The notes below the pieces were generated by a model. It had not been told where the DNA came from. It saw only the letters and a list, made by a program, of their open reading frames with translations, and did not search any database. A DNA stretch of 64,000 nt from a virus. Location of the stretch: the IMG/VR virus record IMGVR_UViG_3300017605_000956, positions 1 to 64,000 of that record. One strand, written 5' to 3'. The position numbers and the translations under genes were made by a program. This document shows, one piece after another, positions 1 to 64,000 of this stretch; position 1 is the stretch's first letter, and every line of letters starts with the position of its first letter.

Positions 1-8
1 AGATCCCG

Positions 9-734
9 ATGACCGTGCGCGCCCACTCGTTCGAGTTCACCGACTCGATCGTAGCTCAGACCCTCGCGATCCCGCAGCTCGAGCGGCTCTACCTGTTCCC
101 CCACCTGGCGCGTCTCGTGAACCACCCCAAGGTCGTCGCGCTGCCCGTCGCGTTCGACTCGATCCGGTACCCGGGCATGGCGCAGGGGAAGGATCGTCGT
201 CTCGCGCTTCGTCTCGGCGCAGGCCTGCCCACCAAGCGTCTCGGGGACTTCTTCCGCGTGTCGGAGCTCGAGCCCCGGTACCGCTACGTCGCGGGGATCG
301 CGTCGTGCGATCCGAGTGGTGCCGTGGCGGACCAGCTCCAGCGCGACAACCCGAAAGCGAAGGTCTCCGTCTTCAAGAACGTCGGCTGGGAGGCCGCGTC
401 GCAGCTCACCCGCCGCGCCGGCGTCTTCATCCACACCTACGACCAGGCGGCCCATCCCTTCGGGATGCCGATGTCGATCGCGGAGGCCCTCTCGACCGGG
501 AGCGTCGTCTTCACCCGGGACAGCATGGCGGCCCGGGAGTTCGCGAGCGATGCGGCGTTCTACTACAACGACCCTGCCGAGGTCGCCGCCACGATGGCGC
601 AGATCCTTGACTGGTCGGAAGAGACGTGGGCGAGGCAGTCGCAGCGCGCGGTGATGCAGGCGTCCCTCTACCGGGACAACGTCGTCCTCCCCCGCGTGCT
701 GCACGACTGGGAGCAGCTCCTCGAGCGACGTTGA
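9..734 (+). CDS. GT-B (GT4-like) glycosyltransferase, probably 5'-truncated by the window edge
   Basis: HPFGMPMSIAEALSTGSVV matches the GT4 ExFG..x.EA...G motif. Confidence 0.7.
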   Translation: MTVRAHSFEFTDSIVAQTLAIPQLERLYLFPHLARLVNHPKVVALPVAFDSIRYPGMAQGKDRRLALRLGAGLPTKRLGDFFRVSELEPRYRYVAGIASCDPSGAVADQLQRDNPKAKVSVFKNVGWEAASQLTRRAGVFIHTYDQAAHPFGMPMSIAEALSTGSVVFTRDSMAAREFASDAAFYYNDPAEVAATMAQILDWSEETWARQSQRAVMQASLYRDNVVLPRVLHDWEQLLERR

Positions 735-759
735 CAAAGATCCGCAACGGCGGTACTCT
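731..759 (+). promoter_or_regulatory. sigma70-type promoter
   Basis: TTGACA-N17-TACTCT upstream of the 786 ORF. Confidence 0.75.
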
Positions 760-785
760 TCCACCGAGACGGAGGCACAGCCCTC

Positions 786-1469
786 ATGAGCCTGAACAGC
801 GTCGTCGTCCTTCACGAGGCTCTCGGTAAAAAGATCCGGCACCCCATGCGTTCCGACTTCCGTCGCATCGTCTACAGCACCTACCCGGCGGCCATCGAGG
901 ATCTCGACCAGGAGGTCGCGGAGCTCGAGGCCCGTCACGACATCATCATCGTGGGCAGGGTGGGTGCGGCCATGCAGGTCCGCCCCGCCGTGGTCATGAA
1001 GCTGCGCGGGCGCGGCTGGATCGAGTCCACGAAGAACGGCCTGGTCCTCCTCTCGCCCCCCGGCTTCGTGGCGGCCCTGAAGGGCCTGGGCATGATCCAC
1101 GGGCTCGGTGAGATCACGCCCGAGCCGCTCCTCACCCCCGGCGAGCTGGTGGGTGGAGGCGTGGGCGCCGCGATCGCCGTCACGGGCATCGTGCTCGAGG
1201 GCAAGGTCGGAATCATCCTGGGCGTGCTGGGCGGTCTCGTCACGCTCATCGCGGGCGGATCCGCCGCCATCCGTCACCTGAAGTCGTCCCAGACCAGCGC
1301 GGCAGCCGGCTCCTCCCTGGCTCCGGCCGCTGCTGCGGCGGCGGCGGCTCCGCCGCCTCCGCCGCCCCCGCCTCCGAAACCCACGTCCCAGCAGCGTCTC
1401 CAGGCGGCCGTCACCGCCTACGGCCCGCTGGCCGCCGAGCTCATCAAGGGCGTGGTGTCGCTCTTCTGA
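786..1469 (+). CDS. putative virion membrane protein (2 TM, Pro-rich linker), paralog of 7063..7497
   Basis: GLGMIHGLGEI motif, Gly-rich hydrophobic hairpin, polyPro; GGAGG RBS. Confidence 0.65.
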   Translation: MSLNSVVVLHEALGKKIRHPMRSDFRRIVYSTYPAAIEDLDQEVAELEARHDIIIVGRVGAAMQVRPAVVMKLRGRGWIESTKNGLVLLSPPGFVAALKGLGMIHGLGEITPEPLLTPGELVGGGVGAAIAVTGIVLEGKVGIILGVLGGLVTLIAGGSAAIRHLKSSQTSAAAGSSLAPAAAAAAAAPPPPPPPPPKPTSQQRLQAAVTAYGPLAAELIKGVVSLF

Positions 1470-1470
1470 T

Positions 1471-1965
1471 ATGCAGCCCACGATGATGTTTGTCCGGGGT
1501 CGCATGGGGAGGATCTCCTCCCTGGGGAGCGACGTCTACAAGCGCCTCGTCACCTTCCGCCTGCTCGTGAAGGACTTCAAGGAGCGCGTCTTCCCGAACG
1601 TCGAGTTCGAGATCGTGCGCCACGGAGTCGGGGAGATGATCCTCTCGGGGAAGACCGACGGCAACGGGACCGCCGTGGTCGACTTCGAGACGTCGGCCCC
1701 CGAGTTCCTCGTTCGCGTCTATCTGCCCGAGGGCATGGTCATGAAGTCGGTGAGCGTCACCGCCGCCGACAGCGAGCCCATGGTCGTGAAGTCTCTCCAG
1801 GAGGCCCCACAGGTCCTCCTCAACACGATGGAGATGCTCGCGGGCGGCACGGGGCTCGCGCTGATCCTGATCGGCCTGCTGTCGAGGGTGACGCTGGTCG
1901 AGCGCATCGGAGAAACCGCCGTGATGGCGACCGTTTTCTACCGCGTGGGGAGAGCGGTCATATAA
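1471..1965 (+). CDS. membrane-anchored protein with prealbumin/Ig-like beta domain
   Basis: GKTDGNGTAVVDF beta motif and C-terminal hydrophobic helices. Confidence 0.55.
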   Translation: MQPTMMFVRGRMGRISSLGSDVYKRLVTFRLLVKDFKERVFPNVEFEIVRHGVGEMILSGKTDGNGTAVVDFETSAPEFLVRVYLPEGMVMKSVSVTAADSEPMVVKSLQEAPQVLLNTMEMLAGGTGLALILIGLLSRVTLVERIGETAVMATVFYRVGRAVI

Positions 1966-1991
1966 TCGTTGGTCGGAACCGGAGGAATGGA

Positions 1992-2507
1992 ATGGAGAAC
2001 ACCGAGAAGGCAGATGCCATGGCCGCGATCGACGGCCTGGCTGCCGAGATCCACGGGGAATACGTGAAAGCCGCCGAAGCGCGCGGCTCGAGGCTTCCCG
2101 CGTGGACCGAGATCCCCGAAGACGCCAAATCCATGTGCCGCACCCTCGCGCGGCTCACGATCTCGAAGATGGAGAAGACCTACTTCGAGGCTCGCGAGAG
2201 CGCGATGAAGGACTTCGAGAAGCGCCTCGCGGAGCGTCCCGCGGCCGCGGCGCCGGCGAAGACCTCCACCCTCGACCCCTTCAACGTGATCAAGGAGATC
2301 AATGTCCAGATCGACAAGGTGCTCGACCGGGTCTACGAGATCAAGTCGGGCAACCCGCTCGAAAAGGGAATCGACTCCGCGATCGAGATGTTCGCCCAGA
2401 AGCTCGCCCTCGAGGTCCTGAGCTCGAGCCCGGAGCTCGTGGCGAAGCTGAAGGACAACGTCATCGGAGCCCTCACGGAAGGTCTTCTCGGGGACAAGGA
2501 GGAATAG
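1992..2507 (+). CDS. hypothetical helical protein
   Basis: strong RBS; typical codon usage. Confidence 0.7.
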   Translation: MENTEKADAMAAIDGLAAEIHGEYVKAAEARGSRLPAWTEIPEDAKSMCRTLARLTISKMEKTYFEARESAMKDFEKRLAERPAAAAPAKTSTLDPFNVIKEINVQIDKVLDRVYEIKSGNPLEKGIDSAIEMFAQKLALEVLSSSPELVAKLKDNVIGALTEGLLGDKEE

Positions 2508-2510
2508 ACC

Positions 2511-2741
2511 ATGTTCAAGAACCTGCTGTCGAATCTCGGCCTGGGCCAGTCGGATCTGATCCACGTCTTCGAGGAGACGCTGAAGCGCATTGACCAGCGC
2601 GACCTCTCGACGCCCGATCTCCGCAAGGGCCAGTCGATCGCCATCATCGAGATGATGAACGTCCTGCGCGACGAGGACGTCATGGCGAACGCCACCTACC
2701 AGCTCCTCCAGAAGAAGCTGATCGAGTGGCAGGGCAAGTGA
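2511..2741 (+). CDS. hypothetical protein
   Basis: AGGAGG RBS; stop overlaps the next GTG. Confidence 0.7.
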   Translation: MFKNLLSNLGLGQSDLIHVFEETLKRIDQRDLSTPDLRKGQSIAIIEMMNVLRDEDVMANATYQLLQKKLIEWQGK

Positions 2742-4021
2742 ACGAGAACGAGATCGAGACCGCCGGGCAGGAGCAGCAGCCTACCATCCCAAGCCGCCTC
2801 GCCGGTTTCATGAACCGGATGCTCCGCCCGGCGTCGGCCAAGATCGCAGACCAGACGCTCGGGGTCGGGGGCCACTGCTGCACCGAAGACGGCCGCAAGC
2901 TGCTCAGTCCCGGCGTGCGGTGGGAAGGCGTCTTCTCGGGCTACTCCGGCTACGGCAAGGCGAACCGCGAGATCGTGATGCGGGTCGCGAACTCCATGGC
3001 CGTCGAGCTCCATCACTCCTTCGAGCCGCCCTACCGCGACGAGTACCAGCGCGCGCGGTACAAGCTCTACGAGAACTTCCGCGTGGCGAAGAAGGCGCCC
3101 TTCGTGCGCTTCTTCGGTCCCGATAAACCCGTCTCCGGGCAGCACCTCCCGAAAATCTGCTACACGATGATGGAGACGGAGCGGATCCACGCCGACATGG
3201 TGAACCACCTCAATGCGAAGTTCGACGAGCTCTGGTGCCCGACCGAGTGGAACATCAAGGCCTTCCAGAAGTCGGGGCTCAAGATCCCGGCGCGCGTGAT
3301 GCCCCTCGGCGTCGACCCGCTGCTCTACCGCCCCATGCCGCCGAAGGACTTCCCGCCGTGCCGGCTGCTCTCGACGAAGAACGCCGGGAAGAAGCACAGA
3401 CCCGACGGCTTCATCTTCATCTCGGTCGGGCTGCCGTCGATTCGCAAGGGCTTCGACGTTCTCACCCGCGCCTTCGAGGACGCCTTCGCCGGCGACAAGG
3501 ACGTCTCCCTCGTCTGCGCCGTCACCCACTACACGTCGAACGTCCAGGCCTTCGCGGAGCTCGAGAAGTACAAGAGCCGGATCTACGCGCTGACCGGGGA
3601 GTACACCGAAGCCCAGATGGCCCGGATCTACGCGAGCGCGAACGCCTACGCCAGCGCGAGCCGTGGCGAGGGCTGGAACCTCCCGGTGTGCGAAGCGGCC
3701 GCCTGCGGGCTTCCCGTGATCTGCCCCAACACGACCTCGCACCGCGAGGTCGTGGGCCAGGACGCCTTCATCTTCCACGCGGAAGGCTTCGCGCCCATCA
3801 AGGGCGCCGACTCGATCTCGCCGTGGTACAAGGACGTCCCCTTCTCGGTCTTCGGGAAGAAGTCGCACGAGGAGCTGGTGAGCATCCTCCGCAAGGTGCG
3901 TCGCAACCGGACCGAAGTGAAGATCATGGCCGAGTCGCTGAAGAACCGGATGCAGACGAAGCTGACGTGGGACCACGCGGCCGCGCGCATCACGAAGCAC
4001 CTCTTGGAGATCCAGGATTGA
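2738..4021 (+). CDS. GT4 family glycosyltransferase
   Basis: SGYGKANR, RKGFDVL, SRGEGWNLPVCEAAACGLPVI motifs. Confidence 0.9.
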   Translation: MNENEIETAGQEQQPTIPSRLAGFMNRMLRPASAKIADQTLGVGGHCCTEDGRKLLSPGVRWEGVFSGYSGYGKANREIVMRVANSMAVELHHSFEPPYRDEYQRARYKLYENFRVAKKAPFVRFFGPDKPVSGQHLPKICYTMMETERIHADMVNHLNAKFDELWCPTEWNIKAFQKSGLKIPARVMPLGVDPLLYRPMPPKDFPPCRLLSTKNAGKKHRPDGFIFISVGLPSIRKGFDVLTRAFEDAFAGDKDVSLVCAVTHYTSNVQAFAELEKYKSRIYALTGEYTEAQMARIYASANAYASASRGEGWNLPVCEAAACGLPVICPNTTSHREVVGQDAFIFHAEGFAPIKGADSISPWYKDVPFSVFGKKSHEELVSILRKVRRNRTEVKIMAESLKNRMQTKLTWDHAAARITKHLLEIQD

Positions 4022-4932
4022 GCGCCAAGGTCATCTACGGACACGAGAACCCCAAGGGCGGATCCAGCGAGTTCAGCGTCGCTCTCGCCAGAGCTCGGGC
4101 TGCAGGCCTCTATTTCGAGTTCGACGGCGGCTTCGGGGACGTGCTGATCCAGGCCACGAAGACGGACACCTTCATCAAGCTCGACAACATCGCCCCCGGA
4201 CAGCAGGCCGTCATCGTGATCTTCTGCCACAACCCGCACGCCTGGGAGCTCTTCGGGTTCCACCCGAAGAGCGACCAGTTCGTGATCCTCGCCCTGGGCT
4301 TCAGCGACCGGAAGAACATGGCGACGCGCCAGCGTCACGGGATCAACTTCCCCGCGTACTACCCTGAAGGCATCCCGCCCGTCGAGTGGTATCCCCACGC
4401 ATCGAAGGAGGACGTCGCCTTCCTGAAGACTCTGCCCGACAAGTTCGTCACGTTCGCGATCAACGCCTCCGGGGGGCCTGGCGACAATCGTTCCGTCCCG
4501 CGGCATCTCGTGGCCGACATGGTGAAGGTCTGCCGGGGGCTGGGCATCACGCCGGTCATCCTGGGTCGACGCTATCCCCACGTCATGAGGGACGACTTCG
4601 TCCCCGGCGGGAACCACGTCGAGCCCGAGGACCTGCCCGACACGATCTCCGCCGTCGACCGGCTCACGATCGCCGGCTCGATGGAGGCCTTGCGGCACTC
4701 GGTCTGCAACGTCGTCTGCGACAGCTCCATGATGCTCGCCTCGTGGAGGATGCGGTGCCCGACGTACTTCATGTGCGCCTGGGCGCTCTGGGAGATGTTC
4801 CGGAAGGACGGCGTGATCCGCGCCGAGGGCTATCGCTTCGGGATCGCCTACCCCGAGAACGAGAACTGCGTGTTCGAGGACTACGAGCAGACGAAGTTCA
4901 GCCAATACCTCCTGAAGAGGCTCTCGTCATGA
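4018..4932 (+). CDS. GT9-like (heptosyltransferase-like) glycosyltransferase
   Basis: GGFGDVL at N-terminus, DRLTIAGSMEAL..VVCDSS; TTG start overlaps upstream stop. Confidence 0.7.
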   Translation: MSAKVIYGHENPKGGSSEFSVALARARAAGLYFEFDGGFGDVLIQATKTDTFIKLDNIAPGQQAVIVIFCHNPHAWELFGFHPKSDQFVILALGFSDRKNMATRQRHGINFPAYYPEGIPPVEWYPHASKEDVAFLKTLPDKFVTFAINASGGPGDNRSVPRHLVADMVKVCRGLGITPVILGRRYPHVMRDDFVPGGNHVEPEDLPDTISAVDRLTIAGSMEALRHSVCNVVCDSSMMLASWRMRCPTYFMCAWALWEMFRKDGVIRAEGYRFGIAYPENENCVFEDYEQTKFSQYLLKRLSS

Positions 4933-5810
4933 TCTTCACCAGCGTCCCCCACAACGTCGAAATCGTCCCTGCTGGCCTCCAGCGCGTCCAGCCCGACACG
5001 CACCAGCCCATGCACGTCGATTGGTACGCTGAACTGCTGGGGGGCTTGGGAGACGCTCTCTTGCGCATCTACAGCCACGAGCACGTCTACGCATCGCTCG
5101 CGAAGCTGCCCCCGGGCAAGAAGGCCGCCGTCGTCCTGATGTGCCACAACCCGGCGCTGGCGGAACTCTTCAAGTGGCACCCCATGAACCTGTCGGGCCA
5201 GCTCTCCGTCTTCGACCTGGGCTTCAACACGCCCTTCCATCCATGGGAGGATGCCTCCTGGCGTCGAGCCCACGGCCTCCCCGCGCAGTCCCCCTGCCCG
5301 ATGGGGGGAGCGGTTCAGCACCTCGAGGTCTACCCCGACCTCACCGACAAGGCGATGGTGAACTACATCAAGGCCGAGGGGCCGTACCTGATCCTGCACC
5401 CCAGCGCCGGCCAGTCGGACCGGGACGTGCCGCAGAACCAGTGCGAGTCGATGACCGAGCTGGCGAAGAAGCGCGGCCTGAAGGTCTACGTGATCGGCCA
5501 CTCGAAGTACATCCGGCACACCCCGATCCAGGGTGCCGAGGACCTCACCAACCGGCTCTCGGTACCGGGGATGATCGTCGCGATCCGGAACGCGGCCGGC
5601 GTCATCACCTCGCACAGCTCGGTGACGCACGTGGCCTGGCGGGAGTCGCGCCCGGTCTTCATGCTCTACCCGGACTGGGTGAAGAACACCTACGTCTCGC
5701 GCGGCGCCGTGGGCTACATGGAGGGGATCAACCGACCCGACTGCGACCATATGTTGTTCCCGGAGTACCGGGATGATCGTTTCTCGAAATGGATGGAGAG
5801 CTGCAAATGA
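4929..5810 (+). CDS. GT9-like glycosyltransferase, paralog of 4018..4932
   Basis: GGLGDAL, LHPSAG, DLTNRLSV..ITSHSS; shared CHNP..ELF..HP. Confidence 0.75.
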   Translation: MIFTSVPHNVEIVPAGLQRVQPDTHQPMHVDWYAELLGGLGDALLRIYSHEHVYASLAKLPPGKKAAVVLMCHNPALAELFKWHPMNLSGQLSVFDLGFNTPFHPWEDASWRRAHGLPAQSPCPMGGAVQHLEVYPDLTDKAMVNYIKAEGPYLILHPSAGQSDRDVPQNQCESMTELAKKRGLKVYVIGHSKYIRHTPIQGAEDLTNRLSVPGMIVAIRNAAGVITSHSSVTHVAWRESRPVFMLYPDWVKNTYVSRGAVGYMEGINRPDCDHMLFPEYRDDRFSKWMESCK

Positions 5811-6322
5811 GCATGAGCCTGTTCCCCGCGACCCTCATGAAGTACCGGAACGAAGCGTTCATCGAGACGGGCACCTACGACGGCCGCGGGATCATCCTGG
5901 CGCTCGCGCTGGGCTTCAAGAAGATCCGCTCGGTCGAGCTGGACCCGGGCCGCTACGACTACGCCCTGAAGTACCTGGGCGACACGCCCGGGGACTGGAA
6001 GGTCGAGCTCGACGACTCGAAGAACTTCATCCCGCGCGTCCTCTCCACGCTCGAGGAGCGGGCGACGATCTGGCTCGACGCCCACCCGATCTCGAAGGAC
6101 GACGTGGCCTTCAAGGACAAGCTCCAGTGGCCGCTCGTCGGGGAGCTGCGCGCCATCGCGCAGTTCTCGAAGCGCAAGGACCACACGATCCTCGTCGACG
6201 ACCGTCACGACTTCAAGCTGTTCGGCACCAACGACGACGAGGTCCTGGGCCTGATCCGGGCGATCAACCCGGCGTACAACGCGCGCATCGAGGCCAACAT
6301 CATCGTCGGAACCTGTCCTTGA
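5807..6322 (+). CDS. class I SAM-dependent methyltransferase-like protein
   Basis: FIETGTYDG, SVELD, WLDAH, ILVDD. Confidence 0.75.
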   Translation: MSMSLFPATLMKYRNEAFIETGTYDGRGIILALALGFKKIRSVELDPGRYDYALKYLGDTPGDWKVELDDSKNFIPRVLSTLEERATIWLDAHPISKDDVAFKDKLQWPLVGELRAIAQFSKRKDHTILVDDRHDFKLFGTNDDEVLGLIRAINPAYNARIEANIIVGTCP

Positions 6323-7002
6323 GGAAGGCCGTCGTCTCGATGGCTTTCGGCAACGACTGGTGGAAGATCGCATCCGTCTCCTTCCAGGCGCTCTCGCTCT
6401 ACGCGGAGAAGATCGGGGCCGACTTCGTGGTCATGTCGAAGCGCCGGTACCCGAACCTGCACGTCCACTGGGAGAAGCTCGCGCTGCGCGAGATCGTGGC
6501 CGAGTACGACCGGACGTTCTACGTGGACGCCGATGCGGTGATCCGGCCCACCGCCCAGTCGGTCTTCGACTTCGTCCCTGAGACTCACTTCGCCGCCCAT
6601 GACGAGATGATCGAAACCGGGCGCGTCGACGAGTACCGCCGCTGCGCGGAGTTCTACGGCGTGGACCCGGTTCCCCGGTGGTACTTCAACGCAGGGGTCC
6701 TGGTCCTCTCGCGCCGGCACGCCGACATCTTCGCTGCCCCGACACACTTCCTCGAGAACAGCGGGATGCCCGAGCAGAACTACGTCAACGTCCGCACCCA
6801 CCAGCTCGAGGCGTCCTTCATGCACCTCGACTGGCGGTGGAACACGATCTGGGGCCGTCACCAGACCGTCGAGGAGGCTGCGGAGTCAAACATGATGCAC
6901 TACGCGGGCCTGGCGAAGTTCGGGGAGGGGGTCGCCACCATCGCCTCGAAAATGAGGGAAGACCTTGCCCGCTGGAAGTGCGCCTCCCCGGCAATCATCT
7001 AA
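6319..7002 (+). CDS. GT8 family glycosyltransferase
   Basis: YVDAD (DxD), YFNAGVLV, EQNYVN, HYAG. Confidence 0.85.
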   Translation: MRKAVVSMAFGNDWWKIASVSFQALSLYAEKIGADFVVMSKRRYPNLHVHWEKLALREIVAEYDRTFYVDADAVIRPTAQSVFDFVPETHFAAHDEMIETGRVDEYRRCAEFYGVDPVPRWYFNAGVLVLSRRHADIFAAPTHFLENSGMPEQNYVNVRTHQLEASFMHLDWRWNTIWGRHQTVEEAAESNMMHYAGLAKFGEGVATIASKMREDLARWKCASPAII

Positions 7003-7008
7003 ACAGGC

Positions 7009-7037
7009 TTGACCTCCAGACTCCCATGCCGTACAGT
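7009..7037 (+). promoter_or_regulatory. sigma70-type promoter
   Basis: TTGACC-N17-TACAGT. Confidence 0.7.
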
Positions 7038-7062
7038 TCGGTCGAATGTGCGGGAGGAGAGC

Positions 7063-7497
7063 ATGAGCCTGAACAGCAGCGTCCAGTTCTACGGCGGGTC
7101 GCTCGCGTCGCCCCGTCCGATGATTCGCCACCTCGGCGTCATCAACCTGGCCCAGCCCATCGTGAAGACCGAGGAAGCGATCGGCCTCGCGGCCGGTGCC
7201 GGACTGCTGGGAGGCGGCCTCATCATGAAGGGCAAGGGCGGCATGGTCATGGCGATCCTGGGCGGCCTGACGGCTCTCGTCACGGGCGGCCTGACGCTGA
7301 TGCGCCACATGAGCCCGGCGCCCACCGCGGTCGTTCAGCTCCCCGCCGCTCCCGCGGCTCCCAAGCCCTCCAGCACGCAGCAGCTCCTGACCACGTTCGC
7401 GCCGGTCGCGCAGCAGCTCGCCCCGCTCGTCCAGAACCTCTTCGCGAAGCCCACCCCGCCCCCGGCTCCCACGGGCGCGATCGTCACCTCGCTCTAA
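7063..7497 (+). CDS. putative virion membrane protein, paralog of 786..1469
   Basis: GGAGGAG RBS; MSLNS start, 2 TM, PKPSSTQQLL..LVQNLF tail. Confidence 0.7.
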   Translation: MSLNSSVQFYGGSLASPRPMIRHLGVINLAQPIVKTEEAIGLAAGAGLLGGGLIMKGKGGMVMAILGGLTALVTGGLTLMRHMSPAPTAVVQLPAAPAAPKPSSTQQLLTTFAPVAQQLAPLVQNLFAKPTPPPAPTGAIVTSL

Positions 7498-7512
7498 TCT
7501 CGACCGAACCTT

Positions 7513-7553
7513 GAGCCCCGGTTGCCTCTCCAGGCGGCCGGGGCTTTTTCTTT
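7513..7553 (+). terminator. intrinsic terminator
   Basis: GC-rich stem gagccccggttgcct/aggcggccggggctt followed by a T-tract. Confidence 0.75.
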
Positions 7554-7605
7554 CCCCGAGCCTCTTCTCGCCCGTTCCCGGCGTCAGCCGGGAACGGGCA
7601 TGAGG

Positions 7606-7634
7606 TTGACTCCGCCCTTCGCTCGCGATAGACT
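7606..7634 (+). promoter_or_regulatory. sigma70-type promoter (leaderless or short-leader transcript)
   Basis: TTGACT-N17-TAGACT, 6 nt before ATG 7641. Confidence 0.7.
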
Positions 7635-7640
7635 CCCGGC

Positions 7641-7805
7641 ATGGGAAAGCCTCGCAAGGTCCAGTACGTCACGGGCCAGCAGAAACCCCAGCCCGGCAGC
7701 ACGGTCCTCTCGCTGTGTTCGTCGTGCCCACTCGGGCGCAAGGTCGTCGACCTCTCGACGAAGGCCGTGGTGAAGGAGCTGAAGAAGAAATGGGGAAGCC
7801 GGTAG
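7641..7805 (+). CDS. 54-aa CxxC protein (not in ORF track)
   Basis: MGKPRKVQYV...LSLCSSCPLGRKVV...KKKWGSR directly after the promoter. Confidence 0.65.
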   Translation: MGKPRKVQYVTGQQKPQPGSTVLSLCSSCPLGRKVVDLSTKAVVKELKKKWGSR

Positions 7806-7951
7806 ACCCGAAGAGCAACCCGGCGAAGCCGGGTTGTGGAGCGAAGAAAACGCCCAAGGGCGTCACCTACTACGTCTCCGCGACCTGACCCGCCGGCAAG
7901 AGGCTCGTTCGTCAGGTGACGAAGATGGTCAAGAAGGACATGGGGCTGTAG
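7790..7951 (+). CDS. putative 53-aa selenoprotein (in-frame UGA 7886-7888, SxxU)
   Basis: MGKPVDPK...YYVSAT-U-PAGKRLVRQVTKMVKKDMGL; UGA aligns to the Cys of the upstream paralog; read-through TAG abuts the next ATG. Confidence 0.6.
7908..7923 (+). promoter_or_regulatory. SECIS-like hairpin
   Basis: ttcgtc-AGGT-gacgaa; loop starts about 25 nt after the UGA. Confidence 0.5.
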
Positions 7952-8824
7952 ATGCCGCTCACGCCCGTATTCGTCGAGAAGGCCACCGGAGATCAGGCGG
8001 CTCCTCAGATGGAGGAGCAGTTCGGTGGTGTCTCGAACGACGCCCGCCTGACCCAGTACATCGACTTCGTCGGCCGCCGGATGCTCCCCTACTCGCTCCG
8101 GGGCAACGAGCCCCACAAGTTCCTGGTCCTGAACGACGACAAGGTGATCAATGCCTTCACGCTCGGGAACGGGAACATCTACGTCACCAAGGGCCTCCTC
8201 AAGATGCTGGGCGACGAAGCCGAGCTCGCGGAGGTCCTGGGACACGAGAACGGTCACTTCGGCCATCGCCACATCGCAGCCCAGATGGACCGGGGGATCG
8301 GCCTCGGGCTTATGCTCGCGCTGGCGGAGGGCTTCTACGCGCAGGGCAAGGGCGGCCGGCTCAACGACACGCAGGGCGAGGCCATCGAGAAGGCGAACGA
8401 GCTGGCGATGGGCCTGGTCCTGAACGGCTTCGGCCGGGAGCAGGAGCTCGAGAGCGACGCCCACGGCCTCGAGACGATGGTGAAGTCCGGATACGACCCG
8501 ATGGGCGCCGTCTCGACCTTCCAGAAGTTCCAGCGCCTCGAGCACGAGGTCACGGGCCTGGACGCCTTCCTCCAGTCCCACCCCACGGCCAAGACCCGGA
8601 TCGACGACCTCACCGACGCCATCGCCCACAAGTACCCCAACGTCGAGGGGCGTCGCTACGTCGACCGCTACAACCGGATCGTGAACGGCGGCGAATCCCT
8701 GGACGACGTGGGCGAAGGCCGGGACGGCGGATCCAGCGAGATCCTGGGCGTCCCCACTCCCCTCGCGATCGCCGGAGGACTCGGACTTGCCATTACGACA
8801 GGGATTGTGATAGCCTCCCTCTGA
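7952..8824 (+). CDS. M48 family zinc metallopeptidase with C-terminal TM anchor
   Basis: INAFTL, LGHENGH (HExxH), EQELESD, SHP; terminal hydrophobic helix. Confidence 0.9.
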   Translation: MPLTPVFVEKATGDQAAPQMEEQFGGVSNDARLTQYIDFVGRRMLPYSLRGNEPHKFLVLNDDKVINAFTLGNGNIYVTKGLLKMLGDEAELAEVLGHENGHFGHRHIAAQMDRGIGLGLMLALAEGFYAQGKGGRLNDTQGEAIEKANELAMGLVLNGFGREQELESDAHGLETMVKSGYDPMGAVSTFQKFQRLEHEVTGLDAFLQSHPTAKTRIDDLTDAIAHKYPNVEGRRYVDRYNRIVNGGESLDDVGEGRDGGSSEILGVPTPLAIAGGLGLAITTGIVIASL

Positions 8825-8836
8825 ACGGGAGGCCCG

Positions 8837-9079
8837 ATGCCCAAGAACCTCGAGCGCGTCGCGGAACAAGCCGTGGAGGCCTGCGGCAGATTCCACACCA
8901 GCCTTCACCAGTGGCAGGATTGCGCGCGGGGCGTCAACATCGCCAAGCGCCTCACCAAGAAGCGTGGCCTCAAGGTCGGCCGGAAGGCGGCTCTGCGCGT
9001 CTGCAAGGCGACCGAGAAGGACCGGGGTCCTCGCCGGCGCTGTTTCGAGGGAGTCCGGTTCTTCACCACGGGGGTATGA
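8837..9079 (+). CDS. small basic Cys-pair protein (putative core protein)
   Basis: two C-x12-C-x2-GV units; K/R-rich. Confidence 0.7.
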   Translation: MPKNLERVAEQAVEACGRFHTSLHQWQDCARGVNIAKRLTKKRGLKVGRKAALRVCKATEKDRGPRRRCFEGVRFFTTGV

Positions 9080-9492
9080 TGAGCGGCAAGTACAAGCCCT
9101 TCGCGACCGCCAAGCTCACGGTGAAGAACAACCGGACCGGCTTCGGCTGGAGGTCTCCCAAGGACATGAAGGTCTTCGTCGACTCGGGTGCGTCCATCAC
9201 CATCCTGCCGCCCGAGGCCCTTCCGGTGCTCAAGCAGAAGACCGGCCACTTCGAGTCGATGCCGGCGCGCGTCCAGACGGCCAACGGCATCAAGGATGCG
9301 ACGGCCCTGAAGGACGCCACGCTCTGCCTCGACGCCGTCTGCTTCCGGGGCAACGTCCTCATCAGCGACGGGATCAACGGCGACGTCCTGATCGGTTCGG
9401 ACTTCCTCACGAAGGCGGGCTGTAAGCTCGACTTCAAAAAGAAGACCCTGAACTGCGGTGGCAAGCGGATCAAATTCAAGATGGAGGCGTAG
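9076..9492 (+). CDS. retropepsin-like aspartic protease
   Basis: FVDSGASITIL, VQTANG flap, VLIGSDFL. Confidence 0.9.
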   Translation: MMSGKYKPFATAKLTVKNNRTGFGWRSPKDMKVFVDSGASITILPPEALPVLKQKTGHFESMPARVQTANGIKDATALKDATLCLDAVCFRGNVLISDGINGDVLIGSDFLTKAGCKLDFKKKTLNCGGKRIKFKMEA

Positions 9493-9531
9493 AAGGTTCC
9501 GTAGCCGAAATATTTATTTGAGGAGGCGGCT

Positions 9532-9765
9532 ATGGAACAACCCAAGGTGGGGCAGCACGTGGTGTACGTGGACGAGCGCGGAGTCGCTCGGGATGCGTTG
9601 GTGACGGCGAACTGGGGTTCGTCGATCAACGTGGTCGTGGTGGAGACGGACGAGAACCAGACCGACAGCTACGGTCGGAAGATCGCCCGGGAAACCAGCC
9701 AGGTGCATCGCAGCAACCAGCAGGCGCCGGGGCGCTACTGGCGCTGGCCCAGCGAAACCGCGTAA
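9532..9765 (+). CDS. small SH3-like phage protein
   Basis: GAGGAGG RBS; PKVGQHVVY...PGRYWRWP. Confidence 0.65.
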   Translation: MEQPKVGQHVVYVDERGVARDALVTANWGSSINVVVVETDENQTDSYGRKIARETSQVHRSNQQAPGRYWRWPSETA

Positions 9766-9837
9766 GCGGTTGAAGCCCGACGAGAGCCGACCTTGACGCG
9801 ACGCTCGACGAGGGCGACTTAGGAACAGGAGATGCTG

Positions 9838-10185
9838 ATGGCTCGACGCAAGCGCCGGATCCGCATGGGCGCGATCGACCGCGACGACATCATGAACGCC
9901 GCGGGCAAGATGAAGCACTTCTGCCTCAAGAAGTGGGACACGAAGCAGTTCGTCTCCGCCTGCTCGAAGACGGTCGACGTGATGACGAAGAACCTGCTCG
10001 CCCAAGGCCCCGAGCTCACCGCCCACAACGTCGCGGCGGCCGCCAACAAGACGGACAAGAAGTGCGAGAGCTACAAGGCCGACCGTCGTGGACGGAACCA
10101 GTACGGCAGCGTGTGCTTCCGCGTGGTGGGCGGCTTCATCCGGCTGCTCTCCCAGTCGAAGCCCGGCCTGCAGGGGAGGCGATAG
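9838..10185 (+). CDS. small basic Cys-pair protein
   Basis: MARRKRRIRMGAI..., two Cys pairs, ends GLQGRR. Confidence 0.7.
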   Translation: MARRKRRIRMGAIDRDDIMNAAGKMKHFCLKKWDTKQFVSACSKTVDVMTKNLLAQGPELTAHNVAAAANKTDKKCESYKADRRGRNQYGSVCFRVVGGFIRLLSQSKPGLQGRR

Positions 10186-10488
10186 ATGCCGATGACGAAG
10201 TTCGAGGTCGAGGACACGTTCCACGAGGTCCTGAGCGTGTGCCGCGGCAAGTACGGGAGCAACCGCTCGAAGAAGGTGTGCAGCCGGGCGGCTCTCACGA
10301 TGAAGACCGAGCTCATGGACCGCGGCATCATCAACGCGAAGAACGTGGCCTCGGTCGCCAACGTGGTCGACCAGGAGTGCGCGAAGTCCGCGAAGGGCGA
10401 CCGGAAAGTCTGCATGAGGGCCGTCGCGACGTTCATCCGTCGCCTGGCATCCCGGAAGCCCGGTCTGAACGGCAGGAAGAGGAGATAG
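10186..10488 (+). CDS. small basic Cys-pair protein
   Basis: two Cys pairs, ends KPGLNGRKRR; paralogous to 9838. Confidence 0.7.
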   Translation: MPMTKFEVEDTFHEVLSVCRGKYGSNRSKKVCSRAALTMKTELMDRGIINAKNVASVANVVDQECAKSAKGDRKVCMRAVATFIRRLASRKPGLNGRKRR

Positions 10489-10490
10489 CC

Positions 10491-10679
10491 ATGGCACGTC
10501 GTCGTCGTCGCTCCCGCATGAGCGGGATCTCGATCCCGGAGGTCAACAAGACCTGCGCCGTCGCCTACAAGGGCGACCCCAAGGCGATCGCGGTGTGCCA
10601 GCGCACGGCGGGCAGCCTGATCCGGAAGATCGTCGCCAACAAGCCCAAGGTCTGCCAGAAGTTCTGCGGCTGCAAGTAG
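10491..10679 (+). CDS. small basic Cys-rich protein
   Basis: MARRRRRSRMSGI...CAVAYKGDPKAIAVC; AGGAG RBS. Confidence 0.7.
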   Translation: MARRRRRSRMSGISIPEVNKTCAVAYKGDPKAIAVCQRTAGSLIRKIVANKPKVCQKFCGCK

Positions 10680-10691
10680 CTCGCCCGAGAG

Positions 10692-10931
10692 ATGGTCACT
10701 CCGGAAGATTTCGCCGCCATGATCAAGGTTCGCCTCTACACGAGGGAGGGGAAGTTTGTCGTCGATGCTCCGTTCCTCCCGTACAAGACCCAGCCCGATG
10801 CGGTACTCTGGGGGAGCAGGTTCTTCATCTGGCACCCGGAGCACAAGCAGTACCGGGAGGGCTACGTCCACTACTGCGTGCCGAACCCGGCCAAGGTCGA
10901 ACGCGAGGAAGGGAACGGTCATGAAAGGTAA
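10692..10931 (+). CDS. hypothetical protein
   Basis: fills the gap; typical codon usage. Confidence 0.55.
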   Translation: MVTPEDFAAMIKVRLYTREGKFVVDAPFLPYKTQPDAVLWGSRFFIWHPEHKQYREGYVHYCVPNPAKVEREEGNGHER

Positions 10932-11271
10932 AGGACTCTCGGGCGCGCTCAAGGTTCGCCAGTGGGCCATCCAGGGCTGCGTCAGACAGTACGGCGGGCG
11001 CAAGAGCGAGCGGTACGGCCGGCGAGGCGGCTACGGCGACCAGATCGAAGCGTGCGTGAAGGCGGTGGACGGAGTCGTGACGGCGATCTCGGAAGGCAAG
11101 GCTCTGTACTTCTCCGACGCGGTCGACCAGGTTTCCAAGGGCTGCGTCAAGCTGCGCGACATGGCGGAGCAGCAGGCCTGCCTCACGGGCGCAACAGAGG
11201 TTCTGCTCAGGTCGAAGGGAACGACGGCGTCGCTCGAGGGGCGTCGCCGCAAGAAGCGGAGGCACAAGTGA
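10921..11271 (+). CDS. small basic Cys-pair protein
   Basis: MKGKGLSGA..., two Cys pairs, ends SLEGRRRKKRRHK. Confidence 0.7.
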   Translation: MKGKGLSGALKVRQWAIQGCVRQYGGRKSERYGRRGGYGDQIEACVKAVDGVVTAISEGKALYFSDAVDQVSKGCVKLRDMAEQQACLTGATEVLLRSKGTTASLEGRRRKKRRHK

Positions 11272-11513
11272 GAAGCGGACTGATCCAGACGAAGGTCTCC
11301 TGTCGCGAGAAGGACAAGGCCATCCCCGCGTTCACCCATCTCGTCCGGGAAGCCAACTGCGCGGGCGTGGTGCTCTGCAACGACCGGGGCCGTCTGTCGA
11401 TCGCGTTCTCCTGCTCGAGGGGCGAGGACACGCGCAAGCTCAAGCGGTCCGTGAACCGCGAGATGCGGCTGCTCAGGCACCACGGCCTCGCGGCCGCTCG
11501 CCGGCGCCGGTAA
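11268..11513 (+). CDS. small basic Cys-rich protein
   Basis: GTGA overlap; 4 Cys; ends GLAAARRRR. Confidence 0.65.
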   Translation: MRSGLIQTKVSCREKDKAIPAFTHLVREANCAGVVLCNDRGRLSIAFSCSRGEDTRKLKRSVNREMRLLRHHGLAAARRRR

Positions 11514-11576
11514 CTCTCCCCTGAGTTGTTGACAAAGGGACCCCGGAGAAGAAACCCAACGGAGAACGAGAGCCCC

Positions 11577-11828
11577 ATGTCGAATCGAAAGCATCGCCTC
11601 CGCGGCCGCGGGAAGCGCCTGGTCGACTGCTCGGTGGTCTGCAAGAAGGCGGGCCAGGTCGACTTCAACGTGTGGCCCCGGAAAGGCGAGAGCGACAACG
11701 AGGCCTGCCTGCGCCGGGCGAAGCTCTTCGTGCCCGGGAATCACTGCGAGATTCTGCGCGCCCGCGGCATCAACGGGCTCAAGCCGATCATGGGCGCCAC
11801 CAAGGTCGGCAGGATCGTTCGAGAGTAG
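11577..11828 (+). CDS. small basic Cys-rich protein
   Basis: MSNRKHRLRGRGKR; 4 Cys. Confidence 0.65.
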   Translation: MSNRKHRLRGRGKRLVDCSVVCKKAGQVDFNVWPRKGESDNEACLRRAKLFVPGNHCEILRARGINGLKPIMGATKVGRIVRE

Positions 11829-11833
11829 CAGGG

Positions 11834-11862
11834 TTGACACCGTATCCTCCGGCGGGTACAGT
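11834..11862 (+). promoter_or_regulatory. sigma70-type promoter
   Basis: TTGACA-N17-TACAGT. Confidence 0.75.
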
Positions 11863-11884
11863 TCCCGAAGACCGGAGGATTGAC

Positions 11885-12139
11885 GTGGCGAAACACGCAT
11901 CCAAGAAGAACAAGGAACTCCACACCGCGTTCATCCCCACGAAGGTCGTCTGCGAGAGGGGCAAGAAGGACCAGCTCCTCAAGGCCGCCCGGTTCCCGAA
12001 GACGACGTGCATCGACCGGACGACGTTCTGCCACGAAGGGAAGCTGTACATCAAGGCCACGTGCGATACGAAGGGCGCGGCGATGTCCTACGCCGATCGT
12101 GTAAAGCCCCTCATCACGGTTCTCCAGAAAGTTCTCTGA
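11885..12139 (+). CDS. small basic Cys-rich protein (similar layout to 11268)
   Basis: GGAGG RBS, GTG start; IPTKVVC vs IQTKVSC; 4 Cys. Confidence 0.65.
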   Translation: MAKHASKKNKELHTAFIPTKVVCERGKKDQLLKAARFPKTTCIDRTTFCHEGKLYIKATCDTKGAAMSYADRVKPLITVLQKVL

Positions 12140-12152
12140 AGGGAGCTCGGAC

Positions 12153-12941
12153 ATGGTCGCACCCCTGGTGATCGCGGGCCTCGGCGTCCTGGCCGCCGGC
12201 GCCGCCAACGTCGTGATCGGCAAGGCGAAGACCATCTACGCCGTCATCCGGATCCTGCACCGGAATCTGGTCGGCAAGATGTTCGACGACGTCTCGAAGG
12301 CCGAGGCGTACCAGGAAGAGCTCTCCCGCCACGGCCACAGCTCCATCATCGTCCAGAAGGTCTCCGGCGACAACGGCCGGGGAACGCGCTACACGTCGCT
12401 CCACCCCGTCCAGTCGATGAAGCCCGGGATGCACGGGATGCTGGGCAAGGCCTTCAGCGTCGCCCCTCCGGGCTACTGGCTGGTCAAGTGGCGCGCGCCG
12501 GGCTCGACCAATGAGCACCTCGAAGTCTTCGAGTTCGAGCGCGAGGCGAAGGAGCGCGTCCGCAACCTCCAGCAGGAGGCGGCCTGGGCGAGCACGTCGA
12601 TGGTGCCCCGGACGAAGCGGACGGCCGCGCATCCGAAGCTGCCCAAGAACGCCGTCCGGAAGATGGGCAACGCCCGCACGCTCGACACCAAGGACCAGCA
12701 GGAACAGGCCATCCTCCTCACCACGCGCTATCCCGCGGCCGAGCGGTTCCAGCGCGCCCGCACCGGCCCGTTCCCCGAGACGGCCCTGTTCGCCCAGAAC
12801 AAGGAAGTCCAGGTCCCCCTCTTCGATCAGACCACCTCGAGCCACGAGTGGAAGACGAGCGTCGTGACGGAGGCTCCCCCGGACAGCCCCCGCCAGCCGG
12901 ATATGCTCACCGTCGTCCAGTCGCTCCAGGATCCTGACTGA
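12153..12941 (+). CDS. N-terminally membrane-anchored hypothetical protein
   Basis: hydrophobic N-terminus; typical codon usage. Confidence 0.65.
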   Translation: MVAPLVIAGLGVLAAGAANVVIGKAKTIYAVIRILHRNLVGKMFDDVSKAEAYQEELSRHGHSSIIVQKVSGDNGRGTRYTSLHPVQSMKPGMHGMLGKAFSVAPPGYWLVKWRAPGSTNEHLEVFEFEREAKERVRNLQQEAAWASTSMVPRTKRTAAHPKLPKNAVRKMGNARTLDTKDQQEQAILLTTRYPAAERFQRARTGPFPETALFAQNKEVQVPLFDQTTSSHEWKTSVVTEAPPDSPRQPDMLTVVQSLQDPD

Positions 12942-12994
12942 TCGGGTTTCGCCCCCGCTTCGCGGGGGCGAACGAAGAAGCTGGGGGAGTTGCG

Positions 12995-13312
12995 ATGACC
13001 GCGCAGATTCAAGTTCGTGAGCTCGGCCAGATCAAGGGCCTGGGCGAGATCACGTGGACCCGTCAGACCAACGAACGCCTCGTCGCCGCGGGGCTCTCGG
13101 TCGGAGTCGGCGCGCTCCTGGGCGTCGGCATCAACCTGATCCAGAAGCCCAAGGGCATGACCCGCATGGCGACCTGGCTCTCCGTCGTCGGCTCGATGAT
13201 CGCGCTGGGCTCGTCGCTCATCCCGGTCGAGGGCTCGTTCTTCACCCACATCAGCACCGTCTCGGGCGGCCTCACGGGGTATCATGCCGTGACCGCCATG
13301 ATGTCCAAGTAA
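12995..13312 (+). CDS. small membrane protein with GLGEI motif
   Basis: ELGQIKGLGEI followed by 2-3 TM. Confidence 0.7.
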   Translation: MTAQIQVRELGQIKGLGEITWTRQTNERLVAAGLSVGVGALLGVGINLIQKPKGMTRMATWLSVVGSMIALGSSLIPVEGSFFTHISTVSGGLTGYHAVTAMMSK

Positions 13313-13322
13313 GGGATCGACG

Positions 13323-13817
13323 ATGACGAAACCCATTCGCGGCCTCGGCAAGATCGGCAGTGGCATCGAGAGCGACGTGGGCCTCTCGATCATGCAGCTC
13401 GGCATGATCACGGGCCTGCACGCCGCGATCTCGCCAAGCCTGTTCACCTTCGCCTGCTTCGCCAAGAAGCCCGAGGAGTGCAAGATCGCGCGGAGGACCC
13501 TCTGGGTTTCTCTTCTCGCGACGACGCTGACCAACGTCGGCGTCCTCTTCGCCTTTGGGCGGTGGGCTCCCGCGATCGCCGGACAGATCACGGGCACCGG
13601 TCTCTTCGCGCTGGGGATGCGAGCCATCGCCAACGCCGAGGAGGCGCCGGCCGTGCCGTCGATGGAAGTGAAGCCGGAAGAGATCAGCGAAGGGATTCAC
13701 GGGCTGGGCATCATCGAGCAGCAGCCCGAGGTCCTCGTCGGCCAGGATCACTGGCTCGACCGTGAATGGGCAGATCGGTATGACGACTGGTGGGCCACGC
13801 CCGCCGCGAGACTTTGA
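13323..13817 (+). CDS. membrane protein with GLG motifs
   Basis: IRGLGKI, IHGLGII; 3 hydrophobic segments. Confidence 0.7.
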   Translation: MTKPIRGLGKIGSGIESDVGLSIMQLGMITGLHAAISPSLFTFACFAKKPEECKIARRTLWVSLLATTLTNVGVLFAFGRWAPAIAGQITGTGLFALGMRAIANAEEAPAVPSMEVKPEEISEGIHGLGIIEQQPEVLVGQDHWLDREWADRYDDWWATPAARL

Positions 13818-13829
13818 TAGGGAGATGCC

Positions 13830-14351
13830 ATGCTCAAGCAGAACGAAAAAATGATGATCGGTGGCGCGGCGACGATCGCCGTGAACTCCACCATCCACTT
13901 CCTCGTCGCGAAGACGCCCTTCAAGACGCCGGAAGCTCCGAAGGTCGGGAAGAACGACTACGTGGCGCTGGGCCTCGAGCTCGGCGTCTCGGGCCTGTCG
14001 TACCTGGTCTTCGGCCCGGTACCCGCCATCGTGGGCGGCGTCGAGGCGCTGGCGCTGTTCGGCCTGCGTCTCGCCGGCGTCGGCCCGAAGGCTCCGGTCG
14101 AGGAGGAGGAGAAGCCGGCGCCGTCGTCGGCGAGCCTCCCTGCTCCCAAGACGACGGACGCGCCCGCTCCCAAGCCCGCGGCGCCGTCGCGTGAAGAGTT
14201 CCAGAACCCCGACGACTTCTCCGGCCCGGAGGACTTCGGCAACCCCGAGGACTTCGGCGGCCGCGAGGACTTCGCCAACCCCGACGTGCTCGAGGGCCGC
14301 GGCCGCAACCGTAGCCCCGAAGTCATGAACGGCGTGAGGTTCTACAGGTAA
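13830..14351 (+). CDS. membrane protein with acidic hexapeptide repeats
   Basis: hydrophobic N-half; [ED]DFxxP repeats. Confidence 0.7.
   Translation: MLKQNEKMMIGGAATIAVNSTIHFLVAKTPFKTPEAPKVGKNDYVALGLELGVSGLSYLVFGPVPAIVGGVEALALFGLRLAGVGPKAPVEEEEKPAPSSASLPAPKTTDAPAPKPAAPSREEFQNPDDFSGPEDFGNPEDFGGREDFANPDVLEGRGRNRSPEVMNGVRFYR
14193..14300 (+). repeat. six imperfect 18-bp coding tandem repeats
   Basis: EEFQNP DDFSGP EDFGNP EDFGGR EDFANP DVLEGR. Confidence 0.85.
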
Positions 14352-14355
14352 GCCG

Positions 14356-14628
14356 ATGATCATCGAAGGGCTGGGACAGATCCATCCGGGCGCTCCCCTG
14401 GGCGCGATCCGGCTGGACGGCGTGACGAAGCTGATCGTCAATCCGTGGGCCGCGATTGGCACGGATGCCCTGCTCTTCACGATGTCGGCGGCGACGTTCG
14501 TGCTGACCAAGAACCCGATCCTGAAGACACTCTCGATCCTGGGCGGGATCTGGGGCGTGACGGCCATCGCTCTTGAGACGTCGAAGCTCACCGGCGAGGC
14601 CAGCGACCCGATCTCGCGAGAGTACTGA
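14356..14628 (+). CDS. small 2-TM protein with GLGQI motif
   Basis: IIEGLGQIH..PLGAIRLDGV followed by 2 TM. Confidence 0.65.
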   Translation: MIIEGLGQIHPGAPLGAIRLDGVTKLIVNPWAAIGTDALLFTMSAATFVLTKNPILKTLSILGGIWGVTAIALETSKLTGEASDPISREY

Positions 14629-14822
14629 TGGACACCCCTCCTGCCGAGAAGATCGACTGCGAGGGGTGTTCCGGACGGGGCTTCACGATGTCCGTCGACG
14701 AGGACACCGGAACCAGGCAGCCAAAAGAACACAGCCGGTGCAACGGCGCCGGCATTCTGATCTACAGGGGCACAGGGAATGGAGGGGAGCCGGTATACAC
14801 GGCTCCGAAACTGTGGGCATGA
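14628..14822 (+). CDS. DnaJ-type zinc-finger mini-protein
   Basis: CEGCSGRG and HSRCNGAG. Confidence 0.6.
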   Translation: MDTPPAEKIDCEGCSGRGFTMSVDEDTGTRQPKEHSRCNGAGILIYRGTGNGGEPVYTAPKLWA

Positions 14823-15364
14823 ACTGGTGGGGCCTTCACGTCAAGCACACCGTCACGTACACTAAGGCGGCCAAGTCCAAGAACCGGATCGACATCCTTC
14901 GCGCGCTGATCTCGCTGCTCGACGGCGTCGGGTGGTGGGGAGGCATGGTCGCGGCGAAGGGCGGCGAGGCCAACGGGATCCTCGCCCACGGCCTGATGGC
15001 CGAGCACATCGTCGCTGCGAAGATGCTGGCCGACCAGCTCCCGGCGAACGATGAGGGCAGCGTGAAGGTGGCGCTCGAGCTGCTCTCCCGGAACGCGGAC
15101 TTCCAGGCGATGTTCTTCGGGGCGGCGTTCAACGAGTTCCCTCACGCCGAGTTTCGCAAGCTGATGACCGGGCACCTCGAGGCGCTCAACGGCTACGTCC
15201 ACGACTGGAACGCCGGGGACGAGGCCTCGTTCAACGCCCACGTCGCGGCCGCCATGAAGAACGCCGCGGACCTCGACGAGTTCACGTCCAAGAACCTCGT
15301 CGTCCACCGTCGTCCGACTCCCCAGCCGGCGCCGGAGACGGAGGACGAGCCCGTCGCGCCTTGA
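14819..15364 (+). CDS. His-containing helical-bundle protein, possibly metal-binding
   Basis: repeated W/L..H, LMAEHI, LMTGHL, NAD/NAA motifs. Confidence 0.6.
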   Translation: MNWWGLHVKHTVTYTKAAKSKNRIDILRALISLLDGVGWWGGMVAAKGGEANGILAHGLMAEHIVAAKMLADQLPANDEGSVKVALELLSRNADFQAMFFGAAFNEFPHAEFRKLMTGHLEALNGYVHDWNAGDEASFNAHVAAAMKNAADLDEFTSKNLVVHRRPTPQPAPETEDEPVAP

Positions 15365-15388
15365 CCTGCCTACGGGCAGAGCTATACT
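15361..15388 (+). promoter_or_regulatory. sigma70-type promoter
   Basis: TTGACC-N16-TATACT. Confidence 0.65.
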
Positions 15389-15408
15389 CCATCTCGAGGG
15401 ATCTGCTT

Positions 15409-15861
15409 ATGCCGGTGTCGCACAACCTCCACCTCCGGAAGAAAGACCTGCGTGCCGCCCTCCAGAAGGCAGAGGACGACATCCGCATCACCTGCGAGAC
15501 GAGGGAGATCGGATCCGGCTGCGTCCAGCAGTGCAAGGTCGGTGGGATGATCGTCATCGGCCGGATGTACGAAGAGATCAACCGCGTTCGTGCGAACGAG
15601 GGCATGGGCATGAAGAAGATCAGGCTCGCCGGCGGGAAGCTCGGCATCATCGTCTCCCCGATGGAAGACTGCCCCAAGGGCTTCGAGGAGATCGTCGTCC
15701 GCGGCGGCAAGAACCCTCGCGTCAAAATCTGCCGCCTGGACGAGAACCACCGGAAGAAGTGGGCGCCCAAGGGCAAGCCCGCCCACAAGGGCGCGCTGCG
15801 CCGGAAGACGAAGCCCCGCTACCTGCCGGGCGTCACCACCCGGGACATCCGCGAGGGATAG
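15409..15861 (+). CDS. basic Cys-rich protein
   Basis: GAGG RBS; Cys pairs; RLAGG; K/R-rich tail. Confidence 0.65.
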   Translation: MPVSHNLHLRKKDLRAALQKAEDDIRITCETREIGSGCVQQCKVGGMIVIGRMYEEINRVRANEGMGMKKIRLAGGKLGIIVSPMEDCPKGFEEIVVRGGKNPRVKICRLDENHRKKWAPKGKPAHKGALRRKTKPRYLPGVTTRDIREG

Positions 15862-16038
15862 ATGGCGAAGCCCCGACTGTCCTGCCGTGAGGTCCAGGTC
15901 TTCGTCGAGATGGGCGTCTTCAAGTCGGGCGACGTCGCCAAGCTGGCCCGACAGGGCGTGATCTCGATGAGCTGCGCCGAAGAGACTCGGCTCAAGATCG
16001 CCCGCAAGATCCAGATGAACGGTCGACGGAGGAAGTGA
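15862..16038 (+). CDS. 58-aa basic protein (not in ORF track)
   Basis: MAKPRLSC...KIQMNGRRRK; abuts genes on both sides. Confidence 0.65.
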   Translation: MAKPRLSCREVQVFVEMGVFKSGDVAKLARQGVISMSCAEETRLKIARKIQMNGRRRK

Positions 16039-16238
16039 TGGCTCGCAAGAAGGGCAAGCGCCGCCTCGCCGGCGAGATCACCGGCACCGACCTCCAGACG
16101 GCAATCCGCCTCGGCAAGAAGAACTGCGAGCGAACCTACGCCGACGACAACAAGGTCAAGATCAACGCCTGCTTCGACGGGGTGATCCAGGGAGCTCAGG
16201 CTCTCGACTGGGTCCATCGTGGAAAGGGAAGGTCGTAA
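16038..16238 (+). CDS. small basic Cys-pair protein
   Basis: MARKKGKRRLAGEI...CERTY..NACFDGV. Confidence 0.7.
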   Translation: MARKKGKRRLAGEITGTDLQTAIRLGKKNCERTYADDNKVKINACFDGVIQGAQALDWVHRGKGRS

Positions 16239-17029
16239 TGGACAGCGTCTTCAAGCTGACCGCGCTCGACAAACCCCTGCGGCCGATCATCGGGTACCCG
16301 GGCGGCAAGAACCGCCTGGCGAAGAAGATCCTCGAGCACGCGCCCAAGCACACGATCTACGTCGAGCCCTTCATGGGCTCGGCCTCCGTCTTCTTCGCGA
16401 AGCCTCCCGCGGCGAAGAACGTGCTGAACGACATCGACCCCCAGCTCGTGAAGTTCCACCGGGACTTCTCGTGCCCCCGGCTCACGTCCTGCGTCGCGCG
16501 GAATCCCGCCACGATCGCCAACCGGAAGAAGTTCACCCAGCGGTTCCGGAAGGGCTCGACCGACACGTGCGATTACTTCATGGCCCGCCGGCTGTCCTTC
16601 AACTCCAACGGCAAGGACGTCAACCTGTCCAAGCCGTCGACGGCCCACGTCGGGAAGCACACCGTGAAGCACTGCTGGGAGCTCCGCGCGAAGCTGAACA
16701 AGGCGACGATCCTGAATCAGGACTTCCGGAAGGTCGCCAAGGACAACGACAAGGCGGGCGCGTTCCAGTTCTGGGATCCGCCCTACGAGGGTCGCGCCAA
16801 GGGCCTCTACAAGTTCGAGGAGGGCACATCGCCCCAGGCGGTCTGCGACGCCGCTCGAGGCCTGAAGAAAGCGAAGGTCCTGATCACGCACTACAACACG
16901 ACCGAGGTGCGCGAGGCCTGCGCCGGCCTCTACATGAAGACGATCCCGTACCAGTACGTCTCCCGGAACCGCAACCACGGCAAGGTCCACCAGGTGAAGG
17001 AGCTGCTGGTCGCGAACTACCCCCTCTAG
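16238..17029 (+). CDS. Dam-like (D12 class) DNA adenine methyltransferase
   Basis: YPGGKNRL, YVEPFMGSASV, VLNDID, DPPY. Confidence 0.92.
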   Translation: MDSVFKLTALDKPLRPIIGYPGGKNRLAKKILEHAPKHTIYVEPFMGSASVFFAKPPAAKNVLNDIDPQLVKFHRDFSCPRLTSCVARNPATIANRKKFTQRFRKGSTDTCDYFMARRLSFNSNGKDVNLSKPSTAHVGKHTVKHCWELRAKLNKATILNQDFRKVAKDNDKAGAFQFWDPPYEGRAKGLYKFEEGTSPQAVCDAARGLKKAKVLITHYNTTEVREACAGLYMKTIPYQYVSRNRNHGKVHQVKELLVANYPL

Positions 17030-17040
17030 CTCCATTCCAG

Positions 17041-17088
17041 CCGGGGAGCGGCTCCTCCGAGGTCCCAAGCCGCTCTCCGGTTTTTTTT
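17041..17088 (+). terminator. intrinsic terminator
   Basis: ccggggagcggct/agccgctctccgg stem followed by T8. Confidence 0.8.
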
Positions 17089-17170
17089 ATCGACCCGATC
17101 CCGCGGGGAGTCGACACTTTCGTCGGCTCCCCGTTTTTTCTCCCGGCCGACCGATTCCCCCATGCGTCCT

Positions 17171-17213
17171 ATCGCGACTGGGGCTTGCCCCAGTCGCGAT
17201 GTGGGGCTATAGT
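17171..17213 (+). promoter_or_regulatory. promoter overlapped by a 14-bp inverted repeat (putative operator)
   Basis: TTGCCC-N17-TATAGT; atcgcgactggggc-tt-gccccagtcgcgat at 17171-17200. Confidence 0.6.
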
Positions 17214-17233
17214 CCCCTTTGATGCCAACGAAG

Positions 17234-18595
17234 ATGCCAAGGCAACCTAACATCCTCGTCGGAGACAAGATCAGGCTTCCCGACGGCCGAAGAGTGCCCA
17301 CCTTCGAGTTCATCTCGTGGTGGCGAGGACTGAGGCGTCGCTCATCTCGCACCAACCGCAAAGGCGGCCAGGCAGCTCCCACCAACATCTTCGTCGACCT
17401 CCTCACCGCGATCACCTTCGTGCCCGTCACCTACACCAACACGGTCAACGTTTCCGGTGGAGGCGCAGCACTTCAGACCGCGATCGACGCCGCTGGCCCG
17501 AACACGCGCCTTCTGGTCGCGACCGGAAATTACGACGCGATCACCATCGTCAACTGTCTCGACCTCACGATCGAGGCCGACGACGGCGCGAGCGTCACGA
17601 TCCTCGCCAGCGGTGGCGCCGGAGGCCACTGCGTCACGATTCAGGGCGGGAACGTTGGGCTCGCCATCATCGGCATCGACTTCGTCGGTGGCGGCAACGT
17701 CTCCGGCACGCAGCAGAATAACGGCCTGATCTGCGGGTCGAACACGACGACAGGCATGGCGAGCCTCTCGCGTCTTCAGATCATCAACTGCACTTTCTAC
17801 GAGCCCGGCAATCCCGCCAACGGCACGGTCGGCATCGTGCTGGTCGGAGTCAGCGGTGTCTCCCACACTGGCGTCGAGATCAGCGGCTGCACATTCACGA
17901 ACGTCGGATGCAGCACGAGCGCCGGCCTCAGCAACCTGGGCGTCATCACGGTCGCTGGCTTCGACAACTCCGTCTTCATCCGGAACTGCGCGATCTACCG
18001 TAGAGAAGTCGACATCCCTCGCATCTCGAGCTCCATGAAGGGCATCCTCGTCAACAATCTCGGGACGACGATCGAGGACGTCCTCTGCTACGACCTGGGT
18101 TCGGCAGGCAACAACGAAAACTTCATGCACGCCGCAAGCCTCAGCGCGGTGAGCGGCGGCGTGACGACTATCCGCAATTGCGTCGCCTTCCGTGCGAAGC
18201 GCGGCTTCCGCTCGAATAACAACACTGCGACGGTGACGATCTCGAACTCGGTCTGGTACCAGGACACCACGGGAGTCTCCAGCGGGCAGACGATCTTCCT
18301 CCGCAGCGCCGGCAGCATGACCGTCCACGACTGCGTGCTGTCGGGCCTGCTCGAGGGCACGGCCTTCAGCCTGACCGGAATCACCGAGGACCACAACTGC
18401 GTCTACAAGATCACGGCGGGACCTGCGCTCGACCCCACGGACACGATCCTCGATCCCACGATCTCCGACGTCGGCCTGAACGACTACCGCGTGACCGCGG
18501 AGCCGGCTCTCTCCGGAGGAACGGCCGGTCTTCCAATGGGCGTGATTTATCAGGGACCGACGGATATCATCTGGGCCGGAATACTGACGCCGTAA
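17234..18595 (+). CDS. right-handed beta-helix (pectin-lyase-like) spike or receptor-binding protein
   Basis: LQTAIDAAGP, repeated I.NC.F / I.GC.F strands; G/S/T/N-rich. Confidence 0.8.
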   Translation: MPRQPNILVGDKIRLPDGRRVPTFEFISWWRGLRRRSSRTNRKGGQAAPTNIFVDLLTAITFVPVTYTNTVNVSGGGAALQTAIDAAGPNTRLLVATGNYDAITIVNCLDLTIEADDGASVTILASGGAGGHCVTIQGGNVGLAIIGIDFVGGGNVSGTQQNNGLICGSNTTTGMASLSRLQIINCTFYEPGNPANGTVGIVLVGVSGVSHTGVEISGCTFTNVGCSTSAGLSNLGVITVAGFDNSVFIRNCAIYRREVDIPRISSSMKGILVNNLGTTIEDVLCYDLGSAGNNENFMHAASLSAVSGGVTTIRNCVAFRAKRGFRSNNNTATVTISNSVWYQDTTGVSSGQTIFLRSAGSMTVHDCVLSGLLEGTAFSLTGITEDHNCVYKITAGPALDPTDTILDPTISDVGLNDYRVTAEPALSGGTAGLPMGVIYQGPTDIIWAGILTP

Positions 18596-18619
18596 CCTGT
18601 TCACCTACGGAGGAATGGA

Positions 18620-18829
18620 ATGGCCGCGAAAGTGAAGCTCGGGTACTGTGACGCCTGCAAGCCCGTCGTCGCCCTCGCCGTGGGCGCTCTGCCCTCGGCT
18701 CCCTCGCACGTCGTCGACGGCGAGAAGCACGTCGGCAAGACCGTCGTGATCCAGGCGGAGGACGCCACGCGGAAGCCCGACGAGAAGATCCAGACCTACC
18801 TCAATCGCCTCGTCAAGAAGTACGTGTAG
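18620..18829 (+). CDS. small CxxC protein
   Basis: GGAGG RBS; YCDACK. Confidence 0.65.
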   Translation: MAAKVKLGYCDACKPVVALAVGALPSAPSHVVDGEKHVGKTVVIQAEDATRKPDEKIQTYLNRLVKKYV

Positions 18830-18832
18830 GCG

Positions 18833-18985
18833 ATGTTCGTCAACACCTGGCACTCGGACCCCTGGGGCTCGTACTGGTTCCATCGGTGGGAGAACACGCC
18901 GGCGCCGATCGTCCCGCAGTTCGTGGACAAGTTCAAGGCCTGGCGACCCCAGCAGCAGCGAGCTCGGGATGGGCTTCACTCCTGA
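18833..18985 (+). CDS. 50-aa Trp-rich hypothetical protein
   Basis: MFVNTWHSDPWGSYWFHRW...; starts 3 nt after the upstream stop. Confidence 0.45.
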   Translation: MFVNTWHSDPWGSYWFHRWENTPAPIVPQFVDKFKAWRPQQQRARDGLHS

Positions 18986-19189
18986 ACCATCAGCACGGCT
19001 CGAGGCCTCCCACCTCGAGCATCCTAATACCCACCCCGTCGCCCGAGCTCGGTCGCACTGGCCCAGCGCGGGCGATCTTGTTTCCCGACCTGGAGTTTTC
19101 TGTTTTGTGGAATCGTTTCATGAATTCTGGAATCTCGCCCAGACTGGGAGCGTTTGGAGCGTGACGACCACACCAGCACACGTACTCAC

Positions 19190-19267
19190 TACTCTCTAGA
19201 GAGTACGGTACTCTACTAGCACTCAGAGGAATACGGCTCTCTTACCAGCGTAGCTGGTAAGAGAGCC
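19190..19267. repeat. palindrome plus hairpin cluster (candidate origin or control site)
   Basis: tactctctagagagta at 19190-19205; 15-bp stem with GTA loop at 19235-19267. Confidence 0.8.
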
Positions 19268-19325
19268 AGAGGGATACGTGTAGTGTCTCTCGTCTCTCGT
19301 AGAAAGGAATGGAGGAGGAACACGT

Positions 19326-19871
19326 ATGGGATCACAGGCCGCCAGCACCGCCGAGCTCCTGCGCGAGCGCGGATACTTCGTCGAGAAGGTCGAGCAGGTC
19401 GTCCACGGGACCTTCATCAAGCGGGACTGCTTCGGGGCGTTCGACTTCATCGCGGTGAAGGCGGACGAGTCGGGAGTCACGGGCGTCCAGGTCTGCGCCA
19501 GCGATCGCAAGGCCGACCACATCGCGAAGCTCAAGGAGATCGAGGCGGTCTGGGCCTGGCTGCGCGCCGGCAACCGCATCCTCGTCCACTCGTGGAGGAA
19601 GAGGAAAGAGCGGCACCCGGTGACGAAGAACTGGAGCACGCCGCGGTGGGCCGTCATCGAGTTCCCGCTCACCGAGGAGGAGCTGCTCCCGGAGCCGGAC
19701 TGGCAGATCGTTCGGGCCAAGCTCGCCAAGATCGCGGAGGAGCGGAAGGCCGCCTCCCTCGCGAAGCGCCAGAAGACCATCGCGGAGAGGAAGGCGGTCT
19801 CGGCCGCTGCGAAGGCGGCGGCGATCCCGCCCGCGGCGCCGGTGCTGCCCGAGGCGGTGCCCGGCCTCTAA
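19326..19871 (+). CDS. PD-(D/E)XK endonuclease (Hjc/resolvase-like)
   Basis: LRERGYFVE, DCFGAFDFIAV, GVQV. Confidence 0.65.
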   Translation: MGSQAASTAELLRERGYFVEKVEQVVHGTFIKRDCFGAFDFIAVKADESGVTGVQVCASDRKADHIAKLKEIEAVWAWLRAGNRILVHSWRKRKERHPVTKNWSTPRWAVIEFPLTEEELLPEPDWQIVRAKLAKIAEERKAASLAKRQKTIAERKAVSAAAKAAAIPPAAPVLPEAVPGL

Positions 19872-20171
19872 TCCCGGGGTCCTGGGCTCGTTGGGGGCTG
19901 ACGCCCCCAACTCGCCCACCCCCTCTTTTGGGAGCCATCCCCGGCTGGCTGGCTGGCTGCCAGTCTAACGCATTGGGGCTGGGGGCGACCCAAGACCCAC
20001 CCCCACCCCTTCGACGCGCCAAATCGAAGAATAAAGCGTCACGCTGGGAGGCGTGGGGGATCTCTCTTCTCTTGGGGGTCGAGACGATGGGGGAGCCAAG
20101 GAGAGCGAGCGCAGCGGAGTCCGCGGAGCGGAGCGAGCTCGACGCGGCGAGCCCAGCGGCTCGGCCACCCA

Positions 20172-20377
20172 GCACGTGCAGAGGGGGAGGAGGAGAGAGG
20201 ACGACGGACGCACGGGACCGTACCATCGTATTCCTTCTCCCCAAAGACCTTGCACGTGCATGGGTTGAGCCGCGCGAGACGCGCGGACGCCGCGCGCTCC
20301 GCGCGCGTCGTGCGGTCTTGGGCATCCGCGCCCTCTGCACCTGCATGGGGGCTTGCAGATGCAGCCCTGCACCTGCA
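20172..20377. repeat. TGCAC[CG]TGCA repeat array 1
   Basis: copies at 20172, 20251, 20336, 20368 plus a variant at 20354. Confidence 0.8.
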
Positions 20378-20740
20378 GGAGGAGCGGAGCCAGGCGTCCG
20401 CATCGAAGGAAAGGACCAGGACGTCCGCCGGCGAAGAAGGACAAAAGAACCGCGTAAAAGAGCGCGGAGAGAAGAGAGAGGACAGAGAAAAGCGGACTGT
20501 TTCAGATCCGCTGGGGGAATCCGCTTTTCCAGTCCGCTTCTTTGTTCTTCCGCTTTGTGACGTTTTCCGTCGTTTGTGGACACTTTGCGTCAAACGTCAA
20601 AACGTCATCGCGATTTCTGGCGCGCAAATCGCGTTGCGCCCCATGGCGGGTCATTTGCAACAATGGCTCGCGTCGTTCGACAGTCTGCCCAGTATCACTG
20701 GGCGGTCGAACGAAGTCCGCGTATGGAATGGAGGTTCCAG

Positions 20741-21238
20741 ATGGCTCAGAAGAACATGGCGACCCCGGCGAAGCCCGCGTCTCCCGCTCCGGCCGCTCCC
20801 ACCACCGAGAAGGCGGCGGACCCCAAGAAGCCGACGAAGATGTCCCGCGCCAACGTCATCGCGATGATCGCGGCGGGCGTCTTCCCGGCGGACACGCTGG
20901 AGAAGATGGAGAAGCAGGGCCTCGTGACCAGCGGCGATGGTGGCGGTGAGGACATCTTCGTCCAGCTCAAGGAAGGCGGCATCGACGAGAAGCTGATCGA
21001 GAAGTTCAAGGGCGTCCTGGCGGAGGTCAACGCCGCGCTCTGGAAGGACGCGAAGACGTACATCGGGAAGAACCCGAAGCACAAGTTCACCTTCCGCGAC
21101 GACGCGAAGAAGGAGTACTCCTACGAAGCGCCCGCCGAGATCGAGCTGGCCGCGTGGGTGAAGCACTTCGACCCGAAGCAGAAGGAGAACCGCGAGGCCG
21201 CCGTGAAGGCCGCCAGCGCGACTCCCGCGAAGAGCTAA
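20741..21238 (+). CDS. hypothetical protein (isolated transcription unit)
   Basis: GGAGG RBS; strongly biased codons; own terminator. Confidence 0.8.
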   Translation: MAQKNMATPAKPASPAPAAPTTEKAADPKKPTKMSRANVIAMIAAGVFPADTLEKMEKQGLVTSGDGGGEDIFVQLKEGGIDEKLIEKFKGVLAEVNAALWKDAKTYIGKNPKHKFTFRDDAKKEYSYEAPAEIELAAWVKHFDPKQKENREAAVKAASATPAKS

Positions 21239-21245
21239 CACCGCG

Positions 21246-21282
21246 AGCGGGGTGGCGGGCAACCGCCACCCCGCTTTTTTTT
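21246..21282 (+). terminator. intrinsic terminator
   Basis: agcggggtggcgg-GCAA-ccgccaccccgct followed by a T-tract. Confidence 0.9.
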
Positions 21283-21294
21283 ATCCGCACTTCC

Positions 21295-21467
21295 TGCACC
21301 TGCATGATCCAGAGCCATCCCCATGCACCTGCAGGACCCCATGCACCTGCTACGCTGCGGAAGAAAAGAACACCGCGCACAACACGCGGAGAAAAGACCC
21401 TTTCCCACTTCGGACAAACGAACACCGCATCCCATCGCGCGCTGCACCTGCAAGGGATGCACCTGCA
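21295..21467. repeat. TGCACCTGC(A) repeat array 2
   Basis: copies at 21295, 21324, 21342, 21443, 21458. Confidence 0.85.
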
Positions 21468-21891
21468 AGAGATCCGGGGGGCCTGGCTGCGGATGTTTCG
21501 TCCGCTCGATCGACGGAGAAGAAAAGCCGCGCCTGGCAGCGCCGCGGCCGGCTCGCGGTTCTTCTTCCTCGTGGACTGGGGCGCGCAGCGGATCTCCGCG
21601 CGCGCTCGCCCAGGGGAGCTGGTTCTGCCTCGAGAATCGGCATCCGTGGCCTGGCACGGGGGGCGTTTCGCGAGGAAGAACAGCCCGACAAAGCGACTTT
21701 TCGCGCCATTTTGTGACACTTTTTGTATTTTGTATGACAGAACTTGTCATTTCTGGTCATTCTGGGTGGGGGTGGGATCTACCCCCACTATAACCCCATG
21801 ATTTCGCATGGGTTACGATTGGACGTTTTTGGACACGTTCGGCGGGTCATTTGCTGCAACCCCCATGGGTTCTATTTGGGGGGTGACGAAA

Positions 21892-22530
21892 ATGCGGTCG
21901 AGTGATGTCGAAGTGATGCGCGCCGCTGGCCTGAGCGAGGAGATCATCGCGAAGGCCTTGGCGCTGAGTCCGATCAAGACGCGGGAGCCGAGAGTGCGGA
22001 TTGACGTCTGCCCGGCGTGTGGGCAGAAGTCGATGCGCGGCGACTTCGTCTGTGGCGCGTGTAGCGCCCTCAAGGCGAAGTCCGACCGGCGCTTCTGGCA
22101 GCTCGTAGACAACCGCACCCGTGGCTTCGATGGTCGCCCCATCTACGAGAAGCCCGGCCCGCAGCAGCTCCCCGCGCAGACGCCGAAACCGGTGGCCCAC
22201 AAGATCGTCGCGCTGCGGGAGACGACGCCCACGGTTGAGCGCGAGCCCGAGCGCCGGGAGTTCCTCGTCACCGTCGGCAAGCTGGGGCGCGTGGTCGTGG
22301 CGACCAGCGCGCCGCGCGCGGCAGCGGTGGCCCACGCGATCAACGAAGACCCCGAGACCGCCGGGCACGCGATCCTCGACCTGGGCGTCACCGTGGAGCC
22401 CGAGACGGAGATCCCGGCGAAGGTGGGCAAGATGGGGGCGCCGGTCGCGGTCGAGCGCCGCTTCCGCGTCGCCGGCCCGGGAATGGAGATCGAGGTGGCG
22501 ACGAATGCCGTGACCCAGAAGCGCGGATAG
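21892..22530 (+). CDS. zinc-finger hypothetical protein
   Basis: CPACG-x8-CGAC. Confidence 0.65.
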   Translation: MRSSDVEVMRAAGLSEEIIAKALALSPIKTREPRVRIDVCPACGQKSMRGDFVCGACSALKAKSDRRFWQLVDNRTRGFDGRPIYEKPGPQQLPAQTPKPVAHKIVALRETTPTVEREPERREFLVTVGKLGRVVVATSAPRAAAVAHAINEDPETAGHAILDLGVTVEPETEIPAKVGKMGAPVAVERRFRVAGPGMEIEVATNAVTQKRG

Positions 22531-22645
22531 CGCGTCCACTCGCTCCCCACGTTCGACCCCCACAATAGATGGGGGCGAATGGGTGGGGGGCGCGATGGGT
22601 GCGCGGGGGTTGTCCCCGCGACGTGAATGTGAGGAGGTCCCAGAT

Positions 22646-23707
22646 ATGTTGAGCGTGACAAGTCCACAGTATCAGCGGATTCTGCGTACCGCTTTGGCGG
22701 CGCGGTACAAGTCGGGCAACGGAGCCTTCAACGGCTCGATCATGTTGCTGGGCGACACGGGCATCGGGAAGACCGATTCGACGGAGCACGCCTTCGACGG
22801 CGTTCTCTGCCCCCGCTGCCAGAAGCACGACGTGATCGTCCTGCCGTTCTATCTCTCGCAGATGGCGACGGAGGACATCAAGGGCCTGTACATCTACTCC
22901 CCGCAGCACGACAAGGTGAAGCTCCACCCGAACCCCGACTTCCAGCTCGACGAAGAGTGCCCGCGCGTCTACTTCCTCGACGAGTTCACGACGGTCGAGC
23001 GTCCGATGCAGAAGTCCTCGCTCGAGTTCACCCTGAAGCATTCGATCGGCGGCACGAAGCTCCCGAAGGGGTCGATCGTGGTTCTGGGCGGCAACCGGGT
23101 CGAAGACGGCGCGGACGTCGAAGACATGGTGCGCCCCCAGCGGACGCGCATGACCTTCCTCCAGTTCGAGTTCTCGTCGGAGGCGTGGTTCGACTGGGCG
23201 CTGAAGAAGGGCATCCACCCCTACGTGATCTCCTTCCTCCACAACAAGGAGTCGATGATCTACAAGCCCGACGTCAACGCGCAGCACGGCGAGCCGCTCC
23301 CCCGCACCTGGGAGAGGACGTCGGAGGTCCTGCACACGTTCGATCAGGCCGACTGGGAACCGCTCGTGAACGGCACGATCGGGGACGGCGCGGCGACCGA
23401 GTTCATGGCGTGGACCGCGACGGCCGGAACGCTGATGCCGCTCGTCGACCGGATCATCGCTGGCGAGAACATCGCGGCGCCGGAGCTGTCCGCGCAGTTC
23501 TTCATCTCGGGCGTCCTGGTGGACCGCTTCGTGAAGAACGCGAAGCTGGCGGAGCGCCTGTGCCAGTACGCGATCTGGTCGGCTGACAAGAACCCGGAGG
23601 CCGCGGCGGTGATGGTGAAGGACTCCACTCGCGTCGCGAAAGACAAGATCACCGTGGCGCCCTCGTGGAAGAAGACCGTGGCCCGCCTGGCGGACTACGT
23701 GGTCTAG
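22646..23707 (+). CDS. MoxR-like AAA+ ATPase
   Basis: GDTGIGKT (Walker A), FLDEF (Walker B), GGNR, PRTWE. Confidence 0.88.
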   Translation: MLSVTSPQYQRILRTALAARYKSGNGAFNGSIMLLGDTGIGKTDSTEHAFDGVLCPRCQKHDVIVLPFYLSQMATEDIKGLYIYSPQHDKVKLHPNPDFQLDEECPRVYFLDEFTTVERPMQKSSLEFTLKHSIGGTKLPKGSIVVLGGNRVEDGADVEDMVRPQRTRMTFLQFEFSSEAWFDWALKKGIHPYVISFLHNKESMIYKPDVNAQHGEPLPRTWERTSEVLHTFDQADWEPLVNGTIGDGAATEFMAWTATAGTLMPLVDRIIAGENIAAPELSAQFFISGVLVDRFVKNAKLAERLCQYAIWSADKNPEAAAVMVKDSTRVAKDKITVAPSWKKTVARLADYVV

Positions 23708-23806
23708 GGACGGCGAGCGACCGGGCAGCCCCGCATCCGGGGCTGGTCGCTGGCGCGACCAGCCCCCCGTGTGTGAGCCATCCGAGTCTTGAGAAAGGAG
23801 AATGGC

Positions 23807-25018
23807 GTGGACGAGATGCAGAGAATGAAGCGAGCCCGAACGATGCTCCTTCTACACTACCCCTTCTTCGGCTACTTGGCGGCGAAGCTGAAGATCGTCG
23901 AATCGACGGCGTATCCGACGATGGCGACGGACGGGCGGCACATCTTCTTCAACCCGGACTTCACGAAGAAGCTGTCCGCGAACCAGACGCTCACGGGCAT
24001 CGCCCACGAGGTCATGCACAACGCCTGCGAGCACTTCAGCCGCGCCGGCTCGCGGGACCCCGAGAAGTGGAAGAAGGCGGCGGACTACGCGATCAACCTG
24101 ATCCTGAAGGACTCGGGCTTCGCGCCGATCGACATCCCCGGCGTCTTCTCGTGGCTGCTCGACGAACAGTGGCGCGGCATGACGGCGGAGCGGATCTGCG
24201 ACACGATGCCCAGCTCCCCGCCGTGCCCGAGCTGCGTGATCGTGAAGGTGAGCGGAGGCGGGCTGCCCGGGGCCGAGTCGAACGAGGATCCTGGGGAAGA
24301 CCCCCAGAAGCAGGACCCGACGGCCCCCGACCACAGCCAGTCGAAAGATCCCATCCCCCCGCCGGTCAACTGGAAGCGGGCGCTCGTCGAGGCGGCCCAG
24401 TTCGCCAAGATGCGCGGCAAGCTCCCCGCCGGGATGGAGGAGATGGTCGACGGCATCATCCACCCGAAGGTCAACTGGAAGCAGATCATCCGGAACTCGT
24501 TCGCCGCGGCGAAGAAGACGGACTGGACGTACCGCCGACCCAACAGGCGCTACGCCCACACGGGGATCGCGATGCCGGTGCCGTTCGGGTACCGCTCGTC
24601 GGTCGAGTGGTGGGGCGACTCCTCCGGGTCGGTCGGAGCCCAGGAATGGAAGATGGGGCTCGGGATCTGCGTGGACATCGCCAAGTCGATGCGGATTCCG
24701 ATCAACGTCGGGGTCTGCGACGCGCAGGTCCACCTGTTCGAGGAGAACGTGAAGGACAACGACATCGCGAAGAGAGTGAAGTTCCTCGGTCGCGGCGGCA
24801 CCGACTTCCGTCCGATCTTCGAGCACATCACGAAGGGCAAGCGCAAGCCCGACTGCGTGGTCGTCTGGACGGACGGCTATGGGACGTTCCCGCAGAACTG
24901 GAAGCCGAAGTACCAGGTCATCTGGGCGATGCCGGAGAGCTCGGCCACGGTCAAAGTGCCGTTCGGCCGGAAGCTCCTCATCGACATGAAGAACCTGGTT
25001 GGGGCGGTGAGCGCATGA
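23807..25018 (+). CDS. VWA-domain protein with N-terminal metallopeptidase-like domain (DUF2201-type)
   Basis: TMATDG, AHEVMH, DSSGS MIDAS, GRGGTDF, WTDG. Confidence 0.88.
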   Translation: MDEMQRMKRARTMLLLHYPFFGYLAAKLKIVESTAYPTMATDGRHIFFNPDFTKKLSANQTLTGIAHEVMHNACEHFSRAGSRDPEKWKKAADYAINLILKDSGFAPIDIPGVFSWLLDEQWRGMTAERICDTMPSSPPCPSCVIVKVSGGGLPGAESNEDPGEDPQKQDPTAPDHSQSKDPIPPPVNWKRALVEAAQFAKMRGKLPAGMEEMVDGIIHPKVNWKQIIRNSFAAAKKTDWTYRRPNRRYAHTGIAMPVPFGYRSSVEWWGDSSGSVGAQEWKMGLGICVDIAKSMRIPINVGVCDAQVHLFEENVKDNDIAKRVKFLGRGGTDFRPIFEHITKGKRKPDCVVVWTDGYGTFPQNWKPKYQVIWAMPESSATVKVPFGRKLLIDMKNLVGAVSA

Positions 25019-25728
25019 TCCCGATGCGATGCTGTATCTGTGGGGAAGCCGAACGGCTCCCCGGCACCGTCGTCTGCAAGAACTGCAAGGCGGAGATCGT
25101 GCTGACCGAGGGCCAGGCGGGCCTCAAAGCCATCGAGGCGCTCCACGAGCTGCCGTCGCATACGACGGTCGCGATCGGGTCACAGCCAGGTGGCCCGATG
25201 CTCGCGAAGGCGATCAAGTGCGAGAGCTGCGGGAAGTCGGAGGTGTACAACCCTCAGAAGCGCAAGGCCTCGTACTTCTGCGATCTCTGCGGCAAGCAGC
25301 TCTGCACCGCGTGCGCCGCCTACTGCAACCACAAGGACTGGAACTATCAGGCGAAGATCGTCTGCAAGCTCTGCCGCGCCGAGACGTCGCTGACCGGGCA
25401 GCCCGTCGAAGAAGTCGAGGGCTCGCTCCCCGGCCAGGGCGACGAGGTGAAGCGTGTGCCGAAGCCCCACTGCGGTCGGGCGACGTGCGTGGAGGACCCG
25501 GAAATGACCGCGCACCCGTGCCCGACTCCAGGCTGCGACCACAAGCCCTTTTGCGAGTGCAAGTGTCCGAAGTGCCGCGAGGCTGTTGCGTCGGGATTCG
25601 TGGAGCCCATGTTCGGCAAGATGCCGCCCGACCCGGATCCGGAGCCCCCGAAGCCGCCGCCGGCACCGGACGATGAAGACCTCGAAGACGAGATGGAAGC
25701 CCATCGTCGGGAGGCGGAGCAGGCATGA
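25015..25728 (+). CDS. multi-zinc-finger protein
   Basis: many CxxC pairs; two CKxCxAExxLT motifs. Confidence 0.7.
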   Translation: MIPMRCCICGEAERLPGTVVCKNCKAEIVLTEGQAGLKAIEALHELPSHTTVAIGSQPGGPMLAKAIKCESCGKSEVYNPQKRKASYFCDLCGKQLCTACAAYCNHKDWNYQAKIVCKLCRAETSLTGQPVEEVEGSLPGQGDEVKRVPKPHCGRATCVEDPEMTAHPCPTPGCDHKPFCECKCPKCREAVASGFVEPMFGKMPPDPDPEPPKPPPAPDDEDLEDEMEAHRREAEQA

Positions 25729-26045
25729 TCCTCAGAACGAAGTGGGCCGCCGCTTACGAGGCGGTGAAAGAGCGGATCGAGAAGACCAGACCGAAGAACG
25801 TGGTCATCTTCGAGCTTGTCTGCAAGGGGCTCTATCCGCCCGACGTGCGGATGAAGGACGACGCCGACAAATGCTCGGCATGCCGCGTGTCGTGGTACAG
25901 CTTCGAGCCCGCTTTCGGACACGCGAACGGGCTCCCGCACTTCGTCGCCTGGTGCCTTGAGCACCCGACCGAAGTGCGGGAGCGGTTCCCGGAGGCGGTC
26001 ATGGTGTTGACCGAGACGACGCTCATCAAGAAGGAGGCCGTATGA
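25725..26045 (+). CDS. hypothetical protein
   Basis: ATGA overlaps on both sides. Confidence 0.65.
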   Translation: MILRTKWAAAYEAVKERIEKTRPKNVVIFELVCKGLYPPDVRMKDDADKCSACRVSWYSFEPAFGHANGLPHFVAWCLEHPTEVRERFPEAVMVLTETTLIKKEAV

Positions 26046-26785
26046 AGACGATCGCGATGATCATGCTTCCTCTGGCTCTTCAGGGATACGAAGAGTCGTC
26101 CCAGAAGCTCGCGGACGATCTGGCGAAAGCCGATACCGCCCCGGCCAAGGTCGCTGTGGCGGACGAGTTCGTGAAGCTCGCGAAGAAGTTCCCGAAGCAG
26201 CGCCAGGAGGCGATCGACGGGGCCTCAAGCGCGTACCGCGCAGCGTGGCCGGATCTGGACCCGGTGTGGAAGATGAAGACGCGGGAGCGCCTGGCTCGGC
26301 TCTACGTCCCTCTCGCTCCGGTACCGGAGAAGAAGCTGCCTGTCGCTGGCTGGGGTGCGATCAGTGGCGCGAAGGCGGACTCGTTGCGCGTCCACTCAGG
26401 ATCCGCATCGCTCCACCTGAAGATCGCGAGGAAGGATGGTGGGCTGGCCGACATGGGCGGCACCGACTTCTTCGAGGTGAAGCCGGGCAAGGAGCTCGAG
26501 CTCTCCGCCTGGGTGCTCACCGATGGGACGGATGGGCTCGACGACAAGTTCGGGTTCGTCCTCTACGATGCTGCGGGCAAGTCGCTCGTGACGAAGGAAC
26601 TCGTCGCGCCGAAGGACATTCCGGCCTGGACGCGGCTGTCTGATCGGTTCGAGGTTCCTGCCGGCGCCGTGAAGGCGAAGATCGGCATCCTCGTGTCGTC
26701 GAAGGGCGGCGATCTCTGGTGGGACGACTTCTCCGTCAAGATCGACGGCAAAGAGCAGCTCCGGAATGGGGGCTTCGAGAAATGA
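26042..26785 (+). CDS. exported protein with carbohydrate-binding (CBM4/9-like) domain
   Basis: signal-like N-terminus; VHSGSASL, VKPGKELELSAWV, LWWDDFSV, NGGFE. Confidence 0.7.
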   Translation: MKTIAMIMLPLALQGYEESSQKLADDLAKADTAPAKVAVADEFVKLAKKFPKQRQEAIDGASSAYRAAWPDLDPVWKMKTRERLARLYVPLAPVPEKKLPVAGWGAISGAKADSLRVHSGSASLHLKIARKDGGLADMGGTDFFEVKPGKELELSAWVLTDGTDGLDDKFGFVLYDAAGKSLVTKELVAPKDIPAWTRLSDRFEVPAGAVKAKIGILVSSKGGDLWWDDFSVKIDGKEQLRNGGFEK

Positions 26786-26991
26786 GCAGGAAAGAAGACC
26801 CTAACCAGTACTGGTTCTGGCTCCAGCCCCTTCCCCCGTTCGAGGTACGGTACGCCCCGAACTGGGAGGGCCGGGGTCGCGGCTTCGTCGGCCCCTTCAC
26901 GTTCCGCGCTTGCGCGGAACGTGAGAGGACCGATCGGCTTCTCGCTGGGGCGCCCCTGCGACTGATCGGGCCAAAGAGAAAGGAGCAATAG
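26782..26991 (+). CDS. hypothetical protein
   Basis: ATGA overlap. Confidence 0.5.
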   Translation: MSRKEDPNQYWFWLQPLPPFEVRYAPNWEGRGRGFVGPFTFRACAERERTDRLLAGAPLRLIGPKRKEQ

Positions 26992-26992
26992 C

Positions 26993-27661
26993 ATGGCCGC
27001 GAAACCGCTGGTCAAGCCGAAGCACAAGGTGCTGTCGGTGCCGATCGGGATGGTGAACTACAACATCCCGAGCCCCGAGGCGGCGAAGAAGCGCAACGCC
27101 CCCGAGGAGACCGTCAAGTTTCTCTCCCGCGCGACGTGGAGCATCCCCGGAGCGATGCGCCGCGTGTCGATCCCTTGGGATGGCAGCTTCTACATCTACG
27201 CGATGGTGAACGACGCGGAGATCAAGAAGATCCGGGACGAGTGGAACGAGGAGAAGGGCATCCGGTTCCACGTCGTCGAGGACTGGACCTCGAAGAACCC
27301 GGAGGAGACCGCCGAGATCGTTCGGGGCTGTATCGCCCGCAGCCTGGGCGACATCATCGGCTCGAAGGGCGAGGAGCCCGGGGACGAGCCCAGCGGCCTC
27401 CGTGGGTCGCTCGCGAAGCTCTCGAAGCGGTACGAGGAGCTGGACTCGACGGACGCCGATGGCCTCATCGTCGACCGCATCCAGGACGCGAAGAAGAAGC
27501 TGGAGGACGCCATGGTCGTCGCCGCTTCCTTCGCTCTCACCGAGGACTACGAGGAGCTGCGGAAGACGGTTGTCACGACGATCGAGGCGGAGCTGGAACT
27601 GGCCCGCATCGAAGTCGGCAAGGTGGCCCTCTCGCGCATGAAGGCAGCCGGGGTGATCTAG
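26993..27661 (+). CDS. hypothetical protein
   Basis: AAGGAG RBS; typical codon usage. Confidence 0.75.
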   Translation: MAAKPLVKPKHKVLSVPIGMVNYNIPSPEAAKKRNAPEETVKFLSRATWSIPGAMRRVSIPWDGSFYIYAMVNDAEIKKIRDEWNEEKGIRFHVVEDWTSKNPEETAEIVRGCIARSLGDIIGSKGEEPGDEPSGLRGSLAKLSKRYEELDSTDADGLIVDRIQDAKKKLEDAMVVAASFALTEDYEELRKTVVTTIEAELELARIEVGKVALSRMKAAGVI

Positions 27662-27765
27662 GAGAGCCGGGACCTCCTCTCCTGGGTACGGGTGGGGTGG
27701 GGGCGCAGCCCCCACCCCACTTCGGGAGAGCGACGAAGGGGAAACGACCGAAAGATTTTTGGAGG

Positions 27766-28131
27766 ATGACCATGACCACGATGCTCGGCACGTTTGGGGT
27801 AGCCGAAGAGGAGATCGGGAGATTCAACCGGACGCTCCCGCCTCAGACCAAGGTGAAGTACGACGCCCGGTGGGAGCTGGGGCTCGAAGTCGTGCGGTGG
27901 TTCCACTACCGCTACAACGTCGACCACACGTTCATCGGCCGGATCAACTCGGTGGAGGAGCTGCGGAAGAACATGGTCCCGCGGTACCAGGCCTACTTCA
28001 TGTCGAGAGGCGTCCCGAAGAAGATGTTCCCGGCCCTCGACACGATCCTCATTGAGCCGCGGATCCAGGAGTTCTGCGAGATGTTCAAGGACGTCCTGGC
28101 GGAGATCGAACTTCTCCGGGAGGCACAATGA
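27766..28131 (+). CDS. hypothetical protein with C-terminal AExxL tag
   Basis: GGAGG RBS; ...FKDVLAEIELL. Confidence 0.7.
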   Translation: MTMTTMLGTFGVAEEEIGRFNRTLPPQTKVKYDARWELGLEVVRWFHYRYNVDHTFIGRINSVEELRKNMVPRYQAYFMSRGVPKKMFPALDTILIEPRIQEFCEMFKDVLAEIELLREAQ

Positions 28132-28433
28132 AGACGAAGCCGACGAAGTGGACCCTCGTGCAGCACTCGGGCTACGGCTACGCCGCGAAGCCCGCGTTCA
28201 AGCTCGGGGTCGAGACGCGACAGGTCGAAGGCGCCAAGGAGATCGAGCGCGTCCGCCGCGCCGGCGGGATGCTCTTCGACTCCTACGGCGAGGCCGAGGA
28301 CCAGGCGGACATCGAGAACTACCCGAAGGGGTACGAGGGGCTCGAGCCGCGAGTTCTCGGTACGTTCGCGGACGCGGAGGTGGATCAGCTTCGGGTGTAC
28401 ATCCCGAAGCTGGTATCCGCAGCATCGAGATGA
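28128..28433 (+). CDS. hypothetical protein
   Basis: ATGA overlap; GGAGG RBS. Confidence 0.7.
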   Translation: MKTKPTKWTLVQHSGYGYAAKPAFKLGVETRQVEGAKEIERVRRAGGMLFDSYGEAEDQADIENYPKGYEGLEPRVLGTFADAEVDQLRVYIPKLVSAASR

Positions 28434-28486
28434 AAAGAGCGTGCGGGGGCGCGGTCGTTTTGACCGCGCTTCCCGGCTCTCGAGGG

Positions 28487-28525
28487 TTTGCACGTGCTGG
28501 CCTTCCTGCGGCTTTGCACGTGCTG
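28487..28525. promoter_or_regulatory. tandem tttgcacgtgctg sites (putative operators)
   Basis: identical 13-mers at 28487 and 28513, upstream of the HTH gene. Confidence 0.6.
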
Positions 28526-28683
28526 ACGAAAGATTGGCGGACGAAAAATGCTCCGCGTTTGGACGACGCGGCTGTATGGCTGGCCGGGGCCTTTTCCGGC
28601 AGGGAAAAGAGTGAGGCGAGAGGTGGACGATGGTTCTTCGAGGTTCAGCGTAATCGCCCCTCACGGGGCGGAAGGAGTGATGA

Positions 28684-28947
28684 ATGTCGCAGGTGAAGAT
28701 CAACGGGTCGAAGCTGAGAGAGGTTCGGATGGGGAAACGCATGACGACCAAGGAGCTCGCGGAGCGGTCGGGTGTGTCCCCCCGGACGATCGACCGCATC
28801 GAATCCGGGGCGCTGAAGGAGGGCGTGAGGGAAGGAACCCTCTTCGCCATCACGAAGGCGCTCGAGGTCGAGCTGGACGTTCTGATCGAGTCCGCGCCGA
28901 TTCCCGCGGAAGTCGGAGAGAAGAGTGAAGACAAGAAAACCGCGTAA
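28684..28947 (+). CDS. XRE/Cro-CI family HTH regulator
   Basis: LREVR..MTTKELAERSGVSPRTIDRIESG. Confidence 0.92.
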   Translation: MSQVKINGSKLREVRMGKRMTTKELAERSGVSPRTIDRIESGALKEGVREGTLFAITKALEVELDVLIESAPIPAEVGEKSEDKKTA

Positions 28948-29449
28948 CGCCGCTCTTGAATTCGCCAAGGGCTTCACGGTCCTCGTGGCGCGGGAGGCGC
29001 TGCGGCAGGGCCGCAAGAGAGTCCTGAACCCGGCGAAGTTCGAGAAGTGGGCGCGCAGCGCGATCCGGTCGGGCGGTGGGGACCCCGACCGGATCGGGGA
29101 GGCCGTCGGAAGGCGGCTTCACTGGATGGTATTCCCTCAGAAGGCGAAGTGGCAGCAGGACGTGGAGTACTGCATCCGTCGCGGGCGTTCGTTCGCCCGC
29201 CGGCATAAGGTGCTGATTGCCGAGCAGGTGCTGACGGGAGACGCGGAGAGGACCCAACTTGAGATGGCAGCGGAAGAGATGGTCCGCATCCTTGGGCCGA
29301 AGAAGGTCTTGGACCTTCTCGGCAAAGGGAAAGAGAGTAGGGCGTGCGTAAGTCGAAGTCGGAAGCGTTCGAGGATCTCGCGGCGCCGCTTGGCGAGTTC
29401 GTGTTCGAGCTGCGGGCGTCGTGGGGGACGAAAGCGATCGGCACGGTGA
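28925..29449 (+). CDS. hypothetical protein (AEQVLT)
   Basis: ORF; 3' end overlaps the next gene. Confidence 0.55.
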   Translation: MKTRKPRNAALEFAKGFTVLVAREALRQGRKRVLNPAKFEKWARSAIRSGGGDPDRIGEAVGRRLHWMVFPQKAKWQQDVEYCIRRGRSFARRHKVLIAEQVLTGDAERTQLEMAAEEMVRILGPKKVLDLLGKGKESRACVSRSRKRSRISRRRLASSCSSCGRRGGRKRSAR

Positions 29450-29664
29450 GGGACCTGTCGTGGGGGCTGAGGAATGGTCTTCGCCTCGTCGTGGTGTCAC
29501 CGGAGCCGGAGCTGGCCCTGGCGTTCATGATGACGGCGGTGGTCTTGAACGTGTCGGCTGACAAGCTCGACCGGCCGGATCCGATCGTTGAGCGGTACGC
29601 GCAGGACTTTATCGAGAAGCATCGGAGAGAATTTGCGGAGGCGATCCTGACGTGGCAGGCATAA
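29344..29664 (+). CDS. hypothetical protein with C-terminal AEAILT
   Basis: ORF; shared tag. Confidence 0.6.
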   Translation: MRKSKSEAFEDLAAPLGEFVFELRASWGTKAIGTVRDLSWGLRNGLRLVVVSPEPELALAFMMTAVVLNVSADKLDRPDPIVERYAQDFIEKHRREFAEAILTWQA

Positions 29665-30134
29665 GCAAAATGAATGGGAAGCCGCTGATCATCGAGGGCT
29701 TTTGCGATTTCGACCAGCCGCTTCGGCGAGTCGAGATCGGGAAGCACACGACGATCGAGGCGTTCGAGCGGTCGAAGAAGCGCGCCCAGTCCGGGGGCGA
29801 GTCGACCTATGGCTGGGTCTGGGCGGAGTTCCCTGATCCGCAGAGCGTCAACCCCATTCCGATGCGGCCGTGGAAGATGCACGAGGTCATCGTGGGAAGC
29901 CACCAGGCGGGCTGGCTCGCGGCGAGGGATCGCGCCCATGCGGAGCGTCCCGGCGTGTGCTGGTGGACGGCCACGCCATCCTGCTGCTCGAAGCTCGTCG
30001 CCGTTCCGCTCGGGGAGCATCAGAAGTCGGTGCGGCATTTCTTCTACACCGCCATGGAGTTCCAAGAGCTGACGGTGAGGCTGTGGCCCTGGATGAAGCC
30101 TTTGATCGCGGAGGAGGTCTTGTGCGAAAAGTAG
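29652..30134 (+). CDS. hypothetical protein with C-terminal AEEVL
   Basis: ORF; shared tag. Confidence 0.6.
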   Translation: MAGISKMNGKPLIIEGFCDFDQPLRRVEIGKHTTIEAFERSKKRAQSGGESTYGWVWAEFPDPQSVNPIPMRPWKMHEVIVGSHQAGWLAARDRAHAERPGVCWWTATPSCCSKLVAVPLGEHQKSVRHFFYTAMEFQELTVRLWPWMKPLIAEEVLCEK

Positions 30135-30505
30135 AGCCTCAGATCCAGCTCGCCAATTACTACCTCGCGCTGTGCTACTCGCTGTGGGCGAGGTACGAGT
30201 GGCTCGGGATCAACCTGAACTACGCGGGCATCCAGAGGGTCATGGAGCGTTTGGCGCTGGGGATACCGCTCCGGTGGCAACGTGATGGGGAAGCGCCGAA
30301 GGACATGGAAGAGCGGCTCGCGCAACATCTCACCTGGCTTGTGGTGTCGCGCGGCCGAAAGGTCGAGGACAGCGTCGTGAAGGACCTGCGCGTCGAAGCT
30401 GCGGCGTTCGTCGCGAAGCATCGAGAGCTGTTCGCGGAGATCAAGCTCGCCGGCGCGAGCAAAGACCTGAACAAAGAATTGGCGGAGACGGGGAGCAGGG
30501 TATGA
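30122..30505 (+). CDS. hypothetical protein (HRELFAEIKL)
   Basis: GAGGAGG RBS, GTG start. Confidence 0.65.
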   Translation: MRKVEPQIQLANYYLALCYSLWARYEWLGINLNYAGIQRVMERLALGIPLRWQRDGEAPKDMEERLAQHLTWLVVSRGRKVEDSVVKDLRVEAAAFVAKHRELFAEIKLAGASKDLNKELAETGSRV

Positions 30506-30831
30506 GCAGGATGACGCGGATCCAGGTGATCGCGATCCTCGAGAAGAGGATCAAGGACTTCGTCGAGTCCGCTACCAACGAGAAGATGTGGCCTCCGTTG
30601 TCGCTGACTTCGGGCCAGCTCTCGAATCAGGAAGCGATGATCGGGCTGATCATGATGAGGCTGTCGAAGCCCCGGTTCCTGAGAGAGCATTTCACGGATC
30701 AGCACGTCCCGCAACACTGCAACCTGTGTCAGACGTTCATCTCGAACTACCGGTATGAGTTCGAGGGCAAGGCCAGAGAGTTTCTGAGCACGAACCGTGA
30801 GCTCTTCGCGGAGCTCAACCTGTTGGGCTAA
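30502..30831 (+). CDS. hypothetical protein (NRELFAELNLL)
   Basis: ATGA overlap. Confidence 0.65.
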   Translation: MSRMTRIQVIAILEKRIKDFVESATNEKMWPPLSLTSGQLSNQEAMIGLIMMRLSKPRFLREHFTDQHVPQHCNLCQTFISNYRYEFEGKAREFLSTNRELFAELNLLG

Positions 30832-30853
30832 TTTTACGAGGGTGGGGTAGCAG

Positions 30854-31357
30854 ATGAGAGAGATGGCAGAGCCGAAGTGTCCGAAGGGGTGCCGGGCGCC
30901 CGTTGCGCGCCTGGCGGGGACGGATGGCTACAAGCGATACCAATGCGGAAACATGGACTGCCTCGAGACGTGGGATGTTCCCATCGAGAAGAGACGGTCA
31001 GATACGCCGGAGCCCGAAGCTCCGGAGACTCAGGAGGACGACGTGGCGAAGCCCAAGCTGACGTGCCAGTACAACTGCGGGCACAAACCCTTCTCGTCGG
31101 AGAAGTGGAAGCTGAAGCACGAGGAGGCTTGCGCGAAGGAGAAGGACGGCTCCGTCGAAGAGAGCCCGGATCTCCCCCACACGCCGGCGACGGAGACGGC
31201 GAGGAGCGCCATGGGCTCGGTGATCGACTCCCTCAGGAACAAGCGCGAGTCGATGATCCGGGACAACGAGGAGATCCAGAAGATCATCGCGGAGCACCCC
31301 GACATCAGGAAGATCGACGCCGCGATCAAGCTGCTGGAGTCGGTTCAGGATGTGTAG
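30854..31357 (+). CDS. zinc-finger protein
   Basis: CPKGC..YQCGNMDC and C2H2-like CQYNC..HEEAC. Confidence 0.65.
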   Translation: MREMAEPKCPKGCRAPVARLAGTDGYKRYQCGNMDCLETWDVPIEKRRSDTPEPEAPETQEDDVAKPKLTCQYNCGHKPFSSEKWKLKHEEACAKEKDGSVEESPDLPHTPATETARSAMGSVIDSLRNKRESMIRDNEEIQKIIAEHPDIRKIDAAIKLLESVQDV

Positions 31358-31640
31358 GCTCTGCGACGCCGAGTGCGCGCTGACCGGCGAGATGGAGCGG
31401 GTGATCCTCGAGAACACGAACCCGGGTCACAACAAGCAGTACACCGTCTTCATCGAGCTGGTCGAGGACAACGGCACCGGCAACGTCCGGGTCATGGGCC
31501 GCTGGGGACCTATTGGCGAGAAGTGGACGAGGTCCCAGGAAAAGGGTCGCTTCGTGGCGATCTCGAGTGCGCGGCAGGCGGTCTATGACCTGGTGCGAGA
31601 AAAAGAGGGCCGTGGCTACAAGAGGAGGATCTGTCCGTGA
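31350..31640 (+). CDS. WGR-domain protein
   Basis: HNKQYTV, RWGPIG, KEGRGY. Confidence 0.8.
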   Translation: MCRLCDAECALTGEMERVILENTNPGHNKQYTVFIELVEDNGTGNVRVMGRWGPIGEKWTRSQEKGRFVAISSARQAVYDLVREKEGRGYKRRICP

Positions 31641-31927
31641 AGCCGACGACCACGCGCACCCTCGCCTCCCGCTTCGTTCGGTTCTGCCTGGATGAGGCGG
31701 AGGCGAGGGGCGTTTGGCCCCGTGATCTGCGGTTGGCTTTTGTCGAGCGGGAGTTCTCGGACTTCGGCTCGAAGAATTTGGTGAACCGGTTGACGAACGT
31801 CTACCGACGCATTCTTTACGGGAGGCCGGGAAGCCACCTCGAGGACGAGCTGAAGGTCCGGGTGGAGTTTTGGATGGGCCTCCCAGAGAACAGGGAGTTC
31901 TTGGCGGAGATCGTGCTGACGAGATAG
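31637..31927 (+). CDS. hypothetical protein (NREFLAEIVLTR)
   Basis: GAGGAGG RBS; GTGA overlap. Confidence 0.65.
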   Translation: MKPTTTRTLASRFVRFCLDEAEARGVWPRDLRLAFVEREFSDFGSKNLVNRLTNVYRRILYGRPGSHLEDELKVRVEFWMGLPENREFLAEIVLTR

Positions 31928-31929
31928 CG

Positions 31930-32250
31930 ATGCCGAAAGAGAAGGCGACGCACACGAGGTTTCGGACCTACTGGTCGCTCTCGTCGACGGGCCAGCGGTC
32001 GACGTGCAGCGATTGCGGCCGGCGCGAGCTGCGGGTCGGGTACCAGTGCCGCGGCATGGACTACGGGCACGGCTTCTGCCAGCGGGTGCGCTGCTGGCTG
32101 TGTGCCGGGATCAAGAGAGTCGAGAAGAAGACGATGACCGATATGTGGACGCTCTGCCTCTACTTCGCGGTGATCGAGAACCAGCTCTGCAAGCCCTGTC
32201 GCGCGGAGAACGAGCTGCTTGGCGAGATAAAGGTCATGGTGTCCTCGTGA
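31930..32250 (+). CDS. Cys-rich zinc-finger protein
   Basis: CSDC, CWLC, CKPCRAENELL. Confidence 0.6.
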   Translation: MPKEKATHTRFRTYWSLSSTGQRSTCSDCGRRELRVGYQCRGMDYGHGFCQRVRCWLCAGIKRVEKKTMTDMWTLCLYFAVIENQLCKPCRAENELLGEIKVMVSS

Positions 32251-32621
32251 GCTGCGCTCTCTGTCACCGAGGGGTCGAGACGCTCGCGCTGAACATGAAC
32301 GACCTCTCGCGCGGACGCCAGCTTGCCGAGAAGCTCGGGGTGAAGTGGGGCGAGAGTGCAGCGGTCTGTATCTGCAAGCTATGTGTTGCGGAGTTTGAGT
32401 TTACGGGAGAATGGACCGTGATCTGCTCGGCTTGCAAGAAGGGGTTCGCCAAGGTGCCGCCGCTCTGCGATAGCTGCGGGCAGCCCACGTGCGAGGATTG
32501 CGCTGCGAAGGAGATACCGCCTGGTCGGTGGGAGATCAGGCACAGCGCGGTGCTGCGGGCCGGAGATCGAATCCGGATCTGCAAGAACTGTCGAGCGGAA
32601 CGAGTGCTTACGGAGGACTGA
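32247..32621 (+). CDS. Cys-rich zinc-finger protein
   Basis: six CxxC; ends CKNCRAERVLTED. Confidence 0.65.
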   Translation: MSCALCHRGVETLALNMNDLSRGRQLAEKLGVKWGESAAVCICKLCVAEFEFTGEWTVICSACKKGFAKVPPLCDSCGQPTCEDCAAKEIPPGRWEIRHSAVLRAGDRIRICKNCRAERVLTED

Positions 32622-33157
32622 TGGAGACCGCCGAGATTCAGATGTCGCCCAGGGCTGCACGTACCGAAGCCGAGAGGTATTCACGGTGCCGGGACCTGAC
32701 GAAGACCGACCGCCTGATCATGAAGGCGTACAAGTCGATCGCGCACGGGAGCCGGATCATCGACCTCAAGAAGACGATGGAGATTGCGGGCTTCGACGAC
32801 AACGGGCGGCCGCGGCTGGCGATCTGCTGCGCCAATGCGACGCGGGTCGACGTGCGCTGCTGGCCGGGGTCGACGGAGTTCAAGTGGAACCATCGGTACT
32901 ACGACCGGAGCTCGATGAGGATCGTGGGCTTTGGGAACAACAGGACCTCCACCGTCGATGGGTGGGCGACGACGCCGTACATCCCGCCGTACATCCGGCG
33001 CGCTCGGATGAGCCGGTACTTCGTGCTGTGGGAGGCGACGTGGCACAACGTTCCGGCGGGAGATCCCTACCTGCTGGAGCAGATCGACCAGAACCTCTTC
33101 CGCGTGGTCGCGGCGTGGGACATCACGCCGCTCGAGGCGGCGGTGCTGAGGCGATGA
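32621..33157 (+). CDS. hypothetical phage protein
   Basis: YFVLWEA, DPYLL, AAWDITPLE. Confidence 0.7.
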   Translation: METAEIQMSPRAARTEAERYSRCRDLTKTDRLIMKAYKSIAHGSRIIDLKKTMEIAGFDDNGRPRLAICCANATRVDVRCWPGSTEFKWNHRYYDRSSMRIVGFGNNRTSTVDGWATTPYIPPYIRRARMSRYFVLWEATWHNVPAGDPYLLEQIDQNLFRVVAAWDITPLEAAVLRR

Positions 33158-33495
33158 GAAGAAGAACGATCAATCGGCCTCCGGTCCACACGTTCTCCCG
33201 CCGTCTCGTCCACGAGGCGAACGAGTACGCGAAGAGGGTGGGCCTGAAGCAGATCGACAAGGACCTGCATCTCCCGGCGTGGGAACAGCTCGAGGATATT
33301 ATGGCATTGGGCGACGCCTGGAAGGTGGCTGACGTGCTGGCTCTGCACTTCACGAAGGTCTACGATCCGACCGGGAAGGTGGAGCGGCACGTGGAGGTCA
33401 TGAGGAAGTTCGTGAGCGACAACAAGGAGCTGGTGGCCGAGGTCGTGTTGACCTATGTGCCTCGACCCAAGATCAAAGGGAGGAGATTTCCGTGA
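33154..33495 (+). CDS. hypothetical protein (NKELVAEVVLT)
   Basis: ATGA overlap. Confidence 0.65.
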   Translation: MRRRTINRPPVHTFSRRLVHEANEYAKRVGLKQIDKDLHLPAWEQLEDIMALGDAWKVADVLALHFTKVYDPTGKVERHVEVMRKFVSDNKELVAEVVLTYVPRPKIKGRRFP

Positions 33496-33698
33496 AGGGG
33501 CAACTGATCCGGGCGATCCACGTCGAGGCCTCGAGGCTGTCGACGGCCGGCAGGATGATCCGGGAGGACCAGCTCGAGAAGATGGACGAGCTTTCCCTCC
33601 GGGCGCTCCTGTCGACGCTGCGGGACGCGCAGGGCGAGATAGATCGGGCGAAGAGGACGTTCCGGCCGTTTCCCGGTGGCCCCAGGATGCGAATGTAG
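33492..33698 (+). CDS. hypothetical protein
   Basis: GGAGGAG RBS. Confidence 0.6.
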   Translation: MKGQLIRAIHVEASRLSTAGRMIREDQLEKMDELSLRALLSTLRDAQGEIDRAKRTFRPFPGGPRMRM

Positions 33699-33708
33699 GA
33701 GGTGGTCG

Positions 33709-34260
33709 ATGAAGCTGTGGGTCAAGATTAGAGTCCACGTCCTGTTGGCGCTTTGCGGAGTCGCGTCAACGATGCACGCCTGGAACGACGGTCGGAAGGC
33801 CGGCGTCCAGCAGAAGATCGGCGGGCCGGGAGAGTTCCGAACGGCGATCGTGGAGTGGCAGGACTTCAACACGAAGAAGGTGGTGCTGTACCTGAACGAC
33901 GGGGCCAACGGGTACGCCTTCTGGATGAAGCTGGACCCGGGCTTCCTCCACTACACCGCGGCCGCGAAGGTCTTCGTATGCGACAACGAGGACCCGGTCG
34001 ACATGAAGGAGAAGCTTGACTGGGCTCGCGAGTGGTGCCGCGAGGACAAGGAAGGTCACGACTCGAGAATCATCGGTGGCGAGCTGAAGCCGCGCGCCGA
34101 TGACGACGAAGCCCCGGCGGGCCTGGATGAGCGGGACTGGCACGCGATCCAGTACGACCGCGAATGCCTGGAGCAGGCGCGGAAGGACATCAGCCAGTTG
34201 GCCCTCGAACGGGATCTTCTCCGGTCGAGGCTTGAGAAGTACGAGAGCTTGAGCCGATAG
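33709..34260 (+). CDS. hypothetical protein with N-terminal hydrophobic segment
   Basis: AGGAGG RBS. Confidence 0.65.
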   Translation: MKLWVKIRVHVLLALCGVASTMHAWNDGRKAGVQQKIGGPGEFRTAIVEWQDFNTKKVVLYLNDGANGYAFWMKLDPGFLHYTAAAKVFVCDNEDPVDMKEKLDWAREWCREDKEGHDSRIIGGELKPRADDDEAPAGLDERDWHAIQYDRECLEQARKDISQLALERDLLRSRLEKYESLSR

Positions 34261-34270
34261 GAGGTATGGG

Positions 34271-34720
34271 ATGGGGAAGTTCAAGGCGTCGTTCGAGGGG
34301 TACTCGAACGATCTGGTCATGATGGTCGGGATGTCGATGAACGCCTGCGTGCGGAAAATCTGCGAGGAGCAGAGCTGCAAGCCCGCGAAGTCGTCGTTCC
34401 TCGTGCCCGAGACGGCGAACCCCGAGTGGCTACGGAACAACATCGCCTGGCAGGTCGCCACGGCGATCTTCGCGAAGCCCACGGAGAAGCGCAACGTCAA
34501 CGAGCTGCACCGCAAGGTGCTCGAGGTCTACGCCGACGTGATCGAGGAGTGGATTCAGGAGAACAAGGCGAACCTGGCGGAGATCGGCTTCCTCTTCACG
34601 CCAGAGGACACCGTGATCCAGACCCAGTCGCCTCCGGTGCAGCACTTCGCCCCCGCGGCAGCGCCTGCGGCGCTGCCGCCGGGGATCAACGCCATCGTTT
34701 GCAGAAGGGGACGGAGATAG
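34271..34720 (+). CDS. hypothetical protein (NKANLAEIGFL)
   Basis: AGGAGG RBS. Confidence 0.7.
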   Translation: MGKFKASFEGYSNDLVMMVGMSMNACVRKICEEQSCKPAKSSFLVPETANPEWLRNNIAWQVATAIFAKPTEKRNVNELHRKVLEVYADVIEEWIQENKANLAEIGFLFTPEDTVIQTQSPPVQHFAPAAAPAALPPGINAIVCRRGRR

Positions 34721-35023
34721 CCGGTGAAGAAAGCGCAGCAACGCGGCGGGGACAGACCCGCAGCGACAACGACTAGCGCCGAGTCAAAGAAGAGGTCGAC
34801 CGGATCCGGCGAAGGCAAGCCCGGAAAGGATGACTCTCGGCAGCCGGTAGGAGAACGACCGGCCGTTGCTGCGCCCTGTGATTGTCGGACGACGCACCCC
34901 GCGGCGGCGTGGAGGTGCGAGGGGTGTGGTCGATGCCTGTGGCGGCATGGGTACCATACCACGGGGATCTACTACATCTGCACGGCGTGCGGTGTTCCGA
35001 ACGCCAGAGCTTAGGAATGGAGG

Positions 35024-35974
35024 ATGGGTGTGGGAAAGAAGCTGAAGGGAAAGTATCGGTCCTATTCGCAGTTCTCTACTTTCGGGATGTGTCCCCGGAA
35101 GTGGCAGCTCTCGAAGAAGTTCGAGCCGAAGATCATCGCGGCGCCGCTCGCGGAGGGTGACATCTTCCACCTCGCGGTGGGCAAGATGTACGCCCAGAAC
35201 GACCCCAACGCCGGGAAGGCGGTCTTCGACTTCGCGAGGAACGACTATCTCCAGCGGCTCAGTACCGCGAAGGCCAGCCAGGAGCAGATCGACCGGCTGA
35301 CGGTGAAGTTCGCCGCCCTCGAGGCCATGATCACCTGCTACGCGAAGTCGATCTTCTCGATGGACATGACGCGGTTCGAGGTGCTCGAGACGGAGAAGGA
35401 ATTCCGGGTGAAGGCCGGCCCCGGCCTGGTGCTCGGAGGGTTCATCGACGGGATCTGGCGCGACAAGCAGAGCGGGGTGCGCTTCATCGTGGAGCATAAA
35501 TACAAATCTGCACACGAGCCAGAGCTTATGCCCCTTGACTTGCAAGTCTCGCTCTATACACTGGCACTTCTCGAGGAATATGGACCCCTTCCCACGCTCT
35601 ACAACGTCGCGCTGAAGCCAGCGAACCGGCAGGGGAAAAACGAGACGACTGCCGAGTTCGTAACGAGGCTGACTGCCTCGATCGACGAGGAGATGCAGGC
35701 CTTCCGGTGGACGCCGGGAGACTTCAAGGAGAAGAGGTTCGTCAGGCAGACGTATTCGAGAGGACGAGCAGAGCTCACCGCGGCGCTGTCGCAGATCAGG
35801 ACGCAGCACAAGGCGATGACGGCCGTGGCGAGGACGGGAGAGGCATGGCGCAACGTCGGGGACCACTGCCTGTGGATGTGCCCGTTCAAGAACATCTGCA
35901 TCGAGGAAGACGCTCTCGTGATTGATCGGTTCTTCGACCGGAAGGACTTGGGGAAGCCCGCGCCGGCGAAGTAG
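35024..35974 (+). CDS. PD-(D/E)XK (RecB/Cas4-like) exonuclease
   Basis: SYSQ..CPRKW, GDIFH, GFIDGI, IVEHK, QVSLY, C..CPFKNIC. Confidence 0.88.
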   Translation: MGVGKKLKGKYRSYSQFSTFGMCPRKWQLSKKFEPKIIAAPLAEGDIFHLAVGKMYAQNDPNAGKAVFDFARNDYLQRLSTAKASQEQIDRLTVKFAALEAMITCYAKSIFSMDMTRFEVLETEKEFRVKAGPGLVLGGFIDGIWRDKQSGVRFIVEHKYKSAHEPELMPLDLQVSLYTLALLEEYGPLPTLYNVALKPANRQGKNETTAEFVTRLTASIDEEMQAFRWTPGDFKEKRFVRQTYSRGRAELTAALSQIRTQHKAMTAVARTGEAWRNVGDHCLWMCPFKNICIEEDALVIDRFFDRKDLGKPAPAK

Positions 35975-36007
35975 GGGTAGAGGTTCGGTTTTCGAGGGAA
36001 GGACGAC

Positions 36008-36277
36008 ATGGACGCAATCACAGCATCTCAGTCTCCCGCTATCGACGGAGTGCTGCTCTTCGACCTGTTTTCGATCAGGACGAGCGAGCCGTTCCTGGTG
36101 ATGTACGGGATCTCCGCCGCCTTCGGGTACAAGCCCACCGCGGATCAGGTGAAGCTGATCCGGAAGAACATGGGCAACCGCGCCATCTTCGAGAAGTGGG
36201 AGAAGCTCGGCCAGGAGATGAAGGCCGGGACGCGCCCCTTCCCCGAGTGGCTGACGAAGGTGGAGGCGGTGCGATGA
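36008..36277 (+). CDS. hypothetical protein
   Basis: RBS; overlap with the next gene. Confidence 0.6.
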   Translation: MDAITASQSPAIDGVLLFDLFSIRTSEPFLVMYGISAAFGYKPTADQVKLIRKNMGNRAIFEKWEKLGQEMKAGTRPFPEWLTKVEAVR

Positions 36278-36543
36278 ACGGAAAACTGTTCCAGAACTTC
36301 TCGGGCGTCATCCCGCAGCACGCCCAGGTGAAGGGGTCGGGCAATACGATGTCGAACGCGACGTCGGACACGCCCTTCTTGACGCTCGGGCTCTACTCGG
36401 ATTCTGACGGCTCGGGGACCGTCCCGTGGCTGCTGTGCCTGCTCCAGGGCGGCCAGGTGGTCTCGGTTCGGGCGACTGACGTGTGCATCGAGATGACGGA
36501 TGAGATGAAAAAGTCGCTGGCCGAAGTGGTGCTGAAGTCATGA
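36274..36543 (+). CDS. hypothetical protein (SLAEVVLKS)
   Basis: ATGA overlap. Confidence 0.6.
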   Translation: MNGKLFQNFSGVIPQHAQVKGSGNTMSNATSDTPFLTLGLYSDSDGSGTVPWLLCLLQGGQVVSVRATDVCIEMTDEMKKSLAEVVLKS

Positions 36544-36758
36544 CGTTCTCGAGGCCGCTTCCGGGGATCGTGAACATCAACAGGGAGCCTGAAGCCGTGG
36601 CCGTACTCGGGGTCGAGTCCGGGTCGAGCGGAGGCATCGCGATCGTGTGCCTCAACGGCAAGGGCCAGATATTCACGATGCCGCCCGGCTCGGTGAAGGT
36701 GCTGGTGGATAAAGAGCTCCGCGAGTGTATCGCGGAAGCAGAGTTGCAGAAACCCTAG
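36540..36758 (+). CDS. hypothetical protein (CIAEAELQ), similar to 36274
   Basis: ATGA overlap. Confidence 0.6.
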   Translation: MTFSRPLPGIVNINREPEAVAVLGVESGSSGGIAIVCLNGKGQIFTMPPGSVKVLVDKELRECIAEAELQKP

Positions 36759-36775
36759 TTGGAGGAGGTGGAAGC

Positions 36776-37528
36776 GTGGATTTCGACACGTACCTGTCCC
36801 AGTGGACCTTCTTGAAGACGTTCGTGAAGGGTCCTCCGGGCAGCGGCAAGACGTTCTTTGCCGCTCAGATGACGCACCTGTGGAGGACGCTCTACATCGA
36901 CGTGGAAGGCGGCCTGTTCAGCGCCTTCCCCACGGTGAAGCGGGACAACATCGAAGTCCGGCTGATCCGTGAGCCCGAGCCGAAAGAGTTCTTCGAGAAG
37001 CTCGGGGACGCGGTGGGCGAGGCCGAGAGCGGGAAGTACGAAGCCGTGGTGGTCGACTCCCTGACCGAGATTTCGGGCAGGATGGAAGACGACTACGCGC
37101 AGAAGTCCGCGAGCGGCAAGCTCGAGTTCGGGGCCTGGTACGAGCTCCAGGAGCGGCTCCGTCGTATGTGCCGCCGGCTCAAGGACCTGAACTGCCACGT
37201 CTGCGTCACGAGCCTGACGAAGCCCCAGGGCGGGGACAAGGCGGAAGCGGCGTTCGAGCCGGTGTTCCCCGGCCAGAGCGCGACCGTCATCCCCAGCTTC
37301 TTCGACACCGTCGGGCTCATGCGGAAGTCGTCGACCAAGACCGGGTCCGAGTTCGTCTTCACGACGGACGGCCCCGCGATCTACCAGGTGCGCGATCGGT
37401 ACCGGGCTCTCCGGCCGGAGGAGCGCGTGTCCGAGAAGGACCCGCTCGCGGTCTGGAAGAAGCTCAAGGACGGCATCGTCTCGATGGCGAGCAGCGGAAA
37501 GGAGGCCCAGACGGCAAGCGCGAAATAG
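36776..37528 (+). CDS. Sak4-like (AAA_24) recombination ATPase
   Basis: GPPGSGKT, LYIDVEGG, VVVDSLTE; lies between exonuclease and SSB. Confidence 0.85.
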   Translation: MDFDTYLSQWTFLKTFVKGPPGSGKTFFAAQMTHLWRTLYIDVEGGLFSAFPTVKRDNIEVRLIREPEPKEFFEKLGDAVGEAESGKYEAVVVDSLTEISGRMEDDYAQKSASGKLEFGAWYELQERLRRMCRRLKDLNCHVCVTSLTKPQGGDKAEAAFEPVFPGQSATVIPSFFDTVGLMRKSSTKTGSEFVFTTDGPAIYQVRDRYRALRPEERVSEKDPLAVWKKLKDGIVSMASSGKEAQTASAK

Positions 37529-37601
37529 AGAGCGTTTCGCGGCCTCGCCTGTCGCGAGGCCGCTGGGGTTTGAGAGAAACGAAATTCGGAGACACGCGAC
37601 C

Positions 37602-38147
37602 ATGGCAAAGTTCACGACCGATCCGAGCGAGAAGTGGAAGTCCGTTCCCAAGGGCGAGTACAACGTGATGATCACCAAGGCCGAGATCAAGGAGTCCCGG
37701 CCCGACAAGAACGACCCGTCGAAGGAGAAGTTCCCCTACATCGAGGTCTCGATGCAGATCCTCGACGGCGAGTACACCGGAGAAGTCGTCTCGGACCGGC
37801 TCTCGCTGTCGCCCAAGGCGAAGCCCCGGCTCAACGGGTTCCTCTACGCCGCGAACCTGGCGGCCGCGGACGCGAAGGGCGAGATGGAGTTCGACACCGA
37901 CGACTTCGTCAACAAGTGCCTGACCGTCAAGGGCGACGTCGAGGTCTTCAACGGCCAGGAGCGGTTCCGGCCGTCGAGCTTCAAGCAGCACCCGGACGTG
38001 GCGCGCACGAACGAGGCCCAGGCGGCGGGAACGCCCCCGGCCCCGGCGCCCACGCCGACCGGCGCTGCTCCCGCTCCGGCCCCGGCGGCGCGTCCGGCTC
38101 CCGCTCCGGCGCGTCCCGCCCCGGCTCCGGCCCGGAGGCCCATCTAG
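37602..38147 (+). CDS. DUF669-type phage single-stranded DNA-binding protein
   Basis: VPKGEYNVMITKAE, ILDGEY; PA-rich tail. Confidence 0.8.
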   Translation: MAKFTTDPSEKWKSVPKGEYNVMITKAEIKESRPDKNDPSKEKFPYIEVSMQILDGEYTGEVVSDRLSLSPKAKPRLNGFLYAANLAAADAKGEMEFDTDDFVNKCLTVKGDVEVFNGQERFRPSSFKQHPDVARTNEAQAAGTPPAPAPTPTGAAPAPAPAARPAPAPARPAPAPARRPI

Positions 38148-38259
38148 TTCTCCCAGGCGGTTCCTCATGCTGCCAGCGGGCTCTGCCCGCTGGCAGCACC
38201 GGAGGCGCCTTGGGGAAACGGGGCGCGGTTTTCGAGTCGCGAGTTGAGAGGGTAGAGAG

Positions 38260-38436
38260 ATGGGGCTTGAGGTGACGTCGGAGGACCCGGACGAATTGAT
38301 CCGGATCGCGGTGCGCCTGTGGGGGCGCATCAAGGAATCGAAGGACAAGACGAGGACGCTGGAAATGGAGCTGGCGAAGATCGAGGACAAGATCGCGCTC
38401 AAGATGCCAGGGAATCGGGAGGCGGCAAGTGCTTAG
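38260..38436 (+). CDS. small coiled-coil protein (not in ORF track)
   Basis: MGLEVTSEDPDELIRIAV...; stop overlaps the next gene. Confidence 0.5.
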   Translation: MGLEVTSEDPDELIRIAVRLWGRIKESKDKTRTLEMELAKIEDKIALKMPGNREAASA

Positions 38437-39421
38437 GTTCGCGGACTTTCTATCGAAGGCGCATTCGGTCTTCGACAAGGCCGACTGGGTCGATCCCGAC
38501 CTGAAGATCCCGCCGCTGTCGGAGAGCCACGTCTTCCTGCTCGGGGAGGACGCGGACTTCAACGAGGCGCTGAAGGAGATCGACCGGGACCTGCTGGACG
38601 AGATGAAGGATGGCGTGCCGCTCCCCTTCAACGACGTCGCGGTCTGCTCGCTCGTTCGCAAGCCGATGGACCCGCAGCGCGAGATGGAGCTGCACAACAC
38701 AGTGAAGGAGATGTGGCCCACGAAGGTCGAGGTGTCGGGCGATCTGATCGTCGCCTCCGGCGGAAAGCCGGTATGGGTGATGGACCGGCTGATCCAGGTC
38801 GACGTGAGCCACCCCGCGGTGCAGGAGATCGTCCGCGCGCCCGGCTCTGGCCCGATCGACAGGGTCAAGCAGTGGTTCGTCATGATCCGGTACCACGGGG
38901 TCGAGGGCATGAAGAATATGCCGATGGCGTGGGCCTTCGGCTACGCCGGTGTCGGCCAGCGAGGGGACCTGAGCGTCGTCGCGCTCTCCATCGCCTCGCC
39001 CCTCTGCAACGAAATGTGCGAGAGCATGAGGTACATCGCGGCGATCTCGCACCCGGCGAACTACGTCGTCCGCGTGACGCCGGAGCTGACGCCAAGGGAG
39101 AGACGCCGCGTGACCGAAGGCAAGCAGGTTCCCCGAGAGAAGACCCCGCACTTCATCGTGTGCGACCACGAGGTGATCGTCGGACTGCGGCGGGACCCCG
39201 TCACGAAGCACGCGAGCCCGGTACCCCACGAGAGGCGCGGCCACTGGGCTCGCCTGGCGGAGCGGTGCCGGCACGCCCGCCTGCTCGGGAAGGACAAGGT
39301 GTGGAAGCGGCCCACGTTCGTTGGTGAGCGAACTTTCCGTGACGAAAAGAACCTTTACGAGGTACTCTTGGATTTCGGGAAACGAGATAATGTGAATTCC
39401 GGTATGGGGACGCCCCAATGA
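38429..39421 (+). CDS. hypothetical phage protein with HxRRGHW motif
   Basis: HASPVPHERRGHW...VWKRPTFVG. Confidence 0.7.
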   Translation: MLRFADFLSKAHSVFDKADWVDPDLKIPPLSESHVFLLGEDADFNEALKEIDRDLLDEMKDGVPLPFNDVAVCSLVRKPMDPQREMELHNTVKEMWPTKVEVSGDLIVASGGKPVWVMDRLIQVDVSHPAVQEIVRAPGSGPIDRVKQWFVMIRYHGVEGMKNMPMAWAFGYAGVGQRGDLSVVALSIASPLCNEMCESMRYIAAISHPANYVVRVTPELTPRERRRVTEGKQVPREKTPHFIVCDHEVIVGLRRDPVTKHASPVPHERRGHWARLAERCRHARLLGKDKVWKRPTFVGERTFRDEKNLYEVLLDFGKRDNVNSGMGTPQ

Positions 39422-40017
39422 CGCTACCGGTATCGGTTGTGATCCCCCACCTGAAGACTCGCGAGGAGTTCTTCCACACGGTCTGCCTGCCCTCGGTTGA
39501 GGCGGCCAGGCCCGCGCAGATCATCGTGGTGGATCGCGAGGGTGGGGCTGCGGAGAAGCGCAACGAAGGGGCCGCCAAGGCTCGCTTCCCGTACCTGATC
39601 TTCCTCGACGACGACGCGGAGCTCGAGCTGGGCGCTCTCGATGTCGCGCTCCACTGGCTCGGCGTGGACCCGGGCGCAGCGTTCGCCTACGGCGACACGC
39701 GCTTCGTATCGCACGTGCATCCCGTGGGGGAGTTCACCAAGGTCGCCGTCGGGTGGAACGCGGAGACGCTCCGCCGATCGAACTTCATCGACGTGACGGC
39801 GCTGATCCGGACTGAGAAGTTCCCTGGCTTCGATGTGAGAGTGAGGCGGTTCCAGGACTGGGATCTCTGGCTCACCATGGCGGCGCGCGGCGATCGCGGG
39901 GTGTACTGCCGGCGCGCGCTCCACCGCACCCACCGGCTGTCGAACGAGAGGATTTCGGAGAGGGAAGACTACGACATGAATTCGGAGTTCGTGAAACGTA
40001 AGCACGGTATTTCGTAG
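39418..40017 (+). CDS. GT2 family glycosyltransferase
   Basis: VSVVIP, RNEG, FLDDD, FQDWDLWL. Confidence 0.9.
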   Translation: MTLPVSVVIPHLKTREEFFHTVCLPSVEAARPAQIIVVDREGGAAEKRNEGAAKARFPYLIFLDDDAELELGALDVALHWLGVDPGAAFAYGDTRFVSHVHPVGEFTKVAVGWNAETLRRSNFIDVTALIRTEKFPGFDVRVRRFQDWDLWLTMAARGDRGVYCRRALHRTHRLSNERISEREDYDMNSEFVKRKHGIS

Positions 40018-40039
40018 GCCACTTTTTCTGGAGGACGGC

Positions 40040-41683
40040 ATGACCGAGGTCAAGGACGCAACCCCGCGAGAAGTGCTCGCGGAGGTCAACTTCGAGGAGA
40101 TCGAGCTCTCGAAGCTGATCGAGTCGCGGAGGAATCCGCGAAAGGCATTCGACGCGACGGCCATGAGGGGGCTGGTCGAGTCGATCAAGAGGTACGGGGT
40201 GCTCACGCCGCTGATCGTGAGGGCGGTGGGAAACGACGGGAAATTCGAGATCCTGGCTGGCGCCAGGCGCAGCAGGGCATCGAGAGAGGCGGGCCTCGAA
40301 AAGGTTCCGTGTCGCGTCATCGAGGCTGAGAACGATCTCGCCTTGGACGTGATCGTCGTCGAGAACCTCCAGCGGCAGAACGTCCACCCCCTCGAGGAGG
40401 CGGACAGCTTCGCTGAGATCCTCGAGCTCTCCGGTGGCGATCTCCATGGCCTGTGCAACAAGGTCGGCAAGGACAGGCCCTACGTCATGAAGCGACTGGC
40501 CCTCAACAAGCTGGTCGATTCGGGCAAGAAGATGTTCCTCCAGGGCAAGATGTCGGAGGGACACGCGATGCTGATCTCGCGGCTCACGCCCGAGGACCAG
40601 AAGGACGCGATGGAGTACCTCGAGAACGACGAGCCTTCGGTCACGATCATGCGGGAGTGGATTGAGTCGACGCTGATGCTCGACCTCGCGAAGGCGGGCT
40701 TCTCGAAGACGGATCCGGCGCTGGACAAGAAGGCCGGTCCCTGCACGACGTGCCCCAAGCGGACTGGCTGCTCGAAGGACCTCTTCGACGACATCAAGAG
40801 CGGGGACCGCTGCACCGATGTCGAGTGCTTCCAGGGCAAGATGCGGGCGCACATCACCCAGCTCGAGAACGCCCTCCGCGGGAAGGGCTACAAGGTGTAC
40901 GGCGTCTACGAGAGCTATCAGTCGAAGCCCGGGAAGGGCACGCTGGCATCGGGCCAGTGGGTCGAGATCAAGAAGAAGGACTTCTGCGACAACGCGGCGA
41001 AGATGATCATCCTCGACCAACCCCGTGCCGGCCACTACGTCGACGGATGCGCCAACCTGGAGAACTGCAAGATCCACGGGCGGACCGGGATGCACGGCTC
41101 GAACTCCACCATGCAGGAGCAGACGCGAAAGCAGGTCCTCGCCAACAAGATCGAGGCCGAGGTTCGCCTTCGGACCTTCAAGCTGATCTACGAGAAGCAG
41201 GAGAAGCTGACCGTCTCCGACAAGAGGCTGCTGGCCGAACACTGCTTCAGTCGCCTCTGGTTCGGAGCCAAGGTGCGGCTCTGCCGGGCGCTGGGCATCG
41301 AGCCCAAGGTGTCGAAGATCGGCGGCAAGGACTACGAGACGCCCTTCTCGAGAGTGGTGACCGAGGCGGTGAAGGAAGAGACGCTCGACAAGCTGCTCAT
41401 CTCTCTGGCGTGTGGCGGCGATCTCGACCCGAACTACCGGCACGCCGAGAACATCGACTTCTACGCCAACAAGCTCAAGCTGGACGTGAAGGCCATCGAG
41501 ACGGAGGTCAAAGCGTCCTTCGAGAAGAAGTCGAAGAAGATGCCCAAGGAGAAGCCCATCGAGGCTGAGGGCAAGAAGCCGAAGAAGGCCAAGGCGAAAT
41601 CTGTGGCGAAGGCCCAGACGAAGCCCATGGAGGTCGATCCCCTGGAGCACAGCGAGGGCATGGGGGATGACCTTCCGGAGTAG
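40040..41683 (+). CDS. parB: ParB/Spo0J family protein
   Basis: NPRK, GVLTPLIVR, ILAGARRSRA, ENLQR, HTH. Confidence 0.9.
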   Translation: MTEVKDATPREVLAEVNFEEIELSKLIESRRNPRKAFDATAMRGLVESIKRYGVLTPLIVRAVGNDGKFEILAGARRSRASREAGLEKVPCRVIEAENDLALDVIVVENLQRQNVHPLEEADSFAEILELSGGDLHGLCNKVGKDRPYVMKRLALNKLVDSGKKMFLQGKMSEGHAMLISRLTPEDQKDAMEYLENDEPSVTIMREWIESTLMLDLAKAGFSKTDPALDKKAGPCTTCPKRTGCSKDLFDDIKSGDRCTDVECFQGKMRAHITQLENALRGKGYKVYGVYESYQSKPGKGTLASGQWVEIKKKDFCDNAAKMIILDQPRAGHYVDGCANLENCKIHGRTGMHGSNSTMQEQTRKQVLANKIEAEVRLRTFKLIYEKQEKLTVSDKRLLAEHCFSRLWFGAKVRLCRALGIEPKVSKIGGKDYETPFSRVVTEAVKEETLDKLLISLACGGDLDPNYRHAENIDFYANKLKLDVKAIETEVKASFEKKSKKMPKEKPIEAEGKKPKKAKAKSVAKAQTKPMEVDPLEHSEGMGDDLPE

Positions 41684-41782
41684 CGTACGGCGCCTGGCTT
41701 TGGACTGAGGGGAACGTAGCCCGGCCGGTGTGCCACGGAAGACGTGTCGCGCCGGCCGGCCAAAATTCGAGTCGAGGACGAG

Positions 41783-42307
41783 ATGAACGAGGACGAAAGG
41801 CACGAGGTGTTCAAGTGGCTCCTGAAGAAGAGCTTTTTCTACCAGGGGCTAGTTTGGTGTTACCTACGCGGAAATGATGTCCCAGCGATTCTCGGAAAGA
41901 TGCAGGTCTGGGAAAAGAACCCCGGCCGGAAGTTCTTCGACGAAGACGGCGGCGACATCATGGTGGGGGACCTGATCATCGAGGTGAAGAGCATCGGGCT
42001 TGAGTTCACCTGCGTAGACGACTACCCCTACGGAGACGTGGTCGTCGACAACATCGGGCAGCACGACGAGAAGGTTCGCAAGGGCTACTGCCCGAACATC
42101 TACGTCTTCGTGTCTCAGGTTACCGGCGCGATGATCTGGACCTCGGTGAAGGAGTGGAAGCACGAGTGGCAGAAGAAGGTAATTCCGCACAGGTGGACAA
42201 AGGAGATGAGGCACGTTTACACCTGTTGGAAAAGCCACTGCAATCCGATCAGGGCGCTGGTGAGTGACCTGAAAGACATCTTGGGAGATCAGGCGGTAGC
42301 AGGATGA
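41783..42307 (+). CDS. putative PD-(D/E)XK nuclease
   Basis: DGGDI...IEVKS. Confidence 0.6.
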   Translation: MNEDERHEVFKWLLKKSFFYQGLVWCYLRGNDVPAILGKMQVWEKNPGRKFFDEDGGDIMVGDLIIEVKSIGLEFTCVDDYPYGDVVVDNIGQHDEKVRKGYCPNIYVFVSQVTGAMIWTSVKEWKHEWQKKVIPHRWTKEMRHVYTCWKSHCNPIRALVSDLKDILGDQAVAG

Positions 42308-42612
42308 ATGCGGCGTGGCTGGATGGCGAGTTCTCTCGCGGAGGGCCGGAATGGAAGCTGGTGATCCGGTGGACCCATTTCGTCGCGAGGAAGAAGCAGG
42401 GAATCACTTCCAGCGAGAGGCACACGTGGAACAAGGGCGTGGTCAACGTCTCGGTCAAGTTCATGGCGCAGGCAATCAAGAAGGGTGAGATCGTGCTCCT
42501 GCCCGAAGCGTTCGGGCGGGGCATGAGCACTTGGGAGCTGCTGAGGGCGTGGTGGCCGGAGTTCATGCAAACAGAAAAGGAGCTGATCGCAGAGCTGGTG
42601 TTGACGCGGTAG
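42304..42612 (+). CDS. hypothetical protein (EKELIAELVLTR)
   Basis: ATGA overlap. Confidence 0.65.
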   Translation: MNAAWLDGEFSRGGPEWKLVIRWTHFVARKKQGITSSERHTWNKGVVNVSVKFMAQAIKKGEIVLLPEAFGRGMSTWELLRAWWPEFMQTEKELIAELVLTR

Positions 42613-42641
42613 AGGCAGGGTTAGAGAGAGGATTCGGCATC

Positions 42642-43808
42642 ATGTGGATTGACGACTGGAAGGCGGAGCTCGAGCAACATCTCGACACGCCGGACGAATT
42701 CATTGAGGCAGTCGGGTATTTCGCCGTGGGTGCGGCGCTTGCGAATAAGGTCTACGTCAGAAGTCCGAAGTACGTCGGGACCAATATGTACGTGATCCTG
42801 ACGTCGCCGCCTGGGTGGATGCACAAGTCGTCCACGGTGGGCGTCGGGGTCGAGCTGCTGCGGCAGGTCATCCCGTCGGACGAGGTGTTGCCGTCGAATC
42901 CGTCGATCGAGGCGCTGGGCCGGAAGATCCCGGGCCTGTGCCATGGCGACGTGGGTCACGGCGTCCTGCTGTACGACGAGTTCCGGTCGTTTCTGACGCA
43001 CGTCCGGAAGGAGTACGCCTCGAGCTTGGCGTCGCTGGTGACGGAGAAGCTCGAGCGGGGGCTTCCGGTGACGTTCTCGAAGACGAAGGATTCGGGGACG
43101 GAGGAGTTCACGATCCCCGGGAAGTTCGTGTTCTCGTTCGTGGCGTCTACGACGACGCCGTGGCTGCTGGAGAACATGAAGGGCAGCGACATCGCGGGAG
43201 GCATGATGGCGCGCTTCCTGCTGGTCGAGGCGAGGAAGCAGACGCGGCTCTACGAGCTCCCGCCGCCGATCGACGACCAGGCGATCCAGAGGCTCGCGCA
43301 GGATCTGCTGAGGATCCGGGCGCACTACACGGGAGTCGAGTTCACGTTCCGGAGCGACTCGTCGAGGATGTACGCGGCGCTGTATCGGGACCTGAAGAAG
43401 GACGCCGAAGGACATGGGCACCCGGAGTACTCGTCGCTCGTGTCCCGTGGCCCCCTCTACCTGAAGAAGCTCTCGCTGCTGCGCGCGGCGCTGGCGGAGC
43501 GCGGATCCACGGTGATCCACCCGGAGGACGTGGACGCGGCCGCGGAGATGGTCTGGAAGAGCGTGAAGTCCTGCCAGGCCCTCGTCGACGAGGCATCGGC
43601 TCACGATGGGGTGTGGGGGAAGACGGTGATGCGGGTCAAGAAGATCGTCTCGGGAGCCAACCGCATCTCCAAGAGCGATTTACTGAAGTTCGTCCACGTG
43701 CGGCCTCGGGAGCTCGATGAGGTCCTCGAGAGCCTCGTCGCCCAGGAGTCGGTCTGCATGGAGAAAGACGGGAATCGCCCCGTGGTCGTCTGGGTGGGCG
43801 AAGACTAG
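42642..43808 (+). CDS. DUF3987/YfjI-like ATPase (putative replicative helicase component)
   Basis: NMYVILTSPPG..KSS, SIEAL, YDEF, STT, GMMARFL; C-terminal wHTH. Confidence 0.75.
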   Translation: MWIDDWKAELEQHLDTPDEFIEAVGYFAVGAALANKVYVRSPKYVGTNMYVILTSPPGWMHKSSTVGVGVELLRQVIPSDEVLPSNPSIEALGRKIPGLCHGDVGHGVLLYDEFRSFLTHVRKEYASSLASLVTEKLERGLPVTFSKTKDSGTEEFTIPGKFVFSFVASTTTPWLLENMKGSDIAGGMMARFLLVEARKQTRLYELPPPIDDQAIQRLAQDLLRIRAHYTGVEFTFRSDSSRMYAALYRDLKKDAEGHGHPEYSSLVSRGPLYLKKLSLLRAALAERGSTVIHPEDVDAAAEMVWKSVKSCQALVDEASAHDGVWGKTVMRVKKIVSGANRISKSDLLKFVHVRPRELDEVLESLVAQESVCMEKDGNRPVVVWVGED

Positions 43809-43923
43809 CGTTTATACGTCGATTTGGCGCGTCGTTGGGGGTGGGATGGGTCTGTGACCCATCCCACCCCCAGCACGTCGATTGGGGGCCATGTGTGGCC
43901 CAACTGGAATGGAGGGTACTGGT

Positions 43924-44439
43924 ATGGGACTCGGTGCTATTTTCGTGGATGGCGGCAACGTCTCGTTCGCGCTGAAGAAGCGATCTCGGGACCAGGGCAC
44001 GCCGCGGCAGAAGCTCGAGTACGGCGAGCTGGTCAAGGCGCTCGAGGGGAAGCTGGGCGTCAGCCTGGCGTTCAAGGCATACTACACGGCGCATCACGAT
44101 CCGGCCCTCTTGGTGCATCGGGCCGGGTTCTACACGCATCTCCGGCTGAACGGCTGGTCGATCTTCGACACGCCCTCGAAGCTCTGTCCCGACGGCATCT
44201 GGAGGGACAAGGGCGTCGACATGGCGATCGGCCTGGACGCCTACGCGCTGGCCCTCAAGACGCAGATCGACACGCTGGTCCTCCTGTCCCATGACGAGGA
44301 CTTCGTCGAGCTGTTCAAGCGGCTGCCAGACGGCATGAGGGGCGTCTCCGTGGGCTTCAAGGATCGCACCGCGATGGCGATCCAGAAGGTCGCGACGGAG
44401 GTGATCTGGCTCGAGGAGCTGGCCGGGGTGATCCGGTGA
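43924..44439 (+). CDS. NYN/LabA (PIN-fold) domain protein
   Basis: IFVDGGN, DKGVD, LSHDEDF. Confidence 0.88.
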   Translation: MGLGAIFVDGGNVSFALKKRSRDQGTPRQKLEYGELVKALEGKLGVSLAFKAYYTAHHDPALLVHRAGFYTHLRLNGWSIFDTPSKLCPDGIWRDKGVDMAIGLDAYALALKTQIDTLVLLSHDEDFVELFKRLPDGMRGVSVGFKDRTAMAIQKVATEVIWLEELAGVIR

Positions 44440-44885
44440 ACAAAGGCGGTACCTGGCCTGAGACAAAGTACTGGCGCGAGGCGATGGAGGCTGCTCAGAA
44501 GAGGCTCGGCAAGGTCAACCTCTTCAACGGGACCAATGGGACCGGGAGCGGCTACTACGTGGCTCACGACTCACGGGCGATGTGCTGCTCGCAGTTCGTC
44601 CCGTCGGCCAGGAACTCTCAGGGGCCACGCAAGGTGAAGGAACACCTGAGGACCGCGGTCCATTTCAGGACGTGGTGCGTCGGGAATCGGGAGAAGGCCC
44701 TGGAGCTGTTCCCGGAAGTGAAGCCGCTGTTCGCGGAGTACGAGCTGACGAAGGACGCGATCCGTCCTGGCGTCTCGTCGACTACGTCGATCGAGATGGT
44801 CGGATCGAAGCTCACAATCGTCAGGACGACGGTCGATGCGTCGAAGGCGAAGTTCACGATCAGGGATGGAGGGAGGAAACCTTGA
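44436..44885 (+). CDS. hypothetical protein (PLFAEYELT)
   Basis: GTGA overlap. Confidence 0.6.
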   Translation: MNKGGTWPETKYWREAMEAAQKRLGKVNLFNGTNGTGSGYYVAHDSRAMCCSQFVPSARNSQGPRKVKEHLRTAVHFRTWCVGNREKALELFPEVKPLFAEYELTKDAIRPGVSSTTSIEMVGSKLTIVRTTVDASKAKFTIRDGGRKP

Positions 44886-45277
44886 GTCGCAAGCGGAAGG
44901 AGGTGGTTGATCCGGATCTGGTGGAGGTGGCCCCAGGCCTTCAGCTCTGGGAGCTGGATCTCTACCGGAAGCTGATCATGTTCGGAGAATGGCACAACCT
45001 GGACTTTCTTTTTCCCCGCGCAGGTCCACTTGTGCCGACGCCGTTGTTCAACGTGCTCGTGAAAGCGGGGAGGAAGAAGGAGCCGATGTCGATCGACGAC
45101 GTGGAACTCTCGGAGGAGACGAAGGCGCTCCTCGAGCAGCGGGCAAAGGCCGGCTGCGTCTGCTGCCAGTACATCCTCGATGACTGGAAGGCGAACAACA
45201 AGCTGACCGACTACGGGAACTTCCCCGGAGAGGCGAAGCTGAACCACATCCAGGCTGAGAAGGATTGCCAGGTATGA
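44882..45277 (+). CDS. hypothetical protein
   Basis: GGAGG RBS; TTGA overlap. Confidence 0.55.
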   Translation: MSRKRKEVVDPDLVEVAPGLQLWELDLYRKLIMFGEWHNLDFLFPRAGPLVPTPLFNVLVKAGRKKEPMSIDDVELSEETKALLEQRAKAGCVCCQYILDDWKANNKLTDYGNFPGEAKLNHIQAEKDCQV

Positions 45278-45546
45278 CGGACGTAGATGCGGTGATCGTC
45301 CCGGAGAGTCGTGCCAACGAGACGTTCAAGGCCCTCGGGTTCTCGGTCTTCATGGTGAAGGGCACCGTGGGGATCGCGATGGTCGAGGTGGTCCAGCGGG
45401 CCGAGCGTCTCAACAAGGTCTACACGGCGTGGATGAAGCGAGGAGTCAACACCAACATCTCGAAGGTACTTCGGGAGCTGGCGTCCGTTTCTGACGCGGT
45501 GGAGAAGTATCAGGACGCGCAGAAGAAGGCGAGAGGAGGGGTCTGA
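45274..45546 (+). CDS. hypothetical protein
   Basis: ATGA overlap. Confidence 0.55.
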   Translation: MTDVDAVIVPESRANETFKALGFSVFMVKGTVGIAMVEVVQRAERLNKVYTAWMKRGVNTNISKVLRELASVSDAVEKYQDAQKKARGGV

Positions 45547-46034
45547 TGTCGAGGTACCTGATGTTTTTCGATGGCGCCTGTCCAGGCGGGATTCCGCACT
45601 TTGGGTGGATCTTGGAGACGGACGACGGCAAGCCCGTCACCGAGGGGAATGGTCCAGTGTTCCTCCTCGGGACTGAGCAGACGACGAACATCGCGGAGTA
45701 TGGCGGCCTGATCCACGGGCTCGCCGGCGCCATCGCGCATCTGAAGGACGGGGACGCGCTCGCGGTCTTCGGGGACAGCCAGCTCATCGTGCGGCAGGTG
45801 AACGGCTGGTACCGGATCAAGAAGGAGCACCTGCTCCCCTACGTGAGGAAGGCCCACGAGCTGATCAAGGCGCTGCAGGAGAAGAAGGTCACCGTGTCGA
45901 TCGACTGGGTCCCGCGCGAGAGGAATGAGAAGGCGGACAGGCTCTCGAAAAGGTCGACCTTGACCTATCCGACAGATGCGGAGCGTGCGCCGAAGGACCA
46001 GACGCTGAACGACGAATGCAAGAGCGATGAATAG
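45546..46034 (+). CDS. rnhA: ribonuclease HI
   Basis: FDGAC, TNIAEY, GDSQL, WVPRERNEKAD. Confidence 0.92.
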   Translation: MSRYLMFFDGACPGGIPHFGWILETDDGKPVTEGNGPVFLLGTEQTTNIAEYGGLIHGLAGAIAHLKDGDALAVFGDSQLIVRQVNGWYRIKKEHLLPYVRKAHELIKALQEKKVTVSIDWVPRERNEKADRLSKRSTLTYPTDAERAPKDQTLNDECKSDE

Positions 46035-46884
46035 CATCGAGGAGAAGCTCGCGGAATTCCGTGAGCAGTACCGTCGTGAGCGAGAGCTGGAGAGGCTCTG
46101 GAACGCGGCCTCGCGGCCGGTCCAGGCCCTGTTCTACTACTTCGAGATGGAGTACTACTTCATCCGCTGGAACTGGCGGTCCATGACCAAGGAAGAGGCC
46201 ACGATTGTGTGGCCCAAAGAGGTCGATAAGCCCCGAAAGAAATGATCCCGCAGAAGGAACCGCTCGGAAGTGAGAGCGGTCTCTTTCTGCCCGAAGATCA
46301 GAAGCGATCGTCGGGGCTGCCGCCGATGAAGCGTGTCAGGGTAAAGGTCTACTTCAAGAAGATGGAGAAGGTGATGGAAGGCGAAGAGATCGTGCTGTCT
46401 CCCGAGACGCAGGCGTACCTCGAGACGCAGCGGAACAAGTGTATGCTCTGCAAAATGATCCTCGAGGATCACGCCCAGCACGGGAAACTGACCGGGTACC
46501 CGAAGGAGATCGACGGGCGAGGGCAGTTCCCGGTCGAAGCGAAGATCCGGCACGTCCAGATCGAGAAGCTCCACGCGCCGGAGGTTCCGGCTGGGGCGCA
46601 GCCCCAGCCGGAAGGGGGAGCCGATGGGGAATAACGGCGTCTACCAGGCCAGCCTGATCATCGAGGGAATCCGTCGCGACGCGATCGACTGGGCCGCGAA
46701 GGAAGGGCTTGGCATGGCGCGAAAGGGCCGGCCCAAAAGCGAGCTTCAGGTCATGGGAGTCGCCGTGACCGACTTCGGGTTCAAGGTGACGGTGGTCGAG
46801 AAGACCGGGGACCGGATGGCGACCTGCACGTTCCTGTCGACGGGCGCGCGGTCGATGTACGAGCTCGACAAGAAAGGAGGGTGA
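46027..46884 (+). CDS. three small hypothetical proteins (46027-46245, 46242-46634, 46624-46884)
   Basis: tightly overlapping ORFs. Confidence 0.6.
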
Positions 46885-46885
46885 T

Positions 46886-47068
46886 GTGCCCGAGAAAACG
46901 TGCTGCGGCCGGAAGTTGAAGTCGCTGGGCGGGATCGGCTGGTGGAAGTTCTTCTCGTGCCCAAAGTGCGCGACGATCTGGCGACAGCATCGTGGATCGA
47001 AGGCGTGGAAGAAGGAAGGCGGCTGCTGAGGGCCGAAGAGGAAGGCCCGTGTGGCCGGATCAAGATGA
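46886..47068 (+). CDS. zinc-ribbon mini-protein; stops at TGA 47027 or reads through (GC-U-G) to 47068
   Basis: AAGGAGG RBS; MPEKTCCG...CPKC...EGGC*GPKRKARVAGSR*. Confidence 0.5.
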
Positions 47069-49582
47069 CGACCTGTATGGCCTGTGGGAAATCGCTGAAG
47101 AAAGGCGTAGACTATCCGCGGGAGACGACGGAGATCCACGGGATCGTCGTCACGCCGGAGACGCCAATCCTCTGCTGGGACCCGGACGCCTGTATCAAGC
47201 GCGCTCGTGAGAGGCGCGACTTGCCAGGGTCCGTGAGAAAGGAGCTGTTCAAATGACCAAGTACTTCTTTTTCGGAAACGTGCGTTCCGAAGGAAGCCTC
47301 GACGATCAGGATCGTGTGACGCGGGGCAAGGGTTTCGTGGTCGCCGGCGGCAACGCGAAGGACCACAAAGAGACGGTCGAGATCACTCGCCTGGTGCAGG
47401 AGGGCGTCCAGATGGACGGCATCCACCACGTCGAGGAGATCATCAAGGACGTGGTCAAGAAGGTGAAGGGATGAGCTGCAAGAAGAGGAAGATCCAGCAC
47501 CGCCCCTGCCGATGGAAGGGCGGCTGGATGTGCTTCAACTGCGGCCGTCGGTGGAAGAACTATCCGAGCAACGTGGACCCGAGAAAGGTGAAGGCCTAGA
47601 TGGCGACCAACGACGAAGTCGAGCAGTCGTTCCTGCGCCAGCTTCCGCCGCGTGTCTTGCGGTGGCTCGAGGACTACCACCGCTGCGCGCCCGAGCTGAA
47701 GGATCTCAACTTGGCCCGCCTACTGGTCAACACCTACGGACATGGGTTGGAAGACGGCGCGAAAGCTAAACCCAAGGAAAGGAGCTAGGCCGATGTCGAT
47801 GCCGATCGTGAAGTACGACAAGAAGGGCAGACTGATCTGCCCGACCTGCGAGATGACGATTCCGATCCCGGAGACGCACTGGCTCGGCAAGGGGCCGGGG
47901 ACGTGTCCAAACACCCAGTGGCGCGGAGGTCTGCACCGCTTCTGGATCACGGAGGACGTGTCCTACGCGGTGAACGACATCCGCTCGAAGAGCAATCCCG
48001 ACGGCGAGCAGAAGCGCCTCCTCAAGACGTTCGAGGAGATCCCGCGCGAGATCCGGCCGGAGCAGGAGGGCGGAATCGTCCATGGATGAGCGGTGGACCG
48101 TCATCCTGGAGTTGGCGCCTCCTACGAAGAACAAGCTCGAGGCCGCGGAGCGCGCCCTGAAGGGTGAGGACTACGGGGCGGAGTACGTCGCCACGAAGAA
48201 GAGCGTCCTTCTGTCCGTCGACGTGAGCGGTCAGTTCAAGGCCATCGTGAAGATGTTCCTCGTCGGCCGCCTGATGACGCAGTTCTACGTCGATCAGAGC
48301 GGGTCGTACCACTGGGAAGCGCCTCCCGGCGTGGAGATGAACCAGGGAGAGCGGCTCTTCTTCGTACTCGACGAGTTGGAGGAAGGCGGGGGCAGAGCTA
48401 AGGTTACGTTGGTAGGGATGCGATGAGCCTGATGAAAGGGTCGATCGGAGTGGCGCGTCGGATCCACTATCTCGACCAGGTGGATCGGCCTCAGTTCGGC
48501 GTGTGGGCGAGCTCGGCCTGCGGGTCCTGGGCCGGCTCGGTGAAGGTCGTGCCGGAGAAGGTCCCGGTGTCGTGCGGCGCGTGTCGAAAGCTCGACCCGT
48601 CGAAGATCGAGACGAAGGACATCTCGAACCGGCCTTACGAGCCGGGCAAAGGCGTTTTCTAGGATCGAGGGGGACATCATGGATATTGGCGATCTTGCGG
48701 TCTTTCCAGCGGGGCTGCCGATCAAGGATCGGAGCAGGGCCTTCCAGTACGAGATCGTGCGGCGATGCGAGTGCGGGAAGGTCGACTGCTGGATTGGACG
48801 ATTGACGTCGGGCTTGGAGATGCACTTCCAGGCCAGCAAAGCCCGCATCGTGAAGACGAAGGAGCAGCGCGCCGAGGAGCTGCTGGTCTACGGACCTGAA
48901 GACGAGCTTGAGGAGAACCCGGGTCTATGATCTGCGACGAGTGCAACGAGCGGGTGAAGACGCTTCACCAGAACTTCTACGGAGCCTACTGCGACAAGTG
49001 CGTGGGAGGTGCCGATGACCGGGCGAAGAAGCTCTATGCGGAGCTCCGGAAGGAGGAGCTGCTGTCGGGACCTGAGTTCTTCACCCTGAAGGACTTCGAG
49101 CGGTTCATGATGAAGTTCTCGCTCTACTTCCTCGACAACATGAGCCGGGAGAGCACGAAGCGGATCCGGGGGACGATCCCCCAGCTCCTCCAGCCGGTGT
49201 TCATGTGCTTGCACCTGAAGGACCTCGTGGTCGAGAAGATGCCGTTGAACTACGTGTCGTCGATGAAGTCGGAAGGACGGGACCGGTTCCACTACGGGGC
49301 GACCTACCAGTTCAAGAGGGATGTCCCGAAGGCAGTGGTCATCAAGGCGATGGAAGACGCAGGTTTGATACGAGCAGGGGAACGAGAGGAGGGTTCATGA
49401 CGGGTTACAGGATCGCGGTGTACTGGGAGAAGTTCGGAGGGACGGAAGAGGGCTCGATGAACGACGAGCGGCAGATCGTCGTCGACCGGAAGCCCTCGGG
49501 TCAGGAGATGCGAGATGTCGAGGACGCGCTCCACCTGAAGCTGATGGAGATGGGACTCAAGAAGCAGGGGGACACGCGATGA
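47065..49582 (+). CDS. run of small hypothetical and zinc-ribbon genes (47065-47256, 47253-47474, 47471-47599, 47600-47788, 47793-48089, 48082-48426, 48423-48662, 48679-48930, 48927-49400, 49397-49582)
   Basis: continuous ATGA-coupled ORFs, many with CxxC. Confidence 0.6.
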
Positions 49583-51402
49583 GGCGCAGCATTGTAGCGG
49601 TAGACCTGTTTTGTGGCGCAGGCGGAACGAGCACGGGCCTCGCCCAGGCGTGCGAGCAGCTCGGCCTGAAGGTCGAGCTCACGGCGATCAACCACTGGAA
49701 GGTCGCCATCGCGTCCCACAAGAAAAACCATCCGTGGGCGAGGCACATCGACTCCACCATCGAGAAGGTCGACCCGTTGGACGTGGCGCCAGGGCGGCGC
49801 ATCGACCTCCTGGTGGCGAGCCCGGAGTGCAGGCACCACTCGACGGCCCGCGGCGGCCGGCCGATCAACGACCAGAAGCGGTCGAGCGCGTGGCACATCC
49901 TCCGCTGGGCGGAGCTGCTCTACGTGAAGAACATCCTGATCGAGAACGTCCCCGAGTTCAGGAAGTGGGGGCCGGTGAATTCCAAGGGCAAGCGGATCAA
50001 GTCGCTCGAGGGGAAGACCTACGAGGCCTTCGTCAACGCGCTGCGCGCCCTCGGCTACCACGTCGAGGAGCGGATCCTCAATGCGGCGGACTACGGCGAC
50101 GCCACGACCCGCAAGAGGCTCTTCATCATCGCCAGGCGGCACAAACGGACGATCCCTTGGCCGAAGCCGTCCCACTCCCAGGCTCAGTGGACGCCGGCGA
50201 AGAAGATCATCAACTGGGCGCTCCCGGGAACCTCGATCTTCCGGCGCAAGGAGGCCGGGCTTCAGCCGCTCGCGGCGAAGACGATCGACCGGATCGCGGA
50301 GGGCATCAAGAAGTTCGCCGGGCCGTGGGCCGAGCCGTTCCTGGTGCTGCTCCGTGGTACCGGGAAGTCCAGGTCGATCAAGCTCCCCCTCCCGGCGCTG
50401 ACCGCGCAGGGGAACCACGTCGCACTGTGCGAACCCTTCCTGCTGTCGCACCGCGTGTTCAAGCAGAGCAACGTCGACTCGATCAAGAAGCCGATGCGGA
50501 CGATCACGTCGACGGCGAGGGACATCGCTCTCGCCCAGCCGTTCCTGATCAACCTCGAGCACTACGGCGGAAACGGGAAGAACGTCCGGTCGATGAAGGA
50601 CCCGATCTACACGATTTCCACGAAGACCGGGATGGGGATAGCGGTGCCCTTCATGGTACCGCAGTTCGGGGAGAACAAGGGGCAGAAGCCCAGGACTCAC
50701 TCTGTCGGGAAGCCTCTGCCCGCACCCACCAGTCATGGCGCCGGCGCGCTGGTCGCTCCGATCATCATCACCCCCGGAGGTCCAAATCTCAGGAAGGGAC
50801 GAAGCGTGAACGAGCCGCTGCCCACGGTGACGTGCAAGGACCGCTTCGCCGTGGCGACGCCGTTCATCCTGCCCAGGAAGGGCTTCTACCAGAGCACGGG
50901 CAACATCCCGCGATCGGTGGAGAAGCCCATCCCGACGGCCACGACCCGCGGCGCCGGGTTCCTGGTCGAGCCGTACATGGTGAAGGTCAACCACGGCCAG
51001 AACGACACGAAGAAGGGCTCTGTGGGACGTCGAGCCCACTCGCTCAAGAAGCCCCTGCCCACGCTGACGACGCACAACGGGATGGCGCTCGTCGCGCCCA
51101 TGCTGGTGAAGTACTACGGCACCGGGCAAGCCAAGAGCGTGACGGATCCGGTTCCGACGATGACCACGAAGGCGAGGGCCGGGCTCTGCACGCCCATCGC
51201 GGCCGGGGAGTACGCGATCGACATCCTGTTCCGGATGCTGACCCCGCAGGAGCTGGCGGCCGCGATGAGCTTCCCAAAGGGATACGAGTTCGCAGGGCGC
51301 AAAGAGGACCAGGTGAAGCAGATCGGGAATGCCGTGGCGGTGAAGAAGGCGCGCGCCCTCTGCACGGCGATCCTCAAGGAAGAGTTTCGAGTCAGGGCGT
51401 AG
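49579..51402 (+). CDS. C5 cytosine DNA methyltransferase
   Basis: DLFCGAGG, SPEC, ENVPEF, RKRLF, QIGNAV; repeated RSxxxPLPTxT. Confidence 0.93.
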   Translation: MRRSIVAVDLFCGAGGTSTGLAQACEQLGLKVELTAINHWKVAIASHKKNHPWARHIDSTIEKVDPLDVAPGRRIDLLVASPECRHHSTARGGRPINDQKRSSAWHILRWAELLYVKNILIENVPEFRKWGPVNSKGKRIKSLEGKTYEAFVNALRALGYHVEERILNAADYGDATTRKRLFIIARRHKRTIPWPKPSHSQAQWTPAKKIINWALPGTSIFRRKEAGLQPLAAKTIDRIAEGIKKFAGPWAEPFLVLLRGTGKSRSIKLPLPALTAQGNHVALCEPFLLSHRVFKQSNVDSIKKPMRTITSTARDIALAQPFLINLEHYGGNGKNVRSMKDPIYTISTKTGMGIAVPFMVPQFGENKGQKPRTHSVGKPLPAPTSHGAGALVAPIIITPGGPNLRKGRSVNEPLPTVTCKDRFAVATPFILPRKGFYQSTGNIPRSVEKPIPTATTRGAGFLVEPYMVKVNHGQNDTKKGSVGRRAHSLKKPLPTLTTHNGMALVAPMLVKYYGTGQAKSVTDPVPTMTTKARAGLCTPIAAGEYAIDILFRMLTPQELAAAMSFPKGYEFAGRKEDQVKQIGNAVAVKKARALCTAILKEEFRVRA

Positions 51403-51676
51403 CTATGTGCCTGAGCTGCAAGCGGTGCGCGTGTCCCCACGGCGCCGGTCCCTGTGACCTGTACACGCCGAATGGGGTTTGCGTCGCCTGTCGTAACTTT
51501 TGCGAGAAGGGGTTGAACCGTGGCCTGTCGTGGGCACATTTGGGACGTGCCTCGTCTGGAGCACCTGGACTTCGGGACGGGGCCGCGGCACAGGAAGTAC
51601 AGGAAGTGCCTTAGGTGCGAGAAGCGTCAAACGGAGTTTTCGGTTCCCTGTAATTGCGAAGGAATGGAGAAGAGAG

Positions 51677-52129
51677 ATGGGCAAGTACGCGGAGGGGACG
51701 AGCGTCCCCGTGGAGAGAAGTCAGACCGAGATCAACCGGGTCCTGGCGAAGTTCGGCGCGGACCAGTTCGCGCAGGCCTCGAGCACGACGCCTCCGGCGG
51801 TCCTGATCGGGTTCAGGGCCAAGGGCAAGCTGATCAAGTTCCACCTGCCCATGCCGACGGGAAAGGACTTCCGGGGCACGGAGCTCCAGATCGAGAAGCA
51901 GTTCCAGGCGGAGTGCCGGCGCCGGTGGCGCGCGCTGCTCCTCGTGCTGAAGGCGAAGCTCGAAGCGGTCGACTCGGGCATCACCACGTTTGAGCAGGAG
52001 TTCTACGCCCACATGGTCCTGCCTGGCGGGATGACGGTCTTCGAGTCGACGAACAAGGAGGTCTCGCGGGCGATCGAGACGGGAACGCCTCCTTCGTTCA
52101 TGATCGGCTTCGACGGGGGAAAGAAGTGA
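51677..52129 (+). CDS. hypothetical phage protein
   Basis: YAEGTSVPVERSQTEI...RWRALLL..KAKLEAV..FEQEF. Confidence 0.75.
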   Translation: MGKYAEGTSVPVERSQTEINRVLAKFGADQFAQASSTTPPAVLIGFRAKGKLIKFHLPMPTGKDFRGTELQIEKQFQAECRRRWRALLLVLKAKLEAVDSGITTFEQEFYAHMVLPGGMTVFESTNKEVSRAIETGTPPSFMIGFDGGKK

Positions 52130-52911
52130 GCGACAACATCGAGCTGGTCTTGGGGGACGGCATCCGCTGGCTCGAGCGCCAGTCGGCCAGCTCGCTCGAC
52201 GGGATCTTCACGGATCCGCCATGGGGCGCAGGCCCGGAGATCAAGGGCCAGGCCCAGTGGAAGGAGCTGATCTCGAAGATGTCGCGTGCCGCGTTTCGGG
52301 CGTTGAAGCCGAGCGGTCGGCTCCTGCTGTGGGTGGGGATCAACCGGATGGACGGGGCGATCCGTTCAGTGACGAAACGCCTGACCTTCTCTGGAGCGAT
52401 CGTTATTCGCACCATCCCGCCCACGTGCCGCGGCCGCTGGGTGCTCGGTGGCGACCACGTTCTGATCTACGGCCGCTACGGGTACGCGAGGCCTGTCGCG
52501 AAGATGGCTGCCGGGGAGATCACGCTGCCGTCGCTCTACGGGAACTTCACGAGCTCCGGCGTCCGGACGGGACCGGACACCGATCACCCATGCGCGCGGG
52601 ACCTGCGGCCGGCGACGATCATCGCGCGGCAGTGGTTCCGAGCTGGGGAGCGAGTCGCTGACCCGTTCGGCGGATCCGCCGTGCTGGCGTGCGCCCTCGC
52701 GGACGTCGGAGCGAAAGCCACGTCGATCGAGATCGACCCGAAGATGCACAAGACCGCGGTGAACCGTGTGGCTCACCGCACGCCGAATCTGTTTAGGGAG
52801 AGGGACCATGGCCCACAAGATCAGGACCATCTGTTCGATCTGCGACAAGGAGCTCGCACCCAGGAACGGCGCCCCCGGCGATCCCGCGCACATCCGGTAC
52901 GTGGACGATGA
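52126..52911 (+). CDS. N4-C/N6-A DNA methyltransferase (beta class)
   Basis: IFTDPPW before VADPFGGS; IEID. Confidence 0.85.
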   Translation: MSDNIELVLGDGIRWLERQSASSLDGIFTDPPWGAGPEIKGQAQWKELISKMSRAAFRALKPSGRLLLWVGINRMDGAIRSVTKRLTFSGAIVIRTIPPTCRGRWVLGGDHVLIYGRYGYARPVAKMAAGEITLPSLYGNFTSSGVRTGPDTDHPCARDLRPATIIARQWFRAGERVADPFGGSAVLACALADVGAKATSIEIDPKMHKTAVNRVAHRTPNLFRERDHGPQDQDHLFDLRQGARTQERRPRRSRAHPVRGR

Positions 52912-53131
52912 GCGCCACAGCGGGTGCAGCCGGCCGTCCTCGATCGGGAAGAAGCCGATCCGGGTCGGCGGCTACGACCCGGAGAAGAAGCGCGACACGA
53001 CCGGCGAGTCGGTGCGCGCCCTGGATGGGACCGGTCTGACGGAGCGCCCGGCTCCGGTCGTCTAACTTTTCTGGCCTGGTATCGGGGGGTGGGGCGGAGC
53101 CCCACCCCCCGACCGAAGACGCGAGGAGAAT

Positions 53132-53539
53132 ATGGATCTGCCCTGCCCGTACTGCCGGGGGTCCGGCAAGTTTCGTCACGAGCGTCCGAAGAACGTCTCG
53201 GACAAGTGGTGGTTCGACATGGTCGGTCAGAGGATGGCTTGCCCCCTGTGCAAGGGCGCGGGCAAGATCGTCCGAGGCGCGGACTCGCTGGTCGTGGACA
53301 CCGGCCTGATCTTCATCAAGAACCTCGACCGCAGGGTTCTGGTGGGATGCCCGGACCAGACCTGCACCCTCTGGGTCGATGCGACGGACGCCTTCGGCCG
53401 GCGCGAGATGAGCGCACCCACCGGGCGCGCGAAGACCGTGGCCGACACGCCCCAGGCCGACTTCGCGGTGAAGTGCAAGAACGGCCACGACGTCGTTCTC
53501 TCGATGACTCCGGGAGCTGCTCGGTGGAAGCCCCATTGA
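53132..53539 (+). CDS. DnaJ-type zinc-finger protein
   Basis: CPYCRGSG, CPLCKGAG. Confidence 0.65.
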   Translation: MDLPCPYCRGSGKFRHERPKNVSDKWWFDMVGQRMACPLCKGAGKIVRGADSLVVDTGLIFIKNLDRRVLVGCPDQTCTLWVDATDAFGRREMSAPTGRAKTVADTPQADFAVKCKNGHDVVLSMTPGAARWKPH

Positions 53540-53790
53540 TCGGCATCGCGAAGTCGCTGGTGAAGCACCTCGAGGAGGCTGGGGTCGAGGTCACTCCCGA
53601 TCTCGACTTCGCGGTCGAGGCCTGCAGGGGCTCCCTCAAGAAGGGGGTCCGGGAGTTCATGGACCTGGCCGAGAAGACGTTCACGAATCGGATCAGGCCG
53701 AGGCGGAAGGCGCTGGGCGTCTTCAGGAAGTTCCGGGAGGACGTGAAGGTGTGGCTGGCGGAATTGGTGCTCACGGAGAGAGAGGTCTGA
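53536..53790 (+). CDS. hypothetical protein (VWLAELVLT)
   Basis: TTGA overlap; shared tag. Confidence 0.6.
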   Translation: MIGIAKSLVKHLEEAGVEVTPDLDFAVEACRGSLKKGVREFMDLAEKTFTNRIRPRRKALGVFRKFREDVKVWLAELVLTEREV

Positions 53791-54227
53791 TGAACACGCA
53801 CGATGCGGTGATGCCGTTCGGGAAGTACCAGGGAGAGCGGGTGACGAGGGTCCCCGTGAGCTACCTGAAGTGGGCCGTCTCGGTGAGGGCCGAGGCGCCA
53901 GTCGAGACGAAGGAGGGCAGCTTCCCGTTCCACGAGGTCGCGAAGTCGGAGATGCAGCGCCGCGGGGAGCGGCTCGAGAACATCGACGTCTCGCTCCATG
54001 CGATCGACCGGGCGAGCCTGTACTTCGTCCCGAAGTTCCGCCTGGAGCACGGGCACATGGAGGGGATCGCGAGCTGGCTGGGCCGGCTGGCGTGGGAGGC
54101 GTGGCAGCGCCGGACGGAGCTCGGCGCGCGCAAGGAAGACGGGACCTGGAAGCTGATCCACAACGGGATCAAGTTCGTGATCGAGGAACAGGCGATCCCG
54201 GTCGTGAAGACCGTGGAGACGCTGTAG
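53790..54227 (+). CDS. DUF3820/ExoX C-terminal-like protein
   Basis: MPFGKYQG...VPVSYLKW. Confidence 0.7.
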   Translation: MNTHDAVMPFGKYQGERVTRVPVSYLKWAVSVRAEAPVETKEGSFPFHEVAKSEMQRRGERLENIDVSLHAIDRASLYFVPKFRLEHGHMEGIASWLGRLAWEAWQRRTELGARKEDGTWKLIHNGIKFVIEEQAIPVVKTVETL

Positions 54228-54237
54228 GGAGGACGCG

Positions 54238-55345
54238 ATGACAAAGTTCAAGACCGACCTGTTCGGCGGGGCGAAGAGGGGGGCGCAGCCCCCCTCTGAG
54301 CCCAGCGACCCCAATGCCCCTCCGCCGGGGCCGTTCGCCCAGGAGCCGCCCAAGCCCGAGAAGGCCAAGGGCCGGAAGGCGATCCACCCCGGGCTGGAGC
54401 TGACCACCCGGCGATGCTTGAAATGCTCGGCGTTTCTACACTTCAGGGTCTACGCCGTTGACGAGCAGGACCTAGTATTGCTGGCCCCCTTCATCCACGT
54501 CAAAATCGCCTACTGCGAGTGCGGGATCTGGACGATGGATAGTCGTGACCGGATCCGCTGGATCAGGTATTCTTCCGGGGAGGCCGTGCCGGGCGGTGGC
54601 CCGCTCTACGCGCCGGAGAAGCAGCATGAGCCCAAGGAATGAAGACGATCAACACGGGCTTCCTGGGACTCCTCAGGAGCAGGGTGACGACCCTGGAACT
54701 GGAGCGCCGGTACCAGGAGGCGGCAGCCTGCCGTTCCCTGCTCAGGCAGGCGGAGCGGGCGGTGCTCAAGCCCGAGCAAATGCTACCGGACGCACTCAAA
54801 TTGCTGGACCTGGAAATCCGCAAGATTCTGGGCATCCGCCCGGAGTGAGAAAGGGCCGTCGGTCGGCCGTCCGGGGTGAGCAGGACTTCTTCGCCGGCCA
54901 GGTGATCAAGGCCCAGATCGTCAACCGGATGCCCCAGGCCTACTTCAAGAAGCTCATGAAGAAGGGCTGGGACCCGGGGTACTTCGTGGAGCTGGAGCCC
55001 GACGACTACCCGACGCTGGCGACCCGCATCAGGTTCGAGAGGTTCGGGATGGTCGACCACGGCAACGGCAAGAAGGTCCCGATCCTCAACGAGTACAGGA
55101 CGCGGGCCGTGGTCCTCTCGAAGGGTATCGACGACACCAACCGCCGGATTGTTGGGCAGGGAGACGGGTGGGTGATCGGTCTGTGGATCTCGATCCTCCG
55201 GCGCCAGATCAAGCAGGGGTCCCTGGACGTGAAGGCGTGGGCGTTCGAGGTCCTGACCGGGCTGGAGCGCGACGACGCCTACTGGCACACCCAGGCCGAC
55301 AACTGGACGACGGACCTTCTGCAAAAAAACGCGCCGGAGGCGTGA
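54238..55345 (+). CDS. three hypothetical proteins (54238-54642, 54639-54848, 54845-55345)
   Basis: coupled ORFs. Confidence 0.6.
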
Positions 55346-55357
55346 CCGCCGCGCGCA

Positions 55358-55488
55358 TAGTACTCGAGTACTAGAGGAGAGTAGAGTAGTACGTATCGGG
55401 CTCGGCCACCCCTTCGGGGTGGCCTCGCCCGAACTGGGTGAATGGTGTCTCGCGCCCCCCCTACCCCCCGGAGGGGGGTTATGGGGGG
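55358..55488. repeat. palindrome plus hairpin cluster (second candidate origin or control site)
   Basis: tagtactcgagtacta at 55358-55373; tcgggc-tc-ggccacccc-ttc-ggggtggcc-tc-gcccga; polyC/polyG stem with GGA loop. Confidence 0.8.
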
Positions 55489-55542
55489 AAACGGGATTTT
55501 TGTCAAGATGGAAAACGCTTTTCGATTTCGGATAAGCTACAA

Positions 55543-56259
55543 ATGCTGATGACGCGAAATCTGCTGTTCCACCTGTACCCGAAGCGGAAGACTTTCTGGC
55601 GGTGGCACGTCGAGCAGCTCATCCGCTTCCGCGACGTGTGGAACGGCAAGAAGATCATCGTCGTCGTCGAGGACGATCACACCGAGCCGTGGCAGGACGT
55701 GTTCGAGGCACTCAGCCCGGTCGACGCCCTGGTGTACTTCAAGCGCAACACCCCCGAGCTGGGCGAGGTGAAGTACTTCATCCCGATGCTGCGCCTCCTC
55801 GAGTCGCTCGACCCCAACGAGGCCACGTTCTACGCGCACGCCAAGGGCGTGTCGCACGACTCGATGCTGGCCCAGATCCAGATGTGGTCGAAGGCGATGT
55901 ACGAGCTCAACCTGTCCTTCCCGGAGATCGTCGATCGACGGCTCGAGAAGGCGGCCACGGTCGGAGCCTTCCGCGTCCAGATCAAGCACTCGGGCGCCCC
56001 CTGGTGTTACGCGGGGACCTACTTCTGGCTCAAGCACTCCGAGCTGTTTTCTCGGAATTGGACCGAGATCGAGCAGACGCGGTATGGGGTCGAGGGGTAC
56101 CCCGGGCGCCACTTCAAGTTCAGCGAGTCCTCGGCGCTCACGGTGAACTCGATGCCCGACCACGAGCTCCCCAACTGGCTCTACGCCCGCAACAGTATGG
56201 CTGGCGTGACCCAGGCCCATCTCGGTAGGATGCTCGAGCATTTGCAGAAGGAGGGGTGA
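55543..56259 (+). CDS. putative glycosyltransferase-like protein
   Basis: FYAHAKGVS, YAGTYFW, RYGVEGYPG; adjacent to a methyltransferase. Confidence 0.55.
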   Translation: MLMTRNLLFHLYPKRKTFWRWHVEQLIRFRDVWNGKKIIVVVEDDHTEPWQDVFEALSPVDALVYFKRNTPELGEVKYFIPMLRLLESLDPNEATFYAHAKGVSHDSMLAQIQMWSKAMYELNLSFPEIVDRRLEKAATVGAFRVQIKHSGAPWCYAGTYFWLKHSELFSRNWTEIEQTRYGVEGYPGRHFKFSESSALTVNSMPDHELPNWLYARNSMAGVTQAHLGRMLEHLQKEG

Positions 56260-56795
56260 TGCACCCGAGCGTGATGGACTTCCTGGCCGCCGACATCCAG
56301 AGGTCGGAGATCGCTGGGAAGGATGTGCTGGAGGTCGGCTCCCAGGACGTGAACGGCTCGCCGCGGCAGGTGCTGGGCAAGTTCTCCCCGCAGAAGTACG
56401 TCGGGGTGGACTTCGCGGCTGGCAAGGGCGTGGACCTCGTGCTCGACGTCGCGAGGCTGTCCTCGCACTTCGGCTGCGAGAGCTTCGACGTGGTGATCTC
56501 GACGGAGATGCTGGAGCACGCCCAGGACTGGCGGACGGCCGTGAACCAGATGAAGGACGTCCTCCGGCCTGGCGGCCTTCTCGTGGTGACGACCCGCGGG
56601 CCGGGGTTCCCCTACCACGGCTACCCCCACGACTACTGGAGATACGAGATCCAGCATTTTCTCAGGATCTTCGCGGATATGCGGATCGACCGGCTGATCA
56701 GCGACCCGCAGTTCCCGGGGGTGTTCCTGAAGGCTCAGAAGGTCGACGGGACGGCCTCGATCGACCTGTCGAAGATCGAAGTGAAGAGGGTCTGA
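56259..56795 (+). CDS. class I SAM-dependent methyltransferase
   Basis: VLEVGS.DVNG, YVGVD, FDVVISTEMLEH, LRPGG, HGYPHDYWRY. Confidence 0.88.
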   Translation: MHPSVMDFLAADIQRSEIAGKDVLEVGSQDVNGSPRQVLGKFSPQKYVGVDFAAGKGVDLVLDVARLSSHFGCESFDVVISTEMLEHAQDWRTAVNQMKDVLRPGGLLVVTTRGPGFPYHGYPHDYWRYEIQHFLRIFADMRIDRLISDPQFPGVFLKAQKVDGTASIDLSKIEVKRV

Positions 56796-56965
56796 TGAAC
56801 AACGGCGTGGACCACAACAACCGGGTGCAGAGGATGTACCTCCCGCCGGCCAAGAACTCGCCGGTGGTGAACTGCTTCGCGATCCTGATCCTGGCGACGG
56901 CGATAATCTGCGGGCTGGCGACGCTCGGCTGCTTCGCAGCCATGATCTACTACTCGAGGCGATGA
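56795..56965 (+). CDS. small single-TM protein (not in ORF track)
   Basis: coupled on both sides; CFAILILATAIICGLATLGCFAAMIYY. Confidence 0.55.
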   Translation: MNNGVDHNNRVQRMYLPPAKNSPVVNCFAILILATAIICGLATLGCFAAMIYYSRR

Positions 56966-57231
56966 TGGCGAAGAAGACGAAGCTCAAGAAGCTCACGATC
57001 GAGGACCTCATGCACGAGGTCTCGAAGGTCCAGGCGGCTCTCGGGCCGGTGCTGAAGCTCAACGAGACGCTCCAGCAGCTCCAGCCCACCATGAACCAGT
57101 TGCTCGGGGAGCTCCGCGCGGTGCGGATCCTGCTCGACGAGAAAAAGCAGTACGCCTTCATGGACAAGCCCAGGGTCAAGCCCGAGGACCAGCGTCCGAT
57201 TCCAGAGAGCCTCGGCCTTCCCAGGCTCTGA
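56962..57231 (+). CDS. small coiled-coil protein
   Basis: ATGA overlap. Confidence 0.65.
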   Translation: MMAKKTKLKKLTIEDLMHEVSKVQAALGPVLKLNETLQQLQPTMNQLLGELRAVRILLDEKKQYAFMDKPRVKPEDQRPIPESLGLPRL

Positions 57232-57302
57232 ATCCAGCTAAGGCGGGGGCATACCGGAGAAATTACTCGGAGCAAATACTCAGCCGCATTCTGGCTATCT
57301 GC

Positions 57303-57331
57303 TTGACAAACTTCTGAGGTCGCCATACACT
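57303..57331 (+). promoter_or_regulatory. sigma70-type promoter
   Basis: TTGACA-N17-TACACT. Confidence 0.8.
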
Positions 57332-57358
57332 TCCGACCAAGAAACCTCGGAGGATGGA

Positions 57359-59101
57359 ATGGCAGGCGCAAAGCCGAACGACATCGAGAAGGCCCAGATC
57401 CTCGACATGGTGAAGGGGAACTACCGCATCGAGGAGATCCAGCAAAAGTTCCCGCACGTCGATGGCCGGTCGATCTCCGGAATCCACATGAGGCACAACC
57501 GGAGAGCCCCCAGCCCGGAAACCCTGCACTCCGCGACCCTGGCGCCGCCCGGCTCGCCCGCGGCCGCCATGGCACCCCCGATGGCCCCCGCGCCCGTCGG
57601 CAACCGCACTCCCCAGGACGAGGCCACCGAGTCGACCGGTTTCACCCCCGCGGCCCAGACCGTCCACACCCCCCAGGGCTTCAAGCCCGGCTACCGCGAG
57701 TACTTCGTCGTCAAGAAGCTCGACCCGCCCGGCGACGGCGTCATGAAGACCGAGTACCCGCCCTTCGGCATCCACGAGCTGATGGACCGCTACTCGAGCG
57801 GCGACTACGAGATCCAGCACTACCGCGAGGGCCGGCTGTTCAACACCTACCGTGAGAAGATCGCGACGAAGGCCACGTCGCTGATCTCGTCCGCTCCTGG
57901 CGTGCAGCGCGAGGCGACGCGCCCGGAGAGCCCGACCGATGCGCTGGTGAAGACGATCGACATCTACCACAAGATCCACACCGAGGGTCGCAGCGAGGCC
58001 GCGGCGTCCCGCCGTGACGAGGTCATCGCGAAATCCGAGGAGACGAAGGCCAAGGCCCAGGTCGAGACCGCGGCCACCGTCGGACTGATCGAGCTCGTCA
58101 AGACGATGGGCACCCCGAAGCCCACCGGCAACGAGGGCTCCATCGACCGGCTCTTCGCGCTGATGCAGGAGGACCGGAAGAACGCCGAGTCGCGCATGAA
58201 GACCGAGATCGAGATGATGCGCGAGCGGTCGAAGCTCGACCTCGAGGCCGCGCGCGAGCAGGCGAAGCTCGAGCGCCAGAAGGCGCAGGACGAAGCCGCC
58301 GAGCGCCTCCAGCGCGAGCGCGACTTCATGGGCAAGCTCCAGGAGCTCGACAAGGACCGCCAGGCTCTCTGGAAGGAGAGCTACGACAAGATGACCGAGG
58401 AACTCCGCGGGATGCAGGAGGCCCTCAGTCGCGAGCTCGACGAAAAGAAGAAGTGGTTCGACTCCTACTTCGAGATCCAGAAGGCACACACCGACGAGCT
58501 GATCGCCATCAAGAAGTCCGCCGGGACCGGCGCCGACTCCCTCAAGATGGCCGAGATCGTGCGCGACGGCTTCGTCCAGGGGCTCGATCGCGTGGGCGCC
58601 CGCATCGACATGATGGTCGACAAGGGCGTGATCCCCGGCAGCGTGAAGAATCCGGGCAACGGCAAGAAACTGGGACACACGGACGGTGGGACCACGCCGG
58701 CGGCCGCGGGTGGAGCCGCAGCTCCGGCAGCGAAGGAGGAGAAAGCCGTGCTCACGAAGGAAGGAATCCAGAAGGCGCTCAAGGAGCCGTGGTTCCTGGA
58801 CCTGCAGGATGAGATCGTCAGGACCGTGAAGAAGCGCAAGGCGGCGACCAATCCGCGCCTCAAGCCTCACGGGACGCTGCTGGGCCAGGCGTTCATCGAC
58901 AACATGAACGAGGACGTGTCCCTGCGGAAGTATATGCACTTCCTGATCTCGCGGAACTGGCAGGAGATCCTGGCCGAGGTCGGCGAAGGCTTCAAGCCGG
59001 AGTACGCAGAGGTCTTCCGCGATCCCGAGGCCGAGGTGTGGTTCGGTGAGTTCCAGGAGTTCCTCAGCGCCGCCTGGAACGCCTCGATTGGGGTGAAATA
59101 A
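57359..59101 (+). CDS. large coiled-coil protein with N-terminal HTH-like segment
   Basis: long E/K/R heptad region; own promoter and RBS. Confidence 0.8.
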   Translation: MAGAKPNDIEKAQILDMVKGNYRIEEIQQKFPHVDGRSISGIHMRHNRRAPSPETLHSATLAPPGSPAAAMAPPMAPAPVGNRTPQDEATESTGFTPAAQTVHTPQGFKPGYREYFVVKKLDPPGDGVMKTEYPPFGIHELMDRYSSGDYEIQHYREGRLFNTYREKIATKATSLISSAPGVQREATRPESPTDALVKTIDIYHKIHTEGRSEAAASRRDEVIAKSEETKAKAQVETAATVGLIELVKTMGTPKPTGNEGSIDRLFALMQEDRKNAESRMKTEIEMMRERSKLDLEAAREQAKLERQKAQDEAAERLQRERDFMGKLQELDKDRQALWKESYDKMTEELRGMQEALSRELDEKKKWFDSYFEIQKAHTDELIAIKKSAGTGADSLKMAEIVRDGFVQGLDRVGARIDMMVDKGVIPGSVKNPGNGKKLGHTDGGTTPAAAGGAAAPAAKEEKAVLTKEGIQKALKEPWFLDLQDEIVRTVKKRKAATNPRLKPHGTLLGQAFIDNMNEDVSLRKYMHFLISRNWQEILAEVGEGFKPEYAEVFRDPEAEVWFGEFQEFLSAAWNASIGVK

Positions 59102-59134
59102 AGCGTCCGAAAAAACGCTTCCCGCAATCGAAAG

Positions 59135-59163
59135 TTGACCTCGCCCGTTCTCTGGAATATAGT
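59135..59163 (+). promoter_or_regulatory. sigma70-type promoter
   Basis: TTGACC-N17-TATAGT. Confidence 0.75.
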
Positions 59164-59321
59164 CCGTACAGCCCGGGGTGCCCTCGACGCCCTGGGTTAC
59201 GTTTCCCCCTCTCCCCGGGGCCAGGTCGCGCAGGGCGCGTCCTCCCTTGTGACCTGGCTCCCACGAGAGAGGGCGGCGAAGCAGCTCCGCGAGGTAGAAT
59301 GGTGGAATGGAGGGGAACAAG

Positions 59322-59624
59322 ATGCCTCAGAGCTTGACGAAACTGAAATGGGCGGAGCTCAAGGAAGTCCTGCTTCACGTCCCGATCCGCGCGAGGACGG
59401 CCGTGTGGCGCGAGTCCATGGACTTCGTCGACAAGGTCCTCGCCGGCCGCAACAACCTCTCTCCCACGATCGACCTCAAGACGATGCAGTACTCGGTCGC
59501 GTGCGACATCTGCAAGGAAACGCTCCGCGTCGAGGACGACTACGTCTTCCACGCGATCACCGCGAAGTTCGTCCACTACGACTGTCACCACAGGTCCACT
59601 GGGAATATCGGGGAAACCACCTGA
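59322..59624 (+). CDS. small zinc-finger protein
   Basis: CDIC...HYDC. Confidence 0.65.
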   Translation: MPQSLTKLKWAELKEVLLHVPIRARTAVWRESMDFVDKVLAGRNNLSPTIDLKTMQYSVACDICKETLRVEDDYVFHAITAKFVHYDCHHRSTGNIGETT

Positions 59625-59637
59625 CCGGAGATCCGCT

Positions 59638-60399
59638 ATGTCGAATCCCATCTCTCGCCGCCGCCAGTCCCAGCTCGACGCGCTGAACGATGCGCCGCCC
59701 GGCCGCGGCGAGTCGATCCAGCGCCCCATGTCCGCCGGCGCCGACGGGATTCGCAAGCTCGAGGTCCCGAAGATGGTGCAGTACGTCCAGACCTTCAACT
59801 CGGATCCGAAGGTTGTCACCCTCGCGCAGCGCGTCATCCAGCTCTGCGAGGCGAAGGACAAGATGTGCGAGATGAACACCCTGTTCCAGTGGACGAAGAA
59901 CCACTTCCGCTACGTCAACGATCCGATCGACAAGGAAGCGATCAAGACCGCGCCGCGCATGATTGGCGAGATCATGACGCCGCCCGAGGTGATCGAGCAC
60001 ATCCTGGGACCCGAGCTCATCACGCAGATGAATGGCTTCGGCCTGGGTCACGGCTCGCTGCTCGAGGGCGACCCGCGCAAGCGTCTCGTCCTCTGCATGG
60101 GCTGCTTCGATCAGCGCCTCTCCGGCCCGGTCCACTCGAAGGGCTCCGGTGACTGCGACGACGGCGCGACGTTCCTGGCGACGCTGCTCGCGGCTGTCGG
60201 CATCACGCCGCGCTTCCGCTTTGGCGGCCAGGAAGACGATTCCATGTCCGACGGCTGCAATTACCACCACGTCTGGGTGCAGGGCCAGGACGACAAGGGC
60301 GACTGGCACGACATGGACGTCACCGAGAAACGCTCGAAGCTCGGCTGGTTCTACGAAGGCTTCTCCTGCACCGGTGTTGCGGCCATCTTCGCGGAGTAG
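59638..60399 (+). CDS. transglutaminase-like cysteine protease (putative maturation protease)
   Basis: FRYVNDP, GDCDD (catalytic Cys), HHVWVQ (His), WHDMDVT (Asp). Confidence 0.85.
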   Translation: MSNPISRRRQSQLDALNDAPPGRGESIQRPMSAGADGIRKLEVPKMVQYVQTFNSDPKVVTLAQRVIQLCEAKDKMCEMNTLFQWTKNHFRYVNDPIDKEAIKTAPRMIGEIMTPPEVIEHILGPELITQMNGFGLGHGSLLEGDPRKRLVLCMGCFDQRLSGPVHSKGSGDCDDGATFLATLLAAVGITPRFRFGGQEDDSMSDGCNYHHVWVQGQDDKGDWHDMDVTEKRSKLGWFYEGFSCTGVAAIFAE

Positions 60400-60664
60400 A
60401 GTGCCCGGCAGCGGGTCGGGGTTCGGTGGATCGGGACGGATACGCTGAAGAAGTCCCGCGCGGTTGAGTCATCCGCGCAGAGTCCATCGCCCGACTCGCG
60501 GGGTTTTCCCCTCACCGTGCTCCCCCTGCGACGGCCCGCAACGCGGGCCGGCGCATGAGCGGAATTCTTTCTGTACGATTTAGGCTTGACACACCGAGCC
60601 ACTGCGGTAATACTCCGTCTCGATGAGGTCGTCACACCCGAGCCGCCGAAATAAGGAGATGCCC

Positions 60665-61258
60665 ATGAGCTCGAAGTGCCCGCCGGTCACCGTCAACCTC
60701 GACGAAGTCGTCGACACCGTCAAGGCGAAGATCCTGAGCGAGCACCCCGAGCTGACCTCCAAGAAGGTCGACGGGAACGTCCACAGCGTCGGCATCCGCG
60801 GCCTCGGCGAGATCCGTCTCGTCGAGCCCACCGTCGATCCGAGCCAGTTCGTGATCGGCTTCGTGTCGATCCCGAGCGTCGTCAACATGGCGACGAAGCT
60901 GATGCAGGTCGGCGTCATCTTCCCGAAGGTCGACCTCGCGCTCTCGCGCGGCATCTTCGCGGGCGTCACGCTCGCGGGCACCCTCATCTCCGGCGGCAAG
61001 TCCTTTCTCCTCGGCGCCTTCCTCGGCCAGGTCCCCTCGACGATCGACGCGCTCGCGGACATCGCGGTCGCGGCCATCACGAAGGCCAAGGCAGGCTCGG
61101 CGGCGGTCCAGGGCATCGACCTGGGCGGCCTGGGCGCGACGCAGGAGGAGGAGCTGCTGAAGCTCCGCGCCGACCTGATGCAGCTCCAGGGCATCGGGCG
61201 CGACGGCGGCGAGCAGATGTCGGGCCACCGCGGCGGCTCGGTCGTGTTCCACCGGTAA
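60665..61258 (+). CDS. virion membrane protein with GLG motifs
   Basis: AAGGAG RBS; IRGLGEI, DLGGLGA, LQGIG; hydrophobic core. Confidence 0.7.
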   Translation: MSSKCPPVTVNLDEVVDTVKAKILSEHPELTSKKVDGNVHSVGIRGLGEIRLVEPTVDPSQFVIGFVSIPSVVNMATKLMQVGVIFPKVDLALSRGIFAGVTLAGTLISGGKSFLLGAFLGQVPSTIDALADIAVAAITKAKAGSAAVQGIDLGGLGATQEEELLKLRADLMQLQGIGRDGGEQMSGHRGGSVVFHR

Positions 61259-61360
61259 CCTAAAAAAAAGAGCCGTACCAAGGCTCTCGGGAAGTCGTGG
61301 CCTGTAGCCGCGGCGTCAAGTAGCCCGGGTTCGCTTGGGCGGAGTTGAAGGAGAAGTCTC

Positions 61361-61954
61361 ATGAACGTCGGATTGCTGCCCCTGTTCCCGCGCGGCGTCG
61401 ACTTCCGCGCCCGTCGGTTCCGGCTCCTGAAGGACCGGCACCTGTTCGACACCGAGGACATCGCCACGACGGACACGACGAAGCAGTTCTTCGTCTCGAT
61501 CTCGTCGAAGCGCAAGAGCCAGGCGATCTTCACCGGCGACTTCTCGCTGGTGAAGGAGGCGAACCTGTTCCTGGTGGTCGGCCTGCAGGCGCTGGTCCGG
61601 GACCAGACCCTGACGGTCTCCATCTGGCGCACCTTCTTCAACAAGGGTGCGTTCCAGTGGAACGTCATCGTCCCCGAGACGGTGACGGTCGACGAGGACC
61701 GCCTCTCGGCCATCGCGCCGGGACCGGACTGGTACTCGTCCAACTCCGCCGACGCGGTGACCGCGGCGGGGACGAAGTACGAGGACCGTCGCTCGTACCT
61801 CACCGGCGCGAACAAGATCGTCCCCGGCGGCCGGGCGATCGAGTTCACGGTGAACTGGCAGGAGTCGGCCGGCAACGGCCTCTCCACCACGACCAGCCTG
61901 AGCATCGTGTTCGCCGGGGGCGAGTACGAGCCCGGCCAGGTCGTCGGCAAGTAG
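61361..61954 (+). CDS. putative single-jelly-roll major capsid protein
   Basis: LFDT...QFF...K...FLVVGL and IVPG..IEFTVNW..LSIVFAG.EYEP resemble vertical-SJR capsid proteins; beta-rich. Confidence 0.6.
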   Translation: MNVGLLPLFPRGVDFRARRFRLLKDRHLFDTEDIATTDTTKQFFVSISSKRKSQAIFTGDFSLVKEANLFLVVGLQALVRDQTLTVSIWRTFFNKGAFQWNVIVPETVTVDEDRLSAIAPGPDWYSSNSADAVTAAGTKYEDRRSYLTGANKIVPGGRAIEFTVNWQESAGNGLSTTTSLSIVFAGGEYEPGQVVGK

Positions 61955-61971
61955 TCCGCTTCGGCGGGCGC

Positions 61972-62000
61972 TTGACCAGCGTCACCTTTCACGGTAGCGT
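61972..62000 (+). promoter_or_regulatory. sigma70-type promoter
   Basis: TTGACC-N17-TAGCGT. Confidence 0.55.
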
Positions 62001-62078
62001 GTAACCGGGTGGTGGCTGGGGGTCGCTGACCCCCAGCCACCCATCCTCACAAGAACGACGAGCTCGAGAGGGACCAAG

Positions 62079-62594
62079 ATGGCCGAAATCGACATCGGCA
62101 ACCTGAAGATCGTCAACGTCACCAAGGACCTTTCCGCGGCGACCGAAGACGACTTCTCCTTCCGCGTCCCCCCGGGCGGCGTCGGGCTCATGAAGGAGTC
62201 CACGTACCACCTGCTGCGTTCCGCTCCCCTCTCGGGGACCGTGGACGCCGCGACGGTGCTGACCCCCGGCGAAGGGGGCAACGCCTACACCTCCGAGGCC
62301 GTGATCGTCAAGTCCCTCGAGGTGACGAAGCAGGGCGCCAGCGAGCGCACCAACCTGCTCTCGGGCAGCCCGAACATCAAGGAGTTCGCGGGCGACGGAA
62401 AGCTCTCCAAACTCTTCACCGTGATCGAGACCCTGGAGAACAACGAGGACGTCGTCATCAAGGTCCGCAACGACGACTCCGTCGAGGTCAAGGTCTCCAT
62501 CACGCTCTGGTTCGCGATCAAGCCGCGCGAGCGGCGTATCGCCGGCCAGCCCGGAAGGGAGAAGGCCCCGATCGTCCCCGGCATCGACGAGTAG
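62079..62594 (+). CDS. putative second single-jelly-roll capsid protein
   Basis: beta-rich; NLLSG..FAGDG..LENNEDVVIKVRN..VKVSITL. Confidence 0.55.
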   Translation: MAEIDIGNLKIVNVTKDLSAATEDDFSFRVPPGGVGLMKESTYHLLRSAPLSGTVDAATVLTPGEGGNAYTSEAVIVKSLEVTKQGASERTNLLSGSPNIKEFAGDGKLSKLFTVIETLENNEDVVIKVRNDDSVEVKVSITLWFAIKPRERRIAGQPGREKAPIVPGIDE

Positions 62595-62633
62595 CGTCGC
62601 GCCCCTTGGGGCGGCGCATAACAAGGGGACGAC

Positions 62634-63194
62634 ATGGCTCGCCAGAAACTCGGTGAGGTCCGGGCAAGGATCAAGAAGCGGTACCAGGATGCCGCTGAAG
62701 AGGTCCGGCACTACTCCGTCCCCGACCTGATCCAGAACAAGCTGGAGCGGACCATCTGGGGGTTCCTCAACGAGTTCGGGATCAACTACCCCATCGACCT
62801 CGACCGTCCGCCGCCGGACGTCTACGTGCCGGCCCGGCAGGGTACCGGCTGCCTCGAGCCCCAGGGTTCGACCGACGAGAGAACGCCCCCGAGCCACACC
62901 GACGAGAAGTGCCTGACGTGGCGGGCTCGCGACGGTGGCATCCTCGTCATCGACTCCCTGGACTTCATCATGGAGGACCCGATCGCGGAGGAGTTCTTCA
63001 CGATCACGTACCAGTTCGACCAGCAGTACAACAGCGCGACCTTCCAGCGCAACAACGGCGACGTCGAGTTCGGCCACTGGAAGTTCAACCGCGTGGTGCT
63101 GGTCGATGGCGAGGTGCTCACGGTCTGCATCGCCAACTCGAACCCTTACGCGGGCGGTTGTTTCTCTCTCGAGTCCCGGAGCTGGAGCCTGTAG
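62634..63194 (+). CDS. putative jelly-roll minor capsid protein
   Basis: beta-strand pattern; LVDGEVLTVCIAN. Confidence 0.45.
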   Translation: MARQKLGEVRARIKKRYQDAAEEVRHYSVPDLIQNKLERTIWGFLNEFGINYPIDLDRPPPDVYVPARQGTGCLEPQGSTDERTPPSHTDEKCLTWRARDGGILVIDSLDFIMEDPIAEEFFTITYQFDQQYNSATFQRNNGDVEFGHWKFNRVVLVDGEVLTVCIANSNPYAGGCFSLESRSWSL

Positions 63195-63941
63195 ATGGCA
63201 TCGAAAGCCAAGTCCGGAATGTCCGCCGTCCGGATGTTCACCGAGAAGATCGTTGAACCTCCGAACACCTTCGTCGAGGGCGACACGTCGTTCTCGACGT
63301 CCGTCCGCGACGGCAAGGGTCATGCCGCGCTTCACGCCGGCGCGCTGAACGACACGACCGGAACGCTGGAGATCCTGCAGGCTTGGCGTGCGGCTGGACC
63401 GTTCGCCGTGCTCTTCTCGAAAGCGACCACGCTCGATTCCGAGAGCGGCCTCTATACCGTGGACATGACGGTTCCAGTGGTTCGCCGGTTCGTGAAGGTT
63501 CGCTTCACGCCCGCCGCGGATCCGCCCGGCCTGGGCGTGAACTTCGAGCTGGGCGCCTACTTCCTGCCGCGAGCCGACTCGACGCCCTTCGAGAGCGAGT
63601 CGGGCGGTGCGGTGGTGGTCGAGGTCGCCGGCAGCCCCGGCAGCGTGATCGACGCAGGGGCCGATACCACCGTCAACGTGGGCACGACCGTTCCCCTCCC
63701 GGCCATCCCCGCCGGCACGCGCCGGATGACGGTCCAGAACACCGGCCCAGCCGGGACCTGGATCCGCGTCCGGAAGGTGGGCGGCGCAGCCGGTTCCGGA
63801 AGACTCCTCCCCCGCCTGGGCGAGTACACCTACGGCGGCGCCGATGGCGCCATCGCGGCGCTCGAGGTGGAAGACGTTTCCCTCGCCGTGGGAGGTTCGG
63901 CCGTTGCGACGACGGTCCTCCTCGAATTCGAGGAGGACTAA
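63195..63941 (+). CDS. putative penton/spike protein (two beta-sandwich domains)
   Basis: GTLEILQ, RFVKVRFT, RRMTVQNTG. Confidence 0.5.
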   Translation: MASKAKSGMSAVRMFTEKIVEPPNTFVEGDTSFSTSVRDGKGHAALHAGALNDTTGTLEILQAWRAAGPFAVLFSKATTLDSESGLYTVDMTVPVVRRFVKVRFTPAADPPGLGVNFELGAYFLPRADSTPFESESGGAVVVEVAGSPGSVIDAGADTTVNVGTTVPLPAIPAGTRRMTVQNTGPAGTWIRVRKVGGAAGSGRLLPRLGEYTYGGADGAIAALEVEDVSLAVGGSAVATTVLLEFEED

Positions 63942-63944
63942 ACG

Positions 63945-64000
63945 ATGGGCGCTCCGACCTTCCTCGATCTCGCAGCCGCGATCGACCGAGTCCTCCACCG
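63945..64000 (+). CDS. 5' end of the next gene (truncated by the window)
   Basis: GAGGAGG RBS; MGAPTFLDLAAAIDRVLH. Confidence 0.5.
   Translation, partial: MGAPTFLDLAAAIDRVLH

Follow-up and report, generated by a model that had tools for sequence, protein, structure and literature searches.

A short glycine-leucine tag on many membrane proteins of an uncultured, apparently tailless phage, and a conserved cysteine enzyme that may cut at it

Results

The virus considered here is uncultured and apparently tailless, with a 78-kb genome and a soil-bacterial host, and the window that we analysed is a stretch of 64,000 nucleotides of this genome. Many of its membrane proteins bear one short tag, Ile-x-Gly-Leu-Gly-x-Ile, which is conserved in relatives (Table 1). 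We read the tag as a short linear signal: its core is [ILM]-x-G-L-(G/R), its full form I-x-G-L-G-x-I, and two such hexapeptides often stand in tandem. It is borne by membrane proteins that are unrelated and without similarity outside the tag and by the membrane-anchored repeat protein g131; small Arg-rich Cys proteins have it in a looser form, [LM]-(x)-G. The sites lie in N-terminal leaders (aa 3-19 in g25, g26 and g28), in inter-domain linkers and at repeat boundaries, with module borders marked in g2, g26, g110 and g131. All 19 strings quoted in the original prediction were found in translations of ORFs that start where it had placed them, among them the ORF at 10491, which was absent from our own gene call.

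Table 1. Positions of tag sites, basic-protein sites and candidate enzymes in the window
Feature	Position	Strand	Remark
g2, tandem tag LKGLGM-IHGLGE-I	1077..1115	+	between N-terminal soluble part and TM segments
g3, RMGRISSLGS, aa 11-20	1501..1530	+	R-M-G variant; N-terminal leader of TM protein
g11, IRHLGVI	7123..7143	+	N-terminal to TM segment; H replaces first G
g13, BepA/LoiP-type M48 metalloprotease domain	7952..8824	+	HENGH 8243-8257; C-terminal TM anchor
g15, retropepsin-like aspartic protease	9076..9492	+	DSGAS 9181-9195
g17 (basic, Cys-rich), N-terminal Arg leader and RMGAI	9853..9876	+	
g17, C-terminal GLQGRR	10165..10182	+	L-x-G ahead of Arg tail
g18, C-terminal GLNGRKRR	10462..10485	+	
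ORF 10491-10679, Arg leader and RSRMSGI	10509..10529	+	62 aa, GC3 0.88
g20, N-terminal KGLSGA	10930..10947	+	
g20, C-terminal SLEGRRRKKRR	11230..11262	+	
g25, tandem tag VRELGQ-IKGLGE-I, aa 7-19	13013..13051	+	precedes two TM segments
g26, N-terminal tag IRGLGKI, aa 5-11	13335..13355	+	conserved among 29 homologs
g26, C-terminal tag IHGLGII, aa 125-131	13695..13715	+	linker joining TM core to variable C-terminal module
g28, IEGLGQI, aa 3-9	14362..14382	+	precedes TM segment
g31, C-terminal QMNGRRRK	16012..16035	+	
g32, N-terminal KRRLAGEI	16056..16079	+	
g109, transglutaminase-fold Cys enzyme	59638..60399	+	best candidate for tag recognition
g109, QMNGFGLG, form [LM]-x-G-F-G-[LV]-G	60025..60048	+	just upstream of catalytic Cys
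g109, Cys173	60154-60156	+	predicted catalytic; within GDCDD 60148-60162
g109, His211	within 60262-60276	+	predicted catalytic; in YHHVW
g109, Asp225/227	within 60304-60327	+	predicted catalytic; in WHDMDVTE
g110, tag IRGLGEI	60794..60814	+	gene immediately downstream of g109
g110, second site LGGLGA	61121..61138	+	variable, gapped segment
g110, third site LQGIG	61184..61198	+	weaker site

The tag is far more frequent than chance would allow. I.GLG.I was observed six times against 0.029 expected (maximum one in 1000 shuffles), an excess of about 200-fold, and GLG.I eight times against 0.7; for the broader [ILM].GL[GR] the counts were 24 against 3.9, or 15 against 3.5 without g131. The definition of the motif was refined with the data already in view. 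When all 4-residue patterns were scanned without bias, GLG.I and I.GLG ranked 7-8 among about 76,000 observed patterns, with p = 6e-6 each, which singly is not Bonferroni-significant. The comparison of late with early genes, on which the original prediction had staked its idea, did not refute it: with 'late' assigned by gene content and not by expression, GLG.I was found eight times in late genes and never in early ones, and [ILM].GL[GR] without g131 gave 14 late copies and one early (p = 4e-4). The recurrence that had been claimed holds for this core but does not extend to the loose [LM].G class, which is not above chance (p 0.04; 0.12 without g131). Nor were [LM].G[RK][RK] (5 against 3.5) and the adenain type-1 form [ILM].GG (26 against 25.5) enriched, and [ILM].G.G was enriched modestly (37 against 25). 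Some [ILM].GLG matches inside TM helices (g24 and the C-termini of g127 and g128) are probably merely Gly-rich helices. The earlier tally of 'more than a dozen' substrates is not supported, as it takes in paralogs along with loose [LM]xG matches.

Three independent families conserve the motif while leaving its x positions free: g110, g26 at both of its sites, and the C-terminal part of g131. At the N-terminal tag of g26, the 29 homologs have I in 23 (V in 3, F in 1), G in 26, L in 24 (I in 3), G in 28 and I in 22 (V in 6, M in 1), and six and nine different residues occupy the two x positions. The C-terminal tag is retained in an indel-rich linker, often as a tandem G-[VLMI]-G-R-I-x-G-L-G, and in some homologs a different domain follows it. 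The first tag of g110 reads [IV]-[RKS]-G-L-G-x-I, or MGEI, in seven homologs (48-81% identity). Its second site is G-[LI]-G-A-[ST] in all homologs, with PGIGSA in L009, and at its third site most homologs keep L-x-G but only about half retain the second G. Both g127 and its L009 counterpart have a pair of L-x-E-L-G motifs in tandem at the N-terminus.

Protein g131 is membrane-anchored and consists of a variable number of acidic peptides of 12 or 19 residues, with the motif at the boundaries of the array. Among 180 units in 25 homologs, which have from 1 to 11 copies, [LM]-x-G-L is kept almost throughout (G in 100%, L in 99%, [LM] in 92%), and the C-terminal site is present in 14 of 15 homologs. 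Units within the genome differ by 209 synonymous and 21 nonsynonymous codon pairs; the array is under strong selection at the peptide level. The 12-mer is conserved throughout, REDDA core included, and not at its borders alone, as would be expected for a repeated binding module, which counts against cleavage.

For the small basic proteins, in which the motif had been described as setting off Arg/Lys tails, the strings are all present. The leader element of g17 is RLGAI in homolog P0127, and homolog P0126, as called, begins directly after it. L, G and R of the C-terminal L-x-G-R tails are invariant across g17, g18, g20 and two homologs, but these L-x-G-R-R tails are not independent, because they are copies within one paralogous family.

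The best candidate enzyme, g109, matches the Pfam family Transglut_core (PF01841) at 30.2 bits against a cut-off of 23; most of its homologs carry PF01841, and C173, H211 and D225/D227 are invariant in 30 homologs (39-100% identity). Its AF2 model (pLDDT 75.7, core >90) is a single domain of 253 aa, with no extra domain seen, and resembles 3kd4 (Z 13.3), FXIII (11.6) and 3isr (10.4), with Z 9-12 to FXIII/TG2/TG3/PeiP/LapG; Foldseek gave E 4e-5. By profile and modelled fold, g109 is a member of the transglutaminase-like superfamily, with a papain-like fold. The fold does not fix its activity, because it also covers isopeptidases (PeiP/PeiW), cross-linking transglutaminases and amidases. The g107-g114 synteny is fixed in all relatives, g109 being conserved alongside the structural module, and in one relative an intein sits precisely at the position of the catalytic Cys, a placement typical of functionally critical sites that we count in favour of the reading proposed below. 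The invariant, intact triad, this synteny and a homolog in phage SSIP-1 support the earlier choice of g109 as candidate, although it could instead be a lysin or a cross-linker. QMNGFGLG does lie within the enzyme, as had been noted, in a loop (aa 132-164) that is predicted to be disordered (pLDDT <50). Most homologs conserve this element, which has been deleted from SSIP-1 gp34 and from the most distant homologs; it is possibly an autoprocessing or pseudo-substrate site.

Two other genes, both inside the block of membrane and basic-protein genes, are candidates for alternative processing enzymes. The g13 product matches Peptidase_M48 (5e-30, 105 bits against 20.3) with HExxH present, and the NCBIfam BepA/LoiP-like model under its equivalog cut-offs; g15 matches gag-asp_proteas (4e-8, 34.2 against 28.2) and RVP (3e-6, 27.8 against 20.7), with D-[ST]-G-A present. 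In the comparison with tailed phages and their prohead protease, for which a few families were tried, no protease family turned up among 47 late proteins. An adenain-type (clan-CE) protease was rejected, as Peptidase_C5 and C48 (PF00770, PF02902) had no match at E<=1 in six frames and the g109 fold is transglutaminase-like. A double-glycine leader/C39 system was likewise rejected: [ILM].GG is not enriched, and there is no C39 domain in the scanned late proteins.

SSIP-1 is a membrane-containing tailless phage whose gp34, annotated 'structural protein', is homologous to g109 (phmmer 1.5e-9, profile 5e-18, hhalign 97.7%, E 1.6e-12). The catalytic domains share 28% identity over 129 columns with Cys, His and Asp aligned, whereas a linker (RGMGE) and a C-terminal TM anchor are found in gp34 and not in g109, and the GFGLG loop is missing from gp34. 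In SSIP-1, G-[LM]-G occurs near the N-termini or in a linker of gp37, gp53, ORF36, ORF52 and gp34 itself; its place close to the N-termini of small virion or membrane proteins is as it is here. The SSIP-1 genome is 44 kb against 78 kb here, and apart from g109 the g107-g114 module has no match to it. Within that module, g107 and g109-g114 have no PHROG match, and the g111 model (pLDDT 60) best matches the SPV1 capsid protein (Z 5.5) in a list of mostly jelly-roll capsid proteins. Of the families that would mark a tailed phage, of which a few were tried, neither Terminase_6N nor Phage_capsid matched any of the six frames; of those that would mark a PRD1-adenovirus-type membrane-containing virus, P2_N/P2_C and FtsK_SpoIIIE, the sole ATPase family tried, likewise had no match.

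Discussion

We tentatively suggest, giving the idea somewhat less than an even chance, that virion-associated g109 recognises the tag during particle assembly and cuts at it or next to it. Cutting would take off short leaders at N-termini, free modules from one another where flexible linkers join them, and break the repeat protein g131 up into peptides. The scissile bond could lie where adenain cuts its type-2 sites, at I-x-G-L↓G, or at L-G↓x, the two being equally compatible. The sequences establish the motif, its enrichment, its restriction to putative late genes, its conservation, the intact triad and the homology of the enzyme to SSIP-1 gp34; cleavage at the tag, the part of g109 in it and the place of the bond are our inference.

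A serious rival, which we rate as somewhat less probable still, is that the tag is a sorting or docking signal that stays uncleaved; its binding partner would be the capsid shell, the coiled-coil protein g107 or some assembly factor. Through such binding, the membrane proteins of the virus would be gathered into the membrane patch of the virion. The repeats of g131 would then serve as a multivalent hub or as an acidic chaperone of the Arg-rich proteins, and g109 would have a different role. The extreme N-terminal position of the tag (aa 3-11), its tandem duplication, which suits avidity, its confinement to membrane and virion proteins and the conservation of the entire g131 unit all speak for docking; leaders of 6-9 residues, as in g26 and g28, offer little reason for removal, and a docking tag fits them equally. 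However, the tags lie where conserved modules meet variable ones and in linkers that are disordered and rich in indels, as is typical of processing sites, and three putative proteases are encoded, one within the structural module. Moreover, the known analogue of such a tag, the capsid-targeting sequence of T4, not only directs proteins to the capsid but is itself a leader that is cleaved.

It is unlikely, we think, that cleavage of the tag falls instead to the membrane-anchored M48 protease g13, to g15 with its retropepsin-like domain or to a peptidase of the host, with g109 acting as a cross-linking transglutaminase or as a lysin that the virion carries for entering or leaving the cell. The catalytic motifs of g13 and g15 are intact and their genes lie among those for the tagged membrane and basic proteins, PeiP/PeiW and true transglutaminases are about as good a match to the fold of g109 as LapG is, and virion-associated lysins are known from PRD1-type phages. 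Yet only g109 has proven fixed synteny with structural genes, together with a motif-like loop of its own, and papain-like enzymes commonly prefer a hydrophobic residue at P2 and a small one at P1, which fits the L-G of the tag. Very improbable, finally, is a motif without any shared recognition, a Gly-flanked turn or hinge beside membrane helices that would owe its spread to paralogy and composition. The basic proteins are indeed paralogs, some [ILM].GLG matches are plain Gly-rich TM helices and loose [LM]xG is not enriched, but the tagged membrane proteins have nothing in common outside the tag, I.GLG.I stands about 200-fold above expectation, five fixed positions are conserved in three families while x positions and flanks vary, and SSIP-1 has a related tag and enzyme.

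We found no description of a tag-plus-enzyme system of this kind in the literature, and known systems resemble it in part. LapG (BTLCP) is a true endoprotease that cuts a small-residue motif, the di-alanine in LapA, and has the same fold as the g109 model (Z 9.1, rmsd 3.7, 127 aligned) with no sequence-level match; it differs as a periplasmic, calcium-dependent cellular regulator whose substrate motif is unlike the tag. PeiP and PeiW, encoded by methanogen viruses, are Cys enzymes with the transglutaminase fold (Z 9.4 and 8.9 to g109), but they cleave isopeptide bonds of cell-wall pseudomurein and not viral proteins, and so are models for g109 as a lysin. In T4, too, a short N-terminal leader is common to unrelated particle proteins; the leaders of its internal proteins end in [LI]-x-E, and processing yields acidic internal peptides. 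There, however, the prohead protease gp21 is an unrelated serine enzyme of a tailed phage, and the site is of Glu type where ours is of Gly type.

A further likeness is to adenovirus. Adenain (AVP, MEROPS C5) cuts at (M/I/L)XGX↓G and (M/I/L)XGG↓X, and IVGL↓G releases pVIc from pVI (PMC4246237). The tag core I-x-G-L-G has the same form as the type-2 site, a likeness of sequence only; the substrates proposed here are likewise in part membrane-active and in part Arg-rich and DNA-binding, a Gly site separates off the Arg-rich termini as it does in pVIc, and the enzyme, carried in the particle in adenovirus, probably is here too. Of the adenovirus-like maturation originally predicted, the match in sequence between the tag core and the type-2 consensus holds. 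The enzyme is not adenain-like: adenain belongs to clan CE, g109 has a transglutaminase/papain-like fold, and the host here is bacterial. If the cleavage is real, the likeness would be convergent, and the conserved cysteine enzyme g109 may cut at the tag of these membrane proteins much as adenovirus cuts its own proteins.

A conserved tag on putative virion membrane proteins

The original prediction quoted 19 strings as instances of a recurrent Gly motif, and all are present in the ORFs to which they had been assigned. Central to them is a seven-residue tag, I-x-G-L-G-x-I, with the core [ILM]-x-G-L-(G/R), carried by predicted virion membrane proteins and the repeat protein g131. Compared with the counts expected after shuffling the residues of each protein, I.GLG.I was seen 6 times against 0.029 (maximum 1 in 1000 shuffles), GLG.I 8 times against 0.7 and [RKH].LG.I 10 times against 1.1, while [ILM].GL[GR] was seen 24 times against 3.9, or 15 against 3.5 with g131 set aside. 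As a guard against post-hoc motif choice, all contiguous and one-gap patterns were scanned without bias. Among the roughly 76,000 four-residue patterns observed, GLG.I and I.GLG come 7th and 8th, behind three Pro-rich low-complexity patterns, NH.KV, EIVR and AE.VL; with three fixed residues, LG.I (19 vs 7.3, rank 19 of 18,627) was not significant after correction. Two hexapeptides in tandem are common, as in the membrane proteins g2 (LKGLGM-IHGLGE-I) and g25 (VRELGQ-IKGLGE-I) and in g131 (LRGLGR-INLGN-I).

Putative late (g1-32, g107-135) and early (g33-106) sets were assigned by gene content, and the late-gene enrichment on which the prediction had been staked was seen: GLG.I occurs 8 times in late and 0 times in early proteins, [LM]G.I 22 and 4 times, and [ILM].GL[GR], without g131, 14 times and once. 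The looser [LM].G class that had also been counted is not enriched (p 0.04, or 0.12 without g131), and neither is [LM].G[RK][RK] (5 vs 3.5). As a short linear motif the tag itself is real and conserved, and it is specific to the repeat protein and the putative membrane proteins of the virion. Four known signals were rejected on sequence: the tag lacks a hydrophobic stretch with Glu+5 following the Gly (type IV prepilin), a Cys (lipobox), a location at the C-terminus (PEP-CTERM) and a GG (double-glycine).

Conservation was followed in several families. The gene for g110 lies directly downstream of that for g109, the candidate protease, and its seven homologs from related loci (48-81% identity) keep [IV]-[RKS]-G-L-G-x-I, with MGEI in two; a second site, G-[LI]-G-A-[ST], is also kept in all seven, within a gapped, variable segment. 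Even the g110 counterpart in the most distant relative, L009, retains PGIGSA and EGLGY. A 595-aa ORF in that relative, considered as a long N-terminal part fused to a g110-like domain, was rejected as a high-GC open-frame artefact. The membrane protein g26 has 29 homologs at 54-87% identity, in which the fixed positions of the N-terminal tag hold I in 23 (V in 3, F in 1), G in 26, L in 24 (I in 3), G in 28 and I in 22 (V in 6, M in 1), and the two x positions hold 6 and 9 different residues. The C-terminal tag of g26 is retained, often as G-[VLMI]-G-R-I-x-G-L-G, amid an indel-rich linker, and is followed in some homologs by a different C-terminal domain. L009 also encodes a protein with a tandem N-terminal L-x-E-L-G pair, as in g127 (MPSQLLELGATQLLELGNT).

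The repeat protein and the basic Cys-rich proteins

Seven full 19-mers, VSAYDLAGLREDDAxVR[LM]G, and partial units make up the array of g131; after them come a basic insert, then the tag LRGLGRI, and at the C-terminus a TM anchor. Among its copies there is synonymous variation at all 19 codons, and the amino acid varies only at positions 15 and 18 (L/M). Between-copy codon differences number 209 synonymous versus 21 nonsynonymous, and therefore selection acts on the peptide sequence itself. An exhaustive HMMER search found 30 homologs. The relatives' array unit is a 12-mer, GLREDDAxxR[LM]G, with the VSAYDxx prefix present or absent, and homologs with units carry 1 to 11 of them. Across 180 units, the G and L before REDDA are 100% and 99% conserved, with [LM] (92%) and a variable residue ahead of them; what the repeats share with the tags of the membrane proteins is therefore [ILM]-x-G-L. 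Of the 15 homologs with the element FH[EP]RFPV, 14 match [IVL]-x-G-[LI]-G-x-[IV] at the site that follows it.

In the small basic proteins, what is notable is the position of [LM]-(x)-G, with enrichment absent. It sets off from a Cys-rich core both the Arg leaders (g17, g20, g32 and the ORF at 10491) and the Arg tails (g17, g18, g20, g31). Since g17, g18 and g20, which all carry L-x-G-R-R at the C-terminus, belong to a single paralogous family with four Cys in common, their tails count as one event. The ORF at 10491 is a further member of the basic Cys-rich family. The top three over-represented three-residue patterns, C.LC, CP.C and C.AC, reflect the many CxxC-type small proteins.

Locations of features in the window, in the same genome beyond the window (L050) and in the loci of relatives (L009-L011)
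Feature	Location	Description
ORF at 10491	window 10491-10679	62 aa; GC3 0.88; begins MARRRRRSRMSGI; outside the GC3-based call of 135 genes
C.LC, CP.C, C.AC	8837-16238 and elsewhere	9 vs 0.8, 8 vs 0.7, 9 vs 1.0
AE.VL, E.VLT	window 25015-53790, many genes	8 vs 0.8, 6 vs 0.45
g109	59638..60399, +	transglutaminase-fold Cys enzyme, candidate protease
g118	L050:2251-4236	661 aa; candidate spike or receptor-binding protein
g131	L050:10767-12308 (genome 74767-76308), outside window	membrane-anchored, acidic repeats
Tyrosine-recombinase-like gene, putative from sequence	77435-78082	
Gene at record end	78079-78478	overruns record end; frame continues at window start
Protein with L-x-E-L-G pair	L009:2064-3164	366 aa; starts MPSSLIELGSVELLELGAY
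g111 counterparts	L009:3954-5245	two tandem paralogs
g112 counterpart	L010:2556-3455	two-domain fusion
Intein in g109 homolog	L011:4689-5777	363 aa; first residues CIPFSQ, last ILVHN
In-frame TGA in g109 homolog	L011:5883-5885	GAT GGC TGA AAT TAC CAC

The transglutaminase-fold enzyme and its SSIP-1 homolog

The g109 protein matches Transglut_core and has 94 homologs, about 50 of them with at least 40% identity; C173, H211 and D225/D227 are invariant among 30 aligned homologs. No sequence relative was found in the PDB. Its AF2 model (pLDDT 75.7, core >90) matches the folds of 3kd4 (Z 13.3), factor XIII (Z 11.6), TG2 and TG3 (Z ~11), 3isr (Z 10.4), PNGase (Z 9.9), PeiP (Z 9.4), LapG (Z 9.1), PeiW (Z 8.9) and CPR-C4 (Z 8.2). 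A disordered loop just before the catalytic Cys (aa 132-164) carries a conserved [LM]-x-G-F-G-[LV]-G, which is absent from the most distant homologs. The gene order g107-g108-g109-g110-g111-g112-g113-g114 is identical in those relatives whose loci extend far enough.

One g109 homolog, on metagenome contig Ga0247727_10002546, contains an intein (Intein_splicing 1.3e-12, LAGLIDADG_3 2e-4) positioned directly ahead of the catalytic Cys, which is thus its +1 extein residue. The same gene has an in-frame TGA at the g109 Cys206 position (DGCNYHH); it may reflect an error in sequencing, a disrupted gene or selenocysteine.

SSIP-1 is a cultured, tailless, membrane-containing phage whose architecture is of the PRD1-adenovirus type and whose major capsid proteins are of two types (PMC6356626). 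From its sequence, SSIP-1 gp34, annotated as a 'structural protein' in JN880423, is a homolog of g109 (phmmer E 1.5e-9; profile E 5e-18), and hhalign aligns the Cys, His and Asp of the two proteins (97.7%, E 1.6e-12, 28% identity over 129 columns). Beyond the g109 part, gp34 has a linker that contains RGMGE, and its C-terminus forms a TM anchor. G-[LM]-G is found between residues 17 and 34 of four other SSIP-1 proteins (ORF36, gp37, ORF52 and gp53), and the excess of GMG in SSIP-1 proteins is weak (5 vs 1.3 expected). Apart from g109, no member of the g107-g114 module has a detectable relative in SSIP-1, and hhalign probabilities of g111 and g112 against SSIP-1 structural proteins are below 5%. 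The idea that gp34 is g109 fused to g110 found no support: the hhalign probability was 0.7%, and local similarity was limited to two short stretches, G[LM]GE and G-x-VP-[ST]-x-ID.

Genome, virus type and host

The first 141 bases of the 78,478-bp record are identical to its last 141, a terminal direct repeat that implies a genome of about 78.3 kb, either circular or with terminal redundancy. GC is about 64%, and a GC3-based call on the whole genome gives 135 genes, all on the + strand. TM segments are predicted in about 20 proteins, and small proteins rich in Cys and Arg form an expanded family. AE.VL and E.VLT, which recur in many genes, are among the most over-represented four-residue patterns. 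Six-frame searches of the genome found no match to Terminase_6N, an HK97 capsid or an FtsK-type ATPase, and no adenain- or Ulp1-type protease. PHROG gave no match for g107 or g109-g114. Pfam, run on 47 late proteins, gave one convincing match, g118, with four others at E ~1e-3 or weaker; g118 has an Arg-rich, signal-anchor-like N-terminus ahead of Calx-beta (1.5e-22) and BNR/Ycf48-like propeller repeats (1.6e-14).

The low-confidence model of g111 (pLDDT 60), whose best fold matches are jelly-roll capsid proteins (Z ~5, SPV1 capsid first), is only suggestive of a jelly-roll capsid-like protein. An Atlas look-up for look-alikes of g111 returned solely unnamed viral clusters, and a lead from it to the PM2 P2 families (P2_N/P2_C) failed a direct test. 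In the most distant relatives g111, the best-conserved beta-rich protein, is duplicated and g112 is a fusion, an arrangement that would fit two-jelly-roll capsid proteins, the fold evidence being weak.

Relatives were found in soil and sediment metagenomes, some on long contigs (75-84 kb), and in two Acidobacteriota MAGs (Vicinamibacteria and Thermoanaerobaculia); the host is therefore probably an acidobacterium. The g128 query used found no homolog in the Thermoanaerobaculia MAG behind L012. Searches of deposited phages by blastn/tblastn with g109, g111 and a 4.6-kb stretch gave no match, and scans of IMG/VR with g109 itself and with the alignments of g109 and g26 gave no relatives.

Is the tag a cleavage site?

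Adenain, the adenovirus protease, cuts type-2 sites, (M/I/L)XGX↓G, with the pVI site IVGL↓G, which frees pVIc, as an exact instance (PMC4246237). The core of our tag is the type-2 site in sequence, whereas the type-1 form, [ILM]xGG, is not enriched here. The likeness to adenovirus originally proposed holds for the sequence of the site; the fold of g109 is not that of adenain.

We suggest, tentatively and at something short of an even chance, that g109 cuts at the tag. The enzyme would process the tagged proteins during particle assembly. Three facts fit this: the tag lies at leaders and at the borders of modules and repeats; the Cys enzyme is invariant, and its homolog in SSIP-1 carries the annotation of a structural virion protein; and the fold includes LapG, a true protease with small-residue specificity. 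The same facts fit a sorting tag that is never cleaved, an explanation we consider possible if somewhat unlikely. The transglutaminase fold also includes virus lysins and cross-linkers, and g109 may have such a role instead. Two candidate processing enzymes are encoded among the tagged genes, namely g13 (BepA/LoiP-like M48 domain, HENGH, C-terminal TM anchor) and g15 (retropepsin-like, DSGAS); that the tag is cut by a protease other than g109 seems to us distinctly unlikely. We find it very improbable that the motif has no shared recognition, and some further explanation takes up what little is left.

Cleavage by g109 would have a wider counterpart in a scenario that we think unlikely on the whole. 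In a widespread uncultured lineage of large viruses of bacteria, which probably contain a membrane, lack a tail and have a distant link to SSIP-1, adenovirus-like maturation would have arisen independently, with a packaged transglutaminase-fold Cys protease that cuts [ILM]-x-G-L↓G in many membrane-protein precursors and in protamine-like core proteins and frees about ten acidic 19-residue peptides from a membrane-anchored polyprotein. Consensus-site proteolytic maturation occurs in tailed phages, with Glu-type sites and serine proteases, and in adenovirus, poxvirus and ASFV, with Gly-type sites and clan CE enzymes. To our knowledge it is undescribed for membrane-containing tailless prokaryotic viruses, or with a transglutaminase-fold enzyme, and our literature searches returned no description of such a tag-plus-enzyme system.

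The idea is open to bench testing, since SSIP-1 is a cultured phage in which both an enzyme homolog and a weaker version of the tag are present. If the cleavage is real, it would extend consensus-site virion maturation to a new enzyme fold and a new type of virus, convergent with adenovirus. A tag of seven residues held in common by unrelated membrane proteins of the virion would be a direct handle on how proteins are selected for the internal membrane, and would allow simple sequence-based prediction of the virion proteome for an entire uncultured lineage.

What the first reader, a model, noticed from the sequence alone, without database searches (positions are those of the whole stretch)
7641..7951. 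Hidden viral selenoprotein (SxxU) with SECIS-like hairpin, tandem to a CxxC paralog
Seen: two mini-ORFs missed by the track, both starting MGKP. The first has LCSSCPLGRKVV; the second reads YVSAT-TGA-PAGKRLV, so the UGA (7886) sits exactly at the second Cys of CxxC-P. Read-through ends at TAG 7949-7951, directly abutting the M48 ATG at 7952, which is this genome's normal packing. A hairpin ttcgtc-AGGT-gacgaa lies about 25 nt downstream. Established: bacterial SECIS elements are hairpins just 3' of the UGA with a G in the first loop positions, and the E. coli fdhF loop begins AGGU. Inference: a virus-encoded Sec redox mini-protein that uses host SelABC, which would be very rare in prokaryotic viruses and would imply a Sec-utilising host.
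Basis: partly seen in the sequence, partly recalled or inferred. Interest (0 to 1): 0.86.

Follow-up and report, generated by a model that had tools for sequence, protein, structure and literature searches.

The report
Probable selenocysteine mini-protein in soil virus
A tiny gene of an uncultured 78-kb virus of soil bacteria runs through an internal UGA "stop" at the spot where its relatives have an invariant cysteine. It therefore most likely encodes a selenocysteine protein made with the host's machinery, which I found reported in no paper for a virus of bacteria.

Summary
Two overlapping mini-genes (7641-7805 and 7790-7951) sit between a sigma-70-type promoter and an M48 peptidase gene. 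The second has an in-frame TGA (7886-7888) aligned with the second Cys of the first gene's CSSC-P.

- **Family:** profile searches found a small, metagenome-only family of about 12 clusters of ~53-aa basic proteins. Nine are full-length Cys forms (..SAT-C-PAGK..VKKDLGLK). Four further lineages are called as truncated exactly at ..YYVSAT.
- **Comparison with a relative:** in soil contig L001 the neighbouring M48 is only 69% identical. The TGA is kept, and the 20 codons after it differ at 4 bases, all synonymous. Unconstrained sites differ by about 35%.
- **Genetic code:** TGA is otherwise a normal stop (24 of 64 long ORFs). This is the only TGA in the genome after which coding continues without a restart codon.
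- **Hairpin:** the 6-bp hairpin with loop AGGU, 25 nt after the UGA, fits the bacterial SECIS consensus. It is held by rare codons and matched by 2% of synonymous resamples, but 31% of all TGA triplets here also pass the consensus.
- **Unknowns:** the host is unknown, and the virus carries no Sec machinery.

Verdict: selenocysteine recoding, about 0.65. This scan has noted the same kind of finding in unrelated marine phages.

The parts
7513..7546 (+). Intrinsic terminator of the upstream gene (15-pair stem, then a T run)
7570..7599 (+). Perfect 13-bp hairpin just upstream of the -35 box. L001 has a different 14-bp hairpin at the same place.
7606..7634 (+). Sigma-70-type promoter TTGACT-17-TAGACT. 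The -10 box ends 6 nt before ATG 7641 (leaderless geometry). The same geometry in L001 lies directly before the U-form gene.
7641..7805 (+). Mini1: 54-aa Cys paralog (type B, CSSC-P). Absent from L001.
7790..7951 (+). Mini2: 53-aa read-through ORF (type A, C16 ... S-A-T-U33-P-A-G-K), the putative selenoprotein gene
7886..7888 (+). In-frame TGA at the invariant Cys column of the family; putative Sec codon
7908..7923 (+). 6-bp hairpin with loop AGGU, 25 nt after the UGA; candidate bacterial SECIS. Identical in L001 (1448-1463).
7952..8824 (+). M48 zinc metallopeptidase with a C-terminal hydrophobic tail. Its ATG abuts the TAG of mini2. It is the conserved neighbour in L001.

Best explanation
Mini2 (7790-7951) is a selenoprotein gene of a virus of bacteria.

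Proposed mechanism (inferred):
- UGA 7886-7888 is decoded as selenocysteine by the host's SelB and Sec-tRNA(Sec).
- These are recruited by the hairpin at 7908-7923, which acts as an in-ORF bacterial-type SECIS.
- The product is a 53-aa basic protein: a beta-hairpin followed by a helix, with Sec33 at the helix N-cap (motif S-A-T-U-P) and a conserved Cys16 as likely partner.
- When recoding fails, a 32-aa fragment is released.

Most likely role (inferred): a thiol/selenol redox or metal-binding mini-protein. It would act with the co-transcribed M48 peptidase and/or on the many Cys-bearing small basic proteins encoded just downstream.

Shown here: the conserved UGA, the Cys homologs, purifying selection on the downstream frame, and selection on the hairpin.
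Inferred: Sec insertion, SelB dependence, and the redox role.
For: 1. **Cys/Sec pair.** The profile search found full-length Cys forms P0006, P0008, P0009, P0010 and P0016, plus type B forms P0011, P0022 and P0023. The Cys is invariant at the UGA column, and the same C-terminal peptide PAGKxLVxxVxxxVKKxLGL follows it.
2. **The stop is kept across lineages.** L001 has TGA at the same codon 33. Run X1 keeps it. P0003 and P0014 are called as ending at the same ..YYVSAT. The N-terminal parts of these forms are only 53-97% identical.
3. **The downstream frame is under purifying selection.** Between the window and L001, codons 34-53 show 0 nonsynonymous and 4 synonymous differences. Codons 1-32 show 10 nonsynonymous and 9 synonymous. 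M48 is 69% identical, and 33% of its identical-residue codons differ synonymously. The promoter spacer differs at 6 of 17 positions.
4. **There is no general recoding.** TGA ends 24 of 64 long ORFs. 7886 is the only in-frame stop with coding continuing and no start codon within 4 codons.
5. **The hairpin meets the bSECIS consensus** (PMC13188914): loop 4 nt, G at loop position 2, stem 6 bp, spacing 25 nt, -10.5 kcal/mol with the lower stem.
6. **The hairpin looks selected.** It depends on GTT (5.1% of Val codons), CGT (8.1% of Arg codons) and GTG, the only synonymous choices that keep the stem. Only 62 of 3000 codon-usage-weighted synonymous resamples give an equally stable G-loop hairpin. For the Cys paralog's hairpin the figure is 727 of 3000. 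The hairpin is identical in L001.
7. **The motif fits known conversions.** S-x-x-U matches the T/SxxU/C class of thiol-redox families in which Cys-to-Sec conversions are typical (PMC1794560).
Against: - Only two sequences could be read at the DNA level, apart from a near-identical strain. The hairpin is identical in both, so no covariation can be shown.
- The SECIS consensus is unspecific here: 31% of all TGA triplets pass, and 22% of synonymous resamples pass.
- The whole 76-nt stretch is not more stable than shuffled sequence (z = +1.5).
- No Rfam SECIS match was found.
- The host is unknown, so its Sec trait is untested.
- The virus has no Sec genes of its own.
- The UGA is followed by C. 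By my own recollection this is a weak-termination context, which would also suit Sec-independent read-through.
Confidence: 0.65

Rival explanations
1. Sec-independent programmed or leaky read-through. UGA-C is read at low frequency by a near-cognate tRNA (Trp, Cys or Arg), perhaps helped by the downstream hairpin. The result is a major 32-aa product and a minor 53-aa product, as with the UGA read-through that extends the coat protein of RNA phage Q-beta.
For: - The downstream frame is conserved and therefore translated.
- The UGA-C context is present.
- The hairpin is short and passes an unspecific filter.
- The host's Sec trait is unknown.
Against: - The UGA sits on the one invariant Cys of the family. 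Trp or Arg there would probably destroy function.
- The only substitute for Cys seen at that column is UGA, which is the classical Cys/Sec signature (PMC13188914, PMC1794560).
- The hairpin's position and G-containing loop fit the SelB-type model.
Confidence: 0.15
2. True termination. The functional product is the 32-aa N-terminal peptide, or the gene is a decaying pseudogene. The downstream 63 nt would then be conserved for another reason, for example an RNA element that controls translation or stability of the abutting M48 message.
For: - Gene callers end the protein there in five lineages.
- The hairpin lies 29 nt before the M48 start and could act on it.
- Synonymous change is lower from the UGA to the end of the hairpin than after it: 1 change in codons 34-46 against 3 in codons 47-53. 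This shows some RNA-level constraint.
Against: - All 4 differences in the 60 nt are third-position and synonymous in the read-through frame.
- That frame encodes exactly the most conserved peptide of the Cys forms.
- GC3 is 0.90 and the codon score equals that of real genes.
- A pseudogene would not stay open and unchanged while M48 diverged to 69% identity.
Confidence: 0.12
3. UGA is read as Cys by a special host system (a tRNA-Sec-like tRNA charged with Cys and delivered by a SelB-like factor), or the UGA is an assembly or sequencing artefact.
For: The Cys column would be satisfied directly. Such tRNAs have been described in some bacteria, by my own knowledge; this was not tested here.
Against: - The artefact reading is excluded: the TGA is present in three independent assemblies, namely the window, run X1 and L001.
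- No evidence for a special Cys system is available, and the virus encodes no tRNA.
Confidence: 0.04

Closest known systems
[quoted passage not shown]
   Same: - In-frame UGA at a Cys position.
- Cys-containing homologs.
- A coding hairpin with a G in the first two loop positions, 16-37 nt after the UGA (here 25).
- Dependence on cellular SelA, SelB, SelC and SelD.
   Different: - The gene lies in a virus genome that has none of the machinery.
- The protein is only 53 aa and belongs to no described selenoprotein family.
- The hairpin is minimal (6 bp, 4-nt loop).
- Incorporation is untested.
Thiol-redox selenoprotein families with UxxC, CxxU or T/SxxU motifs (Prx-like, SelW-like, AhpD-like and others; PMC1794560)
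   Same: - Motif S-A-T-U, preceded by a beta-strand and followed by a helix.
- A paralog with CxxC at the same place.
- Rare Sec forms among commoner Cys forms, which suggests a Cys-to-Sec conversion.
   Different: - No significant sequence or fold match to any thioredoxin-fold family. Pfam Thioredoxin_4 gives E 0.014, 16 bits against a cut-off of 23.2.
- The best structural Z is 2.2.
- The protein is too short for a thioredoxin fold.
Selenoproteins of eukaryotic viruses (fowlpox virus GPx4 homolog with a SECIS inside the coding region, PMC1802603; molluscum contagiosum virus GPx, from my own knowledge)
   Same: A virus-encoded gene that relies on the host's Sec-insertion machinery.
   Different: Those are captured host glutathione peroxidases with eukaryotic-type SECIS elements. 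This one is a virus-only family with a bacterial-type hairpin directly after the UGA.
Phage selenoprotein candidates noted earlier in this scan (marine T4-like and jumbo phages; e1-5362015, e1-6084864, e1-6071520, e1-5741536, e1-6018030)
   Same: - A conserved UGA where relatives have Cys.
- A SECIS-type hairpin just downstream.
- A small gene missed by gene callers.
   Different: - A different virus: high-GC, from soil, with no recognisable tailed-phage genes noted.
- A different protein family.
- Far fewer relatives, so no hairpin covariation can be shown.
UGA read-through extension of the coat protein in RNA phage Q-beta (from my own knowledge)
   Same: A phage gene whose product is extended past a UGA.
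   Different: There Trp is inserted at a non-critical position and both products are used. Here the UGA replaces the family's invariant Cys.

Membership tests
Bacterial-type selenoprotein gene (SelB/SECIS recoding) | In-frame UGA with coding sequence continuing in the same frame | tested here: met
   GC3 is 0.90 and the codon score is 0.65 bits per codon after the TGA. It is the only such TGA in the genome.
Bacterial-type selenoprotein gene (SelB/SECIS recoding) | Homologs with Cys aligned to the UGA and conserved flanks on both sides | tested here: met
   Nine Cys forms; C33, P34, G36 and V47 are invariant.
Bacterial-type selenoprotein gene (SelB/SECIS recoding) | UGA and downstream frame conserved among orthologs under purifying selection | tested here: met
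   L001 has TGA at codon 33, with 0 nonsynonymous and 4 synonymous differences in 20 codons, against 69% identity in M48. Three further lineages are truncated at the same residue, but their stop codons were not read.
Bacterial-type selenoprotein gene (SelB/SECIS recoding) | SECIS hairpin fitting the bSECIS consensus (loop 3-9 nt, stem 4-16 bp, G in the first two loop positions, spacing 16-37 nt, MFE <= -7.5 kcal/mol) | tested here: met
   Loop AGGU, stem 6 bp, spacing 25 nt, -10.5 kcal/mol. The filter passes 31% of all TGA triplets, so this is weak on its own. The hairpin is more stable than 98% of synonymous resamples.
Bacterial-type selenoprotein gene (SelB/SECIS recoding) | Covariation that supports the hairpin across relatives | tested here: inconclusive
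   The hairpin is identical in the only other DNA available, so there is no compensatory change to count.
Bacterial-type selenoprotein gene (SelB/SECIS recoding) | Sec machinery (selA, selB, selC, selD) available in the translating cell | not testable with these tools
   The host is unknown. Methylase relatives are scattered over six phyla at 37-44% identity. The virus itself has none of the machinery.
Bacterial-type selenoprotein gene (SelB/SECIS recoding) | Selenium actually incorporated at the UGA | not testable with these tools
   This needs 75Se labelling or mass spectrometry.
Thioredoxin-fold oxidoreductases (Pfam Thioredoxin_4 / Prx-like) | Significant match to the family profile or fold | tested here: not met
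   Profile: E 0.014, 16 bits against a cut-off of 23.2, covering only profile positions 3-43 of 165. Fold: inconclusive; the searches list no thioredoxin-fold chain. At 53 aa the protein is too short for the fold.
General stop-codon reassignment (TGA as a sense codon, codes 4 or 25) | TGA absent as a stop and frequent inside genes | tested here: not met
   TGA ends 24 of 64 long ORFs, and there is a single in-frame case.

The most novel reading that the evidence does not exclude
A virus of soil bacteria, one with no recognisable tailed-phage genes, encodes a 53-aa selenoprotein of a virus-only family.

- The virus would hijack the host's SelB/tRNA-Sec recoding through a minimal 16-nt SECIS.
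- The Sec33-Cys16 pair would form a selenylsulfide that can persist or act in the reducing cytoplasm, for example to staple or oxidise the virus's many Cys-bearing core proteins, or to gate the adjacent M48 protease.
- Each such gene would also be a host marker: the host must decode Sec.
Probability: 0.55. Interest if true: 0.8.

Novelty: new variant of a known kind. Interest (0 to 1): 0.72.

Why it matters
- **Selenoproteins in phages.** Selenoproteins are known from cells and from a few viruses of animals. The papers I could search describe none for a virus of bacteria. If real, this shows that phages can exploit SelB-dependent recoding.
- **A small model.** It adds a new and very small Cys/Sec protein family. 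With 53 aa and a 16-nt hairpin, it is a convenient minimal system for studying SECIS function.
- **A host clue.** It gives a genetic marker for an otherwise unassignable soil virus, because the host must have selA, selB, selC and selD.
- **An annotation lesson.** Gene callers truncate or miss such genes. Here five lineages are stored as 30-34-aa fragments.

Tried and rejected
**RNA family and fold checks**
- Rfam gave no match at gathering score over the whole window. At E <= 10 over 7600-8100 it gave no SECIS family.
- A whole-stretch fold of 7880-7955 is not more stable than shuffles (z = +1.5).

**Searches for more relatives' DNA**
- Viral contigs, with M48, P0001, mini1, P0010, P0009, P0008 and a degenerate DNA pattern: nothing. 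P0014 was too short to use as a query, and alignment A3 was too diverse.
- Genome contigs with alignment A4: nothing.
- GenBank phages, by blastn and tblastn: nothing for the region or for P0010. M48 gave only distant hits of 25-30% identity.
The contigs of P0003, P0014 and all Cys forms therefore could not be read.
- The one metagenome scan gave only L001.

**Expression**
- No RNA holder was listed among the sequencing runs.

**Host inference**
- Methylase relatives are scattered over unrelated phyla.

**Function**
- Pfam gave only a sub-threshold Thioredoxin_4 hit.
- The AlphaFold model has pLDDT 72.7. It has no fold match: Foldseek best E 0.77 and VIA best Z 2.2.
- Complex prediction of M48(1-262) + Zn + mini1 returned no verdict.

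**Readings rejected**
- General TGA reassignment.
- The other 12 in-frame stop junctions are ordinary gene boundaries with a start codon within 4 codons.
- The long proteins P0007, P0012 and P0015 hit the profile only through a repeated short ..CPAGK.. motif and are unrelated.
- An independent short gene after the UGA: the first in-frame start would give only 11 aa.

Full report
**What is there.** The window is the first 64 kb of a 78,478-bp virus record with direct terminal repeats and 64% G+C. All credible genes lie on the + strand, and there is no tRNA.

After the terminator of the upstream gene (7513-7546) come three features in order. First is a perfect 13-bp hairpin (7570-7599). Next is a sigma-70-type promoter, TTGACT-17-TAGACT (7606-7634), whose -10 box ends 6 nt before ATG 7641. 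Then come two overlapping mini-genes:
- Mini1 (7641-7805, 54 aa) contains LCSSCPLGRKVV.
- Mini2 starts at ATG 7790 and reads MGKPVDPKSNPAKPGCGAKKTPKGVTYYVSAT. TGA follows at 7886-7888, then PAGKRLVRQVTKMVKKDMGL, then TAG at 7949-7951.

The ATG of an M48 peptidase (Pfam E 5e-30) abuts that TAG at 7952. BLASTP aligns the two mini-proteins (E 1e-4) with the TGA opposite the second Cys of CSSC.

**Is the stretch after the TGA coding?** Yes.
- GC3 is 0.90 in frame. The codon-usage score is 0.65 bits per codon, as in M48 (0.61), and every other frame scores lower.
- TGA is an ordinary stop in this genome: 24 of 64 long ORFs end with it, against TAG 28 and TAA 12.
- I scanned all in-frame stop junctions where both sides look coding. 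Twelve are gene boundaries with a start codon within four codons of the stop. Position 7886 is the only TGA and the only junction without a restart codon. General reassignment of TGA is therefore excluded.

**Relatives.** Word-index and full-library profile searches recovered a very small family of about 12 clusters at 90% identity among 5.8 billion proteins. All are metagenomic and unnamed.
- Type A Cys forms: P0006, P0008, P0009, P0010 (with P0018 and P0019) and P0016. They read ..G-C-G..(K)G-x-T-Y-Y-V-S-A-T-C-P-A-G-K-x-L-V-x-x-V-x-x-x-V-K-K-D-L-G-L-K.
- Type B forms: mini1, P0011, P0022 and P0023. They lack the N-terminal Cys and have C-S-[ST]-C-P instead.
- The invariant columns are C33, P34, G36 and V47.
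- Four further type A lineages are stored as 30-34-aa proteins that end exactly at ..YYVSAT: P0002, P0003, P0014 and P0024. Their N-terminal parts are 53-97% identical to one another. The nearest Cys forms, P0006 and P0009, are about as close, at 48-70%.
- Some members lie on contigs of 64-79 kb, the size of this genome.

**DNA-level comparison.** The single metagenome scan returned L001, a 3.6-kb soil contig.
- In L001 the same promoter geometry directly precedes a type A gene, and there is no mini1. TGA is at codon 33, the same 20 residues follow, and then come TAG and the M48 gene.
- The two viruses are well diverged. M48 is 69% identical, and a third of its identical-residue codons carry synonymous differences. 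The N-terminal 32 codons of mini2 show 10 replacement and 9 synonymous differences. The promoter spacer differs at 6 of 17 bases.
- Against that background, the 60 nt after the TGA differ at only 4 bases. All 4 are third-position and synonymous in the read-through frame.
- A run from another soil study (X1) carries a 518-nt contig with two differences and the same TGA, so the codon is not an assembly artefact.

The stretch after the UGA is therefore translated and under strong purifying selection. Truncation and pseudogene readings do not fit.

**The hairpin.** TTCGTC-AGGT-GACGAA (7908-7923) meets the published bacterial SECIS consensus: loop 3-9 nt, stem 4-16 bp, G in the first two loop positions, 16-37 nt after the UGA, and MFE <= -7.5 kcal/mol (PMC13188914). 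The values here are 4 nt, 6 bp, 25 nt and -10.5 kcal/mol with the lower stem.

The filter is unspecific. It passes 31% of all 1990 TGA triplets in this genome. The larger region is no more stable than shuffles, and Rfam finds nothing.

Two results nevertheless suggest the hairpin is selected:
- Its 5' arm is made by GTT (5.1% of Val codons) and CGT (8.1% of Arg codons). Together with GTG, these are the only synonymous choices that pair with the protein-fixed ACG-AAG arm.
- I resampled the 20 downstream codons synonymously by the genome's codon usage. An equally stable G-loop hairpin arises in 62 of 3000 trials (2.1%). The weaker-looking hairpin at the corresponding place of the Cys paralog mini1 (loop CCUC) is matched in 727 of 3000.

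The hairpin is identical in L001. That is conservation but not covariation.

**Machinery and host.** The virus has no tRNA-Sec, SelA or SelB-wing match, and no tRNA at all. The sigma-70-type promoter, the GGAGG-like motifs before many starts and the gene content (ParB, C5 methylase, PD-(D/E)XK nuclease, DUF3987, DUF2201 peptidase) point to a bacterial host. I could not identify that host: the methylase's nearest cellular relatives are scattered over unrelated phyla. Holders of near-identical DNA are soil and rhizosphere metagenomes.

**Interpretation.** The combination is the standard signature used to call bacterial selenoproteins (PMC13188914, PMC1794560):
- an invariant Cys replaced only by UGA;
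- the UGA kept across diverged lineages;
- a downstream frame under purifying selection;
- a SECIS-compatible hairpin that looks selected.

I put Sec recoding by host SelB/tRNA-Sec at 0.65. Sec-independent read-through is at 0.15; the UGA-C context would allow it, but Trp or Arg at the invariant Cys is unattractive. True termination with RNA-level conservation is at 0.12, and exotic UGA-to-Cys systems or an artefact at about 0.04.

**The product.** The AlphaFold model (pLDDT 72.7) is a beta-hairpin (residues 17-28) followed by a helix (34-51), with residue 33 at the helix N-cap. The motif S-A-T-U resembles the T/SxxU/C class of redox selenoproteins. No family or fold match supports membership.

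Function is inferred only. Cys16 in type A, or the CxxC of type B, would be the partner thiol. The gene's constant neighbour is the M48 metallopeptidase, and several small basic proteins with four Cys each follow it. A redox or metal-handling role in that module is my best guess.

**Limits.**
The stop codons of P0003 and P0014 and the DNA of all Cys forms could not be examined.
- Only one divergent DNA relative supports the selection analysis.

**Prior notes in this scan.** This scan has noted the same kind of finding (conserved UGA at a Cys column plus a SECIS-type hairpin) in unrelated marine T4-like and jumbo phages. Those are unchecked AI notes on other DNA and are not evidence here. I found no paper describing a selenoprotein of a virus of bacteria.

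Noticed in passing
window 7570-7599; L001 1261-1291: A perfect 13-bp hairpin sits just upstream of the -35 box. L001 has a 14-bp hairpin of different sequence at the same place, sharing only the CCGGC/GCCGG top. The structure is conserved and the sequence is not. It could be an operator, a terminator without a U-tract, or a processing site.
   Followed up: partly
window 7606-7643; L001 1296-1332: The promoter TTGACT-17-TAGACT ends 6 nt before the ATG in both viruses. This predicts a leaderless mRNA for the first gene of the operon. It is the only exact match to this promoter pattern in the 64-kb window.
   Followed up: partly
window 7641-7805 versus L001: The Cys paralog mini1 is absent from L001, where the U-form gene takes the promoter-proximal place. 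Both genes begin ATGG(G/T)(A/G)AAGCC. Mini1 therefore looks like a lineage-specific insertion or duplication at the shared 5' end.
   Followed up: partly
window 7816-7836: A 9-bp hairpin (CAACCCGGC-GAA-GCCGGGTTG) lies inside the N-terminal coding part of mini2. L001 has only a CCCGGG palindrome there. It may simply follow from the P-A/G-K-P-G codons.
   Followed up: no
whole genome G000 (1-78478): All credible genes are on the + strand. There is no tRNA. Many gene junctions are stop-then-ATG within 0-4 codons, 12 of them in frame. No relative was found among 50,697 GenBank phage records, nor in IMG/VR by the proteins tried.
   Followed up: partly
window 23789-25018 and 7952-8824: Besides M48, the virus encodes a second predicted metallopeptidase, DUF2201_N plus a VWA-like domain (E 8e-43).
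   Followed up: no
window 8837-10185: The small basic proteins directly after M48 each carry four Cys (for example 8837-9079 and 9832-10185). They are possible substrates or partners of a thiol/selenol mini-protein.
   Followed up: no
P0007, P0015 (proteins): Long secreted-looking proteins with 5-6 repeats of a domain that starts ..(S/T)A(S/T)CPAGK(R)(V/L)(V/L)G.. hit the profile through this motif alone. They are probably an unrelated repeat family.
   Followed up: no

Follow-up and report, generated by a model that had tools for sequence, protein, structure and literature searches.

A conserved modular peptide tag on small early proteins of an uncultured soil virus and its sister viruses

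Results

A short tag recurs on small proteins of the early/replication block

Small proteins encoded between 25 and 54 kb in an uncultured soil virus (genome 78.5 kb) carry a common 11-residue tag, which is mostly C-terminal and follows the pattern [C/N/H]-[K/R]-x-[C/L]-h-A-E-x-x-L-[T/S] or, in fuller form, [C/N/H]-[K/R]-x-[C/L]-h-A-E-h-x-[L/F]-[T/S], often with Gly next. This tag is genuine: a modular peptide element conserved clade-wide. We tentatively propose, at slightly less than even chances, that it is a clade-specific modular alpha-helix serving as a common docking handle for one shared putative partner.

We analysed a window of 64,000 nt, the whole stretch of DNA under study, using our own gene calls (116 in the window and 139 across the whole genome). 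The 21 tag sites listed in an initial annotation were all recovered with the same translations and positions; one of them (29219) lies in an ORF, 28925-29449, that is absent from our gene calls. Compared with composition-preserving shuffles (n=2000), AExxLT was strongly enriched (10 observed, 0.47 in shuffles, maximum 4 in 2000) and so was AExxL at most 20 aa from a C-terminus (15 observed, 1.26 in shuffles), which answers the concern that the motif might merely reflect chance frequency and substantiates the C-terminal bias. Moreover, position -4 is K/R in 14/14 helical sites and 6/6 zinc sites; this residue lay outside the pattern used in the annotation and hence played no part in site selection. 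The refined motif [KR]xxxAExx[LF] occurred 25 times in the 25-54 kb block while 1.03 were expected, and 14 times at most 20 residues from a C-terminus while 0.16 were expected; outside the block it was at chance level (3 observed, 1.21 expected). It is borne by 18 of the 40 block proteins of at most 160 aa (~45%).

In the block, 21 proteins are tagged, at their C-termini, at one N-terminus and at internal sites. The tag is thus usually C-terminal, as had been claimed; N-terminal (the WGR protein) and internal cases also exist. The distance from tag to stop is 0-18 aa or more and the last residues differ among carriers; for these reasons, and because some tags are internal or N-terminal, an ssrA-like C-terminal degron was rejected. 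The features are as follows.

22583..23707, + strand: AAA+-type ATPase (MoxR-like by context), untagged, upstream of the tagged block
23807..25018, + strand: HExxH metallopeptidase fused to a VWA-like domain, complete MIDAS, untagged, candidate hub
25015..25728, + strand: double-tagged zinc-finger protein, CKNCKAEIVLT (25075-25107) and CKLCRAETSLT (25363-25395)
25725..26045, + strand: small protein, decayed tag RFPEAVMVLTE, assigned by its ortholog group
27772..28131, + strand: helical carrier, KDVLAEIELL 4 aa before the C-terminus, four orthologs
28925..29449, + strand: internal tag RRHKVLIAEQVLTG, gene missed by the caller, tagged ortholog L104:12997-13476
29344..29664, + strand: helical carrier, HRREFAEAILT 3 aa before the end, true start probably near 29389
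29670..30134, + strand: carrier, MKPLIAEEVLC 2 aa before the end
30122..30505, + strand: carrier, HRELFAEIKLA 17 aa before the end
30502..30831, + strand: carrier, ORFan, NRELFAELNLL 1 aa before the end
31350..31640, + strand: WGR-domain protein (Pfam WGR, E=1e-7), N-terminal tag MCRLCDAECALTG
31637..31927, + strand: carrier, NREFLAEIVLT 1 aa before the end
31930..32250, + strand: cross-brace zinc-finger carrier, CKPCRAENELL 9 aa before the end
32247..32621, + strand: zinc-finger carrier, CKLCVAEFEFT internal and CKNCRAERVLT 2 aa before the end
33154..33495, + strand: carrier, NKELVAEVVLT 13 aa before the end
34271..34720, + strand: carrier, NKANLAEIGFL 41 aa before the end
36274..36543, + strand: carrier, MKKSLAEVVLK 1 aa before the end
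36540..36758, + strand: carrier, LRECIAEAELQ 2 aa before the end
42304..42612, + strand: carrier, ORFan, EKELIAELVLT 1 aa before the end
44484..44885, + strand: carrier, VKPLFAEYELT 44 aa before the end
48679..48930, + strand: carrier, weaker tag TKEQRAEELLV 13 aa before the end
53524..53790, + strand: carrier, VKVWLAELVLT 4 aa before the end

The tag is conserved in sister viruses

Related viral contigs, which the annotation had suggested searching, also carry the tag: each of five metagenomic sister viruses (loci L098, L100, L101, L103 and L104; VWA-peptidase identity 56-77%) has 2-11 tags. In eight ortholog groups the tag columns are 57% identical and the bodies 37% (p=3e-6); for the 34271 protein, whose L104 ortholog reads NRAKLAEIGFL, the values are 82% and 39%. 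The 29344 protein and its ortholog P0006 are 76% identical overall, and their last 14 aa are identical. The orthologs of the 25725 protein in L101 and L104 have an intact tag, IRQLIAEETLAG. The Glu is lost in some orthologs (AS..LS in L104:13517-13828 and PEAV..LT in 25725), so some carriers can do without it.

The same K/R, A, E, T/S and one Leu are fixed on differing bodies, and more tightly than those bodies, which supports the docking-handle reading. From this conservation pattern we infer that the tag binds a partner and that the carriers share it. Through such a handle, about half of the small accessory proteins that the early/replication block encodes would be coupled to a single partner, either viral or host-derived.

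The tag is constrained as a peptide

The annotation attributed the conservation to selection at the protein level, and this is borne out by the coding-frame bias of the DNA pattern and by codon drift with GC content. A degenerate DNA pattern of the tag had 14 matches on the + strand and 1 on the - strand; 13 of the 14 are in the coding frame and the 14th (29219) falls in the uncalled tagged ORF 28925-29449. Tags agree better at first and second codon positions than at third positions, K and R at -4 are exchanged via unrelated codons (AAG vs CGN/AGG), and in L103, a sister locus of 56% GC, the codons of the tag shift to TTA/CTA/ACA/GCA/GAA without any change of residue. Codon choice in the tag otherwise matches genome usage, apart from a slight preference for Leu codons ending in G (CTG/TTG) at position 5. 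In total, we conclude that the tag is constrained as a peptide rather than as DNA. Gene 3' ends might instead happen to contain a signal in the DNA itself, such as a ribosome-binding site, a promoter, or a start-associated or recombination boundary sequence. Such a signal would be in line with the crowding of tags near gene ends within tightly packed operons and with the CTG/TTG surplus; however, the frame-bound matches, the unrelated -4 codons, the drifting third positions and the presence of distinct ribosome-binding sites downstream of the tag make it extremely improbable. A start-associated or boundary DNA sequence in particular is refuted, as conservation follows reading frame and codon position.

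Zinc-type carriers resemble PHD/FYVE cross-brace fingers

The two structural contexts described for the tag, a zinc knuckle and a zinc-free helix, were confirmed. In the zinc context, small cross-brace fingers end in a C-K-x-C knuckle that runs straight into the tag helix. These carriers were aligned as one set (A6), the consensus of which, C-x2-C-x~10-C-x2-C-x4-C-x2-C-x~14-C-K-x-C, has eight ligands in an interleaved C2-C2-C2-C2 arrangement. The zinc-type carriers are true paralogs, and their zinc fingers are predicted to be of the PHD/FYVE cross-brace (treble-clef) type. The A6 profile matched Jade-1 PHD (E=7e-5), rabphilin-3A (E=3e-4) and several FYVE domains in PDB. Among the 13 members scanned against Pfam, 8 had a weak FYVE match, the best at 21.8 bits and under the 27.8 cut-off. 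The 32247..32621 protein matched FYVE weakly, at E=1e-3 / 2e-4, and every score against the Pfam PHD/FYVE families was below threshold.

The viral fingers share eight ligands and the cross-brace spacing with PHD and FYVE fingers but differ from both. PHD fingers have C4HC3 ligands, whereas the viral fingers are all-Cys C8, the fifth ligand being Cys in most A6 members; the (R/K)(R/K)HHCR motif of FYVE domains is found in no A6 member, the corresponding positions reading YHCAKC, YKCVYC, YFCDLC and WPCERC. Moreover, the viral fingers bear the conserved AExxL[TS]G helix, which PHD and FYVE domains lack; because the homology ends at the last CxxC, this helix is an addition particular to these viruses. 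In six orthologs of the double-tagged 25015 protein, C6, C9, C21, C24, A26, E27 and L30 are invariant, as are C117, C120, A122 and L126 in the second tag region. Two sister-virus tags read H-x3-C-x2-C, resembling the spacing of zinc-binding anti-sigma factors (ZAS, zf-HC2); PF13490 (zf-HC2) did not appear in the top 25 families by number of hits when the 13 members were scanned.

Helical carriers have dissimilar bodies

In the helical context, a zinc-free tag helix ends small proteins that lack detectable mutual similarity: tag-stripped bodies compared with controls gave a mean z of -0.06 (Mann-Whitney p=0.95). The claim that the carriers are mostly unrelated is therefore supported for the helical type and fails for the zinc type, whose members are cross-brace finger paralogs. 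A confident model was obtained for one helical family, 27772, for which AF2 on 5 orthologs gave pLDDT >90 over residues 30-119. In this model the protein is a four-helix protein with no conserved Cys/His pairs, and the tag is predicted to form a separate last helix (106-118) that starts exactly at K(-4).

Alternatively, the carriers could be a diverged multigene family that arose by tandem duplication of one zinc-finger gene, with the helix as its slowest-evolving remnant and no common partner, some lineages having lost their cysteines. The paralogy of the zinc-type carriers, which align as one C8 cross-brace finger, the tandem arrangement and similar sizes of carriers (70-150 aa), and a few weak body similarities (31637~53524, z=4.3; 30122~44484, z=3.7) are consistent with such a history. 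So are half-degenerate forms: the L103 tag CKLHLAEKVLT is intermediate between the zinc and zinc-free forms, the 30502 protein has CNLC 22 residues upstream of its zinc-free tag NRELFAE, and the 25725 family has Cys/His remnants. These intermediates leave room for descent from a single zinc-finger ancestor, the helix having been retained for its role in folding. However, overall body similarity is at control level, the 27772 family is modelled as a four-helix protein lacking Cys/His pairs, the tag is N-terminal to a known unrelated domain (WGR), and the residues held constant are chiefly polar or small, unlike those of a typical core. Finally, tags are only ~51% identical in nucleotides within one genome, so recent gene conversion among them is absent. 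We consider the diverged family somewhat unlikely.

An ATPase/VWA-metallopeptidase pair lies immediately upstream

The ATPase (22583..23707) has Walker A (GDTGIGKT) and Walker B (YFLDEF) motifs and matches phrog_1297 'ATPase' (E=1e-55), with no sequence match in Pfam, NCBIfam or PDB; we call it MoxR-like by context, from its vWA partnership. Orthologs were found in all five sister loci. The VWA-peptidase (23807..25018) matches Pfam DUF2201_N (E=8e-43) and DUF2201 (E=3e-17) and has intact AHEVMH (HExxH), MIDAS DSSGS, GGT and TDG motifs; H67, E68, H71, D271, S273, S275, T332 and D356 are invariant in 34 clade members. Both proteins are untagged, and the gene immediately downstream has two tags. 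This zinc-finger gene comes after the VWA gene in 6/6 clade members and overlaps its stop by 4 nt in 4/6, this genome included. Together with the intact MIDAS and HExxH, this arrangement favours the pair as a candidate hub.

The same gene pair is present in 765 phage records. As phrog_1297 / phrog_1314 it corresponds to gp24/gp25 of N4-like Gamaleyavirus, the same two genes in the same order, and in both viruses it lies in the early/middle region adjoining replication genes; elsewhere, unlike in this clade, tagged proteins do not come next to the pair. In the literature we found no function for this pair in any phage. The suggested co-occurrence of tag and pair did not hold beyond the clade: 104 distant loci have 0.07 tags per 10 kb, compared with 2-10, and tags are essentially absent beside the same pair in three deposited phages. 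Because these 104 loci have the pair and lack the tag, the tag is not a general client code of the pair.

MIDAS sites bind the acidic side chain of a ligand, and the h-A-E dipeptide of the tag resembles T4-type h-x-E cleavage sites. The tag might accordingly be a processing or turnover signal, with the MIDAS capturing the invariant Glu and HExxH cleaving, or with a host protease acting instead; early proteins would thereby be time-limited or activated. The intact, clade-invariant MIDAS and HExxH and the position of the double-tagged gene fit this proposal, as does the suggestion that vWA domains capture a substrate peptide that the MoxR ATPase then remodels (PMC7159879). By contrast, the pair occurs without the tag in the 104 distant loci and the three deposited phages, tags can be internal, N-terminal or two per protein, and their variable distance to the C-terminus (0-18 residues) and variable terminal residues are unlike C-degrons; we regard a processing signal as improbable. 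Equally doubtful, in our judgement, is that the tag is an address label by which a core of ATPase, VWA-metallopeptidase and double-tagged zinc-finger protein captures, remodels or cleaves ~20 tagged proteins; this core would act via the invariant Glu at the MIDAS or via tag-tag coupling like that of effector-associated domains (EADs).

Relation to known systems

Poxvirus ankyrin proteins carry a C-terminal PRANC/F-box with a ~40-aa F-box fold, and their hub is host Skp1/Cullin. There, as here, numerous variable accessory proteins of a virus have in common a conserved C-terminal module and a single hub (putative here); the poxvirus case involves a eukaryotic virus and an F-box fold, whereas ours involves a prokaryotic virus and an 11-residue helix.

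The layout of MoxR-like ATPase, vWA protein, double-tagged protein and then at least 18 tagged proteins downstream resembles that of the EADs of MoxR-vWA and related conflict systems (Kaur, Burroughs, Iyer, Aravind 2020; PMC7159879), which have been proposed to couple variable proteins to the core (PMC7159879). Like the tag, EADs are small, non-enzymatic, mostly helical adaptors that are N- or C-terminal on many different proteins, with extra copies beside the MoxR-vWA core and lineage-specific versions. However, EADs are independently folding domains of cellular defence systems, whereas the tag is a viral helix of 11-13 residues (~50 aa together with the zinc finger); one EAD copy is fused to a core component, whereas neither the ATPase nor the vWA protein contains the tag; and, unlike in EAD systems, the tag carriers lack known effector domains.

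To our knowledge, no pool of functionally uncharacterised proteins in virology is larger than the small early proteins of phages, which are usually handled singly. Here, ~45% of those in one virus lineage have one conserved peptide handle in common. If the docking-handle reading with a single partner is true, its identification would place ~20 ORFans per genome in a common pathway at one stroke, and this would be the first phage case in which a tag couples many accessory proteins, a principle hitherto proposed for cellular conflict systems. A core acting on all tagged proteins would be a single switch over the virus's whole accessory repertoire. The tag may also illuminate the widespread, uncharacterised phage ATPase/VWA-metallopeptidase pair.

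The tag beside WGR domains

The tag had been described as absent from recognisable enzymes; this is correct within the window but not in the sister virus L104, in which a tag variant sits on a zinc finger-WGR-DNA ligase fusion. This fusion is the L104 homolog of the 31350 WGR protein, the L100 ortholog of which begins MCKVCKAEGALLG. The tag can therefore also precede a WGR domain or a WGR-ligase.

Enrichment of the tag in the early block

The 25-54 kb region of the virus, referred to here as the block, contains replication-type genes interspersed with ~40 small ORFs. The replication-type genes include:

35024: PD-(D/E)XK
36776: AAA_24
40040-41683, + strand: ParB-like, 547 aa
42642: DUF3987
49579: C5 methylase

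The initial annotation had described a mostly C-terminal A-E-x-x-L-[T] tag on many small block proteins (the carriers, named here by gene start), and all 21 sites that it listed translate as written. Compared with composition-preserving shuffles of the called proteins, AExxLT was observed 10 times versus 0.47 expected and AExxL at <=20 residues from the C-terminus 15 times versus 1.26 expected, bearing out both the enrichment and the C-terminal bias. When sites are anchored on AE, the fourth residue before the tag Ala (position -4) is K or R at 14/14 helical, zinc-free sites and at 6/6 zinc-knuckle (CKxCxAE) sites; this position had played no part in the selection of the sites. The refined motif [KR]-x3-A-E-x2-[LF] occurs 25 times in the block versus 1.03 expected (near C-termini, 14 versus 0.16) and 3 times versus 1.21 expected in the rest of the genome, and is present on 18 of the 40 block proteins of <=160 aa.

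Two genes deserve separate mention. The ParB-like protein has three [KR]xxxAExx[LF] matches, at residues 13, 95 and 398 (~0.06 expected), which may be coincidental because the match at residue 95, at least, sits in conserved ParB-N sequence. An ORF on the + strand at 28925-29449, with the internal tag RRHKVLIAEQVLTG, escaped the gene caller, which is composition-based, and extends past the position where 29344 was called to start; its tagged ortholog at L104:12997-13476 shows that it is a real gene. By comparison with the protein ortholog P0006, 29344 itself probably begins near 29389.

Conservation of the tag in sister viruses

An exhaustive search of 1.84 billion representatives with a profile of the helical tag module yielded a single true ortholog, P0006, which is 76% identical to the 29344 protein and identical in the last 14 residues; two further matches were unrelated tandem-repeat proteins with scores summed over copies. 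P0006 was not located in IMG/VR or JGI metagenomes, and nothing was found in IMG/VR with a ParB query or in a scan of genome contigs. When IMG/VR was scanned with a DNA pattern of the zinc form, there were 14 isolated matches, which is chance level, and these were mostly ordinary zinc-ribbon-type CxxCG knuckles.

Relatives of the VWA-peptidase encoded at 23807-25018 form a clade at 42-83% identity, several of them on 77.6-79.5 kb contigs. In five metagenomic sister loci with 56-77% identity in the VWA-peptidase, the DNA downstream of that gene is present, and tags recur in all five (~10 in L103, ~10 in L104, 5 in L101, 4 in L100 and 2 in L098). These tags are in small + strand ORFs, occur in both forms and are mostly located a few residues before the stop; one of them, CKLHLAEKVLT, is intermediate between the zinc and the helical form. 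The gene order is that of the window, i.e. Dam methylase, homologs of 19326, 20741 and 21916, ATPase, VWA-peptidase, double-tagged zinc finger and onward, and several carriers have recognisable orthologs. In eight ortholog groups, pairwise identity is 57% in tag columns versus 37% in the bodies (p=3e-6). The tag has also decayed in places: the 29344 ortholog in L104 has AS..LS in its place, and at the position where the L101 and L104 orthologs of the 25725 protein have LIAEETLA, that protein itself has PEAVMVLT. In total, we conclude that the tag is a genuine and robust feature that the clade has conserved.

In the family of the double-tagged zinc-finger gene at 25015, LTGQPVEE..K.LPG follows the second tag (window 25363-25410; alignment columns ~140-165) and is kept in 5/6 clade members, having diverged in L100; an untagged third Cys-rich module (PHC..A.CV...C.C.C.KC) comes next in three members.

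Selection acts on the peptide

The proposal that selection acts at the protein level was confirmed, and a DNA-level signal was excluded. Of 14 + strand matches to a degenerate nucleotide pattern, 13 are in the coding frame and the remaining one lies inside the uncalled but real gene 28925-29449; a single match is on the - strand. K and R at -4 interchange via unrelated codons, third positions of tag codons differ more than first and second positions do, and the tag does not coincide with the ribosome-binding sites of the genes that follow. Codons for A, E, T and K/R are used as in the genome at large, with a mild G-ending bias for Leu only, and in L103 (56% GC) the tag is written with TTA, CTA, ACA, GCA and GAA codons while the residues are identical. 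Metagenome contigs of the virus, too short and shallow for population genetics, had three variants within tags: one synonymous at K(-4) and two in one variable-position codon.

Relatedness of the carriers

The carriers had been regarded as mostly unrelated. At the level of sequence this is correct for the helical carriers, and it is wrong for those with a zinc knuckle. After removal of the last ~20 residues, the bodies of helical carriers had a mean z of -0.06 when compared with each other versus 0.06 when compared with untagged small block proteins (Mann-Whitney p=0.95), and all-against-all BLAST of the carriers revealed little similarity outside the tag. By contrast, the zinc-knuckle carriers can be aligned, together with their sister-virus counterparts, as a single cross-brace zinc finger with eight cysteines, the profile of which matches PHD/FYVE-type fingers (Jade-1, E=7e-5; rabphilin-3A, E=3e-4); Pfam FYVE is matched weakly by 8 of 13 zinc-type members. 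Because these matches stop at the last C-x-x-C, the A-E-x-x-L-[T/S]-G helix is an addition that only these viruses have. A ZAS anti-sigma identity for the zinc form was dropped after a family scan. Apart from this weak FYVE match and the WGR domain of 31350, which has its tag at the N-terminus, no carrier matched a family in Pfam, PHROG or NCBIfam; 42304 and 30502 had no homolog among 5.8 billion proteins, and carrier neighbours in the protein atlas were at chance level only.

The initial annotation had seen no tag on the recognisable enzymes. This stands for the window and fails in L104, in which the WGR homolog (L104:15584-16894) is a fusion protein of 436 aa with three parts: a cross-brace zinc finger that terminates in CKLCQGEKVLS, a variant of the tag; a WGR domain; and the core of an ATP-dependent DNA/RNA ligase (EKMNGKR). 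Thus, the tag module is attached to an enzyme as well. The window WGR protein (31350-31640) stands alone with half a knuckle only, and no ligase was recognised beside it.

The most likely reading, which we hold tentatively, is that the tag is a modular docking helix with one shared putative partner. That it is instead the conserved remnant of a fast-diversifying zinc-finger-derived gene family is less likely; in favour, the zinc carriers are true paralogs and an intermediate form exists, and against it, the helical bodies are no more alike than controls. Literature searches found no such tag described in phages, in agreement with the earlier statement that no system of this kind was known.

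Predicted structure of the tag

An AF2 model of the 27772 carrier based on five orthologs has pLDDT above 90 for residues 30-119 and four helices, of which the last (106-118) is the tag, predicted as a separate helix that begins exactly at K(-4) and is set off by a break from the long helix before it. The sequences agree with this model: N/H at -5 serves as cap, two carriers have Pro at -3, and in internal copies T/S is followed by Gly. The body of the 27772-family model had no fold match above noise among solved structures (Foldseek, VIA-align; best Z 5.1), and a model of the 29344 carrier from 2 sequences only was unusable (pLDDT 51). In the treble-clef fold, the helix begins within the last knuckle; from the alignment and general fold knowledge, the same helix would start there in the zinc form.

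The ATPase/VWA-peptidase pair as a candidate partner

The following genes precede the double-tagged zinc-finger gene:

22583-23707: ATPase; Walker A and B motifs, phrog_1297 match
23807-25018: VWA-peptidase; HExxH and complete MIDAS, both invariant in the clade

The latter matches phrog_1314 (E=8e-85), labelled 'HNH endonuclease', a name copied in many phage records; because HExxH, MIDAS and Pfam DUF2201_N/DUF2201 are present, this label looks like a propagated annotation error.

It has been proposed that vWA domains capture a substrate peptide that the MoxR ATPase then remodels, and EADs are small terminal adaptor domains through which diverse proteins are coupled to MoxR-vWA cores (PMC7159879). 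This is the closest described principle to the viral tag. The suggested co-occurrence of tag and gene pair holds within the clade and breaks down outside it. The double-tagged zinc-finger gene directly follows the VWA-peptidase gene in 6/6 clade members, with a 4-nt overlap with its stop in 4/6. A processing or turnover signal, read by this adjacent pair or by a host protease, appears improbable. The pair is present in 765 phage records, and 104 distant loci with the pair (1.49 Mb) have 0.07 C-terminal tags per 10 kb, compared with 2-10 over the same length in clade members; three deposited phages that encode both genes had no tag. Thus, the tag characterises this virus clade rather than the gene pair. 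Within the clade, a specific link between the tag and the ATPase/VWA-peptidase pair may exist. Complex prediction for the VWA-peptidase with a 27772-family carrier, Mg and Zn gave a score of 0.00, which speaks neither for nor against binding.

Genome and setting

The virus is a single contig of 78,478 bp (~64% GC), of which the window is the first 64 kb, with a 141-bp exact terminal direct repeat (G000:C1 1-141 = 78338-78478) and is therefore probably complete, either circular or terminally redundant. All but one of the 139 gene calls in the whole genome are on the + strand, and 4-nt stop/start overlaps are frequent. Near-identity and protein searches found no relative among deposited phages; near-identical sequence is present in metagenomes that several studies obtained from soil and rhizosphere, and no RNA was among the sequencing runs listed for the virus sequence. 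Terminase, portal and HK97-type capsid had no match among the proteins scanned, and neither of the two proteins that are largest outside the early block (17294-18595 and 57359-59101, + strand) has a Pfam or PHROG family. The number of glycosyltransferase genes is unusual for a 78-kb virus:

2738-4021, + strand: GT4, including a 'GT4-conflict' model match
4018-4932 and 4929-5810, + strand: GT4 paralogs
39418-40017, + strand: weak GT2 match
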